DNA from: Octopus bimaculoides
Lineage: Eukaryota
Assembly (NCBI RefSeq): GCF_001194135.2
Contig: NC_068988.1
Location: forward strand, 30,167,155 to 30,231,154
Length of the DNA stretch: 64,000 nt
Reading direction: 5' to 3'
The notes under the pieces were generated by a model. That model worked only from the letters and a program-made list of their open reading frames with translations, did no database searches and was not told where the DNA came from. Each line of letters begins with the position of its first letter. Position 1 is the first letter of the stretch. The position numbers were made by a program, and so were the translations under genes. Shown piece by piece: positions 1-64,000 of this stretch.

Positions 1-793
1 ATGCTTCACCTGGAAAAGGGTTCCACCTGCGGCCTTTTACCAACCACTGCTACCTTGAGCTGGTTTCACCTGCCATGTCTAAATCCTTGGTGACTTTCTT
101 TGGTTGTTTTGGTTCCTGACCAATCTTAAGACATGGTGCACCAATTTCGCCGGAAAGCCTTTGACAAGAGTCTCATCAACTGTTGTAAAGCAGTCTTTTG
201 CCATTTTTGTATCTGTCTTTTGACTATGGTTGTTGCTATGACAGATTTTGTTATATTCCAAAGTCATCAATAGAATGGTTCTATCTGGCACTGTACGACC
301 TCTAGTCATACAGTGTTATTATCCTCAAAGGGTTGGATCGTTATAACGTCCACTCAGTATTACAGTGTAATTATTATATCAGTACAGACACAACTATCAA
401 CGCAGTCTACACATACTCTTGACCTTTCCTCGACTGGCTACTGGTCTATTTATAATGGCTGGCAACTACCACTTTTTATCGGGAGGAGTGTACAGTTTCA
501 CTACAGCATAAACCAAGTCCAATATTTGATTCTTTGCATTTGTTAAGAAAGTAGGGTATAGTTCCTTCCATTTGAAAGTACTTGAGGCTCTTTGGGTTTC
601 ATTCAATAATTTCAAACGAGCATCCCATCCATGCTTTAAAAAAGACAATTTAGTAAATTAAATCAGCTGGTGTTTGGGACATAAATTAGCATAAAATTTT
701 GATGAAAAGTTTTAATTTAGGTCACTTTAAGTCATGCAGTTTATATTATAGAACCCAGTGTGATGTCGGGTGTGTTAGCATCAAAAGAGTTAA
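1..793 (+). mobile_element. Degenerate piggyBac-like transposon, 3' part (frameshifted transposase C-terminus plus TTAA-ending terminus)
   Basis: Broken + strand peptides TWCTNFAGKP, GTVRPLVIQCY, KGLDRYN, YYISTDTTINAVYTY and LILCIC..SSFH resemble piggyBac motifs (GT+R.NR.G.P; KP.VI..YN..MGGVD; INA+.LY; Cys-rich tail) in the right order. Ends ...catcaaaagag-TTAA (790-793), matching the MITE end at 9231. Confidence 0.55.
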
Positions 794-930
794 TTAACTG
801 TCATATGTAATATTCTAAAGCTTGTTAGCATATAAGTGTGTAGTGATGCATATAACTGCATATCTTTCAAAATGTCAGGCCGACCTATGTTGGCCTTAAT
901 GATATTTTCAATATATCTAAGCCTTAAGAC

Positions 931-1139
931 GGCAAGCTGGCAGAATCGTTAGCACGCTGGATGAAATGCTTAGCGGTATTTCATCTGTCACTACATTCTG
1001 AGTTCAAATTCCGCCGAGGTCGACTTTGCCTTTCATCCTTTCAGGGTCAATATATTAACTACCAGTTGCATACTGGGGTCGATCTAATCGACTGGTCTCC
1101 TCCCCAAAAATTTCAGGCCTTGTGCCTAGAGTAGAAAAG
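931..1139 (+). mobile_element. tRNA-derived SINE, family A (gagctggcagaatcgttagc...gagttcaaattcc...)
   Basis: A/B-box-like head. Further copies near 11790-11910, 14955-15165, 19305-19520, 34972-35160, 44805-44990, 56390-56535 (+) and 31425-31625 (-). Confidence 0.8.
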
Positions 1140-1194
1140 AATATATCTAAACCTTTTCACATGATTCTTGTTATATCCCAAAACTTCTGTGCTG

Positions 1195-1335
1195 GCATAA
1201 GTGTGTGGTAAGAAGCTTGCTTCCCGACCACATGGTTCTGGGTTCAATCCCACTGCATCGCATCTTTGGCAAGTGTTTCCTACTATAGCCTCAGACCAGC
1301 CAAGCCTTGTGAGTGGATTTGGCAGATGGAAACTG

Positions 1336-1375
<40 letters not shown>

Positions 1376-1445
1376 TTTGTACCTGTGTTAGTCTACAACC
1401 CCACTGCTTGATAACCAGTGCTGGTTTGTCACTACTTCAACATGG
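1195..1445 (+). mobile_element. tRNA-derived SINE, family B (gtgtggtaagaagcttgcttcccaaccacatggttc...), degenerate copy
   Basis: Shares head and body with many copies in the window; internal (GT)n. Confidence 0.7.
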
Positions 1446-2299
1446 CTGTTCCATACAAACCAGCATTACTACCATTTTTTAAACCCCAAGAGAATGTCTC
1501 TTCTAGCAGGTTATCAATACAATCTGCACCCTACTTGCAATATTTATCAAATGCAAGGACAGTAGTTGGACAGGCTTGTATAGCATGCTACATACTATCA
1601 TGCAATTGTTCAAGTTCAAAATAAACATAGCTTCTTTCTGAGAAAAAGCAACTCATTCTTTCTTGCTGTATTTTTCGTGGACATATATATATGTGTGTGT
1701 GTGTTTGTATATGCGTAGATGATTGTAAACGTGTGTGTGTGTGTGTGTGTTTGTATATGTGTAGGTGATTGTATACATGTATATGTGTGTGTGAATGTAT
1801 ATATAGATTGAGAACATCAGATAAAATACCTTGTGGTATTTGTTCTGATGCTTTACAGTCTGAGTTCAAATCCTGCCAAGTTCAACTTTGTCTTTTATCA
1901 TCGGAGCAATTAAATTGGTAAAGCCGTTGGAGCATCAGACAAAAGACATTGCTGTATTTAGCTATAGCTCTTTAGATTCTGTGTTCAAATCCTGCTGAGG
2001 TTAAATAAAGTACCAATAAAATAAAATACTGATAAAATAAAGTACCAATCAAGTACCTAATGGCTGAATTATTCAACTCTTCCTTCCACCCACAATAAAT
2101 ATTTTGTGGTCTTCTGCTTGGGGTAGAAAAGTCACCATTTTTATTTTTAATTGCATCTCTTGACCTTAATTTGTCCTATGGCACTGGGAGTGTCTTGACA
2201 AACGATTGCATCAAACATGTAGATTATGAATTAAGATTATTTCAAAAATAGCCAAAAGGACACAAATTTTGGTGGGGAAGAAGGATTAGTCAATTCGTG

Positions 2300-2660
2300 G
2301 CACTCCATCAGTTATGACAACAAGGGTCCCAGCTCATGAAATTAACATGCAAGTGGCTGAGTACTCCACAGACATGTGTACCCTTAACGTAGTTCTCGGG
2401 GAGATTCAGTGTGACACAGAGTGTGACAAGGCTGGCCTTTCGAAATACAGGTAACAACAGAAACCGGAAGAAAGAGTGAAAGAAAGTTGTGGTGGAAGAG
2501 TACAGCAGGGTTTGCCACCATCTCCCTGCTGGAACCTCGTGGAGCTTTAGGTGTTTTCACTCAATAAACACTCACACCGCCCGGTCTGGGAATCAAAACC
2601 GCGATCCCACGATTGCAAGTCCACTGCCCTAACCACTGGGCCATTGCGCCTCCACATTAG
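2300..2660 (-). mobile_element. tRNA-derived SINE, family D
   Basis: Reverse-strand head ggaggcgcaatggcccagtggttagggcagt...gattcccagacc. Homologous copies at 4120-4436, 24012-24360, 26705-27030, 49830-50390 (+) and 46380-46585 (-). Confidence 0.75.
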
Positions 2661-3721
2661 TCAATTGAATATCTCCCATTACATGACTGGTACTTGATTT
2701 TATCAAACCCCAGGAGGATAAAAACCTAGTAATAAGGGTTTAATTACTGTGATTACAATTCTATTATTTTTTGATATATTGTGATAATTATTGTTAGTTT
2801 ATTTGTTGCTTTTATGGGTTTTTTTTGTTATATTGTTGTCTTAATATTATTATTAAGACAACATATATATAATATTAAGACAATATAGTCTCAATATTAT
2901 TAGTATTCTTGTCACAGTCAAATAATGTTCTAATTATTATTATTATTACTATAAATAACAATAATAGTTAGCTCTAGTATTACTTTTATTATAAAATTGG
3001 TAGGTAATTTATTAGTTCAGTCACAACATAAATTTTGTAATTTAATATGTTGTTGTTATAGAAAAATCTTAACGAACTTCTTGAATTCTTGTTCCTACTT
3101 GGATAATTGAGAGAGGTTTTTTTTTTAAATTTTCTTTGCTCTTCTTGTTTAATACTTTACAACACAATTGAAATATTTTCATTGTCATTAATATTTACAT
3201 TATAGTTTTATTTTTTTCTATTTTTGTAACAATGTAGCCTAATATATTTTAGCATTTTGATCTATGTGTTTATGTGTATATGTGTATAAAATGCAGTGTG
3301 CATACAAATATTTGTATGCACACATCATTCCATACACCATATCTAATGGCTTATAGGACACAATTTTTTTTTTTTTTTTTTTTTTTGTCAAATAAAAGTT
3401 TCAAAAATCACTCTGGATCGTATTATGCAATGTTAGGCCTTCCATAAGCTTTAGCAAACTAAAAATATTATTCTTAGATATGCACTGCCAAATTTGGAGT
3501 GCATCTAATAGCGCCCGTGTGTCTTTTATGCCATGAAATTAACTATGGTTGCATACCAAATGTATAAACTGAAGTCACTATTTAAATTTTTAGACTTTGG
3601 TTATTCTAAAAAATTACTATTTTTAGATCTCACAACGAGAGATATTCAGCAACAGTACTTTGTGGTAAAGATTGTTTGCCAACATAACATGGCAGTCCTG
3701 GTTTAGGACGAATGTTGCTGT

Positions 3722-3934
3722 AATTTAACCCCAGGAGACATCGTCTCCAGCTGGCTATACGACACGATCTGTGTCCTTATATTTTCGAACAAGGGCATCT
3801 AGCACCCCCACTCAGCTCAAAACATAGATATTGTTTTAAGCTGAGTGGGGGTGCTAGATGCCCTTGTTCGAAAATATAAGGACACAGATTGTGTTGTATA
3901 GCCAGCTGGTAACAATATCTCCTGGGGTTAAATT
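3722..3934. repeat. Fold-back element: 103-bp inverted arms with a 7-nt loop
   Basis: 3722-3824 pairs with 3832-3934 with few mismatches (loop tagatat). A single arm recurs at about 11925-11990 and a fragment near 48408. Confidence 0.9.
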
Positions 3935-4939
3935 TAGTTATTCTGTCAAGGAATTGGTTCATTTAGATTCCCTGTACTCTCACAGATCTCATTTTTTCTT
4001 CCTAAAGTATTTCTCTTACCACCAGAAATACAATCAGCAATCTAATTCACCCAGTGTAATTTGCATAATTATAAATCAAAATGAGCTCAGAGAAATACTT
4101 TATTTGATGGTATACAAGATGCATCTGGAGGTGCTTGGTTAGGTTACTGCACTCATGGTTACTAGATCATCATGGGTTCAATTCCCAAGAGTTTTCAAGA
4201 ACACAGTGCACCACCTGGTTGGATGGAGTGTTGTGTTCTTGAGCAAAACATTTCATTTCGTATTTCTCCAGTCTGCTCAGCTGTAAACGGGTCACTCTTT
4301 GATGGAATAACTTTCCAGTTGGAGGGAATGTTAGCCTGCTCACATATCCAGCAGGGTGGTGGTCATTTAAAAGCTAAATCAATGCAAAGCACACTGTGAC
4401 CAGCGATGTATAACAACATCTGATAGTCTGGTTCCTACTGTGATATAAGGTGCACTGTTTTTTCAAAAAATGTCCTGCAAAAATCACTCTAGGTCCTGTC
4501 TATGCAAATCTGGATCTCCCATGTGCTTTAAGGCACTGCAAACTTCCTTCCTGAATACGTGTTACTGAAATTGGGTTATGTCCAATATAATCATGCATCT
4601 TTTATGCCATCAAATATGGTTACTACAATGAGCCAATGGCATGAATTTGCATAAATAAGCTGACAGTTGATGTATTGGATGCTGTCCCCCCCCCACTAAA
4701 AAAAAGAAAAGAAAAGAAGCAATTATTAGAAATTTCCTTGCACAAAAGAAAACCAACACTAAAAAGTCGTTAGTGACCAGGAGATAACTTCTAGAACTGA
4801 AATCTCTCAAAGCTAATTTACATGCTTAGAAGAAAATCAGATTTTTGTCTACAGGCAGGAGATAACTCTGAATACGTTTCAGTCTGTTAGACCTCATCAG
4901 CATATATGCAATTATATGTGTATGTATGCATATACACGT

Positions 4940-5057
4940 GCCAAATCAGATTGGAGCCTGGTGTAGCCATCTGGTTTCACCAGTCCTCAGTCAAATTGTC
5001 CAACCCATGCTAGCATGGAAAGCGGACGTTAAACAATGATGATGATGATGATGATGA

Positions 5058-5058
<1 letters not shown>
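4940..5058 (+). mobile_element. RTE-type LINE 3' tail / derived SINE (family C) ending in (GAT)n
   Basis: tgccaaatcagattggagcc...gcatggaaagcggacgttaaac-(gat)n. Same tail at 21535-21950, 38630-38910, 42290-42465, 43450-43630, 44250-44420, 46810-47005 and 47420-47590. Confidence 0.75.
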
Positions 5059-5145
<87 letters not shown>

Positions 5146-5163
5146 ATAGATAGATAGATATAC
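5036..5163. repeat. Compound microsatellite (GAT)n(AT)n(GT)n(ATGT)n(ATAG)n
   Basis: Read directly; one of dozens of simple repeats in the window. Confidence 0.95.
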
Positions 5164-6141
5164 TACACATAGACACATAAACAAGTTTTTCTAGGAGACT
5201 ACATTGTTCTTTTGATTTTGTAAAATTAATTCATTATTATTTATTATCATATTGTATTAATTATTTTGGAGAAAGTCTCGACATACTGTCCTTCATCTGA
5301 GCCAAGTCATTCTGCTAGCCATTTGTGTGTGTCTCACCAGTTTTTCCTTTAGTTAGTCAACAACGTTTGCCTTAATTTCCTCTCAATCTGCAATTATAAT
5401 AGTTGTTGTATGCATAGCACACCCTGCTGTGAGTTCTTTTGGTGTGAACACATTCACTTTTCCAACAGCCCCTTTTTTTTTATATGTTTCTTTGCAATTT
5501 GCTTTTTCAGTAGTTTTTCTCCTCCATTCCATATTTTGCTATGTAACTTCTGATTCATTTTTCTGTTTTGTTTTAATTATTTGCCTCTATTTTCGCCTTT
5601 CTTCCTCCTGTAGTTTGCTCTTTTGTTCTACTTTAGTTTGCCACCCGACATCCTACTATTGTTTGCTTTAATTTTGATCCAGTTATTTTGGGGTTGTTTT
5701 TTTTTTGGTTTTTTACATTGTTTTGTTATTGTTTCTTCTCATAGTTAGCTTCTTTTTTTTTTTGGCCTCATAGACATTTCTGAATGCACATTATTACCTT
5801 AACAGAAAATAAAAAAGAAACAATGGAAAAAAAATAATAAAAAGAATTACTTTCTTTATTATTAATTGGTCAAAAGAAACAAAAAAAGAAAACAGAAAAC
5901 TTTATAAATTTAAATTTTCTGAGCCAAAATTCTTTTGATTAAATATTTTTATTTATTTTCATTTTTTTTTTTTTTTTTCGTTCTTCCTAGCATGAACAAA
6001 AATGAAAAAAAAATAATAGATAAATAAAAATATATAATAATAGTTATTATTANNNNNNNNNNAAAAAAAAAAAAATTCAAAATTATGGAATTTTATCTAC
6101 ATTATACTTTACAGTTGTAATTTCTTCCTGACGATCATAAT

Positions 6142-6184
<43 letters not shown>

Positions 6185-6849
6185 TTACTAGTGCATCGTT
6201 GCTGATGATGTTGTTGCTGATGTTATTAATTTCTCTTGTTTTTCTGCATGTCTGTAAAATTCACCAAGTTGTTTCTACTAAATAGCATTAGTAGTTGTTG
6301 TTCGTATCAGTAGTACTAGCTTCCGAAATAAGATTCTCATTACAAAACAAAAGTGTTTTGAAAAAAAAAACAAAAAAAAAACAGTTCAACTTCAAAAGAA
6401 TTTGGTGCATCTGTCTATGCATGTTGCACCGAGTGACTGACAGGATGCATGTGTGCATTTTGGCATGAAGCAAGTGTTGTTTTCAGTTGAGATTCTTTCA
6501 GTTTCTCTGAGTGCATGCATGTTTGTGTATGTATGTATGTATGTGTTTGTGTATATAATAACAAAACTATTCAGTACTAAAGTCACCTAAGGGGCCTTCA
6601 TGAAGAAGGGGACAAGAACCTTGGCATAGAATTTATGCATTTTTAATATTTTATGCATGTATGTTTTATTTATTGTATTTTTACTAATATATATTGTTTA
6701 TTCATATTACTTCATGTTTAATATATGTGTATATATATATATATACATATATGTGTATCAGTACAAATCTCTGTGTATATGCATGTCATGTGTGTGTCTC
6801 TGTGCAGTTAAATGTTTTATCTGTGTGTGTGTGTGTGTGTGCATGACAA

Positions 6850-7025
6850 ATGCAAATAATTAACAAATGGAGAAAACCACAGACTAACCAACACAACAGC
6901 CGTAAGATATGTTACGCCACCTATTTTGTTAACGTCATGCTTTGTATTAATAAGTAAGCTATAAATGTGGTTCAATCTATGTGTTGGTTAATCTGTGGTT
7001 TTCTCCATTTTCTAATTATTTACAT
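6850..7025. mobile_element. Short MITE with about 45-bp terminal inverted repeats
   Basis: aaataattaacaaatggagaaaaccacagactaaccaacac / gtgttggttaatctgtggttttctccattttctaattattt. The same terminus appears at about 18420-18450 and 21953-22070. Confidence 0.75.
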
Positions 7026-7184
7026 TGGTTCTTGATAAACTCTTGTTTATACTGTTGTTATCTGCACTCTATGTGTATGGTGTGCCTGCACACCAATGCC
7101 TGGCATAATACAGATAACGGATACCAAAAGTATATACAGATAGTTTATCCCTTAGTTGGTTACTATAACCACTAACCCTGTTTA

Positions 7185-7226
<42 letters not shown>

Positions 7227-7872
7227 CCAATGTATCATATATCCGAATAAGAAGCACGCTTTAAAGTATAGAGCAGTAAAGTATTAAAGCAGTAAAGTTA
7301 AAATCTGGTCATAGAGTAACCAATAGTTTCCCATCCACAAAAGCCACAGCTTTGTGGACAGCTCATCAGTCTCCATACAAAGACAAATTTAACTCTTCAC
7401 CTCTTGGAGATGGAAAGTTGTATGTGAGTGTGTGTATGTACACGCACACAGACACACATGCATTCTCATCGAAAATGGAGGTGAGTACCAACATTCCCAT
7501 GTGGTACACTTGAACAATTGTAAAGAAACCTTTTACCTGAAACCATCGGTTGCCTTATTAACCAGCAAATGAAGAATATTTATATACCAATACTGAGTTG
7601 AACACTTATTCTTACTGTTTCACATTAGCGTACATCTGTGTGTGTGTGTGTGTGTGTGCATGCATATATCTTGTATGTGTTTCCATGTAGTTATGTGCTA
7701 TACATGTATGTGTGTGTGTGTGTGTGTGTTTGTAGAAATTATTTTTAAACTAATGAGACAGAACTAAGGAAATTCCTTTGACTAATCACCTCTTGCAAGA
7801 TCAACTTTCTTATTACCATCATACAATTATCGTCATATGTAAAAAATTAAGTAAAAATTTAGTAAAATAATT

Positions 7873-8466
7873 GGATCTTTTTTAAAATGGGAGCCACATT
7901 TTTCATTAATGTTTTACGTAGTGTTTTTGGTACCGAAAGACTTTCAAACTTCGCATACTTATCTATTTTGTGTTATAGAACAGAAAAATATTTTTGTATT
8001 CGAATTTATTTCATGTAAAAAAATTGTCTTATTTCGATAATTTCAACCAATCACTGACAAGTATTCAGTTGTTTAGATTTACTCCTTTGGCTGATTAAGC
8101 GATGTAAAGCGTATTTAATCTCCATACCTTCGTTTTATTTGCTTTTTTCATTTTAAATTTGCTTTAACCCTAACCCTAACCCTAGGGTTAGGGTTAGGGT
8201 TAGAGTTAGGGTTAGGGTTAGGGTTAATTGTTTCAGAATCGTTTGTTTATGTAGTCGGCACTTAATGTATATGGGCTGAATGGACGTCAGTGATTGGTTG
8301 AAATTACAGAAATACGACAACTTTAACATGGAATAATTTATGGATTTCTTTTTTTTTTTAAGAAGACTAAGAGAAAAAGATGTTTTATATGACACATTCT
8401 ACCAGTGTTCCAAGTTTCAAAGTGTTTCGTTAATGAAAAATGTGGCCCCCGTTTTAAAAAAGATCC
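7873..8466. mobile_element. Merlin-like MITE (GG...CC ends, 8-bp TSD) carrying inverted telomeric repeats
   Basis: 37-bp TIR ggatcttttttaaaatgggagccacatttttcattaa; exact TSD aaataatt at 7865-7872 and 8467-8474; second copy at 61562-62267. Superfamily inferred from GG termini plus 8-bp TSD. Confidence 0.8.
8165..8226. repeat. Inverted interstitial telomeric-type repeat (TAACCC)3-TA-(GGGTTA)7
   Basis: Read directly; 8165-8202 is a perfect 38-bp palindrome; one unit is the variant GAGTTA. Confidence 0.95.
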
Positions 8467-8546
8467 AAATAATTGTCATAATTAAGTTAGTGTTTGGAAT
8501 ATAAACTAACATGAAATTTTGATGGAAGATTTTAATATAGATCATT

Positions 8547-9231
8547 TTAATCCTTTTAATACCATATTTGAAATAACTAGTTTTTGTTTTAATTAATTTG
8601 TGAAATTAATTTAGTAAAATAATTGTCATTATTAAGTTAATATTTGGAGCATAAATTAACAATTTTGACGGTAGCTTTTAATTGAAAGTGAGATTGTTTC
8701 TGGCAAAGATGGAGTCTGTTCTTCTGTACGAGGCTGAAACATGGACGCTCACTAAAGCACTGAAGAAGTAGTTGGACGGTTGTTATATGAGGATACTTAG
8801 AATGGCATTCAATGTCTCCTGGAAGAGTCATACAAGAAATGCTGACACTTATACCAGGGACTACCAAAAGTAACACTGAAGATACAGCATAGAAGGATGA
8901 GGCTAGCTGGATGCTGCATCAGACACACCGATGAAATTGCTAACAGGCTAGTGCTCTGGCAACCAACAGAAGGAAGAACCAAATGAGGAAGGAGGAAGAT
9001 GACCAATATCGACAACTTGCTGGAGGATACTGGTATGGAAGGGGTACAGGAGCTGAGGACCATTATGGAAGATTGAGATGAATGGGGAAAACATGTGGAA
9101 ACAGTTTTGGGGCGTCCTATGGGACGACCTAGATGAGAGATGAGAGCTTTTAATTTAAATCGCTTTAAAACCGGAAGTTTGTTTCATAGAACCAGGAGTG
9201 GTCTTAGACAAGTTGGTATCAAAGAGGTTAA
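8547..9231. mobile_element. piggyBac-like MITE (TTAA-flanked), interrupted by a LINE
   Basis: TTAA at 8547-8550 and 9228-9231; imperfect TIR ttaatccttttaatacca / tggtatcaaagaggttaa (14/18); internal sequence matches 645-793. Confidence 0.65.
8684..9144 (+). mobile_element. 5'-truncated RTE-like LINE (ORF2 C-terminus) with 11-bp TSD
   Basis: Translates KVRLFLAKMESVLLYEAETWTLTK*..LDGCYMRILRMAFNV..RRMRLAGCCIRH..LVLWQP..GRPR*; gatga-type tail; TSD agcttttaatt at 8673-8683 and 9145-9155. Confidence 0.85.
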
Positions 9232-9677
9232 TATCTATGTTATAAAGTATTGCAACAGTGCCTCACTAGAGCTTCTGGGCAACGTGAATATATAAGCATC
9301 ACATTTGAGAGAAGAATCTGAATGTTAAAGGATTAAATAGGTTTTAGACTAGGAGTATCATGATAATCTAGGTAGGCCATGTTGAGCAGTGATTATGTGG
9401 GTGAGTTGTGTGTGTGCCATGATATGTCGCAAGGGACTTCAATATTGTGTTGACGTTGTTGTTATTTTTGTTTGTCCTTTAAATTTTAGTTTTGTTTTGT
9501 GTTGTTTTTCTTTATTTAAACAAATTACTGACAATCAGTGAATGTTTTGTTGCATGTTTTTTGACTGTGTGTTTATGATAATGTTTTTGTTTGTTTTTTG
9601 TTTGTTTGTTTTTTTGCATTTTTTTGGTTTGCATCATCCATCATAGTGTAGCTTGCATCTCTTTTGACTTTGCACAG

Positions 9678-10295
9678 ATGGCAGTAGGCCGGAGCCTTTC
9701 TCTATGGAGTCTGAAAAAAATCACATTGTTGAAAACTCTCACTTTATTATCAATTTAGTCAATGGTGCTAATGTGGTCGAAGGAAAGCTCGGCAACGGTG
9801 TAACAATGAATGGAAAAGGTCAGTATGTACGTATCAATGGTAATATGAAGGATTGTATTTACAATCTCAACCATTGTAAGACTGGATTAACGCTTGGTCT
9901 ATGGCTAAAACCATTTGATCTTAACGGCAAGAAATATTATATTTCAAGTCCAGCTTACTCGCTGTATTCGAAGGATAATATCCTCTATGCTAAGTTCCAA
10001 AATGCAACCCATTCTTGGGAAATGTCCACCCCTAAGTTTAAGGGAAACGTCTGGCAACAGGTGGTTATGAGTTGGGATCCAGCAAGGGGTTCCAAGTTGT
10101 ATATAAACCATGAGAAGGTTGCACAAACGACAACTTCAAAACCTTTCATGCAAGGTGATACACCTGCTGAAGGTATATACATCGGTACCAGTGGAAATAA
10201 TGTTGGACGGTTCACACCTGATTTTGATGTTGATGAAGTGCAATACTACAGAACAAGCGTCAATGGAATCCTTGATGGATTTGGACCATTTTATG
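9678..10295 (+). CDS. Neurexin-like gene exon A: pentraxin/ConA-like LamG domain 1 (phase 1-1)
   Basis: cag|AT GGC...TAT G|gtaagt; [55 protein letters not shown]. Confidence 0.9.
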
Positions 10296-10958
10296 GTAAG
10301 TAAATCAATTTAGTTCTAATATATTGTTTATTTATTTCTTGTTTTCTTTTTTTTTTTATTTTTAGCATTTTTTTTTTTTACATTGGTGGAATGTTGGTGA
10401 AGGGAAAATATCAGTTTGTCCATCAACCATGAAACTATAAGGACATCACTGATGAGATACTTTTAAGGGTTTTTTAAACCTTGATTCTTCCAAATGTATG
10501 GTACTTAAATGAGGTCCTTTAACCCTGAAACCATTCAAGCAAGAACAATCATGACGCTTTCCATCTTGAGCAACAAGTTAACCATTACTTTGGTAATAAC
10601 ACTCAATGGTATTATTCCATGAAGAATATGGCTGATAAAATTTCTTAAATATTCCCTGAGATCTTTTATCTTTTACTTGTTTCATCCATTGGACTGTGGT
10701 CATGCTGGAGCGCTGCCTCAAAAGGTTAAATTGGATTAACCACACCTAGTACTTATTTTTCAGTCTAGTATTTATTCTAGTAGTCTCTTTTGGCAAACTG
10801 CTAAGTAATGGGAACATAAACAAACCAACACCGCTTATCAAATGGTGGTAGGAGACAAACACAAAGACACATACACATATACATGTGTGTACATGTATGT
10901 GTATATATATGTGTGTGTGTATATATACATATATATACACACACACACACACATACAC

Positions 10959-11033
<75 letters not shown>

Positions 11034-11234
11034 TTGTGTTTGTCCCCCCGCCATAGCTTGACAACTGGTGTTGGTGAGTTTATGTCCCCATAACTTAGTG
11101 GGTCGACAAAAAAGTTCGATAGAATATGTACTGGGCTTACAAAGAATAAGTCCTGGGGTCAATTTCTTCAACTAAAAGTGGTGCTCCAGCATGGCCGCAA
11201 TCAAATGGCTGAAACAAGAAAAAGGAAAAAAAGA

Positions 11235-11265
<31 letters not shown>

Positions 11266-13202
11266 CATACACATACACACATACATGATGGGCTTCCACA
11301 CAGTTTCCATTTATGAAATTCACTTACAAGGCATTGGTGATCCTCGGGTATCATAGAAGACACTTGTCCAAGGTGCCATGCATCAAGATTGAACCTAAGA
11401 CCATTCAATTGCAAAGTAATGCCTGCACCTATATGTTGTACTTACATGCACCACATATAGAAAAGGTCATGCTGCTACCAAGCAGTGCAGGTCACACTAA
11501 TATCATAAAATTTAAGAAAATACTTAACGCATTTTCAATTGGTCTATTCATCTTCGTTAGTTGCAGTCTTTACACAACAGCTCAATTAGTATAATTAATG
11601 CCCAGTTGTTAGTTGTCAAGTGCCTGGTTTTGTTTGTATTGCTTCTCCGAAAGAGCTTCTTAAATAATATACAAAAAAAATGCTGCTAAACAAACATGTC
11701 AGTATGTCTTGTAGATATTCAGCAAACATTATGAACAACAGTTTAATTAGGATCTTACATGTAATATCAGTGTCGTTAAATTGGGTTGTCAGCTGGCGGA
11801 TTGGTTTGCATCCTGGACGAAATGCTTTGTGGCATCTCTTCTAGCTTTCCTTTCTGAGTTTAAATGCTGTTGGGGTGGAACTTTGCCTTTCATCCTTTCT
11901 GGGTTGATAAAATAAGTTCAAACAATATAAGGACACAGATCGTGTCATATAGCCAGCTGGAGATGATGTCTCCTGGGGCTAAATTACAGCAACATGCTAT
12001 ACTCTTTCTCTTTTACTCTTTTACTTGTTTCAGTCATTTGACTGTGGCCATGCTGGAGCACCACCTTCAGTCAAACAAATCGACCCCAGGACTTATTCTT
12101 TGGAAGCCTAGTACTTATTCTATCGGTCTCTTTTGCCGAACTGCTAAGTTACGGGGACGTAAACACACCAGCATCGGTTGCCAAGCGATGTTGGGGGGGG
12201 ACAAACACAGACACACAAACACATACATACACACATGCATATATATATATATATATATATACGACGGGCTTCTTTCAGTTTCCGTCTACCAAATCCACTC
12301 ACAAGGCTTTGGTCGGCCTGAGGCTATAGTAGAAGACACTTGCCCAAGGTGCCACGCAGTGGGACTGAACCCGGAACCATGTGGTTCGTAAGCAAGCTAC
12401 TTACCACACAGCCACTCCCTTTTGGATTCCTTTTAATCACATTGCTGGTTAATTATTTATTCCTCCATCCATTTTCTCCACCCACTATCCCTGGAAGGAT
12501 TGTAGGGATAGAGCCCTTAGGCCCCTCCTCCATAGGATCCCATCAGAAACAACCATTATTACACTTTCCCATTGAATTCCTTACCATGACCAACTGTGTC
12601 TATAGACATTATCCAACCATCTCATTCCTGGTCAACTCTTAAGTCTCCTGCTGATTGGCTCAGCTTGAGAAATTCATCTTAAGATACTTTCTTACGATAT
12701 TCTTATGTCCATAACATACGATTAATTCATCAGCATTTATTAATTCATAATTAATCAATTCTAGAAAAGGCACCACACAAAACATCATACTTCTACTAGT
12801 CTTCAATGATTAAAAAAAAAACTAACTCTATTCTGTGAAATAGATATTTATTTTTGCACTAATCTCCTCGCCAGATCTCAAATATTCTACTATTCTCAGC
12901 TTCTCAGCTACACATGCTTTCGCTAATTTATGCACTAGCTTCAATAATTATTGAAAATCCATGTCATTGTTTCTACATGAGGGTTCCTTGCTCTCCTTCT
13001 TTCTACTGCATAAAGAAATCCATCCCAGAATGTAAACCAACAGGCTTCATTTTTATTTCCATTTAGCCCAAAGCTTCAGTGATGTCCTTTTTATCTCTAT
13101 TTAAGTAAAACCTGAAAGTTTGTGTTTCTTTATAGGTACACAGCAGAATACTTGCAACAGTGCATGTGCAGAAATCCTGGCTTTTTAAAATTATCGTTAT
13201 TA

Positions 13203-13249
<47 letters not shown>

Positions 13250-13945
13250 GGTATTATTATTATTGAGAGTAGTGCATGCCATCAAAGTGACACTGGGGTA
13301 AAATATACGAAGCCCATTATACGCATCATGACTACCCGTCTGATAAGGGTACACCAGGCACATGCATCACAACCATATGTGCGCAACATGGTGATCTCAT
13401 ATCAAAATAAACAGCGCATGACCTCGCAGGTGGGGCCCAGTTAGAATTTATGAGATAACACCAGATTAACTCAAAATGATGTGAATTAATAAGGATTATA
13501 TTTGACAGAGTAATCTGAATGCGAAAGAGTTAAACTTCTTTCTTCATCACAAGACTCACAGCCCTTAGTCTCCATCCATGAACCTATTCCAGTTGCCACT
13601 TAACTCCTCAGTTTGTGTTGTTCATTAGCACTGTTCTGCCCTTCTTTCATTTTTTACTTGTTTCAGTCATTGGACTGTGGCCATGCTGGGGCACCACTTT
13701 GAAAAGTTTTAGTAAAACATTGACTAGCACCAGCCACTTTAACAAATGTACTGGTTGCTTTTTCTATGGCACCAGCATCAGTTAGGTTGCCAAGATAGTT
13801 CTATAACAATTTGCCTGTGTCACAGTGTTACTTAAGTGTGTCATATTATACTATTAAGTGTATTTTATTAGATCTATCTTGCATATTATTGTCATGCATA
13901 TATTTTTAAGTGCATCATATTTTCTATTATTAAATGCATCATACA

Positions 13946-13984
<39 letters not shown>

Positions 13985-14203
13985 GTGTATCATATCATAC
14001 ATACTACGAAGTGTGTCATATGCATTATTAAGTGTATTGTATGTATTATTGCTACATGTATCATATATATTATTAAGTCTATCATGTACATACCATTTCG
14101 ATATCATCAACATTATATGCTTTCTGTTGCCTGAATGATTACTTCATCTAAAATCTACTGCTTCCAGTCTGCTTGCAGATCAATTCTATACTGTTCATAA
14201 ATC

Positions 14204-14242
<39 letters not shown>

Positions 14243-17200
14243 TTTATATATATATTTGTGTGTGTGTATGTATAGTCATCTAAGAATGCATAAGTCAGAA
14301 AAATGTGTACAGTATTATAGACCCATTCCAGCTGATCTCAAACTATCAGTTTCACACTGGGTATTGGATAACTGGATATCATCTCTGAAGAGCAGGTGGT
14401 GTTACTTCAACTGCACCATTATCAAATATCTGGCAATCTAATACCCTGTACAAAATGGATCTATAATATTATATACCTTGATTAATATATATATATGTAT
14501 GTATGTAGTAATAAAAGCTTTGCTCTTGGGGCATGAGCCTTTTCTGAGACGACTTCAGTCTGCTACAGCATTGTCAGAAATGTCATTAACCAAGAACTTG
14601 CACCTGTTGCTATGTTGTCCTGTTGTTTTCTTGGAGCTAGAAGTTCTCTTCAGAGCTTATATCAGATTCTTCAATCTTTTTCTTTTTAACTCTCTCCCTA
14701 ATCTTGTCTGGTGCTTGACTTAATGTATTCTAACTTATAATATAGCCTTTTGCTAAAGACTATAGTATGCTCTTAATTGCTTAATAAACTAATTAACAAA
14801 GCAGAAGTGAAAAAGTATAAAGCATATATTATTTACCTCATTACTCATCCTCTTTTAATTTTTTTTTTTTTTTTTTTTGGATGGGTGGTTATTCCATTTG
14901 AAAAGCTTTTGATTCTATTAGTCAGTAAGTCAGAGTTATATTGATGAGATTGGTGAGCTGGCGGAATCATTAACACGCCAGACAAAATGCTTTGCAGCAT
15001 TTCGTCCATCTGTATATTCCGAGTTCAAATTTTGCCAGGGTCAACTTTGCCTTTCCTCTTTTCAGGGTCGATAAAATAAGTACTACTTGAGCACTGGGAG
15101 TCGATGTAATCAACTTACCCCTTCTGCAGAACTTACTGGCCTTGTACCAAAATTTCAAACCAATATTGAGGTTAATTTCGTTCAAATTAGAAATGAAAAT
15201 GTATAAAAATAAGAAAAGAAAACCAAAGCAAAATAAAGTAAAATTATGTTTGTCAGTTCTTCAGCTCTTCTCTTCTCCATTTTGTTTTCCAGTTGCTACT
15301 GAGAGTCCTGAAATTGTATTCCGTTTTGATCGACTGCTTCTCCCTCGTGTCAACATGGTTGGTTACCCTGATCTCGTTAGCAGTGACGAGGGCAATGTCA
15401 TTCGACTAAATGGCCGGGACCAATATATCGATCTGGGCAATGATATAACCTGCGGCGGGGACTTAGAAAACTGTGTTGATGGCCATGTGATGCGATTGTA
15501 TGTGAAAGCTGATAAACTTATTGACAACACATATTTCCTTGACAGCTACCCTACATCAGTTTACTATAAAGACGGCCAACTCCATGCTGAAATGAGAACA
15601 GCGACTCAGACCTGGCATGTAAACACTACAGAGTTTGAAGCCGGAACATGGCAATATATTGAACTTGATTGGTACCCAGATGTTGGTCTGAGACTGTTCT
15701 TGAACCGGAGAGAGGTTGCACATGATACTATTCCCTACTTGCACCAGAAACGGCCTACTTCATCAAAAACATACATTGGTCGTTCTCTAAAAGACAGCCT
15801 TAACAGTTATTATTTCAATGGTTTTGTGAAACAGATGGAACTTTGGCGAAGAAACCGAAACTATCATAAACCTAAGCGTAAGTACATAATATAAGTTACA
15901 TAGTTATGTTTTAGTAATAGCTTGGAAAAATTTTTCACTGACTGAAAGAAAAATGGATTGATAAATTTTAAAATATTGCGGAATTTCAAGATTGTACGAG
16001 GGTGAGTCAAAAAAAGTAATGCCATTTTGTTTAGGACAGGTATAATTACCAACTCAGGAACATGTATCATACATCAAAATGAAGTTGGTCCTCTGTGGAT
16101 CACATCCCTACTTCTCAACATAGTCACCGTTTCTCTCAATAGCAATGTTCCACCTTTGAATGAGAGCATATATCCCTGCCCCATAAAATTCTGTCGACTG
16201 TTCATTGAGCCACTTCTTCACTACAGTTTTCATTTCCTTGTCACTGGGCTGCGAAGTTCTGGAAACTTTAGATATGGATTTAGGAACTCTGCTATTCTAA
16301 ACCAACTGTAAAAAGCTAATACGAAAAACTTGAATGTAGTTGTGTATTTAATGAAACATTCCATAAAAGAAAAACTGCTCCCCATATATATATAGATATG
16401 TGACTATATATACATCTATATATTTACAGATGTATATGTGTGCAAAAATATATATCATATATGCATCATATAAATATGCATAGATATAGCTGTGTATATT
16501 AAAATCATTTTCTTTTTTTTTTCCATTTCAGCTGAACAGACTATCACTCTAAGTGGAAACAGTTACTATGGTTTCAACATTTCTATCCGGAATAATACTC
16601 ACCATGTTTCTCCAAATAAGGAACAATTCAAATTAAAATTCAAGAATGATCTTTCTCAAAGGGAAGGTCTTTTATGGTATGCCCTTGACAGCTCACGTAA
16701 AATATTTTTGTACATCAAAGTGAGTACTTTTTCTGAGGTTATGCTACTAGAAACGTCAAACGAATAACTTTCTTAACACTCAACTTACCATAGGAGTCAC
16801 CAGTGACTCCCCATGCTATATTTTTAATATACCATGGGAGTCACCAGTGACTTCTCATTATATTCTTAATACATCATGGGAGTCATAAATGATTTTCCAC
16901 ACTATATTTTTGATAAACTATAAGAGTCACCAGTGTTATATTCTTAATATACCATAGGAGTCATAAGTGACTCTCCACACTGTTTTTGATATACCATGGG
17001 AGTCGCCAGTGACATCCCATGCTGTATTCATTTTATACCATGGGAGTCACCAGTGACTCCCAATGGTGAGTCCTTTCTCTGTAGAACCTCACATTACTGT
17101 AGTTCGAACTACATTATTTGAAATTTAGGAAATGTACAGAGCACATTTATTTGTCTTTCTCAGATGGATTTTGAATTTGAATCAATTAGAAGCTGAAATA

Positions 17201-18894
17201 GGACAGTAAAAAGGATGCAGGCCACTACAAAATAATTTTTTTGAAAAAGAAGCTATTCAGGCTTATATATATAATCTGTTTTAAAAAAATGAAACCAAAT
17301 GAAAATACCATGTTCCAGGGCCCACACAGAGCATATTCTTCAATAATTTTATCAGTTTTCTTGTGTCTTGGGTGGGTCATTGTGTCAATAATAATCATAC
17401 ACACTGGATCTGTTTCACTTTAAATAAGTTAAATTGATTGTCACTTGATTAATTATTTAACCAATTAACTATGAGTTATTTGATTAATTGTTCAATCAAT
17501 CAATCAGCTAAGTCTGTCATTGTCCGTTCATTACCATTCACTATTGATTGGTCTGATTGAATGATTAATCAAATAATCAATTAGTTAATTGGTTTAAGCA
17601 ATTGACAAATAAAAAAATAAACAGGTGACAGAGAACCAGTACATGTACTATTATTGGCATAAAGACCCACCCAGAGATAAAACAAAACATGTTTCATTAC
17701 AAAAATCCACATCAAAAGTTTTGCAAACAAAATACAGAAACGAACAAATTTTATCAGTGTTTTGTGAATTGTTTTGTAATAAAATCTCTTTGGGTCTATT
17801 GTAGGATGGTGACCTTTTCCTGATTATCATTGGGGTCGATGGTCAGAAATACAGATGGAAGATGAAGAAGCCAAGTAATGTCACATTTAATGATGGCAAA
17901 ATGCACAATGTCCTCTTACGAAGAGATGGCCACGAGGTGAGATTGTTTATGTCTTTGTAGGTCTTATCTTCTCTTTTCTTCCATTTCTGCTATATTCTTG
18001 CACACACTTGCACATATTTAACATTTAAATGTTAAATATATGCAAGTGTGTGCAGGATATATAATAACACATGTTACAATTGATGTGTTGTTTAGTAAAA
18101 GAGTGTCATAAGCCCCACCCCAGCCATTTTCAAGGTTAGTTTATCATTTTCTTTGTCTCGACGTCTAGAATCCGAAACAGTTGGGAGGAGGAACCGCCAG
18201 TGTGGCTTGGAATAAAGTCGAAAATCCGGCTGAAAATAATTATACCTCGACGCTATTGACATGACGCTCGCTCACTCAAACTCAGAGCAGAGAGTTTAGT
18301 AACACACCATCGTAAGCACCCACACTCAATAACTTTGGTGTGGTCTTTGTATCAGTTTCCAATGGGCTATTAAAAAATAATCTACAAATCTGATCCAATT
18401 TGTCTGTTTGTTGATCAGAAGTTTTCTCCATTTTCTGATTATTTAAACATATATATATATATATATATACATATATATAACTCATACTCCATACCTCCCC
18501 TCAAAAGAAAAATGATTATCTAAGTTACATGAGCTCTATATTAACCTTGAAGAAGTCCTACCATCATATAGTTAGAATGTGGTAATTTTTTGTAGCATTA
18601 AGCCAAATGCTTCGAAATTCCCTATCAACTAGATGATAGGACTGAAACATACATGTAGGATATTGTTTTCTTTTTTTATTTTAATTCATTTTTCTTTGAG
18701 CTCTCAACTTTTTTTTCAAAATGTCATCTTTTTGTAACATACAAATAAATTATTAATTACATCTACTTATTCTCCATTTTCTTCTTGTTTTCCCCCTATA
18801 TATATAACACTTTTTCAATTCCCGAGCGTTATACTAATACATCTGTTTGTTTTCTACACCAGCTGTCTTCGTCTGTTGTTTTTTTGTGAATTCT

Positions 18895-18950
<56 letters not shown>

Positions 18951-19217
18951 ATGTATGTATATACATATCTATATATATATATATATATATACACCTCAAA
19001 ACATTAATTTTTAAAACTTTTCTTCGTCTTTTCTTCTTCACAGGTTTACTGGAGTGTTGATGACATCTACAGACAAGCTTTCAGTCTGCCAATTTCCATC
19101 AGTCTGTTACGACCCAAGGACTACATCTTCATTGGTGGAACCCCTGACAACATTGACTACACCTCGTCAGAGGTTGACAAAAACTTCAAGGGCATTACAG
19201 GCAATGTAAGCTGCAAG

Positions 19218-19284
<67 letters not shown>

Positions 19285-22200
19285 TCATCATCATCATCAT
19301 CAGGCAGTGAGCTTGCAGACTCATTGGCACGCTGGGCAAAATGCTTAGTGGTAGTCTGTCTGTCATTATGCTCTGAGTTCAAATTCCACCAAGGTCGACT
19401 TTGCCTTTTATCCTTTCAGGGTCGATTAAATAAGTACCAGTTACACACTGGGGTCAATACAATCGACTTAATCCGTTTGTCTGTCCTTGTTTAGCCCCTT
19501 GTGGGAAATAAAGAAATAAGAAACTTTAGCACACCGGGTGAAATGCCTAGCGGTATTTCCCAAGGTGTTGTACAGTGGGACTGAACCCAAAACCACATTG
19601 TGACAAACTGAGCTTCTTAACCACACAGCCATACCTGTGCCTATCATAATCATTATAGCTGCTGCTGCCACTACTACTACTACTAACCCCACAACAGTCA
19701 CTGATTCAACCAGTTTTTTTAATCTTTTTTTTTAGCTGATCTACACATCCGGCCGATATGTTTTGGATATTCTGAATATGAACCCACAGATTATCCACGG
19801 AGTCCATCCACCAACGACCCACACACCCATAGACATCACTCCTTCACAGAAGCCACCCAATACGTTCTCGCCAATAACGTTTGTGCGTCATCAGAGCTAT
19901 GTGGAGACCGATGCTTGGGACATCTCCCAAGGCGGGCAACTCAAGTTCAAGTTCTACACCAATGACCCTGAAGGCTTGATGTTCTACAACGGTGACCCCC
20001 GCTACTACGCGGCTGTTGAAATATCTGAAGGAAAACTCTACTTTGTCTATAACTTTGGCGATGGCAGCAAACGAATTAGTTTCTTTGATGATATTGTCAA
20101 TGATCGACAAGCCCACGAAGCCACCGTTACAATAAACCCTTTGAAGACGTTTCTGAAGTTGGAATTGGATAACAAGAAGAAGAGTGTTCGTCTGCAACTC
20201 AACGAAAGACAAAATCGACCGCTGCCAGGTCCTATGTATGTTGGTTGGGTACCAAATGCTAACAGACTGCCATGGGACCTTTGGGCTAAGAAAGGATACC
20301 AAGGTTGTTTGCTGAATGTGCAGGTGAGTTCACATATCTCTCCTCTTATCATCATCATCATCATCATCATTGTCACTATCATCATCTTTTATCATTTCTT
20401 TTGTCATCTATATCATCATCATCATCGTCGTCTTCATTACCATCATCATCATCATCATCATCAGCATTTATTATCATCGTTATTGTTATGATGATGATCA
20501 TCAACATTATTGTTATCGTCATTCATTGTCATTGTCCTCATCATCGTCACCATCATCATCGTCACCATCATCTTTATCATTTCCGTTGTCATCTATATCA
20601 TCTTCATTGTCATCATCATCATCCTCATTATCGTCATCACTTCCATCACTTAATTACCATTTTCTTTTACATTTAATGAACATTTTCTTTTTCTCTCTTT
20701 TAGATGAACCATATCAGAACCAACCTTCTCAGTAATGTGGGAAGATTCCAGCTCGGTCGCGCCATCGATGCACGTTGCTACCCTATTGTACCCCAGTGTG
20801 ACAGCACAACATGTAAAAATGGCAACTGCATTGACTACTGGAATGGTTATAGTTGTGACTGTACCAACGAACCTTTCACTGGCCCCAATTGTGGTCAAGG
20901 TATCCAGAATTTACTTCATTTGGTCAACTTCAATGTGTCCCATTTCATTACACAAATACGGGACATTTACATTTTTATCTTTTATTTGTTTCAGTCATTA
21001 GACTGCTGCCAAGCTGGAGCACTGCCTTGGAGAATTGTTTCAGTTAAATGAATCAACCCCAATACTTAATATTTTTTTAAAGCCTAGTATTAATTCTATT
21101 GGTTTCTTTTGTCGAACCACTACGTTATGGGGATATAAGCACACCAGCAGCAATTGTCAGGCAGTGGTGGGGAACAAACACAGACACAAAAATGCACAAA
21201 CATAAATGTATACATATCAGTATGCTCCGTTGGATGTGTAATGTCAATGTGAATACCCGTCAGAGTGTAAGTATCTTGAGAGAAAAGCTGAACATTAGAA
21301 GCATCAGTTGTGGTGTGCAAGAGAGACGATTGCGCTGGTATGGACATGTGGTGAGAATGGATGAGGATAGCTGCGTGAAAAAGTGCCACACTCTAANNNN
21401 NNNNNNNNNNNNNNNNNNNNNNNNNNNNNNNNNNNNNNNNNNNNNNNNNNNNNNNNNNNNNNNNNNNNNNNNNNNNNNNNNNNNNNNNNNNNCTTTGGAA
21501 ATGTGCTGTGCGTGAGAAGACCCGGCAAGCCAAGTAAGATCGTTGCCAGTGCCCCTGGACTGGCTCTTGTGCGGGTGGCACATAAGATGCACCATTTTGA
21601 GCATGGCCGTTGCCAGTACCGCCTGACTGGCCTCCAAGGGATTTTCGAGCGAGATCGTTGCCAGTGCCCCTGGACTGGCTTGTGCGAGTGGCACATAAAA
21701 GACACTATTTCGAGCGTGGCCATTGCCAGTATCGCCTGACTGGCCTTCATGCAGGTGACACGTAAAAGCACCTACTACACTCTCTGAGTGGTTAGCATTA
21801 GGAAGGGCATCCAGCTGTAGAAACTCTGCCAAATTTAGATTGGAGCCTGGTGTTGCCATCCGGTTTCACCAGTCCTCAGTCAAGTCGTCCAACCCATGCT
21901 AGCATGGAAAGCGGACGTTAAACGATGATGATGATGATGATGATGATGATATAAATAATTAGAAAATGGAGAAAACCATAGATTAACCCACACATCGATT
22001 GGACCACATTTATAGCTTATTTATTAATACAAAGTATGGCATAACAAATCTTACAGTTGTTTCTAATCAGATTGCCAGAAACTAGGTTTGACGGATCTTC
22101 TCAAGCACATCTCAAATAATAAATCAATGCCTGTTAGAAATAATCTTCATAAATTCAAATAGGAGTTATTTGCAAAGCACAATAGCAAGACTTTATAAAT

Positions 22201-22715
22201 ACTTGATCCATAAATGCATCTCTTTTACAGCTGCTCCTGTCACCATGTTTGATGGCACCAAAGGGGCCTGGGTTATCTTTGCTGATGCCATACGCTCTCA
22301 TACAAATGATATTTCCCTACGCTTCAAGACACATCTCAGTAACACTACCCTGTTCCATACGACAGCTGAAAATTCCACAGACAGTGCAATGGCTGTACTT
22401 GAAAATGGAATTTTGAAACTTATTATAACGGTCAACGGCCAAAGAAAGGTAAAACAATAGTTTTTTTAATGATATTCAAGAATATTTTGGAAATGTTCTT
22501 TACATTAACTATAAATTTATATTATAAATTCATTTATAAGAGGAAAATGTTGTCGCACTTATATCGGCAACTTAATTGCAGACACTGGCCTGGAATGGTA
22601 TCCAGGACCTCAAAGCAGTGATGACGGACCAAGAAGTGCGATGGGTAGACTTAGTTGTTGCGACCCAGTTTGGAACCAGGCCATAATAAAAAATAATCAA
22701 ATTATATACATATGC

Positions 22716-22756
<41 letters not shown>

Positions 22757-22959
22757 GTGTGTGTATATATATATGTGTATAGTTGGAATTTACAAAAAAA
22801 CAAAAGACAAAGACGGGTGTGTAAACAACAAACAGATGTATTAGTTTAATGCTCAGGAAGTGAGAAAGTCTTTTACGTTTCAAGCCTACGCTCTTCGACA
22901 GAAAGGAACACAGAAATAAACAGGGAGAGAAAATAAAAAAGGTTTAGTGNNNNNNNNNN

Positions 22960-22999
<40 letters not shown>

Positions 23000-25900
23000 G
23001 TGTGTGTATATATATATGTGTATAGTTGGAATTTACAAAAAAACAAAAGACAAAGACGGGTGTGTAAACAACAAACAGATGTATTAGTTTAATGCTCAGG
23101 AAGTGAGAAAGTCTTTTACGTTTCAAGCCTACGCTCTTCGACAGAAAGGAACACAGAAATAAACAGGGAGAGAAAATAAAAAAGGTTTAGTGGCTAGCGA
23201 CCAATCATAGCGAAATATATATATATATATATATATATAAATTTACTTTATAAATTCATTTATGTCTGTATGTCATAATTACCAAATAGCAATTAAAACC
23301 AGCTCCACTTGAAGAAGAGGTCAACATGCCATTAAGGAAAAGGAGAAGCTTATTGGCTGGAGTTAAGAGGACTTTGATTTATATTAGAAAAAGAGTAGAA
23401 CACATTTATGTTCGAGGTAATTTGCATAATTTAAGCATAAATGAGCCAAGGAAAATAACTCAAAGTGGCCCTTGGCATATATTAGGACAACAGAGGCAAA
23501 TACAAATATGTCATGTACCATACGATATAAATTATCAATTTATTAAAATTACCTGTGCCTTTAGACAATGGCAGTTAAGACTGGCTCCTTATGAGAAGGG
23601 GAAACAATCTCAAGAATGAAGAATTTCTTTAAAGTTGAGAGGATATCAAAGCAAAAAAGAGGCTTATTGACTGGGGGGATGAGGGGACAGCTGTGATTCT
23701 AGCTTGACAGCTACAAAAGTACTGTTTATGATTGGAATTGGTGTCCAATATCCATTTTCTCCATTTTGTAGATAACACTTCTATCACCATGGTGTTGTTC
23801 ATTTTGTTTTGTTTTGTTTTTTTGTTTCAATTTCTAGGTTCTTCGGGCTGGTTCTGATTTGAATGACCAGAAATGGCACACCATGCAGCTGAAAAGGAAG
23901 GGGAACCAATTATATCTTAAAGTTGACAATGGCAAAGCAAGTGAAGGTAAATTTGATTTGAGTTCATAATTTTTTTTCTCCTCACATATTGAATTCTTGA
24001 CCAGAAGGTTGTGAAGGCGCATGGCACAGTGATCAGAGTGTCAGGCTCACAATCATGAGGTAGTGAGTTCAACTCCCAGACCAAGCTGTTTGTTGTGTTC
24101 TTGAGCAAGACACTTTATTTCATGGTGCTCCAGTTCACTCAGCTGTAGAAATTGGTTGCAGCATCACTGATGCCAAGTCGTATTGGCCACTTTGCCTTTC
24201 CCTTGGACTACATCAGTGGTATGGAGATGGTAAACTGGTATGCATGGGTGACTGCTGGTCTTCCACAAAAAAACTTGCCTGGACTTATGCCTCAGGGGGG
24301 AACTTTCTAGGTGCAATCCCATGGTCATTCATGACCGAAGGGAGTCTTTACCCAATTTTACTTTACTACATGTTATTGTAAACACTACTACATGTAAGTT
24401 TATATGTGAACATAGACACTGCTATAATTTACTTTGCAAATTCAGGTATCTTTCAATGAAAATGATGCTTTAAGTTCTGTTTGGTTACATGATAACTCCC
24501 TTTTTTTTTCTAAGCACCTGTTTCTCAAATGTTTTTGTTTAATTTCAGGTCATGTTGATGGTAAAGGATTTTATTTCATCATGAAGCGATTGGACATTGC
24601 ATCGGCAAAAGGAGGAAGTCCAGATGGCAGCTACTTCGTTGGTTTCTTGCAGAATCTTTTCTACAATGGACATGATGTTTTCTCCATGGAACAGCGAGAA
24701 CCTCGTACCACTCTTGTCTTTGTCAACAATACTAATCGTCTGCCTTCTATTGTCTACAACCCTATCACTATTTCAAACATCAAAAGTTTCGTTCGTTTAC
24801 CAAAACTGAATTCATTAGGAAACATTATTGAATTAATGTTTAAAACTAAAGAGTCCAGTGGAATCCTTCTCTTCAACAATGGTATGAACAATGAATTCAT
24901 TGCACTAGAAATCTTCAAACGTAATCTGTGGCTTGTCTATGACACAGGCAAAAACCCAACATCCATCCATTTGAACTCCCTTGATGTTAGCGATGACAAA
25001 TGGCACTCGGTCAAGATTAACTTTGTCACACCCCAGCAGATTATTGCCCACGTTGATGGTTCTGAGGTGATTTATAACCAACAGGCTTCAGACAAACTTG
25101 ATTTAGATGGTCCTCTTTATCTGGGTGGCATACCCAAGTCATTACTGAAGGGGAAAATTGCTGAACAATTAAGTTCTACGCATGGATTTAAAGGCTGCTT
25201 GGCTTCTATACATCTGAATGACAAACCTGTTGGTATGGGTAACTTGGCTGGTAAAGGTTCCAGTATCAAATCTGGTTGTCTTGGTACGTTAATATATTTT
25301 ATATATTTAATTTATTCTTATTTATTTGATTTGGTAATGATGTGTTGGATACTTGTTTCAGTTTTTTATGGTTCTTGTAAATATCCAGTTTCTTTCCAAA
25401 AATTTAACTGATTTTGAAAAAGTTATACATGTGCAATTGGTATGTAATTATGAATCAATGATTAAAATGCTTAATGTAAATGTTATAAATCATAATAAGC
25501 GCTAGTCTAGTGCTCATATAGAAAAATGGATAGGTTACTGTTTATCATATATTCTTTATTTTCCTTCTTACAGCTATATCTACCATCTGTCAAAAGACAA
25601 CTTGTGCCAATAATGGGCGATGCCATCAGGGGCCGACTGGTTATCTATGTGACTGTGACAAAACTGGTTACACAGGTACCAGATGTACCGAACGTGAGTA
25701 TGCTCCTATTTGTATGTTTATTTATTTTACGAAAGTATGTCTGTACATAGAAAGGTTCTCTGCCTGGGTTAAAGAGCCTCTATTAGTTTCTGTTCAGGAT
25801 TACTTGTTTCTTAAATAAATTGCCTTCCGTGCAGTCTGTAGAGTCCACAATTCTTCCTAATGCTACAATCTGAAAGCCACATCTTTCCATCAAATTGGGA

Positions 25901-27683
25901 TATATGTATATGTGTGTGTGTGTGTGTATCAGTCATGTCCACAGGCAGACTTATGTCCACTAATTGATAAATAATCCCTGCCTAATTATAATACCAAAAA
26001 ATACAACTGATCTGCCTGTTTTTCCTTCTAGTTGTGATTCTGAATTTCGGTGCCTCCCACTTTAATCCAAAGCAAAATTCTTCCCATTTTAATGGAATAG
26101 CTAATATGTTTTATGTATTATATACATCTCTCCTTGGTTATGGTTAAATGACTGCGGTAGCTATTGTATAATATACATTACAAAATATGCATGACGAAAT
26201 GACTGTCATCATCCATGTCTTTGATTGGTCACTTGTACATTGTTGAAACAATTGTAAATTATGGAATAAATGTAATGACATAGATCCTCCCTTCTTCATT
26301 GTGTCTGTGTATTGCCTTTTCTTGCCTTGGACCTTCAGTTCCTGATAAAGTCATAAAGACACTATCATGATATGCAGTAAACCTTAGGCGTTTTTAGACC
26401 TGGAAAAGGGCCATCTCTCTCCAAGTCTAACCATACTTGATTTTCTCCCAAAGAGGGAGAGAAAAAAAAGAGAGAAGAACTGATTCCAGTACAGAACTGA
26501 TACTTTATTAATCTCAGAAAGACAAAAGATATAACTGACTTCAGTGATATTCAAATTCAGATTACAAAGAGCCAGAATAAAGACTACTAGGAAGTCTATC
26601 TGATACTCTATCAACTTGGCCAATTTCCTAGCTTATAGATATATAAATATATACACCAAACCCATTCACAAAACTTTGGTCAACTTAGGGTTATAGTAGA
26701 AGTTGTGAAGGCACATGGCTTAGTGGTTAAGACAATCGGCTCATGATCATAAGGTCATGAGTTCAATTCTCAGTGACATGTTGTGTCCCTGAGCAAGACA
26801 CTTTATATCACGTTGCTCCAGTCCACTCAGCTGGCAAAAATGAGTGGTACCTGTATTTCAAAGGGCCGGCCTTGTCACACTCTGTGTCATGCTGAATCTC
26901 CCTGAGAATTACGTTAGGGGTACATGTGTCTGTGGAGTACTCAGCCACTTGCACGTTAATTTCACGAGCAAGCTGTTCTGTTGATCGTATCAGCTGGGAC
27001 CCTCGTCATCGTAACCAACCGAGTGTTCCTGCCTATAGTAGAAGATACTTGCCCTGAGTGTCACACAATGGGACCAAACCTAGGACCATGTGGTTGGGAA
27101 GCAAACTTATTATGCTGCCACATCTACTCATTTGATAAATGGAAACTGTGTGGAAGCCTATCAATTGTGTTTTTTTTTTTTAATGTACAACTGTCAAGCT
27201 GCCTTCTTTATGTAAGTAATAAACTAACATTGCTGGTCCCTTTTTGTTTTTTCTCTCTACAGAACCCCTTGGTTACTACATTGGCAAGAACAAGCTGCAT
27301 GGTGTAATAGTATATACCTACCCCCCAGATAAACGTATCGACTCTTCAGAAGAGGAACTTGCTTTAGGCTTTATGACACAGCATACTAATGGTGTATTGA
27401 CTCGTATTGTCAGTAGCGTCAACGATGACTTCATCGAAATACGAATGGTTTGTTGTTCCTTTTCCACATTCTTCATTTTTCATTTATCTTTCTCTCTCAC
27501 TCTTCTACCCACCCCACTAGCAACCTATCCTCCTAACTCTGCCGACTCACTACATTCCCCTCCCCTCCATCTCCCACTCTACTTTCACAACCTCCAGACT
27601 TACCCACCCACTCACCTTATCCAATCTCCACCCAGTCATGTTTCCACCATCTTATCTCTCTCACTCTCTCTCCCTCTCACTAC

Positions 27684-27715
<32 letters not shown>

Positions 27716-28064
27716 ATAAATATGCCCTTTTAAAGCCTAGCCAGGCTCATGGGCCCAGTTTCCTGGTTTCAATGGCGCATGTGTTCCCCAGCTGGACAGG
27801 ATGCCTGTCCATNNNNNNNNNNNNNNNNNNNNNNNNNNNNNNNNNNNNNNNNNNNNNNNNNNNNNNNNNNNNNNNNNNNNNNNNNNNNNNNNNNNNNNNN
27901 NNNNNNNNNNNNNNNNNNNNNNNNNNNNNNNNNNNNNNNNNNNNNNNNNNNNNNNNNNNNNNNNNNNNNNNNNNNNNNNNNNNNNNNNNNNNNNNNNNNN
28001 NNNNNNNNNNNNNNNNNNNNNNNNNNNNNNNNNNNNNNNNNNNNNNNNNNNNNNNNNNNNNNNN

Positions 28065-28108
<44 letters not shown>

Positions 28109-29453
28109 TAATCATAGTGTACAGGCATCCAGAACTGATCAACAAGGAACACTTTTCTATATTTTAGAGATGAGGAATTCTGGACATTATTTACATTGGA
28201 CAGATATTTGTCCTCATCTTGTTTGTTGTTAACACAACGTTTCGGCTGATATACCCTCCAGCCTTCATCAGGTGTCCTGGTAGAATTTTGAACCTAACAC
28301 TGGGTTCTCATTCCTAAGGTATTTTTTGCTGATGTTACTATTACGTTGATGACACCTTTATATTCTGGCCCCACCAGGAAGATGTCCAAGTACTACTAGA
28401 TCATGTGAACTCAATAAAGCCATCCATACAGTTCACAATGCGAAAGGAAAAAGACAATCAGCTGGCATTCCTGGACGTATTAATACCACGCACCAAGTAT
28501 GGATTCAGGACATCCATATACCGCCAGCCAACCTTCACTGGATGATATTTCAACTTCAATTCCCACCATCTTCTCTCTTCTTCTCTCCATACAGAGAAAC
28601 GAGACATGCAACATAAAGAGTATATCCCTTCGTCAGTTGTCCCTGTCAGTGCCTGTATGTACATATATCTGCTAAGTTGCAAGATGGTCCCTCATCCTTC
28701 CTTCAGAATTGCTCTGAACCTGTGACTGAACTGTTAAAAGCCTGCAAGTAACAACACCATTTCTCATAAAATGCAGGACAAGATAAACTTTTTTTCTTTT
28801 CAAAATAAAATATATTCAACCAACAATAATATTTCAATGTGTAGTGACTATGGCTGTATCAGACCCTATTTATCTTTTCAGGTTGATGGCAAAATCCAGG
28901 CCATCTATGATACAGCTGGAAGTAAACATATCTTAAGCAGCATTGGGAATTACAGTGATGGACAATATCACACATTGTACTTCACAAGAAATTTTACAGA
29001 CTCTGTTTTGTTAATAGATAATAATGAAAGTATTACCAGTGAAAACGAAGGTCAGATATTGTTGTTTTTGTTTTTGTGCTATTTTCTTATTACTTTAAGT
29101 ATCTGCTTTTCTGCTTGTTTCAGTCATTGGACTGCAGCCATACTTGTCAGCATCTTGAAGGGTTTAGCTGAATAAATTGACCTCCTAGAATTTATTTTCT
29201 TAAAGTCTCGTACTTGGTCTCTTTTGCCACACTTTTGGTCTCCTTTGCCACACTCCTAAAATACAGGGGTGTAAACTAACCAACACCAGTCGTCAAACAG
29301 TGAGTATGGACAAATGCAAAGACAGACTGGAGCAATTTAAAATGAAGTGTTTTGCTCAAGAACATAATGCGCCACTATGTCTGGGAATTGAACCCACAAA
29401 CATCTAAATCATGAGTGCCACACCTTAACCACTTGACTATGCACCTTCATATA

Positions 29454-29503
<50 letters not shown>

Positions 29504-30925
29504 GTGGGCTTCCACACAGTTTCCAACATCCATTTTCACTCACAAGATGTTATTTGCCTCAAGTCTATTGTAGGAATCACTTGCCCAAGGTGCTGCACAG
29601 TGGTACTGAACCCCTAAAGGGAGCAGCTCCTGCTGGAGAGACTCCTTGATCTCTGACCTCCACATCCTGTCAAGTAACATTACTCCAAAGATAGTTTGGA
29701 GGGTCCCAAAGGATCTTTGGAAGTACTTGCCTTTGCCATCATACTCTTTTGGTCATTTATCTTCGGTTGTTCATTATGACATTGTTACAAAACCTTAACA
29801 CAATCTTTTCACTTGCAGATACCTACCCAGCTGGCTATTTTGATAAATTAACTACAATAACTGTGGGTGCAGCTGAAAAGATCTCTGCTAGTGAATACAA
29901 AGAACCGTTTTATGGTATCATTGGAGGTGAGTACCTTTTCTTTCTTTTTTACAGCAATTACGCCAGATTATTCCAGCTTATGAGTCACAAATATTTTTCT
30001 TATTTTTTCTGATGCCGTTTTATATGGTTTTGTCAAAGGGAGAGAAGAAAGAACAGTAAGGCTGCGAAGGGAGGTAATGCAACAGAGGGGTGGGAATAAA
30101 AAGAGACAGAAAGAAAGAAATATCACAACTAGATACTGGAGGAAGTAAACAGACCAAGATATCAAGTTTTCTTCTGACCAGAGACCAGGTCTGCAACACA
30201 GCAGACATTACTAAAGGCATCCATTTAGGGTGATGTTAAATTAAGCTGTAGATTAAGCCTGGCACCCACAAACTAGTATATTTCCTCTATCAGGTTTCAG
30301 TACAGTTTCTGTACACTCAATTACAGTCACAAGACTTGGGTCAGCTCATGTTTGCAATAGAAGACTTTTGCCCAAGGGGTACGCCCTTCCAATTTGGATA
30401 GCCATGTATGATTTCTACAGCAAGACACCAGTTCCTGTCCGTCTATCATACTTAAATCTCTCCATCTCTTGGCACGGTTAAATTTTTGGTTAACAGATTA
30501 ATAGTTAACAAAGTTAACTTTTCGCTTAATGGTGCCCACCTTTGGTACTCAAAGAAAATGCTATAAAACTCAAACTAATAGAGCTCTTCATAGAATGTGT
30601 GCTGTGCCTGTTAGGGTTATGGTTTTCTTGGTACCATATCTACAAATTTTTCCATTCCTTTCATTATTACTTCAAATAACAAGTATTGTAGAGCTTTTCA
30701 TCTTCATCTTCCACATTTGGCAGTTTCCATACTCTGATTTTTTTGTCCTATTGAATTTTGTTGAGTTCTAATCATTTTCTTTTTTAAAATTTAATATCTT
30801 TTATTCCTTTATTCTTTTGATCAGGTTACAATTTCAATAATCTATTCCTGTTTAACAATCGTAGAAAACTGACAATATCAGGTGATGCCGTCATTGCAGA
30901 CATACCATATTCTCTTTCAGGGTAA
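9678..30925 (+). CDS. Neurexin-like multi-LamG/EGF protein, 5'-partial, >=1400 aa (2x pentraxin/ConA-like LamG, LNS, LNS, EGF, LNS, LNS, EGF, LNS)
   Basis: join(9678-10295,15293-15877,16532-16719,17805-17936,19044-19205,19736-20323,20704-20899,22231-22448,23838-23946,24549-25283,25574-25693,27263-27447,28882-29050,29819-29926,30825-30921 or -30925). All 14 introns are GT-AG with matching phases; 4210 nt open. Motifs align to alpha-neurexin LNS2-LNS6 (SPITF..SYV..W; LNDQKWH; NPITI..KSFV.L; [14 protein letters not shown]). Confidence 0.9.
12010..12418 (-). mobile_element. tRNA-derived SINE, family B, near full-length and CpG-retaining (young)
   Basis: Reverse head ggagtggctgtgtggtaagtagcttgct...gggttcagtcccactgcgtggcaccttgggcaagtgtc. 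Similar copies at 32845-33200, 51720-52105, 52950-53335, 55850-56150 (-) and 33325-33695, 43975-44125 (+). Confidence 0.85.
15293..15877 (+). CDS. Neurexin-like gene exon B: pentraxin/ConA-like LamG domain 2 (phase 1-1)
   Basis: cag|TT GCT...AAG C|gtaagt; [41 protein letters not shown]. Confidence 0.9.
15995..16248 (-). mobile_element. Mariner relic: transposase C-terminus plus terminal repeat
   Basis: - strand [45 protein letters not shown] (16247-16108); TA-cgagggtgagtcaaaaa TIR at 15995. Confidence 0.85.
16532..16719 (+). CDS. Neurexin-like gene exon C (LNS2-like, part 1)
   Basis: cag|CT GAA...ATC AAA|gtgagt; [19 protein letters not shown]. Confidence 0.9.
16786..17065. repeat. Minisatellite of 7 units (about 34-44 bp), each built on a 26-bp palindrome
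   Basis: Consensus core catgggagtcac-ca-gtgactcccatg separated by related AT-rich linkers. Confidence 0.9.
17805..17936 (+). CDS. Neurexin-like gene exon D (LNS2-like, part 2)
   Basis: tag|GAT GGT...CAC GAG|gtgaga; [25 protein letters not shown]; absent from the ORF track. Confidence 0.88.
17996..18057. repeat. 31-bp perfect-centre hairpin/palindrome in an intron
   Basis: Centre between 18026 and 18027; only a C-A mismatch (18013/18040) and a U-G wobble (17998/18055). Confidence 0.9.
19044..19205 (+). CDS. Neurexin-like gene exon E (LNS2-like, part 3)
   Basis: cag|GTT TAC...GGC AAT|gtaagc; [21 protein letters not shown]; absent from the ORF track. Confidence 0.88.
19736..20323 (+). CDS. 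Neurexin-like gene exon F (Pro/Thr linker plus LNS3-like)
   Basis: tag|CTG ATC...GTG CAG|gtgagt; [36 protein letters not shown]. Confidence 0.92.
20345..20660. repeat. Degenerate (CAT/CGT)n trinucleotide tract, about 300 bp, intronic
   Basis: Read directly; produces spurious poly-His/Ile/Ser ORFs. Confidence 0.9.
20704..20899 (+). CDS. Neurexin-like gene exon G (EGF domain)
   Basis: tag|ATG AAC...CAA G|gtatcc; [32 protein letters not shown]. Confidence 0.92.
21218..21540 (+). mobile_element. RTE-clade LINE ORF2 3' fragment spanning a gap
   Basis: [39 protein letters not shown], followed by the family C tail. Confidence 0.8.
22231..22448 (+). CDS. Neurexin-like gene exon H (LNS4-like, part 1)
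   Basis: cag|CT GCT...AGA AAG|gtaaaa; [17 protein letters not shown]. Confidence 0.9.
22870..22905 (-). ncRNA. Hammerhead-like motif (variant core CUGUCGA) in a repeat terminus; duplicated at 23113-23148
   Basis: CUUU-CUGUCGA-A-GAGC-GUAG-GCUU-GAAAC-GUA-AAAG: stems I and II pair, minimal palindromic stem III; core A6 is U. Confidence 0.45.
23838..23946 (+). CDS. Neurexin-like gene exon I (LNS4-like, part 2)
   Basis: tag|GTT CTT...GAA G|gtaaat; [32 protein letters not shown]; absent from the ORF track. Confidence 0.9.
24549..25283 (+). CDS. Neurexin-like gene exon J (end of LNS4-like plus LNS5-like)
   Basis: cag|GT CAT...CTT G|gtacgt; [44 protein letters not shown]. Confidence 0.92.
25574..25693 (+). 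CDS. Neurexin-like gene exon K (EGF domain)
   Basis: cag|CT ATA...GAA C|gtgagt; [33 protein letters not shown]. Confidence 0.92.
27263..27447 (+). CDS. Neurexin-like gene exon L (LNS6-like, part 1)
   Basis: cag|AA CCC...CGA ATG|gtttgt; [30 protein letters not shown]. Confidence 0.9.
28191..28327 (-). mobile_element. Penelope-like terminal repeat (pLTR) fragment, inverted relative to the adjacent RT fragment
   Basis: Homologous to 34060-34191 on the + strand; contains the hammerhead motif; abuts the PLE RT at 28342. Confidence 0.7.
28231..28276 (-). ncRNA. Minimal type I hammerhead ribozyme motif
   Basis: GACAC-CUGAUGA-A-GGCUG-GAGGGUAUAU-CAGCC-GAAAC-GUU-GUGUU: core intact, stem I GACAC/GUGUU, stem II 5 bp, palindromic AACGUU stem III. 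Extra A before stem II; U at position 17. Confidence 0.65.
28342..28569 (+). mobile_element. Penelope-like element reverse transcriptase fragment
   Basis: [59 protein letters not shown], typical PLE RT motifs from the YVDD catalytic motif onward; one stop at 28543. Confidence 0.85.
28882..29050 (+). CDS. Neurexin-like gene exon M (LNS6-like, part 2)
   Basis: cag|GTT GAT...GAA G|gtcaga; [19 protein letters not shown]. Confidence 0.9.
29819..29926 (+). CDS. Neurexin-like gene exon N (LNS6-like, part 3)
   Basis: cag|AT ACC...GGA G|gtgagt; ITVGA..PFYGIIG. Confidence 0.88.
30825..30925 (+). CDS. Neurexin-like gene exon O (end of LNS6-like): spliced at 30921 or read through to TAA at 30923-30925
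   Basis: cag|GT TAC AAT...[27 protein letters not shown]|gtaagt; unspliced reading gives SG*. Confidence 0.8.
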
Positions 30926-31802
30926 GTAAAAATGTTTATTGCAGATATACTGGATTTGCTTGGTTGGTAATGAAAGGGTTAAGCTATGGAAAATGGAGTA
31001 AAAGAATCATTCTAAGAAACCTCTATTTTCCATCATAATTATTTTATTTCCATTTCTCTTAACTCACATAGATCTGGCTCCCTTCCAGCAAAGTATCTTA
31101 CCATTTGCTGCAGTTCTTTGTAATCTGTCATAATGATTCGCATTCTAAGATCACATCTTGATGAAACTTTGCATACATGTTAAACTAACATCCAGTTGAG
31201 TGATAGGCTAATTGGATTTCAATAAAAATCTATAATGGGCCTCCTAGGTGGTGGTGGGGAGGGCTGTAGCACATGTTTATAAATCAGCTACGATAAGCTA
31301 TGACACATGACAACGTGGACTATTTGTCAATGTCTTTGTAAATCTACCTATTTATCTAATTTATTTTACTCAGGTATCACCAGGTAATTCAGCTAGTGTT
31401 ATATATATATTCTTTTCTACTCTAGGCACAAGGCCTGAAATTTTTGAGGAAGGAGGCCAGTCAATTAGATTGACCCCAGTATGCAACTGGTACTTAATTT
31501 ATCGACCCTGAAAGGATGAAAGGCAAAGTCGACCTCAGCAGAATTTGAACTCAGAACGTAATGACAGACGAAATGCTGCTAAGCATTTCGCTTGGAGTAC
31601 TAACGTTTCTGCCAGCTCGCCACTTTAAGTGTTATATATATTGATTTTTCTCAGTTCAAACTCCACCAAGGTCAATTTTGCTTTTCATCCCCCAAAAATT
31701 GATGAAATATGTACCAGTTAACTACTGGGGTTAATTTAATAAACTGTTTTTAACTCCTAAAATGTGGACCTGTGCCTCTATCAGAATTCTTTTTTTTTTA
31801 TC

Positions 31803-32735
31803 NNNNNNNNNNNNNNNNNNNNNNNNNNNNNNNNNNNNNNNNNNNNNNNNNNNNNNNNNNNNNNNNNNNNNNNNNNNNNNNNNNNNNNNNNNNNNNNNNN
31901 NNNNNNNNNNNNNNNNNNNNNNNNNNNNNNNNNNNNNNNNNNNNNNNNNNNNNNNNNNNNNNNNNNNNNNNNNNNNNNNNNNNNNNNNNNNNNNNNNNNN
32001 NNNNNNNNNNNNNNNNNNNNNNNNNNNNNNNNNNNNNNNNNNNNNNNNNNNNNNNNNNNNNNNNNNNNNNNNNNNNNNNNNNNNNNNNNNNNNNNNNNNN
32101 NNNNNNNNNNNNNNNNNNNNNNNNNNNNNNNNNNNNNNNNNNNNNNNNNNNNNNNNNNNNNNNNNNNNNNNNNNNNNNNNNNNNNNNNNNNNNNNNNNNN
32201 NNNNNNNNNNNNNNNNNNNNNNNNNNNNNNNNNNNNNNNNNNNNNNNNNNNNNNNNNNNNNNNNNNNNNNNNNNNNNNNNNNNNNNNNNNNNNNNNNNNN
32301 NNNNNNNNNNNNNNNNNNNNNNNNNNNNNNNNNNNNNNNNNNNNNNNNNNNNNNNNNNNNNNNNNNNNNNNNNNNNNNNNNNNNNNNNNNNNNNNNNNNN
32401 NNNNNNNNNNNNNNNNNNNNNNNNNNNNNNNNNNNNNNNNNNNNNNNNNNNNNNNNNNNNNNNNNNNNNNNNNNNNNNNNNNNNNNNNNNNNNNNNNNNN
32501 NNNNNNNNNNNNNNNNNNNNNNNNNNNNNNNNNNNNNNNNNNNNNNNNNNNNNNNNNNNNNNNNNNNNNNNNNNNNNNNNNNNNNNNNNNNNNNNNNNNN
32601 NNNNNNNNNNNNNNNNNNNNNNNNNNNNNNNNNNNNNNNNNNNNNNNNNNNNNNNNNNNNNNNNNNNNNNNNNNNNNNNNNNNNNNNNNNNNNNNNNNNN
32701 NNNNNNNNNNNNNNNNNNNNNNNNNNNNNNNNNNN
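31803..32735. other. Assembly gap (933 N) between the neurexin-like and WD40 exons
   Basis: N run. Other gaps: 6053-6062, 21397-21492, 22950-22959, 27813-28064, 36094-36154, 40786-41374, 55775-55839, 59335-60195, 61788-61958. Confidence 1.
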
Positions 32736-33961
32736 TTGCTCTCTCAACTGTAACACTCCGTAATGCACTTTGTTTGGAATTAATTAATGCATTGTCTTGT
32801 AGCTTCAAGATTGTAAGGATGTTCTTTTCGTTTTCTTTTATTTGTTTCAGTCATTTGACTACGGCCATGCTGGAGCATCGACTTTAGTCAAACAAATCAA
32901 CCCCGGGGCTTATTCTTTGTAATCCTAGTACTTATTTCATCAGTCTCTTTTGCCGAACCGCTAAACTATAGGATTGTAAACACACCAACATCGGTTGTCA
33001 AGCAACTGTAGGGGCACAAACACACACATACACATATATACAACGGGCTTCTTTCAATTTCCGTCTACCAAATCCACTCACAAGGCTTTGGTCAGCCCAA
33101 GACCGTAGTAGAAGACACTTGCCCAAGGTGCCATGCAGTAAGACTGAACTCAGAACCATGTGGTCTGGAAGCAAGCATTTTACCACACAGCTACTCCTGA
33201 CTGTTTATTTTTAGAATGACATTGTAGGGTAAGTGTGAGAGGCAGGATCTAGTGAGTTTGAACAGAAAACAGGGTGAATATTAAAACCAGATATGACTGG
33301 GTTGAATGCTAAAGGGTTAAGATAGGCACAAGTGTGGTTGTGTGGTGAGAAGTTTGCTTCCCAACCACATGGTTCTGGGTTCAGTCCCACTGTGTGGAAC
33401 CTTAAACAAGTGTCTTCTACTATAGCTTTGGGCTGACCAAAGCCTTATGAGTGGATTTGGTAGACGGAAACTGAAAGAAGCTCATCGTATGTATGTGTGT
33501 GTGTGTATCTTTGTGTCTGTTTGTCTTCCACCCTCACTTGACAGACAGTTTTGGTGTTGGTATGTTTATGTCTCCCATAACTTAGTGGTTTAGCAAAAGA
33601 AACCAATAGAACTAAAAACTCATTCAACTAAAAACTCTTCTAGGTGGTGCCCCAGCATGGCCACAGTCTGATGACTGAAACAAATAAAAGATACAACACC
33701 TTTCAAGTTGGCATATTGCTACTGATACCAGATCTCAAAGCATTAAGCTATGTAATTAAGTTTTCACCATATATTGACTATAGGAAATAATCTAATATTG
33801 AAACAGAATAATGGGCCTTAATATATGTGGGAATTAAACTGATCCAAAATAAAATGGAAACAACTCTGACAAGTAAAGTTCCATATTTAAGGGATGTGGA
33901 ATTATGTACATTATTTACATTTGACAGATATTTGTACTTTACCACTATGCCATATGCCCAT

Positions 33962-34191
33962 GGGCATATGGTATAGTGGTTAAGAGCACGGGCTACTAAC
34001 CCCAAGATTCCGAGTTCGATTCCAGGCAGTTACCTGAATAATAATAATAATAATAATAACACTGAAAAATACCTTAGGAATGAGAACTCAGGTTCGAAAT
34101 TTCCCCAAGACACCTGATGAAGGCTGGAGGGTATATCAGCCAAAATGTTGTGTTAACAAACAAGATGAGGACAAATATCCGTCAAATGTAA
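33962..34191 (+). mobile_element. tRNA-headed SINE with a Penelope-like hammerhead-containing 3' end
   Basis: A-box TGGTATAGTGG (33969-33979), B-box GTTCGATTCC (34014-34023), (AAT)n linker, then the pLTR-like tail with gacacCTGATGAaggctg...cagccAAAAT (34109-34154; G12 and C15.2 lost by CpG-type changes). Confidence 0.75.
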
Positions 34192-34247
34192 TTAGTGTAA
34201 ATAATGAACTCTGATAAGTCTTTGACTGTTTTTTTCCTTCCTTTCAG

Positions 34248-34406
34248 ACTGGTGAGCTTATTCGGGCAATGGAAGGCAACATTGTTGGTGCTTCAAACCT
34301 TCATCTTGCTTGCAATGGTCAACTTCTTGTTGGTTCAGCACATACAGATAACTTGGATGTCAATGAACTTTCCACAAAGAAAGGAGTGACGAATAGGAAC
34401 CTTCAG
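34248..34406 (+). CDS. WD40 gene exon W1
   Basis: cag|ACT GGT GAG...CTT CAG|gtcagg; TGELIRAMEG..NRNLQ. Confidence 0.8.
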
Positions 34407-34617
34407 GTCAGGGCGTTTTTTAGTTGTTTTATTTTCCTTTATTGTTATTTTTTTTTTTTAATTCCATTTCCAGTAATTCTTTATCAGTTGTCATCGGAGC
34501 ATCAGACCAAAATACTTTGAGCAATCCATGTTGGTTTATTGCACTCAAATGTGACTAAGGTCAACTTTGGCTTTCATCTTTTCAGGTGGGACTAATAAAG
34601 TCCCTTCTTGTATTATG

Positions 34618-34659
<42 letters not shown>

Positions 34660-36048
34660 CCATGTTCAGACTCGAAGAGAGTACCATTCATCTGTCAGCT
34701 ATAAAAATTCCCATGGGCCCACAGTGTGTCATGGCAGCGCCCCTACAGCAGCATCAGGACTTAAGCCCCACCCCACTGCAGATCCTTTGTTACAACTGTT
34801 ATAACCTCAATAGGACTTGGTAGGCTTCACCAGGCTTTTCAGTGGCCGATTGAGCCACTAGGGGTGTTCACAAACTCATAGCAAAGAAAGGAAAGGAAAT
34901 ATTTCACTTCTTACAAGTAAGGGAGATAATTTGGGACACGTTTCAGTTTTATTATGATTTCATCAGTGAGGGCAGCAATCTGGCAGAGTCATTAGCAAGC
35001 AGGACAAAATGCTTAGTGGCATTTCTTCTAGTTTTTCATTCTGGGGTCAACTTTATCTTTCGTCCTTTCAGGGTTCAGAAAATAAGTACCAGTTGAGCAC
35101 TGGTGTCAACATAATTGTCTTACCTCTTCCCTTCAAAATTACTGACATTATGCCAAAAATTAGAAAGAATTGTGATTTCACCAGTAAACATGGAATTTGC
35201 CATATTTACATTAAAATGCTTGGGTGTAATCAGTAAAAGAACTGATTTCTAACAAAAGAGTTAGAATACAAAATTGATGTTTATTTATAATTTATTTTGT
35301 TATATTTTATATTCATCCTCTTTTATTTTTTATTTATTTATTTTTTTTATTCAATCATACAGATTTGGGATTTCAAGACTGGAAGTCCATTGGTTATGGC
35401 TGATCAGGAATATTGTTCTGCTCTGCAAGTTTTGTCTGATGGTGACAAAGTTGCTCTTGGAAGAACAGACAAATATGGTAACAGCACCAGCATCATTGTA
35501 TGGGATCTGTTGGGTAACCAACCCATCAAGGAGATGCGCTATGAAGCAAGTGTAGGCAACAACGACTACATCAGCTTCTTGTGCTTATCACAGAACAACA
35601 GATATGCGGTTGCCGGTTTCAACAATACATTTGACAACAGCGCTGAATTTGTGATCTTTGACATGACATTAACCAGCTACAACGTCGTTGAACCAAGCAT
35701 CTTGAAAATGGATGCTAATCCAGAATGCACAGCAGTTTTACCCCAAGACGAAGCTGTTACTGGCTTGAGGAATGGAGACCTTGTCATTTGGAACTTGCGT
35801 AATGGTCAGCCAAGTCGCCAGCTGCTCTCTTCCTCTGGTTTGCATGCGCATACATCAGAGGTCTCAGCAATAGCTTTGTCTGAAGATTCTAGTGTTTTGG
35901 TGTCTGCCTCAGCTGATGGAACTGTCAAAGTTTGGGACATGAAGAATGAAGTTTTGGGCAGCACCTTGATTGGTCATACACGAGAGGTAGGTTCCAGTTT
36001 TTCATATTTTTTCAACATATTTTATATCTATATATATATATATATGTG

Positions 36049-36093
<45 letters not shown>

Positions 36094-37100
36094 NNNNNNN
36101 NNNNNNNNNNNNNNNNNNNNNNNNNNNNNNNNNNNNNNNNNNNNNNNNNNNNNNTACATATATATATATATATATACATATAGCAATAAGAAAATGGAGG
36201 GGAATATGAGGTACTCATCAACTTGCAGACACTGTACTCTGTTATATATATATATATATATATAAGAATAAGCTGGGCAAAGTTCAGAGAGTTTTTGACT
36301 TTGTTGACAACAAAATGCCTCTCCTTCAGACTGAAAAGCAGATTGTATGATGCCTGTGTGTGAACAGCCATGCTACACAACATTGAAACATGCGCTGTGA
36401 CTGCAGAAGACATGCGTAGGCTTGTAAGAAATGAAGCTAGTATGCTCCACTGGATGTGTAATGTCAGTGTGCATGTATGACCGAGTGTAAGCATCTTGAG
36501 AGAAAAATTGGGCATAAGAGGCATCAGATGTGATGTGGTGTGCAAGAGAGACAACTGTGCTGGTATGGTCATGTGATACATATGGATGAGGACAGCTGCA
36601 TAAAGAAGTACCGATCTCTAACTGTGGAGCGAACCTGTGGAAGAGGGAGACCCAGGAAGACATGGGATATAGTGGTGAAGCATGATCTTTGAATGTGGAG
36701 TCTCACAGAGGTGATGACAAGTGACTGTGACCTTTGGTGATATAATTAGCCTCCTGTATAAATATATATGTGTGTGTATTTTTTTTCTTCTCTAACCAGT
36801 AATTTAATACTATTTTTTTTTTCTTTTTCTTTCCCTCTTGTGTCTTTCCAGGTGTCTTGTGTTGCTATCTCATCTGATAACGAGATGATTGCATCTGGTT
36901 CCCAAGATGGTACAATACGTCTCTGGCGCACACAGACAGGATCGCAAATCTGTGCTTTCAATACAAACATGGATGTGTTCTTTGTAACAATGAGTAAAGA
37001 CAACAGCACGATTGTGGCGTTAGGTGATAAGTTCGGGGCTAGGAAACTAATTATGTTACAAGTGGTACGTTCCAAAGTACGCAAACATGTGCTGGCCTAA
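34248..37100 (+). CDS. WD40-repeat protein, 3' part (7 repeats, 343 aa), possibly the C-terminal propeller of a NACHT-WD40 (NWD-like) protein
   Basis: join(34248-34406,35363-35986,36852-37100), all phase 0, GT-AG. Repeats end IWD, IVWD, VIFD, VIWN, VKVWD, IRLWR; GHT/AHT motifs; stop TAA at 37098-37100. Start not found. Confidence 0.88.
35363..35986 (+). CDS. WD40 gene exon W2
   Basis: cag|ATT TGG GAT...CGA GAG|gtaggt; AHTSEVSAIALSEDSSVLVSASADGTVKVWD. Confidence 0.92.
36280..36740 (+). mobile_element. RTE-clade LINE ORF2 3' fragment in a WD40 intron
   Basis: WAKFREFL..RLYDACV*..MLHWMCNV..WYGHV..GRGRPRKTW, with stops and indels. Confidence 0.85.
36852..37100 (+). CDS. WD40 gene terminal exon W3
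   Basis: cag|GTG TCT TGT; VSCVAISSDNEMIASGSQDGTIRLWR...KHVLA*. Confidence 0.92.
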   Translation: MSCVAISSDNEMIASGSQDGTIRLWRTQTGSQICAFNTNMDVFFVTMSKDNSTIVALGDKFGARKLIMLQVVRSKVRKHVLA

Positions 37101-37566
37101 ATTTCAAGTCAAATACTGCTTTCTATAAACAAACAAAAATTGGGAAGGGGTGACAGCAATAAGTTTTTATTTATTTATTATTATTATCATTATTATTATT
37201 ATTTCTTCTTTTTATTGTTTGTTTTTTTTTCTTTCTTTTTAATATCAAGCCAGAGGTTCACAATAGTATGTGTGTATGTATAGATATATGTATATATATA
37301 TACATATACACACACATAAATAAAATATAATATAATATAAAATAATTGATCTCTATAAAACCCTGCTGCTCTTTGGTTTTGCTGCCACTGCAACTGCTGC
37401 TGTACTAGCACTGCCTTTTACCGATAGGTGTATGTGTGTGTGTGTGTGTGTGTGTGTCCTCATGCATTGAAATATTATACATGAGTTGGTGTGAAATGAA
37501 GCTTTGGAATATTCTTCATCTTCCTTGATAATTTGATTGTCAATAAAACTGCTTGCTTTATATACA

Positions 37567-37597
<31 letters not shown>

Positions 37598-40500
37598 CAC
37601 ATTACGCATACATATATGTGTGTGTCTATGTTTACTGTTCCTTTGGTGGTGGTAATCAACAAGAAAAGTCCTCCATCCAGCAAAAGATAAAAATGATTTA
37701 ATAAAATTAAATTTATACGTGAACTACTGTAAGTTTCATGTTCGAATAATACTGTAATCGGACAAGCTTGTATAGCATACTGTGTAGTATCCTGTAGATC
37801 TTGAATGATTGCAGGATAGTATACAGTATGCTATATAAGTCCATCCAATTACTAAATTTTTAGAGCATGAAACTTATAGTCGCTCACATGTAAATCTTGT
37901 GTTTATACTTTCTAAAGTAGTCACAACCCAGGTATGTTTCACAATGCTATGCCAGGAATCTCTGTCTGTCGCACCTTAGCTATGATAGATCCATAATTTC
38001 ATGTTGTGTGTCTTTACCAATAGTAACAATGTAGTTGAGTAGTCTTTGTCCTATTTTAGAATGCAGAAATCATCAAAATGTAACATATGTTATGGCCCAC
38101 CAGCAGTGGCCAGCAAAGATGGTTGGAATGCGTCTATGAATCTCTTCGTTGATCTTGTGCTCATGCCATGAGATGTTTCGAACCCTTAAGAGAAGCCTAG
38201 TGCACAAAATATCAAGGAGAGCTTGAAACTCCTTCTTTGTCTAGGTTTGAACTCCATAAAGATGGTTGCTCTCTATACATGCCCAGAAGGCTAGCCTTGT
38301 TATTTTTTAAATACTTGGTTGCTAGATGTTGGGAAGCTTGTTACAAGCACTGGACCCAAATTACTATGCTACAGGACACATTCATACATATATATTTGTG
38401 TATACATAAATGTATGAATATATATACAGCATGTGTATGCTTGTGTATATATATATAAAGGTTAGTTGCAATCAGCCTTCTGGTTAATTGTGTGCATCAG
38501 AAGACAGACAATGAAACTTGACACAACACAATTCTAATATGAAAGTGTTTTGAGTACTTTTAGGTTTTTGTACAATAAAATAAACAAAAGCAATACTATA
38601 TAGATATATATATATATATATAGTTAGATATGATCGTTGCCAGTGCCCCTGGACTGGCTCTTGTGCGGGTGGCATGTAAAATACACCATTTTGAGCTTGA
38701 CCGTTGCCAGTACCGCCTGACTGGCCCTTGTGCCGGTGGCACATAAAAGCACCCACTACACTCTGAGTGGTTGGCGTTAGGAAGGGTATCCAGCTGTAGA
38801 AACTCTGCCAAATCAGATTGGAGCCTGGTGTAACCATCTGGTTCACCAGTCCTCAGTCAAATCGTCCAACCCATGCCAGCATGGAAAGCGGACGTTAAAC
38901 GACGACGACGATATCTATATATACATATATATGAATGTATGTAACTATGCATCTGTGAGTATATATATGACACAGTAGAATCCTAGTGGTGTGTGTGTGT
39001 GTTTATAATATGTATGATATATATATGCATGTATGTATTGTATCTCAGGAGGGTCTTTATGCCAATAAACACGATTCTACAAAAACCCAATACACTCAAT
39101 TATTTTCTTTTTTAAAGATTATGTTGGTATGTGACCTTCTGGATGGTAATAAATTTGTGTGTCTTTTACTTTTTCCTGTAAGAAAAAGAAATAAAAACTC
39201 ATCTAACAACAAATAACTGTATTGCATTGAGAGGAATGGATTGCACAGGAAATTTTGTTGCTGATATTTTATGGATGTGATGCTCATTCCAAAATTCTTT
39301 AGATCGTTATGTTTCTGTAGAGTTTCAAAAAACAAGTCGAGTCTGATGGAACCAATCATTTTTCAACCTTTAGAATCCTGTTACTGGTGAGAGGGGGTGG
39401 TTATTATTACCAAAGATTTTACACACACACACACACACTTATACAAACGAGTACATCATACATGTATGTATATATATATACACATACATATATATATATA
39501 TATATTTTCAACAAATTGAATTTCTTTAAGTTGAAGTGACGACAATAAAAGCTGAAAACTTTTGTGATAGTTCTCAAGAAAGATAACTCTTCGTGAATTG
39601 TTAGAACTAAATGGTATCTTGGTATATTAGGATTATTTCCACCAGTTTTGTCATCCAGCATAATCTTGACGCAGCTATAATGAAAGTTTCAAATGAAGGT
39701 CACTCCAACTTCGTGGCTGCAAACCTAACAAACCTCCACAAATTAATTCCAGAATGTTTTATATGTAACTACTTTCAGATCTGACTATCATAGCACTCTT
39801 TGAGCAGTTTTTTCTCCCTTATTTCTTCTTTTGTATTTCCTGACATAAAAGCTAATTTATCAACAGTATGCAGAATAGTTGACACAAGGGCATCAGCGCT
39901 AGAACCGTTCTGAGTGTCTTATTTTCCCAATTCTATGTTTGTATAAGTATCATTTTTGTACATACATTTTTGTAAATTAATTTCTTTGTATATATATAAA
40001 TAAAATCATACATATACAACATAATTTTATGTACTATACATAAGTTTATACACATTATATATACATATATATCATCGAGCAGTATATTACTGATTATGGT
40101 ATATAACAGGTTAGAATGTTACCATCAGTTTCACACAGGCTATTGCATTTGGCAATACTAATGACTCTTCAGAGATGCTGTCAGAAGCACATTGTCTCTT
40201 CCATGCTGAAGTATGCTTCTTTTTTTCTGGCTTATGGACAACTAACCAATTATATATAAGAGTGTGTGTGTGTGTGTGTGTGTGCGTATATATATATATA
40301 AAACTAGAGTATATGTGTGAAAGGAGCAAGATTATATTTAATCTTAATCCCTCAAAACCTAAAGATGATACTCATCTTTCTTTTTATCAATTTCTTTATT
40401 TAATATTTTAGTATAAGTTAAAGAATGTAGTTGGGTAAAATTTAGCATGAAAGCCAGCTCCTGGAGAGCTGAATTCTAACCGGAAACCTGGTTTTGATAT

Positions 40501-41549
40501 TTAACTTTTATTTCATTTTGTTCTACTTTCAATGCTTCTCTGAAAGACAAACATCACGCAATCTCATCTCTCTTCCCCTGTGAATATGAGGCTTTAATGC
40601 CCGTGTAAGAAATTCAATAAATAACCAATCATAGTTGCTGAATCTTTCCTCTGAATCCCATTCTAGCATTATTTAAAACTGGGGAACAGCCCCCCCGGGA
40701 CTGTTGTTGTTATTGTTATCACGGTGTAATTTATAAACCTCTGCCTTTTGCATAATGATACAATTTGATACTTGAATGAAATATTNNNNNNNNNNNNNNN
40801 NNNNNNNNNNNNNNNNNNNNNNNNNNNNNNNNNNNNNNNNNNNNNNNNNNNNNNNNNNNNNNNNNNNNNNNNNNNNNNNNNNNNNNNNNNNNNNNNNNNN
40901 NNNNNNNNNNNNNNNNNNNNNNNNNNNNNNNNNNNNNNNNNNNNNNNNNNNNNNNNNNNNNNNNNNNNNNNNNNNNNNNNNNNNNNNNNNNNNNNNNNNN
41001 NNNNNNNNNNNNNNNNNNNNNNNNNNNNNNNNNNNNNNNNNNNNNNNNNNNNNNNNNNNNNNNNNNNNNNNNNNNNNNNNNNNNNNNNNNNNNNNNNNNN
41101 NNNNNNNNNNNNNNNNNNNNNNNNNNNNNNNNNNNNNNNNNNNNNNNNNNNNNNNNNNNNNNNNNNNNNNNNNNNNNNNNNNNNNNNNNNNNNNNNNNNN
41201 NNNNNNNNNNNNNNNNNNNNNNNNNNNNNNNNNNNNNNNNNNNNNNNNNNNNNNNNNNNNNNNNNNNNNNNNNNNNNNNNNNNNNNNNNNNNNNNNNNNN
41301 NNNNNNNNNNNNNNNNNNNNNNNNNNNNNNNNNNNNNNNNNNNNNNNNNNNNNNNNNNNNNNNNNNNNNNNNNNCCGGTCTGAGAATCGAAACCGCGAGT
41401 CCGCTGCCCTAACCACTGGGCCTCCACTCTACCTGTATCAACTTGCTATAAAAGCAGGTAGTAATCTTACCTTGTTCTTATTCTTAGTGCAAGTTTTGAA
41501 GAGTGCAGTTCGATTTTAACAATTATTTTTTACAAAGCAATAACAGAAC

Positions 41550-41970
41550 TGACAAAGGAGCATATTCGGCATAGTCTGCAGAAGAAAAACAACCATCTTT
41601 GGTTTCAAGATGAAAGGTGTTCTTACATCAGGATAATGCTCAGACACATACAGTGAGGATGACATTCCAAAAGTTGGAGCAGTTTGAATGGGAAACGATG
41701 CCCCATCCACCATATTCATTTATTCCGCAGTCTTCAAAATCATTTGGATGGAAAAAATAGGAATTCTGTAAATGAGGACAGAACAGTACTGAAGGAATAT
41801 TTTTTGTCACAGACAAGTGAATTTTGGAAGAGGGTCCTTGCAAGTCTACCAGATAGACGGAAGAGCATTGGAGAAGATGAAGGAGAGGATATTTCAGATT
41901 AAAAAAGAATTTTATCTTAATTTTGAAAAATGAAAGAAGCATAAAAAAACCACATCATTTATAAATAAAC
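41550..41970 (+). mobile_element. Mariner transposase relic (C-terminal half)
   Basis: VFLHQDNAQTHT..LEQFEWETMPHPPYS, then (PDLAPSDY deleted, frameshift) LFRSLQNHLDG..FWKR.LASLPDR. Confidence 0.85.
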
Positions 41971-42625
41971 AGGTTTCTTTTAATTTCTGTCTACTGAATC
42001 CACTCACAAGGCTGTGGTCAGCCAGACGCTATAGTAGACGACTCTGGCCCAAGGTGCTTTTTACTTGACACCAGCATCGGCCATTATGATTTCACTTGGC
42101 TTAATGGGTCTTCTCAAGCACAGCATATCGCCAAACGCCTCGGTCACTGAGAGGTGATCAGTTGTCTGTTTTTATATATTTTCTCTTCTTTTTCTGCAGA
42201 TGTTATTCATTACTGTTTGAGTGGAAATCCAGCAGAGATATTTAAACTATTCCCAGTATAGCAAGAACACAGCATGATGGGGTTCAATATCACATAAAAA
42301 GCACCCACTCATGGGGTGGTTGGCATTAGGAAGAGCATCTAGCTGTAGAAACACTGCCAGGTCAGATTGGAGCCTAGTGCTGCCGCCAGCTCTCCAGACC
42401 TCAGTTAAACCATCCAACCCATGCCAGTATGGAAAACGGATGTTAAACAAGGACAATGATGATATCAAGGGCAGTTTTGGACAGGTTGGTACCAAAAGCA
42501 TTACTATAGTCCTATAAATGCAAAGCTCAAGAGAAAAACTATCAATCTTGCCTTGGACACTTTCGGTCAAGAATGACCAAAGATCAAACAAAAAGAATGT
42601 ATTTTGGGTGTTTTCCCCATGATTT

Positions 42626-42631
42626 TTTATT
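42626..42631 (-). terminator. Candidate polyadenylation signal AATAAA of PRDX6
   Basis: tttatt on the + strand, 95 nt downstream of the stop; not confirmed. Confidence 0.4.
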
Positions 42632-42725
42632 TTAACTATTTTGAAATTACTTTACAAAAAGGAACAAAGTTTATATTTTTGTTAGACAAGATTAAAAATG
42701 TCACGTGATTGTTTTGGAACTTAAT

Positions 42726-42866
42726 TCAAGTGTTTAACTTTGGACAAGCTGTCATTCGCAAGTAACATTTCTTGGATGGAACTGAAATCTTCTCCACACC
42801 GGTCGGGAACAACTTTGCTTCTTCGTCTTCACGCACAGAAGGTACAACCATGCACTTCTCACCAGG
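42726..42866 (-). CDS. PRDX6: PRDX6 exon 6
   Basis: [46 protein letters not shown]. Confidence 0.95.
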   Translation of the reverse strand, partial: PGEKCMVVPSVREDEEAKLFPTGVEKISVPSKKCYLRMTACPKLNT

Positions 42867-45800
42867 CTAAAAGCAGAGAAATGGAATATATTAAAAACCA
42901 TTTTATTTTTCTCTTAGCCCTACTCAAACTTAGCAGTGCCAAAATGTTAAAATAATGAAGAATTTGCAACAAATCAAACTGCCACACATTAACAATTACA
43001 GAAGAAAACTAGAGAATGTCTTAATTCTTTAGCATTCGAACCAGCTGTATCTGGCCAAAATATTTCATTCGTTTTATATTCAAACTGGTCGGATCTGACC
43101 TGTCACACCTACCCAATATGGTCATTCTAAAAATCAATGACCACATCAAAATCTCAACGCTCCAAAAAAATGCAGGATTAATTCAAAAGGATGTGAAGCA
43201 ACGCATTTGATGGAATAATGTGAATGCATTGTAATATTTAGTCATCTGAGATTAAATTCTGCCAAAGATTATCATCATCATCATCATCATTTAACATCCG
43301 TTTTACATGCTGAAATTGATTGGATGGTTTGACCAGAACTAAAAAGTTGGAAAACTGCACCAGGTTCTGGCAGCACCAGAACAGCTGTGCCATAACATCT
43401 CATATCCATTTACTTTAAGAACATTTAATGGTCTGCCACATTAAACAACATTGGTGCTGGTACCACATAAAAAACACCCAGTATATTTTATACAGTGGTT
43501 GCTATTAAAGGTATCTAGCTGTAGAAACCATGCCAAAACAGACAATTAGAGCCAGGCACAGCTCTTCGGCTTGCCAGCTCCTGTCAAACCATCCAACCCA
43601 TGCCAGCATCGAAAATGGATGTTAGATGATAAGACAACAATTAAACAGCATTAAAAAAAAAAAAAACGTAATATCTATACTTACTTTCCAGTTCACGGGT
43701 GTAGCAACTTTGTGCTCAGCAGTCAGTTGAAGAGAATCCACCACACGAAGGATCTCACTAGGAAAAGAAAACCAAAAGGTTTCAAATATTTAAAATTTTA
43801 TGAAAAATTTGAACTAAGACAGGACAAAAGATCAGGTTGTTTACATGGAAAAATTTCCAACCATTTTGCTTTTCCATAGGAGTTACAAAAAAATAGAGTC
43901 AGACATCTCTCTACCACTAACTTATTTGCAAAATATTAATTTCTTTTCAAAGACATGAAAGAAAAGTAAAGACATGGCCGCATGGTTAAGAAACTTGCTT
44001 CTCAGTCATGTGCTCCTAGGTTCAATCCCACAGCACAGCACCTTAGACAAGTGTCTTCTACTATAGCTTCAGGCCATCCAAAACCTAGTGAATGGATTTG
44101 GTAGACGGAAACTGAAAGAAGCTCATCATGTGTGTGTGTGTGTGTGTCATGATGTATTGTTAAATAGCCACCTCCCTTCATACTACATTCCGTCGGTTGA
44201 AATGGGAGGGGGGGGGCGTAATCAGTGAATTACTTGGTGACATGAATGGAGCTGGTGTCACATAAAAGCCACCCAGTACACTGTGCAAAGTGGTCAGTGT
44301 TGGGAAGGGCATTCAGCTATAGACACCATGCTGAAGCAGATATTGGAGCAGTTCTCTGGTACACGACTCCTGCTGAACATTTCAACCCATGTCAGCATGG
44401 AAAACAAACGTTAAATGATTAGGAGCAAGACACCGAATCTTATGTGATTAATAATTAATAAGGAAAACGCAATTTACTTACTTAAAATTTCTTCCAGTTG
44501 TAGCTGGATAGAGTATAGAGAGTTTCAATTTCTTATCAGGACCAACGATGAAAACCTGCAAGATTTTAAAGAATATTTAATTATTAAATGGATTTAATTA
44601 TTAACTTAATTAATCATTTAATTATTAAATGTACAGTTTATTTCAAGAAAAAACTTCAATGTAAAAACCAGTCGGCGAGCCTCGAAGTCTACGAGTTCTC
44701 TCCCTTACTTATTACACCGTGTATGCGCAGTTAATCGGGTGGATTACTCCCCTTTGAATTGCAACCAGTTTCATTGAAGAAGACACACAAATGACAAACC
44801 AAGGCAGCGAGCTGGCAGAATCGTTAGCACTCTGCGGTATTTCGTCTGCCGCTACGTTCTGAGTTCAAATTCCGCCGAGGACGACTTCACCTTTCATCCT
44901 TTCGGAGTCGGTAAATTAAGTACCAGTTACGCACTGGGTCAATGTAAGCAACTATCCCCTTCTCCTAAATTTCAGGCCTTTTTGCCTATAGTAAGAAAGT
45001 TATAGTTAAACGACAAACGATAACAGAAAATACTCACAGCTCGAGCAGTTAGGGGCATCCCAGCAATGTCCTTTTCATCAGGGTCAATCATTTTTAACCT
45101 GGTGGCAATGCAGCGAGTTTTGTCCGAAATAATAGGATAGGGAAACTCACTCAGATTCCCATAGCTTTTGATATCCTTTGAAATTTAAATAAAAGAGGGA
45201 TATAAAATTAAATTTAAAAGATAAAGGAATAAGCTAGTAAAACTTTAGATTTCACATAAAACAGTATTGTGATACTCATGGTAAGTTAACATGTGTACAT
45301 GCAGTAAACTTCCTCTTATTTGGTTCCCAAATAACCAGAACTCTCAAACATCCAGCACCCAGAGAAGTAAAAGAAAATGTGTTGTTTATCAGTCTTGCGA
45401 ATTTGTGTCGTCATTAAAACAAAAACAAGCCTTGACTGCAGATGACCAATGTATGTGGTCAGCATTCATGAGAGACGTGGTGAACTTGGTCAGAGCCAGC
45501 TCAACTCATACCAAGTGAATTCTACCCTAAGTACAAGTTAGGTAATATTTAGGCAGGATAGGGTCAGTTTCGATATTAAGGGGCTAAATATGGCAGGTCT
45601 CTTTGATGCTGCAGTGGAGTCTGTGCTGTTGTACAGGTTTTGAGACTTGGACACTGACCAAGAAACTCACCCACATGGTGGACTGGTGCTATGCGAGAAT
45701 GCTGAGGATGGCTCTGAACGTTAATCAGTATAGACTGAGGATGAATAACTCAGAGCTGTACGGGAGCCTCCCAAAAGTTAGCGTGAAGATAATACAGAGG

Positions 45801-48800
45801 AGACTGAAGTTAGCTGCACATGTCACTGTCATTCGGAGTTGATACGGCACTGAGTGCGCCTGTGGGAGCCCCTACACAGACACACTAGAAGAGGGAGACC
45901 AAGGATGACATATGTTGATGCCCTAAGGACAGACACCGGTCTCTGGGAGACACAAGACATGGCAGTGATGATGAGGGACAAAGTCCGCCGGAGAGAGCTC
46001 GTCCGTGTATCTCGGGAATTTTACTGACCCTAAAATAGAATATGGCAGGTCAAAACTTTAAAGAATTTTAAAAACCAACCCCAATCCATCCTTTGTGGCT
46101 TTCAACATCATCACAAGACAAAGCACAAAGTTTGACATTTCTCTTGGTAAATTCCGGTACAAGCTGGCAAGCCTGAGTCAGTTCAGTGGTACATACAGGA
46201 GTATAGTCAGCAGGATGAGAGAATAAGATACACCACCTGAAAAGAAAAGGTGACAATGTAGAATGATGATGATGATGAAGACAAATAAATATTGGTTTCG
46301 AGTTTTGGCACAAGACCAGCAAGTTTTGGAGGAGAAATAAAGAAGAAATGTTTCCATCTCAAGCCATGTCAGGCTCATAAGGGCCAGTTTCTCAGTTTTA
46401 GTGGCAGAGAAATTCCCACCTGGATGGGATGCCAGTCACTCGCAGGATTACTCATTTTTTCCAGCTGAGTGGACTGAAGCAATGTTGAATGAAGTGTTTT
46501 GCTCAAGAACAACGCGTTGCCCAGTCCAGGAATCGAAACCACAATCATACAATCATGAGTCCAACACCCTAACCACTAAGCCTCCACAATTTTGGGAGAA
46601 GGAGACAAGTCAATTAGATCAACACCAGTACATGACTGGTACTTATTTTACTGACCACCAAAAGGAGGAAAGACAAAAATGACCACAGCTGAATTTGAAC
46701 TCAGAATGTCACTGCCTCACGGAAGCAGTGACAAGTGACCAAGACCTTTGGCGATATACGGTGCTTGAGAAGATTGTAGTCGTGGCTAATGCTGGGGTTT
46801 CGTAACTAGCACCCGTGTCGGTGGCATGTAAAAAGCACCCATGACACTCTTGGAGTGGTTGGCATTAGAAAGAATATCCAGCCGTAGAAACCTTGCCAAA
46901 TCAGATTGGAACCTGGTGCACCCCCCGCCCCTCCAGATTACCAGTTTTCAGTCAAACCGTCCAACCCATGCCAGCATAGAAAACAAACATTAAATGATGA
47001 TGATAAATGTAAAGATGGATGAAATGCTGCTAGGCATTTTGATTGGCATGGTAACTGCCTTGAGATTTCAAATTTTGGTACAACACCTGCAATTTAGGGG
47101 GTGGAAATAAGTCGATTACAACGACCCCCCCCCCTTTCCTTTCCTTTATCTTTTACTTGCTTCAGTCATTGGACTGCAGCCATGCTGGGGTTCTTACCTT
47201 GAGGTGTTTAGTCAAATGAACTGACCCCAACACTTGTGTTTCTTTGAGTCTGGTACTTATTCCATCAGCTTCTTTGGCTGAAGCGCTAATTTACAGGGAT
47301 ATAAACAAACCAACACTGGTTGTCAAGCAAAGGGGAGGGACAAATATAAACACACATAATATATATTTTAATTGAAGTCCTAAAACCAAGGGGCCACATA
47401 AAAAAAAGCACTGGTGATGATGCTAAGTAAAAAGCACCCAGTACATTCTGTAAAGTGGTTGGCATTAGCAAGGGCATTCAACTGTAGAAACCAAACCTCA
47501 ACAGACTATGGAACCTGGTGCAAGCCCCCAGGCTGGTTCCTGTCAAGTCGTCCAACCCATGCCAGCATAGAAAATGTTAAATGATGAAGAAGATACTTTT
47601 ACACACACACACAATGAAGGGCTTCCACACAATTTCTGTCTACCAAATTCACTCACAAGACTTTGGTCGGTCCAGGACACTTGCCCAAGGTGTCACACAG
47701 TGGGACTGAACTCAAAACCGTGTGGTTGGAAAGCGAACTTATTAACCACATGGTCATGCCTGCAGATATTCTTCAGAAATCTTAGGAATGGAAATATTCA
47801 GGTTTGAAAGTTTTGGTTCAGCAGCACAGACGCAAAGCTTAAAACTACAAAACATTTAGTCAAGGATCATCTCAACCAATATGTAAAACCTTCAGTTGAA
47901 ACATTCAGTGGGACTGAACCTGGTACCAGGTGGCTGGGAAGCAAACTTCTTACAACACAACCACACTTCTGCCTAAAAATAAATAAAAAATTTTCTTAGC
48001 TGGACAATGAGGTCAGATGAGATTTAACATTAAACCGAAATGCCAATGTATTCCATTCCTGTTATTAAGAAAGAAAGAAAAAAATGCTAAAATATATCCA
48101 AGAACAGAACAAGCCTTCCATTGACTGACCTGACATTCTCAAGAATGGTGGTAAGGCCTTCTTAGCCATCAACACAGAAAGCTCTTCAACTAAACTGTCT
48201 GTATTGGTTTATACAGAATGGCATGAACCAAAGAGATACTCTGTGTGGTGGTTCGACCTGCTAGCAATAATAGCCAAATTTCTCTCAAATCTCACTACTA
48301 TATAAATAAATAAGAAAAAGGACTATGCAATAATGTAAACCAAGATATACTTATTGGGATGTCATGGTTGGAGGTCTTTCCATCATATATCTACTTGGTT
48401 AGGCCTGACCTGGGGCTAAAACATCAGCAACACTGATATATATTTGTGAACAGCCATCATAGCAAATAAAATCAGGTCTTGAAAGCTTCGAAATGGAGGA
48501 GGAAAATAAATAATAATTAGTTTTGTTCTAAAAGTAAAACTGTTTAAAATTACATAACCTGACAGATGGTGAAAATGTCAAATACAAACTTCCTGACAAA
48601 CTGGAGGATGTTAATTGTTTCCACCATATTAAACTCTCCCATCACCAAGAGCCAACATTTTTTAACCCTTGGTTCTCTACAATAGTGGTTCCCAAAGTGG
48701 GCAGTACTACCCACCTCCTGGGGGAAGTGGAAAGATGGAGGGGTGCATTGAAGAAAAATGGGGTGACCAAAATTGGGCAATGGATGTAAAAAAAAAAAAT

Positions 48801-50041
48801 AATTAAAGGGTTAATTAGGTTAAGATTTATTTGTGAAAATTTGCTGCAGAAAATAGTTTGTCTGTGATGGTGGGAGGCACTAGGAATGAGGCCTTAGAAC
48901 CAATAGGGCAGCAGTCTGAAAAAAGTTTGGGAACCATTGCTCTACAATGTCTTGAATATTTTAAGAAATGATAGGCGACCAGAATGGAGCATTTGCTCTT
49001 TTGCTTTTTGTAGAGTCACACCCCATTGACCAAACAGGCCATTTGCTATCAGCAACCGCTGCAAGGAAGACTGAGCATGTCATGGATAAATGATGCATAG
49101 ACATGTGCTGTGGCTGCAACTTCTCCAATGTTTACTTGGACAGCGAACAGGTGCGGTTGCCATTTCTTGAACATGCTTCTCCACACCTTGTCTCTTTGAC
49201 TGAAACTACAGCCCTGGACCAAGAACCTGGCACTGAGTGCCATCAGGCGTTTACATCCCTCCACCAGTTCGGCAATGTAGTTAGTGGAGATTCCATCAAT
49301 GGGCTCCCAGTTTCCATATGCCAAATTCACTCACAAGACCCTTGTCCAATGTGGTGTGCAGTGGGATTGAACCTGGACTGCATTGCCGCAAAGCAGTTAT
49401 ACTTGTTTGCAGTATGGTAATACGGACCTACTGAACTACCAAAGGCTAGGCCAGTGGTTCCCAACCTGTGGTCTGCGAACCCCTGGTGGTCTGCTACGGT
49501 AGTAACTGGGGATGTTGTGAACATCTTAAGCTGACAGATCATTCAATATCCTGGAGTCAGTGAGGGAAAATTTATTTAAACAAAGGGGGTCCTTTGTAGT
49601 GAAAATGTTGGGAACTGCTGGTCTAGGCCTAATCTTTTGTTAGGTTCATACAGCAGGCTTTCATTCAGATGTGATTTTGCCTTGAGTAAAATAGTTTTAT
49701 GTCTCTTGCTTACAATGTCTTCTATATCCAAACAAGGTGGGGATGAGAAATATTGCAAAAAATATCACAGACGCACATAACAATGACTTAACATGACTAA
49801 TACACGGTGCAGAGAGGAACGCGACTTGGTGGTTTGCATATTCAGTTCACAATTGTAAAGTTGTCAGTTTGATTCCCAGAAGCATGTTGTGTCCTTGAGC
49901 AAAGCACTTTACTTCACGTTGCTTCAATTCACTCAGTTGGTGAAAACAAATTGTATTTCAAACTGCCAGCCTTGGTCATATTTTATGCGTGATGTTGAAT
50001 CTTCCTGAAAATGGTCAATATAAAGACCTTCACCAGGGAAC

Positions 50042-50072
<31 letters not shown>

Positions 50073-53000
50073 AGCCTGAGGGGTACAAACAAGTGTGTGG
50101 AAAATGAATATGAAAAAAAATTTTTTAAATGTCCCCTCCCCACATCCCAGGGGTCGTCAGTTCACATTTTTTTTCACATTCATTTTCCACACACTTGTTT
50201 GTATCACACAGGCTGGTTTATTTTTTTAATTTTTTTTTTTGTTCCCGGGTGAAGGTCTTTATATTGACCCTGAAAACTATGTTAATGGTATGCTCGTCTA
50301 CGGAGCGCTCAGCCACTTGCACATTCATTTCACAACCATCCTGGTTCCATTGAACAGCAACTAGAACACTCATCAGTCAAACCGACGGAGCAACCGTTTA
50401 ATAGCTGTTGGAAATACTATGCCCATACTAAACAGGAATAAATAAATCTCATTCTGTTAGATTCTTCAGCCAACAGATCTTTAAATGTCTGTAAAACACT
50501 TGTTTCAACTTTACAATTTAAGATAACAATCTTGGGTCAGTCACAGTAAACAGGTCAGAGCTAACACTTAGCAAAAAGAAAGCAACAAATCTATACACAC
50601 TTCACTGTAATTGCTGAACCACTTCAATAATTACGTATGTAAACAGGTGATAACAGTATTTCAGCTTTGTCTTATGATTCACTCTGTTCTTTAGCATTAT
50701 TATATTTTAACACAGTCGAACCAGATGTATTCCAGACATGACCTACTCCGGTCATATATAGTGGTGGTGGATTATTTGAGGGACCTATCATCGTTATCAT
50801 GCAATGTCCAGGCATTATCTGGATGGTTTTGACAAGAGATGTAGGACAAAGTGGTGAGAGAGGATCCATGGATGTTGGGACTCACAGAGGGGGTGACAGA
50901 GGGGCCAGGACTCCTGGTGGTTTGTTGAAAAGACACAAGCTAAATAAGTGTGGTTGTCCGGGCATACAGGTTTGTCCTCTGCATCCCTCTACAGCTGAGC
51001 ATTCCATACCAGTGCCACATAAACACACCCATATCGGTGCTGTGTAAAAAGCACCCAGTACACACTGTAAAGTGGTTGGTGTTAGGAAGGGCATCCAGCT
51101 GTAGAAACCATGACATGGAGCCCTTCTTGTTGTTAACCCTTATCAGTTCTTCAAGTGAAGGGGACCGTAATTTCATACTGCTTCAAGGACAATTAGTTGA
51201 AAAGAAAAATGACATTACTTGCTTGTAGTTTGCAATTTTCAGAGAAGCACAAACAGAAACACACACAAGTGCTCACAAACACACACACACACACACACAC
51301 ACTCACAAACACACCCAGGCTCCTTAAGCTTCCATCAACTAAAATCTCACACATCTTTGTCAGTGTGGAGCTAGAGTAGAAGTGGAACCTTTTGGTGGTG
51401 TTTAGTGGGATTGAACCCAAAACTTCTTAACAATGCAACCCATGAGTATTCAGTAACACATCACACACACACAACAATGGTTGGAATTTGTGGTATTTTT
51501 TTTTACCACAAAATATTTCAGGTAACAGAAAAATATGCTACTTGTTAGAGGGACCTGTGAATGAGAAATCACGACAAAAGAACATAGAAACTACATTTAG
51601 ATTTATCTTAACAATCTTTGAATATCACGTGAACCCTCTCGGTTTCAATGTCTAATCATATACAGAGTTATTTAGCCCAAAAAACTTTAAAGAAAAAAAA
51701 AAAATGACAATTTTATTCTTTTGTTTCAGTCTTTTGACTGAGGCCATGCTGAAGCACTGCCTTTAGTCAAACAAATCAACCCCAGGACTTATTCTTTGTA
51801 AGCCTACTACTTATTCTATTGTTGTCTTTTGCCGAACTGCTAAGTTATGGGGAACGTAAACACAACAACATCAGCTGTGAAGCAATGGTGGAGGGACAAA
51901 CACAGACACACAAACATTTATACATATATATATATATTATACACACACACACTGGGCTTCTTTCAGTTTCCTTCCACTAAATCCACTCAAGGATTTGGTT
52001 GATCGAAGGTTATAATAGAGTACACTTGCCCAAAGTGCCACACAGGTGGGACTGAACCGAGAACCATGTGGTTGGGAAGCAAGCTTCGTACCTACACAGC
52101 CACTCCAGGAGTGCCTATATGATTATGACCAAGCACGCAACCAGTGATAAAATTTAATTTAGGTTGAGAGAAAGGACAAGTCAGAGAAGAATGTCATTTG
52201 AAAGTGGTGAGTGAAGGTCATATTGTGGATTAGATAATAGCTTTCTGTTTTTTTTTATTTCTGAAGGACAAAATATAATCTTTGAACTTTACCTTCCTAA
52301 AAAGAAATATTTAATCAGCTTGGCTGACAAAAAAATTACAGTGCTTCAGTCTGCATTCTGGTTTCAAATCCCAATTGATGTACCAAAGGAAAACAAACAT
52401 AAGACCCTTCGGTTGTCTTTACTGTGGATAGGCATGGCCCTGTAGACACAGCTATGGCCACATAGAAATGGGCGTGGTTGTGCAAACACGGGTAATGACT
52501 ATGTGGTAAAGTTCACATTGCAACCTTGTGGTTTTGGGGTTCAGTCCCACCGTGCAGTAGTACCTCAAGCAAGTGTCTTTTACTATAGCACCAGATTGAC
52601 CAATGTCTTGTTAAGTAAATTTGGTAGATTAAAACTGTGGGGAAGTGTTATATATGTGTGTGTGTAGGTGTTTTCAACTTCGACACTTGACAACCTATGT
52701 TGGTTTGTTTACATCCCCATAACTCAGCAGTTCAGCCAAAGAGACCAACAGAATAAGTACCAGACTTGAAAATAAGTCCTGGGAGGGGGGGGTCTATTTC
52801 TTCAACTAATCCAGGGGTTCTTAACCTAAATGATGGCATTGTACATTCACGAAGTGATTGTGTATCAGAACTTTGTAGATCTAACAAATAATGACATCCA
52901 TTGTAGAGAATATGTGGATGCAGGTAAAAAGAAATTTTCATCTTTTTCCCTTTCCGTATTCTTTTACTCGTTTCAGTCATCTGACTGCGGCCATGCTGGA

Positions 53001-56000
53001 GCATCACCTTTAGTAGAGCAAATCAACCCCAGGATTTATTCTTTGTAAGACTAGTACTTATTCTACCAGTCTCTTTTGCCAAACCACTAAGTTACAAGGA
53101 CATAAACGCACCAGCATTGGTTCTCAAGCAATGAGGGGGGGGGGTACAAACACAGACACACATTTATATACGACAGGCTTCTTTCAGTTTCCATCTACCA
53201 AATCCACTCACAAGGCTTTGGTCGGCCTGAGACTCTAGTAAGAAGACACTTGCCCAAGGTGGCATGCCGCAGTGGGACTGAACCCAGAACCATGTGGTTG
53301 GTAAGCAAGCTACTTACCACACAGCCACCCTGCGCCTACATGTATGTGTGTGTGTGTATATAACTAAACTCAAAATTTCATATATATATAATGAAATTCT
53401 GAATTTAATTCATGGACCCCCCAGTACTACCTTTGGGGACCACTAGGGGTCTGGATACCACAAGTTGGGAACCACAGACATAGATAGACCCTTCTAATAC
53501 CCAAACTTTTGCACAAGCCCATTATCACAACACCAAAAGTAAAGTTGCCTTATCACGAGATGTAATGAACAAAGAATTTCGATAGAATGTACCATTGCAA
53601 TGAAACTGGAACAAAAGAAATGGAAAGCGCAAAGAAGATAAAAAATGATCTGAAAAATTGGAAATAAGAAGCTCCTACATTTTTTAGTTTAAATACAAAA
53701 CTATTTAGATTAATTATAGCCTTACAATGATAAAGGAGTACAGTGTTGAGCTTTTGTTGTTTTTTTTTTTTAGAAAAAAAACTGGTTTTATTCATAGACT
53801 GGTGAATTCAAAGGAGTGGCTATAATTGTGCATGTCTAACATTTTTAGGTTATCAATTTTTTTTTTTTTTTTTAAATAAGATTTTTTTTATCAATAACAT
53901 ATTCTGACAAGAAGAAAAGAAAGGAAAACAGCTAAAAGTATAAAAGATCAAATAATCAAGAAAAAGAAAACCCATAAATACCTCATCGAGGAAACAGAAA
54001 AACAAGGGGGGGGGGAATTGAGCAATAGATGGGGGTGGGGAGTACATCCCAGACCAAATGGCGCTTTTAGTCATGCCTTGCAGACATGATTGCAATGGTG
54101 TTGCCATGAAGAATGGCCAGTGGCACTTGCTGCAGCAGCCACCCAACTCACATGGCTTATTTCTCAGACAGGTCAAAATTATCCTAATTTTGCAGAGGAA
54201 ACTGGCAGCGCAGGGTCCAAGAACACCTGAAGTTTCAGCAGTGACCGGCGCAGGCTGACAGTGTATGGTCAAGTTTCTGTATTCATTTATTTTTCTCTCC
54301 TCTGCGTTACGGTAAACGAGACTTGGGTTTGCGGTTGATGCATCAAGGTTGGAACCGGAGAACTTGTCACAGCACTTCATCTCCCAGGCTAGGGATCCGC
54401 CTCCCTTGTATAGGAAAAGGGTAAATCCATCCCCACCGTCAAGACCTGCTGGCTCCAATACTGACAATGGTTATTGACTTTTCTCTAAAAAGAAAGCTTC
54501 ACTGATCGCATATAACTGGACTTTGTTCTGTTGTTACCAGATTTACTACATTGACACTTTCTGGCAAAAGAATGAACAAACTGTAGTGTTTATTTGAAAC
54601 TGAACTGCTAGGTAACCAGTGATGCATCACGACCAAACCACAGTGGTTTCACGTGATTGGTCAATTAAGCAACTAATCAGCATAAAGTCATGTGATTCAA
54701 TCTTCTAGAATTTTCTTGTCTTAAAAAAGGCTGCTTTTGGCAGTAATTGCAGAATGTTGAGGCAGCTGCGCAATGTTTCTCCAGTCTTGCTAGAGCAAGA
54801 TGACCCAGGATGACAAGACAGAGGACAGGAATCTCTGTCACCAAGAATACAGCACTACTGTTTCCAGTCATTGTTGGACCAATCACATGTTGCCATATCA
54901 GTACCTCTCTCCCAAGATGTAATTACTGCTGTCAATAAAATCCTCTGTTAAAATGTTCAGTGACGTTGTTCAGTTACTTCATGCAACCCAAAAAACTTAT
55001 TTTCATTCATCAGCTCAACCAATCACCACCACCAAACTCCAATCACGCACCACCACCACACCCCAACCACTCAGCACCACCACAGACCCCCAACCAACAA
55101 ACACACCAAGTGACAAAAGCCAATAAAATGAACAAGTAATAAGCAAGATGAAATGAAGAGGTTCTATATAGAAGCTCGACTAGGTGTTGGTTTGAATTTC
55201 CACAAACATCACCAATATAGAACATATTAAATCCATAGTGTGGAAGATATCATTACCATTGTTGCTAAACACCCATTTTTCCATGCTTGCATTGGTCAGA
55301 TGGAATTTGTTGAGGCAGATTTTCTATGTCAGATGCCCTTCTTGTCGCCATCCTCCACACATTTCCAAGCAAGGTAATATTTATCCAATGTCAGACGTTT
55401 TTCCATGCAAAACTGGACACAAACACTGCTTGCATGGTGGTAAGACTCACAACTGTCACGTGATGGCAAGGAGACACCAGTATTATACACACACACACAA
55501 TGGGCTTTTTCAGTTTCTGCCAACAAAATTCACTTCCAAACCTGTTGGCCAGCCCAGGGCTACGCTAGAAGATATTTATCAAAGTGCTATGTGATTAGGA
55601 GACAAACTTCTCACCACATAACCATGCCTGCACCTTATTCTACAACAAAAATTTCATAACTATTAAAAAAATTTAAAGTATTGAATAATAAAGTCAATTC
55701 TTCATTTTTCTTAATGACCTTTTCAGTAATTAAAAAAAAACCCTTTCACTTGATATGTGTTGTTGCAGTCATTCNNNNNNNNNNNNNNNNNNNNNNNNNN
55801 NNNNNNNNNNNNNNNNNNNNNNNNNNNNNNNNNNNNNNNCGTAATCAAGAATTTTAGTCGAACGAATCAACCCCAGTACTTATTTAAAAAAAAAAACTCA
55901 TTGTATCGGTCTCTTGGCCAACAGCTAAGTTATAGGGACGTAAACACACCATCAACGGTTGTCAAACAGTGAAGGGGGACAATCACAGACATACACGACG

Positions 56001-58646
56001 GGCTTTTTTCGGTTTTCGTCTACCAAATCCACCCACAAGGCTTTGATTGGCCAGAGGTTATAGTAGAAGACATTTGCCCAAGGTGGCACGCCGCAGTGGG
56101 ACTGAACCTGGAACCATGTGCATGCTTCTTACCACACATCCATGCCTCCGCCTATACACCTCCCCACCAAAATTTCAGACCTTCTGCCTTCAATAGAATT
56201 AATTGTGATTATCCATACTGGGTGTTTGTGCAACTCTAAAGCAGTATTTCTCCATTCAGGGGTCTGAAAAGGGGGAAAAAAACTGCCAGGTTCCATAGAA
56301 TTAAAATCGAACATTCAAAAACCACGGCGGCATAAAGGAGAAAAGATATGAAAGCAAACTATGTTGTCGGTCTTCTCGTGGAACGAAATTGCCCTGAAGC
56401 ATTTCCATATTTTTACGTTCTGAGTTCAAATCCCGCCAAAGTTCAAACTTTATCTTTCATCCTTCCATGGTCGATAAAATAAAGTTCGAATCAAGTACTG
56501 GAGTACCAACACTCTCCCGCAATATTTCAGGCCTTGCGAAACAATACAGAGTATTATTAATTTAGTATTTGTCAGAATGATTCGCTGCACTATAGTGATT
56601 CAAGAGAGACACATACGTATTTAGTCTGATGTTGTTGTTTGGCACCAGAACAATCTTTGACAGAGGAAACACCTCCGAGCTAAACGCATTCCAATGATGA
56701 CCATCGTTTACGTATAGGTATGTATCTAGGACTATGTTTATTTAAGTATCCCTCTTTCTTTTTTATTTTATCTTTTGGAGATAATACGATTAATGTTTAC
56801 AATATTAACCGAAAACGAAATTTAAAAAAATTAACCGATAATACAATGTAATTTGAGATTTGGCTGCTATTTTTAGCAAATTAAAATCCATGTTGAGATT
56901 CCCTCTAGCGTTGTTTGTCTGATCCTAAGATTGTATATAATTGTGAGATTATTATATTAATATAAACTGAGAGGGAAAAACGAGAGACTCCCCTTATTTA
57001 TTAATTTTTTTTTACGGAATCCCATGTTTTAGGCTATGGACATTCCGATTCTGAAAAAATTTTTCAAAAATCTCAATTTCAAAATTTCTATCCCCCTCCC
57101 CCCGGTTTTTATATAGATCCACAGGGTAAACCTGACCCTAACTCAAACCCTAACCGTAATCCTGACCCTAACCCTAGTTTTGTGAGATTTGGCTATTATT
57201 TCTAGCATGTAAATAGCCTGCTTGGTGGGGGATTGAAATTTTTCAAACAATTTTTTTTCAGAATCGGAATCTCCATAGCGTAAAACGTGGGATTCCGTAA
57301 AAAAAATTAATAAATAAGGGGGAGAAAGGTTCAGATTACATATAGTCCGTCTTTACCCAGCTATACACACACACAAACTCACTTAAGCACGTAGGCCACT
57401 GTAACATCCTGCAAAGTGGACAGAAAGATGTGATTTGGTTGCTATTCCTAGCTGGTCCAGCAGACACACAAGGACTCGTTGTTGGCGTGTGAGATAGAAT
57501 ATAGTGAATTTTTAAACTTCGACATTTCACACACATATATAAACCACAAGAGACAAAATAATTTTCTTTTTTATTTCTCAAAAACGAGGGAACCATAACG
57601 TATTTCTGTAAATTTCATAAAGGAAACATCGTTAATTTTTAATTTCACACGACCCGTGACTGAAGTTGAGAATATTACTGAGAAATATTATAAGTAAATG
57701 ACGTATAACACCAGAATTACTAAATTAGCAAACAATGAGACGAAAAGTCGTTCATTCTGGTCCACAAACCACCGGCTGCCACTTGCAACTATGTTGAACA
57801 CTTTATATAAAAAGTTTCCCCCTCGTTAATTGAGTAGGGGCGAGGGCATGCACCCATAATATTTATTAATTATAAATCATCTGAGATGTGAATAAAATAA
57901 TAGAATGAAAGGAAATTTATTCCTTTTAGTTTCGGAGATTTAAGCTTTCTTTTTTGGTTTTGCAAGTGAAATATCGGAATACAATTAACCCGTCCAACAC
58001 CGTCCTTGGTGCTATGATGCAAACTCGTTTTTTTGAAGTGATCTAAATAAAAATCTATCAAACTTCAATGTTAATTTATCCTCCAAATAATTAATGACAG
58101 GTTATTTTAATAAACACTTCGTTATTTTACTAAATACGTAGCAATTAAGGTACCGCACTTAAAAATAATAACTTATAGCAACAGAAATATAGTAAAATGA
58201 AATTGATGTGGAAATAAGTTTTATAATAAATGAAGGACGTACATTTCTGTTCAGTGTTCAGTGAATAACATCACTTAAAAAGAAAACCAACAAATCTATT
58301 ATTGAACAGGGGGGGGGGGATCTACAGGGCCAGTAATTTTAAAGTTGTTATTCACAAATGACAATAATAATCTTTTCAATTACCTGACCACCCTTCAGAA
58401 CAATTAAGAGGAAGTCAGTGTCATCTCCATTTAGTTTAAAACACTTTACTCTTAAAAGACAAAAGCGTTTCTTGGCTATTACAGAAGCCCCAAGGTTTAT
58501 AACAAGAATTCCAAATAGAATACATTTAAAGAAGAAAAATATCGCTTATATCAAACTTACGAATTTCCAACATATTCGTGGAAAACCATAGCACCGTCAG
58601 TAGTGTCAGCAGTAAAGTTAGGGAAAATTTCACCGAGATTTACCAT
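42726..58646 (-). CDS. PRDX6: Peroxiredoxin-6 (1-Cys peroxiredoxin), complete, 222 aa
   Basis: complement(join(58561-58646,46080-46236,45038-45175,44482-44555,43685-43757,42726-42866)); all GT-AG, phases 2,0,0,2,0. [11 protein letters not shown]..., [14 protein letters not shown] active site, [47 protein letters not shown]. Confidence 0.97.
43685..43757 (-). CDS. PRDX6: PRDX6 exon 5
   Basis: [24 protein letters not shown]. Confidence 0.95.
44482..44555 (-). CDS. PRDX6: PRDX6 exon 4
   Basis: [24 protein letters not shown]. Confidence 0.95.
45038..45175 (-). CDS. PRDX6: PRDX6 exon 3
   Basis: [46 protein letters not shown]. Confidence 0.95.
45600..46038 (+). mobile_element. 5'-truncated RTE-like LINE with 13-bp TSD in PRDX6 intron 2
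   Basis: [58 protein letters not shown]; TSD aatatggcaggtc at 45587-45599 and 46039-46051. Confidence 0.85.
46080..46236 (-). CDS. PRDX6: PRDX6 exon 2 (peroxidatic Cys)
   Basis: [52 protein letters not shown]. Confidence 0.97.
48683..48939. mobile_element. hAT (Charlie-like) MITE
   Basis: TIR tagtggttcccaaa / tttgggaaccattg; exact 8-bp TSD ctctacaa (48675-48682, 48940-48947). Confidence 0.85.
49452..49620. mobile_element. hAT (Charlie-like) MITE
   Basis: TIR cagtggttcccaac / gttgggaactgctg; TSD ggctaggc / gtctaggc (7/8). Confidence 0.8.
50013..50269. mobile_element. Merlin-like MITE (second family) inserted in a family D SINE
   Basis: About 100-bp imperfect TIRs starting ggtcaatataaagaccttcacc; TSD ctgaaaat / ctgaaaac (7/8); SINE sequence continues on both sides. 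Confidence 0.8.
53857..54468 (-). mobile_element. 5'-truncated CRE-clade-like non-LTR retrotransposon (restriction-like endonuclease domain, 3' UTR, poly-A)
   Basis: [55 protein letters not shown], then frameshifted [15 protein letters not shown]; A17 tail (T run 53857-53873); candidate TSD ggttatcaa / ggttattga. Confidence 0.75.
56988..57324. mobile_element. MITE with about 75-bp TIRs and internal degenerate (CCCTAA)n
   Basis: ctccccttatttattaatttttttttacggaatccca...ttctgaaaaaa pairs with 57250-57324; cctgaccctaactcaaaccctaaccgtaatcctgaccctaaccctag inside; no TSD recognised. Confidence 0.75.
58561..58646 (-). CDS. PRDX6: PRDX6 exon 1
   Basis: [30 protein letters not shown]|gtaagt; too short for the ORF track; phase 2 matches exon 2. 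Confidence 0.95.
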
Positions 58647-58744
58647 GATTTCTTTTTCTATTTGTAATTATATGTATGTAAGATATATATATCTCTTTTT
58701 TTAAATGGACTGGAAACAGCTTAACGACCACTCTGCTGTCTGTC

Positions 58745-58797
58745 ACTAACCACGAAAGCAACGTGCGTTCACTTTATAGATTGTGTGGTGGCCAATC
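58745..58797 (-). promoter_or_regulatory. Candidate PRDX6 core promoter: TATAAA, initiator-like TTAGT and CCAAT box
   Basis: - strand TATAAA at 58778-58773 lies 31 nt upstream of the A (58747) of TTAGT; gccaatc at 58791-58797; ATG about 100 nt downstream. Confidence 0.6.
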
Positions 58798-59054
58798 AAA
58801 CTGCTGTGGCTCTTTCCCCCCACTCAACCCGTCATCGCCTTTTCATTAGTGTGCCAAGTCTTGCACGTATACACATACACACACACACACACGTACATAT
58901 ATATACACGTATACGCACACACATACGCGAACATGTCACTTCAATACACACGTACATACATACACACACTCTGACATGCACACTCACATAGACATACGCA
59001 TACACATATGTATTCATATATTTATTATAACATTAATATACACGTATAGGCACT

Positions 59055-59154
59055 GTCATGCTATTAGCTGTCAGAAGTGAAAGTGCTCACTGCTAGTGAA
59101 GTATCTGTCTGTCTGCCTGTCGATTCTTTGGCTACTGACAGCTAATACCATGAC
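59055..59154. repeat. 20-bp inverted repeat (19/20) with a 60-nt spacer containing (TCTG)n
   Basis: gtcatgctattagctgtcag (59055-59074) / ctgacagctaataccatgac (59135-59154). Confidence 0.85.
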
Positions 59155-60195
59155 TGGCCGGAGCGAGCTATCTGTCTGTCTCTCTCTCTCTCTCTCTATC
59201 TATCTATTACTCGAAAGTTATTGCAACAAATTTGACACCTATATCCATGCGTTTGAAAACACAACACAGAGTATAAGGGTACTACTAAAGCAGAGTGGTC
59301 CCGAACGCGCAGTCGCGCGTCCGCGCTAGCTAGTNNNNNNNNNNNNNNNNNNNNNNNNNNNNNNNNNNNNNNNNNNNNNNNNNNNNNNNNNNNNNNNNNN
59401 NNNNNNNNNNNNNNNNNNNNNNNNNNNNNNNNNNNNNNNNNNNNNNNNNNNNNNNNNNNNNNNNNNNNNNNNNNNNNNNNNNNNNNNNNNNNNNNNNNNN
59501 NNNNNNNNNNNNNNNNNNNNNNNNNNNNNNNNNNNNNNNNNNNNNNNNNNNNNNNNNNNNNNNNNNNNNNNNNNNNNNNNNNNNNNNNNNNNNNNNNNNN
59601 NNNNNNNNNNNNNNNNNNNNNNNNNNNNNNNNNNNNNNNNNNNNNNNNNNNNNNNNNNNNNNNNNNNNNNNNNNNNNNNNNNNNNNNNNNNNNNNNNNNN
59701 NNNNNNNNNNNNNNNNNNNNNNNNNNNNNNNNNNNNNNNNNNNNNNNNNNNNNNNNNNNNNNNNNNNNNNNNNNNNNNNNNNNNNNNNNNNNNNNNNNNN
59801 NNNNNNNNNNNNNNNNNNNNNNNNNNNNNNNNNNNNNNNNNNNNNNNNNNNNNNNNNNNNNNNNNNNNNNNNNNNNNNNNNNNNNNNNNNNNNNNNNNNN
59901 NNNNNNNNNNNNNNNNNNNNNNNNNNNNNNNNNNNNNNNNNNNNNNNNNNNNNNNNNNNNNNNNNNNNNNNNNNNNNNNNNNNNNNNNNNNNNNNNNNNN
60001 NNNNNNNNNNNNNNNNNNNNNNNNNNNNNNNNNNNNNNNNNNNNNNNNNNNNNNNNNNNNNNNNNNNNNNNNNNNNNNNNNNNNNNNNNNNNNNNNNNNN
60101 NNNNNNNNNNNNNNNNNNNNNNNNNNNNNNNNNNNNNNNNNNNNNNNNNNNNNNNNNNNNNNNNNNNNNNNNNNNNNNNNNNNNNNNNNNNNNNN

Positions 60196-60379
60196 AAGTA
60201 TCGTCCGATGAATTTACTTTGTTGACATTCTTCATTGACAGAATTTTTATTCCTTTCAACCTTTCAGTCAAGTCCACCTTTCTTCCAGTAACATACTGTC
60301 CATATAATATTAAATATTTTTTTAACTCAGGTACAGTAAGTACTTCGATAGCTGAATCATCAAGCTGCTTTATATCCAT
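60196..60379 (-). CDS. N-terminus of a SAP-domain ORF running into a gap, probably transposon-associated
   Basis: MDIKQLDDSAIEVLTVPELKKYLILYGQYVTGRKVDLTERLKG fits the SAP pattern L.V.ELK..L...G...G.K..L..RL; 61 codons open to the gap edge. Confidence 0.65.
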
Positions 60380-61174
60380 GATAAGACATAAAACAATAAC
60401 AATGGCGTGAGTTAGCCTCCGGAAGTTTAATTATCTACATGGAGCGCCGCCTAGCCAAGGGAGATAACCTACTTATAGGAAAGCCTTATCTCCATGCACG
60501 CACACAGATATAGATACATAGACAGCCATACATACATACATAGACAAACAGACAGACAGGCGGATAGATAGATAGATATTTGTACACTCGCACACGTATC
60601 CACACACAAACCTAGATTAAGATTTCGTAGTCCTTAACACAACAGGTTGCATGAGATCCAAAATACTCTTTTCAAAAGAAAAAAAGAAGCAGAAAATAAA
60701 ATCTATTTTGACACAGTTACTAATAAATAAAATTCAGACAATCGCTTTGCGTAATTTCTTATAAAGTAATTTTTTTCCCTAACAGGATATAACAATGATA
60801 ATATAAAATAACAAAATAGTGTAAAGAGCCCTGCTAACGCAGTAGAACCTGGTGTGGACTCATGAATACATTTAGCACGTTGGTCGTGCCGGTGGGTCGT
60901 GGTGGTATGTTAGCGAGTCCCGCCCGGCTCCACCAGCGAGTCGTTTTTTTTCTTTTTTCTATGGGTTTTCTGAAAGCTGGTATACTCCAATTGCTTTCAT
61001 TTATACTTTCTATTGATATTTTAATATCCTTTTTCGTTTGTATTCTGATTTCACCTGTGTGGTAAGTAGCTTGCTTACCAACCACATGGTTAGGGTTAGG
61101 GTTAAAAAATAGCCAAATTTTTTATTTGACCATAAGTAGATTGTGTGGTATGTAGGATGTGATATGAACTAGGG

Positions 61175-61263
61175 TAGCGTTTTTCAAACTTTTTTGTCAC
61201 GACCTATTTTATTTATCTGGCGACCCACTGAAAGGGTCGGTACCCACAGTTTGAAAAACGCTG
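61175..61263. mobile_element. Very short hAT-like MITE (89 bp)
   Basis: TIR tagcgtttttcaaact / agtttgaaaaacgctg; TSD aactaggg / aactaagg (7/8). Confidence 0.8.
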
Positions 61264-61561
61264 AACTAAGGTACCATTCGACCCTCTGGTGGGACGTGGA
61301 ATATCAAACACTACCAATTAGATCCTTGACTCACATATGGTATGCTGTAAAAAAAATATTACGTTCCTCGTGTCGCAATTAATTAAGATATTGCATTGGA
61401 ACCCTGGAATAAACGTAAAATGAGGCTCGGGAGCCAGCAAAACGAAATACCACCTTGTGCCTACAAGTCATTAATATTTAAATAATAATTGTTTTAAATT
61501 TATAGCACGTGGCCGGCAATTTTGAGTGGTGGGATAAATCGATTACAGGGTTTCATTGATC

Positions 61562-62267
61562 GGATCTATTTTAAAACGGGGGCACCAGTTTTCATTTATG
61601 TTTTATGTAGTGTTTTTGGTACCGAAAGACTTTCAAATTTCGTATACTTATCTATTTTGTGTTATAGAACAGAAAAATATTTTTGTATTAGAATTTATTT
61701 CATGTAAAAAATTGTCTTATTTCGATAATTTCTACTAATCACTGACGTCTATTCAGTTGAAAACAGTTAGCGCTGTAACGGTGTATANNNNNNNNNNNNN
61801 NNNNNNNNNNNNNNNNNNNNNNNNNNNNNNNNNNNNNNNNNNNNNNNNNNNNNNNNNNNNNNNNNNNNNNNNNNNNNNNNNNNNNNNNNNNNNNNNNNNN
61901 NNNNNNNNNNNNNNNNNNNNNNNNNNNNNNNNNNNNNNNNNNNNNNNNNNNNNNNNNNGTAATTTATTATATAAACAATATATGCGTATAAATTACGATT
62001 AAACCGGATGAAATATGTCACAGGGAATAACATTTTTATGACCGCCCAGCAGTAACTCTATTCAGCTGAATAGACGTCAGTGATTGGTTGAAATTACAGA
62101 AATACGACAACTTTGACATGGAATAACTTGCGAATTCCTTTTTTTGTTAAGAAGACTAAGAGTAAAAGATGTTTTATATGACACATTCTACCAGTGTCCC
62201 AAGTTTCAAAGTGTTTCGTTAGTGTTTCGTTAAGAAAATACTGGTGCCCCCGTTTTAAAATAGATCC
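61562..62267. mobile_element. Merlin-like MITE, same family as 7873-8466, with an internal gap, inserted into a family A SINE
   Basis: TIR ggatctattttaaaacgggggcaccagt; exact TSD cattgatc (61554-61561, 62268-62275). Confidence 0.85.
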
Positions 62268-63770
62268 CATTGATCTTTATTTTATCGATCCCAGAAAGAT
62301 AAAAGGCAAAGTGAACATCTTGTGATGGTGGTGATGATGATGATGATATATTAGATATTTTATCATTAACGTGTTCTGCGTCATATCTACGTGTTATGAA
62401 TCAGGAACAAGTTTACAACCGGCTGCACCCGATATGCAATGCAGGATTAAGCTTTGCTGTAATGCATTCGCTAAACGTACATACACACCCATATATACTC
62501 TTCGTTTTTATGTCGAGTTATAAAAACAACTTGATTAACTGGTCAGCGCATTTTAGTAGAATGCATGTTTATTAACTTTTACATGTAAAAGGTGGAGGAC
62601 TATATGTACGTTTTTTAGTCTTCTTGAAAGAGTTCAAGTTAGTCGCTCGCAAAATGACTTTTGAGAGCTCTCGGTGTTTGTAAATACGTGGTTGACTTGA
62701 TGTGTTGGTTGAGCTGTCGATGCACGCTCCTAGATGGAGAATTTTAGGAATGTTATAACTGAGAGTTATATATGTGAATATGCAGGGCACGATGATTGAA
62801 TTTTCACCATTTTATATTTTTTTCATTTCGCGCATGCGCATTGTTTGCTTTTGATTTTCTCGACTACATAGTATGGTAGGGTCAGTTGGGCACCGTCTGT
62901 GAGAAAAACAGCACCGTGACGCAATTCACTCAGCCAGAAATTTGGAAACGACATGCTGTTCTGCTTGGCATTTGCGTCGGAGGAAGCTCCAATGCGAACA
63001 TTTTCATTTTTGCGTAAATTAGACGACAGTTAATTCACCGCACCCTATATATATGTGTGTGTGTGTCATTTATAACATTCAATATTACAGACCCATTTCA
63101 GCTGGTTTTACCAATTTCATTTGCGACAGTTTAGGAAAAACTAAACACGACACTCATCTGAAGAGCAGATTAAGAACAGGTATGACATGCTCTTTGCCAC
63201 TGGGAGTCAAAAAGTGTCACATTCTATTTGTAGGTGCTATAAAACACAAGACGCAAACAAAAAGTCTGTGAGAGTAAGCTCAGAGAGGAAATTTTTGTTT
63301 ATTAGAGTTAGATTCTTTGGACAGGCATCAGACAGTGCCATCATGAGGTATGGATTAGTTTTATTAGCATGATATTCAGTGAAAGAGAGAGTTTGACATT
63401 TCAAGCATAGCTCTTGGTTGGAAGAGAAAAAGGGAAATGTCCAAAGAAGGAAAAGAAATCACCAACAGCACATGTGTGTAGTTACATTACTGAAGTGCAT
63501 TACTGAACTCTCTCTACATATAGGTTATGAGAGGTGATGGTGTCAAGATGACCCAAAGGTGTCAGGTAATGCAATGCTGAGTAAGTGCTATGGACAGACT
63601 ATAGTTAAGCTCCCGGTTCAGTGATTATGCAAATGAGGACTCCAATGTAGGTCATATATTAACAGGCATATATATAAAAAAATTAAGAGAATGAGATAAA
63701 AAAATTCCAAGGCTGTGAAAGATTTCAGAACATTTATAAATTTTTTATCTCATTCTGTTAATTTATATTC

Positions 63771-64000
63771 CCCAACTCAACCTCCCAACCTGGCTCGTTC
63801 CCTTGCTCCCGCCCACGCTGCCACACTTGCCCTTACCTCTCCAACACCACCCTCCTCACCAGCACCCATCACCGACCCTTTCGCATCACCGACTCCTTCA
63901 CCTGCACTTCTACCAACATCATCTATTGTATCTCCTGCTCTTTCTGCCATTCTCTGTACATCGGACAAACGGGGCGCCGCCTGGCCGACCGATTCGCGGA
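63771..64000 (+). mobile_element. Penelope-like element: Cys-rich linker plus GIY-YIG endonuclease N-terminus, running off the window
   Basis: Open frame PNSTSQPGSFPCSRPRCHTCPYL...FRITDSFTCTSTNIIYCISCSFCHSLYIGQTGRRLADRFA, no stops; missed by the ORF track (no start codon). Confidence 0.9.

Follow-up and report, generated by a model that had tools for sequence, protein, structure and literature searches.

A neurexin-like octopus ectodomain as the probable extracellular part of a PHRED-1 family membrane protein

Fifteen plus-strand exons of Octopus bimaculoides (exons A to O) very likely encode the extracellular part of a PHRED-1 family member, a single gene for one large type I membrane protein, as judged from sequence comparisons. 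The exons are located in a stretch of 64,000 nucleotides (the window; contig NC_068988.1 of assembly GCF_001194135.2, positions 30,167,155 to 30,231,154), to which the coordinates below refer. The locus is a member of an already described family and not a new kind of gene. PHRED-1, or Pharynx regeneration defective-1, was described in the planarian Schmidtea mediterranea (dd_Smed_v6_4789_0_1), where it acts in muscle and in regeneration, and the family is defined by the combination of LamG domains, EGF domains, a membrane helix and WD40 repeats (Adler and Sanchez Alvarado 2017, bioRxiv 10.1101/131789). The same paper reports the family to be restricted to lophotrochozoans and names Octopus among the homologues, the Octopus protein being said to have all three domain types.

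Exon structure of the neurexin-like frame

The exons A to O extend from 9678 to 30921, are bordered by AG acceptors and GT donors, and have compatible phases throughout. When spliced, they give a single stop-free frame of 1349 amino acids with the domain order LamG3-LamG3-LNS-LNS-EGF-LNS-LNS-EGF-LNS. In the per-domain Pfam analysis, exons A and B matched Laminin_G_3 (PF13385) in two stretches (58.8 bits against a cutoff of 27.6). Exons C to O contain five Laminin_G_2 domains (44.5 to 86.8 bits, cutoff 22.9) and two EGF domains (27.1 and 30.1 bits, cutoff 21.5), the Pfam gathering scores serving as cutoffs for both types of domain. A preliminary description of this DNA had listed 15 phase-consistent exons with the order X-X-LNS-LNS-EGF-LNS-LNS-EGF-LNS, and the splice borders, phases and Pfam matches bear this out. 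Its estimate of at least 1400 amino acids was too high, since canonical borders give about 1350. The exons and the assembly gaps between them are as follows.

Exon A, 9678-10295, + strand: Laminin_G_3 (ConA-like); phase 1 at both ends
Exon B, 15293-15877, + strand: second Laminin_G_3; phase 1-1
Exon C, 16532-16719, + strand: start of the first LNS, which corresponds to neurexin LNS2
Exon D, 17805-17936, + strand: middle of the first LNS
Exon E, 19044-19205, + strand: end of the first LNS
Exon F, 19850-20323, + strand: second LNS, corresponding to LNS3
Exon G, 20752-20899, + strand: EGF, corresponding to EGF2
Gap, 21397-21492: intron G/H; neighbouring exon phases 1/1
Exon H, 22231-22448, + strand: start of the third LNS, corresponding to LNS4; homologue at L004 2-133 in a second cephalopod
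Gap, 22950-22959: intron H/I, inside a duplicated repeat; neighbouring exon phases 0/0
Exon I, 23838-23946, + strand: middle of the third LNS
Exon J, 24549-25283, + strand: end of the third LNS and the entire fourth LNS (corresponding to LNS5)
Exon K, 25574-25693, + strand: EGF, corresponding to EGF3
Exon L, 27263-27447, + strand: start of the fifth LNS, corresponding to LNS6
Gap, 27813-28064: intron L/M; neighbouring exon phases 0/0
Exon M, 28882-29050, + strand: middle of the fifth LNS
Exon N, 29819-29926, + strand: further part of the fifth LNS
Exon O, 30825-30921, + strand: end of the fifth LNS; closes at a phase-2 GGTAAGT donor

Exon F has a possible in-phase alternative acceptor at 19832. 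The homologue from the snail Pomacea spans all three gap junctions in one HSP (octopus 5-1347 against Pomacea 328-1760), so that none of these gaps hides coding sequence. At the 5' side, exon A begins in phase 1, and the 5' end, comprising at least one upstream exon, is therefore missing. Positions 1-9677 yielded neither a signal peptide nor a further 5' exon, and the 5' end of the gene is outside the window. The family members of Owenia, Ylistrum and Aplysia have hydrophobic leader sequences at their N-termini.

At the 3' side, the frame does not end at 30925, where the preliminary description had placed its stop. The TAA at 30923-30925 is intronic and is reached only if the phase-2 GT donor of exon O (30921/30922) is not used, and WD40 exons follow at 34248-37097. 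A minor secreted isoform may be produced by read-through of exon O.

Relation to canonical neurexins

Alpha-neurexins have the domain organization (LNS-EGF-LNS)x3. Neurexin-1alpha is by far the best relative of solved structure for exons A to O (PDB 3QCW, E-value of 1e-113). The alignment is colinear, with the first LNS placed on LNS2 and one stretch of 272 bits covering EGF2-LNS4-LNS5-EGF3-LNS6, so that the cassette LNS2-LNS3-EGF2-LNS4-LNS5-EGF3-LNS6 is shared with canonical alpha-neurexins (3QCW; XP_014785491.1). This agrees with the earlier remark that the last five LNS domains echo LNS2 to LNS6 at low identity. The colinearity, and the automated names 'neurexin-1' (Aplysia) and 'neurexin-1b-like' (Pomacea) that were given to family members, would also fit an ordinary alpha-neurexin orthologue of the octopus with a divergent or mis-spliced 5' part. 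However, a distinct, canonical neurexin of O. bimaculoides is present on another record (XP_014785491.1 and isoforms, 'neurexin-3'), and separate canonical neurexins were likewise found in O. sinensis, O. vulgaris, Argonauta, Pomacea, Batillaria and Owenia. All of these canonical proteins are 41-49% identical to the Owenia neurexin and carry the PF01034 tail wherever the model is complete, whereas the window gene shows only 24-29% identity to the sampled canonical neurexins. In the distance tree it forms a group of its own, its LNS2-6 region being split from the 11 canonical neurexins sampled in 200 of 200 NJ bootstraps.

Both ends of the protein differ as well. The LNS1-EGF1 module is absent, its place being taken by the Laminin_G_3 domains of exons A and B, with no EGF between these and the first LNS. 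The short syndecan/neurexin-type tail (PF01034) with its PDZ-binding motif is also absent, and the downstream exons encode a WD40 propeller where this tail would be expected. The canonical neurexins of Owenia, Octopus and Pomacea do carry PF01034, that of Owenia ending in ...KEWYV. An orthologue with an aberrant 5' part is therefore extremely improbable, and the comparisons identify the window gene as a neurexin paralogue, as the preliminary description had proposed.

Connection of the ectodomain to a membrane helix and WD40 exons

Three WD40 exons are located 3' of exon O on the plus strand, beyond a fourth assembly gap.

Gap, 31803-32735: 933 N; presumed place of a missing exon of about 1.3 kb for the stalk, membrane helix, linker and first WD40 blade
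Exon W1, 34248-34406, + strand: WD40 region; phase 0-0; 74% identity to L003 7827-7997 of the second cephalopod
Exon W2, 35363-35986, + strand: core of the WD40 propeller
Exon W3, 36852-37100, + strand: final WD40 blades with the family C-terminus ...ALGDKFGARKLIMLQVV..., stop codon at 37098-37100

Exon W2 is 70% identical to Pomacea (over 212 amino acids), 82% to the second cephalopod and 100% to A0A0L8FK86_OCTBM. Over W1 to W3, the identity amounts to 68% with Pomacea, 55% with Ylistrum and 52% with Owenia. The octopus WD40 part shares the C-terminal motif ALGDK..(A/S/Q)RKLIMLQ(V/I)V with the family and ends in ...SKVRKHVLA. Its structural model is a propeller (pLDDT 86.8) whose closest fold matches are eight-bladed, and the predicted propeller thus probably has eight blades.

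The second cephalopod provides the link between these exons and the ectodomain. On a gap-free contig (ENA ERZ21867824 ctg111426l), the homologues H' to N' and O', an exon of 1.33 kb, and W1' to W3' are all located on one strand. The 1.33-kb exon (L003 4813-6139) lies between the homologues of exons O and W1 and encodes a stalk, a membrane helix, a linker and the first WD40 blade. O' (L003 1176-1287) also closes in phase 2, and the phases in this species agree with the octopus exon O donor (phase 2) and W1 acceptor (phase 0). The exon order is the same in both animals, with 41-62% identity in the ectodomain and 74-82% in the WD40 part. On the JGI contig L001, the membrane helix, an LNISSPRA motif, the linker and the WD40 repeats form one open frame. 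The Pomacea canaliculata protein PVD37937.1 (2432 amino acids) follows the octopus exon order, with 31% identity over the whole ectodomain and 68% in the WD40 part, and LamG domains are combined with a C-terminal WD40 region in the independent models of Owenia (CAH1790210.1), Ylistrum (XP_060080039.1), Aplysia (XP_012941838.1) and Bugula (KAF6037742.1). In Pomacea, Ylistrum, Owenia and Aplysia, one membrane helix separates the ectodomain from the WD40 part, and the family models have the signature GPRAGA...WAFY.CKPG at this helix in common.

No counterpart of the stalk, helix and first-blade exon was found in the readable sequence of 30922-34247, and this exon most likely lies inside the gap at 31803-32735. 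It thus appears that a key exon of the octopus locus has been lost to an assembly gap. For NC_068988.1 itself, we infer the continuity from exon O to W1 from the second cephalopod and the splice phases.

One could also imagine two or three genes at this locus, with a secreted neurexin-like protein that ends at TAA 30923-30925 and an independent cytosolic WD40 protein at 34-37 kb. UniProt indeed lists the WD40 tail as a separate, stand-alone model of 360 amino acids (A0A0L8FK86), RefSeq divides the Pomacea locus into three genes (LOC112562040, 'neurexin-1b-like' and 'HET-E-1-like'), and an unused exon O donor would bring a stop codon. However, none of the orthologues has an equivalent of the first 17 amino acids of A0A0L8FK86, which also lacks the first WD blade, and the Pomacea 'neurexin-1b-like' model begins partway through an LNS domain. 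Separate genes are also difficult to reconcile with a membrane helix and first WD40 blade encoded by the same exon in the second cephalopod, with the single open frame on L001, with the fused models in Aplysia, Ylistrum, Owenia and Bugula, and with the 8-kb planarian transcript that was confirmed by RACE (bioRxiv 10.1101/131789). We consider this arrangement improbable. Still less probable is that the locus is a pseudogene in decay or a gene-like chimera created by the assembly. The window is rich in gaps and repeats, neither the 5' end nor the membrane-helix exon is present, and the protein search returned no annotated octopus ectodomain protein, but 18 exons with zero in-frame stops, canonical splice sites and consistent phases would not be expected from such a relic, and neither would the conservation of exon order and protein sequence in the second cephalopod.

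For the favoured single gene, the predicted protein would start with the 5' end outside the window and at least two Laminin_G_3 domains (A and B), followed by the neurexin-like cassette (C to O). One exon, placed in the gap at 31803-32735, would then add a Pro/Thr- and Gly-rich stalk, the membrane helix ...WAF..CKPG, a Ser/Gly-rich cytoplasmic linker and the first blade of a probably eight-bladed WD40 propeller that W1 to W3 complete. By analogy with neurexin LNS domains, the LamG3 and LNS domains may bind extracellular partners, while the slowly evolving propeller, in place of the PDZ-binding neurexin tail, may recruit partners in the cytoplasm. With planarian PHRED-1 as a guide, the protein could organise cell-cell or cell-matrix contacts, possibly in muscle.

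The PHRED-1 family and the N-terminal LamG3 domains

The octopus locus combines an ectodomain of the Laminin G and EGF type (exons C to O, with five Laminin_G_2 and two EGF domains) with a WD40 region that has a strongly conserved C-terminus and is located on the same strand, 3' of the ectodomain. Compared by published description, planarian PHRED-1 is likewise a type I membrane protein of large size that carries LamG and EGF domains outside, crosses the membrane with one helix and ends inside the cell in a WD40 region, of which the last repeats are strongly conserved. It has 6 LamG and 9 EGF domains, whereas the octopus protein has 5 LNS, 2 EGF and at least two N-terminal Laminin_G_3 domains, a module that the text of the planarian paper does not mention. 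It should be noted that the ectodomain is 25-27% identical to family members outside Pomacea, which is not above its identity to canonical neurexins. The family assignment is therefore based on the domain architecture, on the WD40 tail and on the distance tree.

Among the relatives, Pomacea PVD37937.1 (C0Q70_00539), Batillaria KAG5710229.1 and Owenia CAH1790210.1 also have LamG3 repeats followed by the neurexin-like cassette, at about 24-31% ectodomain identity to the octopus. The Pomacea protein is colinear with every octopus exon. In Pomacea and Owenia, the cassette is followed by the stalk, the WAFY.CKPG membrane helix and the WD40 tail; the Batillaria model (925 amino acids) reaches only the N-terminal part. 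These three proteins have about four or more LamG3 repeats, compared to the two visible in the octopus window, and Owenia differs further by ten LNS domains and an LNS1-like N-terminus. The RefSeq models of Aplysia californica (XP_012941838.1, 'neurexin-1', 1764 amino acids) and Ylistrum balloti (XP_060080039.1, 2626 amino acids) each unite, in a single chain, a signal peptide and LNS domains with the WAF..CKPG membrane helix and the same type of WD40 tail, but lack LamG3: Aplysia opens with LNS, and in Ylistrum four additional LNS domains take the place of these repeats. All named proteins that we found to unite LamG domains with this WD40 tail come from molluscs, an annelid or a bryozoan, in a search that was non-exhaustive for the WD40 part. 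The protein is thus not specific to cephalopods, contrary to what had been suggested: two gastropods (Pomacea and Batillaria) and the annelid Owenia share the LamG3-plus-LNS layout, and the wider family extends to bivalves, heterobranch gastropods and one bryozoan.

Exon A resembles the penultimate LamG3 repeat of Batillaria (P0001 500-682, 37% identity) and of Pomacea, and exon B is 40% identical to the last Pomacea LamG3 repeat (P0007 568-731). No PDB sequence relative was found for this part at E≤1. The AF2 model of exons A and B is an all-beta sandwich jelly-roll (pLDDT 83.8), and its fold matches reach TM values of 0.63-0.68, the best 50 being ConA-like lectin jelly-rolls. The preliminary description was thus right about ConA-type domains in place of LNS1-EGF1. 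Its pentraxin assignment was rejected, as Pfam passes only PF13385 and no pentraxin is present among the best 50 fold matches. The idea of a rebuilt N-terminus is plausible as domain shuffling, given the 1-1 phase of both exon A and exon B; such an event would be old and shared with gastropods and an annelid.

Tandem LamG3 domains in front of the cassette occur in the octopus, the caenogastropods and the annelid, and are absent from the Aplysia and Ylistrum models and from the planarian description; such repeats seem to be undescribed for the PHRED-1 family. That they represent an ancestral module with its own ligand specificity, and that the fast-evolving cephalopod ectodomain, coupled to a strongly conserved WD40 tail, has a nervous role rather than, or besides, one in muscle, is a tentative idea that we think rather unlikely to hold. 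We found no evidence for the nervous-system protein that had been proposed, and the sole studied member is expressed in planarian muscle (bioRxiv 10.1101/131789).

These findings correct the octopus annotation, in which the WD40 tail is an orphan UniProt protein and the ectodomain had no octopus protein in the protein search, and they show that relatives of this gene bear misleading 'neurexin-1' names. To our knowledge, a neurexin-type adhesion ectodomain is combined with an intracellular WD40 propeller in no other animal group, and we know of no member of the family besides the planarian one that has been studied. The octopus locus offers a mollusc and cephalopod entry point for finding the binding partners of the WD40 tail, and for asking whether the protein acts in muscle, nerve or both.

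Ectodomain exons and the ends of the model

The window is AT-rich (37% GC) and contains abundant repeats and ten N gaps. On its forward strand, the 15 ectodomain exons A to O (9678-30921) are all bordered by an AG acceptor and a GT donor, and the phases of neighbouring exons agree. This bears out the preliminary description of 15 phase-consistent exons in one frame, but the single open frame obtained upon splicing comprises 1349 aa (~1350) rather than the claimed minimum of 1400 aa. Per-domain Pfam analysis identified two Laminin_G_3 (LamG3) domains in exons A and B, five Laminin_G_2 domains and two EGF domains, all above the curated cutoffs, and the order X-X-LNS-LNS-EGF-LNS-LNS-EGF-LNS was found as previously proposed. 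Among all solved structures, the best relative of the spliced protein was, by a wide margin, neurexin-1alpha (3QCW, E 1e-113), followed by the families of CELSR1, agrin and laminin at ~1e-21. The alignment with 3QCW is colinear, with the first LNS domain matching LNS2 and one 272-bit stretch corresponding to EGF2-LNS4-LNS5-EGF3-LNS6, in agreement with the earlier view that these domains echo LNS2-LNS6 "motif by motif". Three assembly gaps are located in introns of this series.

Assembly gaps in ectodomain introns
21397-21492, gap in intron G/H, flanking exons in phase
22950-22959, gap in intron H/I, flanking exons in phase
27813-28064, gap in intron L/M, flanking exons in phase

All three gapped junctions are spanned by a single alignment with Pomacea (octopus 5-1347 versus Pomacea 328-1760) and likewise by the neurexin-1alpha alignment. 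Since the flanks are in phase and both alignments are unbroken, no coding piece was lost in these gaps.

Exon A starts in phase 1, which implies at least one exon upstream. No additional LamG3 or 5' exon was found in 1-9677 by tblastn or with a profile built from the LamG3 repeats, and the 5' end of the gene therefore lies beyond the window. The previously proposed gene end at 30925 had to be rejected. This position is the final base of a TAA that can only be reached by reading through the GGTAAGT donor at 30921/30922, which is used in phase 2, the phase in which exon O ends.

Transposon debris and interspersed repeats were observed at 21099-21390, 36364-36689 (+), 28333-28542 (+), 22575-23186 (-) and many other sites. 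Two LINE-tail-like ORFs are present, intron L/M has a reverse-transcriptase-like ORF, (TA/CA)n runs and frequent SINE-like copies are spread over the whole window, and the 10-N gap at 22950 is flanked by a duplicated block. The transposon-like ORFs in introns and downstream had no Pfam match at E<0.01. An exon-like ORF on the minus strand at 46071-46358, ~9 kb past the stop codon of the WD40 exons, matches AhpC-TSA (PF00578, 49.7 bits) and is a fragment of a peroxiredoxin gene, 1-Cys/Prdx6-like by motif.

WD40 exons and the gap at 31803-32735

The 2432-aa Pomacea model PVD37937.1 aligned colinearly with the window in tblastn, from exon A through exon O and then across three further exons, so that the gene continues to 37097 plus stop.

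WD40 exons, forward strand, found by tblastn with PVD37937.1
34248-34406, W1, phase 0
35363-35986, W2, phase 0, 70% identical to Pomacea over 212 aa
36852-37097 plus stop, W3, phase 0

This colinearity indicates that the gene order LamG3 - LNS/EGF - WD40 is common to a gastropod and a cephalopod. The WD40 exons are 100% identical to UniProt A0A0L8FK86_OCTBM (360 aa), a stand-alone, truncated model of the WD40 tail (window ~34050-34110 and 34248-37100) that lacks the first WD40 blade; its residues 1-17 (MRTQVRNFPKTPDEGWR) stem from an intronic ORF and match none of the orthologues. The structure of the WD40 tail was predicted with confidence (pLDDT 86.8, pTM 0.85), and the nearest folds were eight-bladed propellers (ODA16, TBLR1, Fbw7) with no close sequence identity.

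Models that combine LNS domains with WD40 have in common the membrane-helix signature GPRAGA..G.ILG......S..WAFY.CKPG. JGI contig L001 (2063 nt) contains one open frame in which a membrane helix (...GALIGLLLLGSGIGWALYKFKPG) follows a Gly-rich stretch and precedes the motif LNISSPRATSNYQLVKAVGG, a linker and WD40. Both the helix and this motif have counterparts in Pomacea (...MMWAFYRCKPGW...LNISSPRASGTNKPLLTAVGG), located directly after the last Pomacea LNS domain. A second cephalopod-like contig (ENA ERZ21867824 ctg111426l; 118,597 nt, zero N), of which L003 and L004 are pieces, carries the homologous exons H' to W3' on one strand.

Homologous exons on the second cephalopod contig
L004, homologues of exons H to N
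L003 1176-1287, O', phase 1 in, phase 2 out
L003 4813-6139, single 1.33-kb exon, phase 2 in, phase 0 out
After the 1.33-kb exon, same strand, W1', W2' and W3'

Within the 1.33-kb exon, a Pro/Thr stalk is followed by a Gly-rich stretch, the helix ...LTWAFVQCKPG, a long linker rich in Ser and Gly and the first WD40 blade (VRVDCCLMTNDGNSVVTGSSTGAPQVWDMR), meaning that in this cephalopod the membrane helix and WD40 domain are encoded by one exon. Its phases are exactly those left open between octopus exon O (phase 2) and W1 (phase 0). The stalk/helix/first-blade exon was absent from the readable window, including 30922-34247, when searched at the protein and DNA levels with Pomacea, Ylistrum, P0018, P0022 and second-cephalopod queries, leaving the 933-N gap at 31803-32735 as the only place between O and W1 where it could lie. 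A coding exon of ~1.3 kb for the stalk, membrane helix, linker and first WD blade thus appears to have been lost in this gap. The counterpart in the second cephalopod is of low complexity with many Gly codons, and such sequence may explain the failure of the assembly at this point. As the helix exon is missing from the readable sequence, we infer the continuity from O to W1 for the octopus assembly. Altogether, five lines of evidence place ectodomain, membrane helix and WD40 in one gene. The preliminary model lacks both ends of this gene, and an assembly gap interrupts it.

A linker motif, ATLR(V/A)TGTFSNKGTAIGTP, occurs in both the second cephalopod (L003 4813-6139) and the bivalve Potamilus (P0150, residues ~1390-1420). 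It may be conserved as a short motif for docking or phosphorylation in the segment that joins the membrane helix to WD40.

Canonical neurexins and the PHRED-1 family

When the whole ectodomain was used as query in a word-indexed search, only two proteins were retrieved, both from gastropods: Batillaria KAG5710229.1, with at least four tandem LamG3 repeats, and Pomacea LOC112562040, in which the first LNS domain comes after LamG3 repeats. The Pomacea cluster includes PVD37937.1, which RefSeq splits into three genes, LOC112562040, "neurexin-1b-like" (a model starting mid-LNS domain) and the WD40 protein "HET-E-1-like". An exhaustive exon J search, complemented by look-ups in Pfam and of names, yielded further models with LNS domains and the same WD40 tail. 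Summed exon J scores are biased towards LNS-rich proteins and do not rank orthologues, and members were therefore chosen by length, Pfam content and motifs.

Further models with LNS domains and the WD40 tail
Owenia fusiformis CAH1790210.1, 3736 aa, leader, 4 LamG3, 10 LNS, WD40
Ylistrum balloti RefSeq XP_060080039.1, 2626 aa, leader, 9 LNS, WD40
Aplysia RefSeq XP_012941838.1, named "neurexin-1", 1764 aa, LNS and the same WD40 tail
Bugula neritina "nrx-1", LNS and the same WD40 tail

The gene had been put forward as a candidate lineage-specific gene of cephalopods. This idea was discarded, because relatives exist in gastropods, bivalves, the annelid Owenia and Bugula, and the full LamG3 - LNS/EGF - WD40 order is present in the gastropod Pomacea.

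A search that started from the canonical neurexin of Owenia, which has the tail ...KEWYV, found canonical neurexins in many species, including O. sinensis, O. bimaculoides, O. vulgaris, Argonauta, Pomacea and Batillaria. That of O. bimaculoides is "neurexin-3" (XP_014785491.1 and isoforms), on a 147.8-Mb record. Identity to the Owenia neurexin is 41-49% for the mollusc canonical neurexins checked, and the window gene shares 24-29% identity with the canonical neurexins sampled. Its ectodomain is no closer to family members (Pomacea excepted) than to canonical neurexins, so that pairwise identity cannot decide orthology, and tree and architecture were used instead. In a neighbour-joining tree of LNS2-6, the WD40-type proteins of octopus, Pomacea, Ylistrum and Owenia separated from 11 canonical neurexins in 200/200 bootstraps, a support that long-branch effects may inflate; the architecture agrees with this split. 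Together with the separate octopus "neurexin-3", these results reject the window gene as an ordinary neurexin-1 orthologue and sustain its earlier designation as a paralogue.

Planarian PHRED-1, called "a divergent neurexin-1 homolog" in the title of its description, is a protein of 2536 aa that combines a signal peptide, 6 LamG domains, 9 EGF domains and a membrane helix with WD40 repeats inside the cell; it is expressed in muscle, and normal muscle fibres depend on it, as does the regeneration of pharynx and intestine (Adler and Sanchez Alvarado 2017, bioRxiv 10.1101/131789). The combination of LamG, EGF and WD40 was reported to be confined to lophotrochozoans and the C-terminal WD40 repeats to be strongly conserved, with no homologue studied as of 2017 (Adler and Sanchez Alvarado 2017). 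Subsequent papers that cite PHRED-1 deal with planarians, except one on a bacterial WD40 protein. The window gene fits the definition of this family as its octopus member, the planarian protein being compared by description. The names 'neurexin-1', 'neurexin-1b-like', 'neurexin-1-alpha' and 'nrx-1' sit on PHRED-1-type proteins of Pomacea, Aplysia, Plakobranchus and Bugula (P0005, P0174, P0158, P0452), which have a WD40 tail or the WAFY.CKPG helix and no neurexin tail.

Between the two cephalopods (octopus versus L004/L003), the ectodomain exons are 41-62% identical, whereas the WD40 exons are 74-82% identical, the extremes being exon J (41%) and W2 (82%). For octopus versus Pomacea, the values are 31% for the ectodomain and 68% for the WD40 part. 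Sequence identity thus points to a fast ectodomain and a slow WD40 tail, two halves of one protein with very different evolutionary rates.

The LamG3 module and possible functions

Tandem LamG3 repeats precede the LNS cassette in octopus, Pomacea, Batillaria and Owenia, and are absent from the Aplysia and Ylistrum models, indicating that the N-terminal region of the family is variable. No LamG3 module N-terminal to the LNS domains is mentioned in the text of the PHRED-1 paper (Adler and Sanchez Alvarado 2017, bioRxiv 10.1101/131789), and this tandem module may be new to the family description. The LamG3 repeat has an invariant cysteine pair. Exons A and B had no sequence relative among solved structures at E<=1, and the AF2 model of the repeat is a jelly-roll (pLDDT 83.8). 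Its nearest folds are ConA-like lectin subdomains with 11-17% identity, which reflects generic fold resemblance and nothing more. The pentraxin label initially given to exons A and B was dropped, as no pentraxin was present among the top 50 fold matches.

For the family protein, the present data establish the domain layout, the topology signals in relatives and the conservation pattern. Such a protein would be a type I receptor or adhesion molecule, of which the LamG3 and LNS domains may engage extracellular partners. Canonical neurexins end in a PDZ-binding tail, whereas the window gene has a WD40 propeller in its place, which could dock cytoplasmic partners instead. By analogy with planarians, a role in organising muscle cells is conceivable; the neural role in cephalopods suggested in the preliminary description is neither supported nor excluded. 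The octopus locus does not represent a new kind of gene. It corrects the annotation and adds N-terminal variation to a little-studied family that is specific to one animal group.
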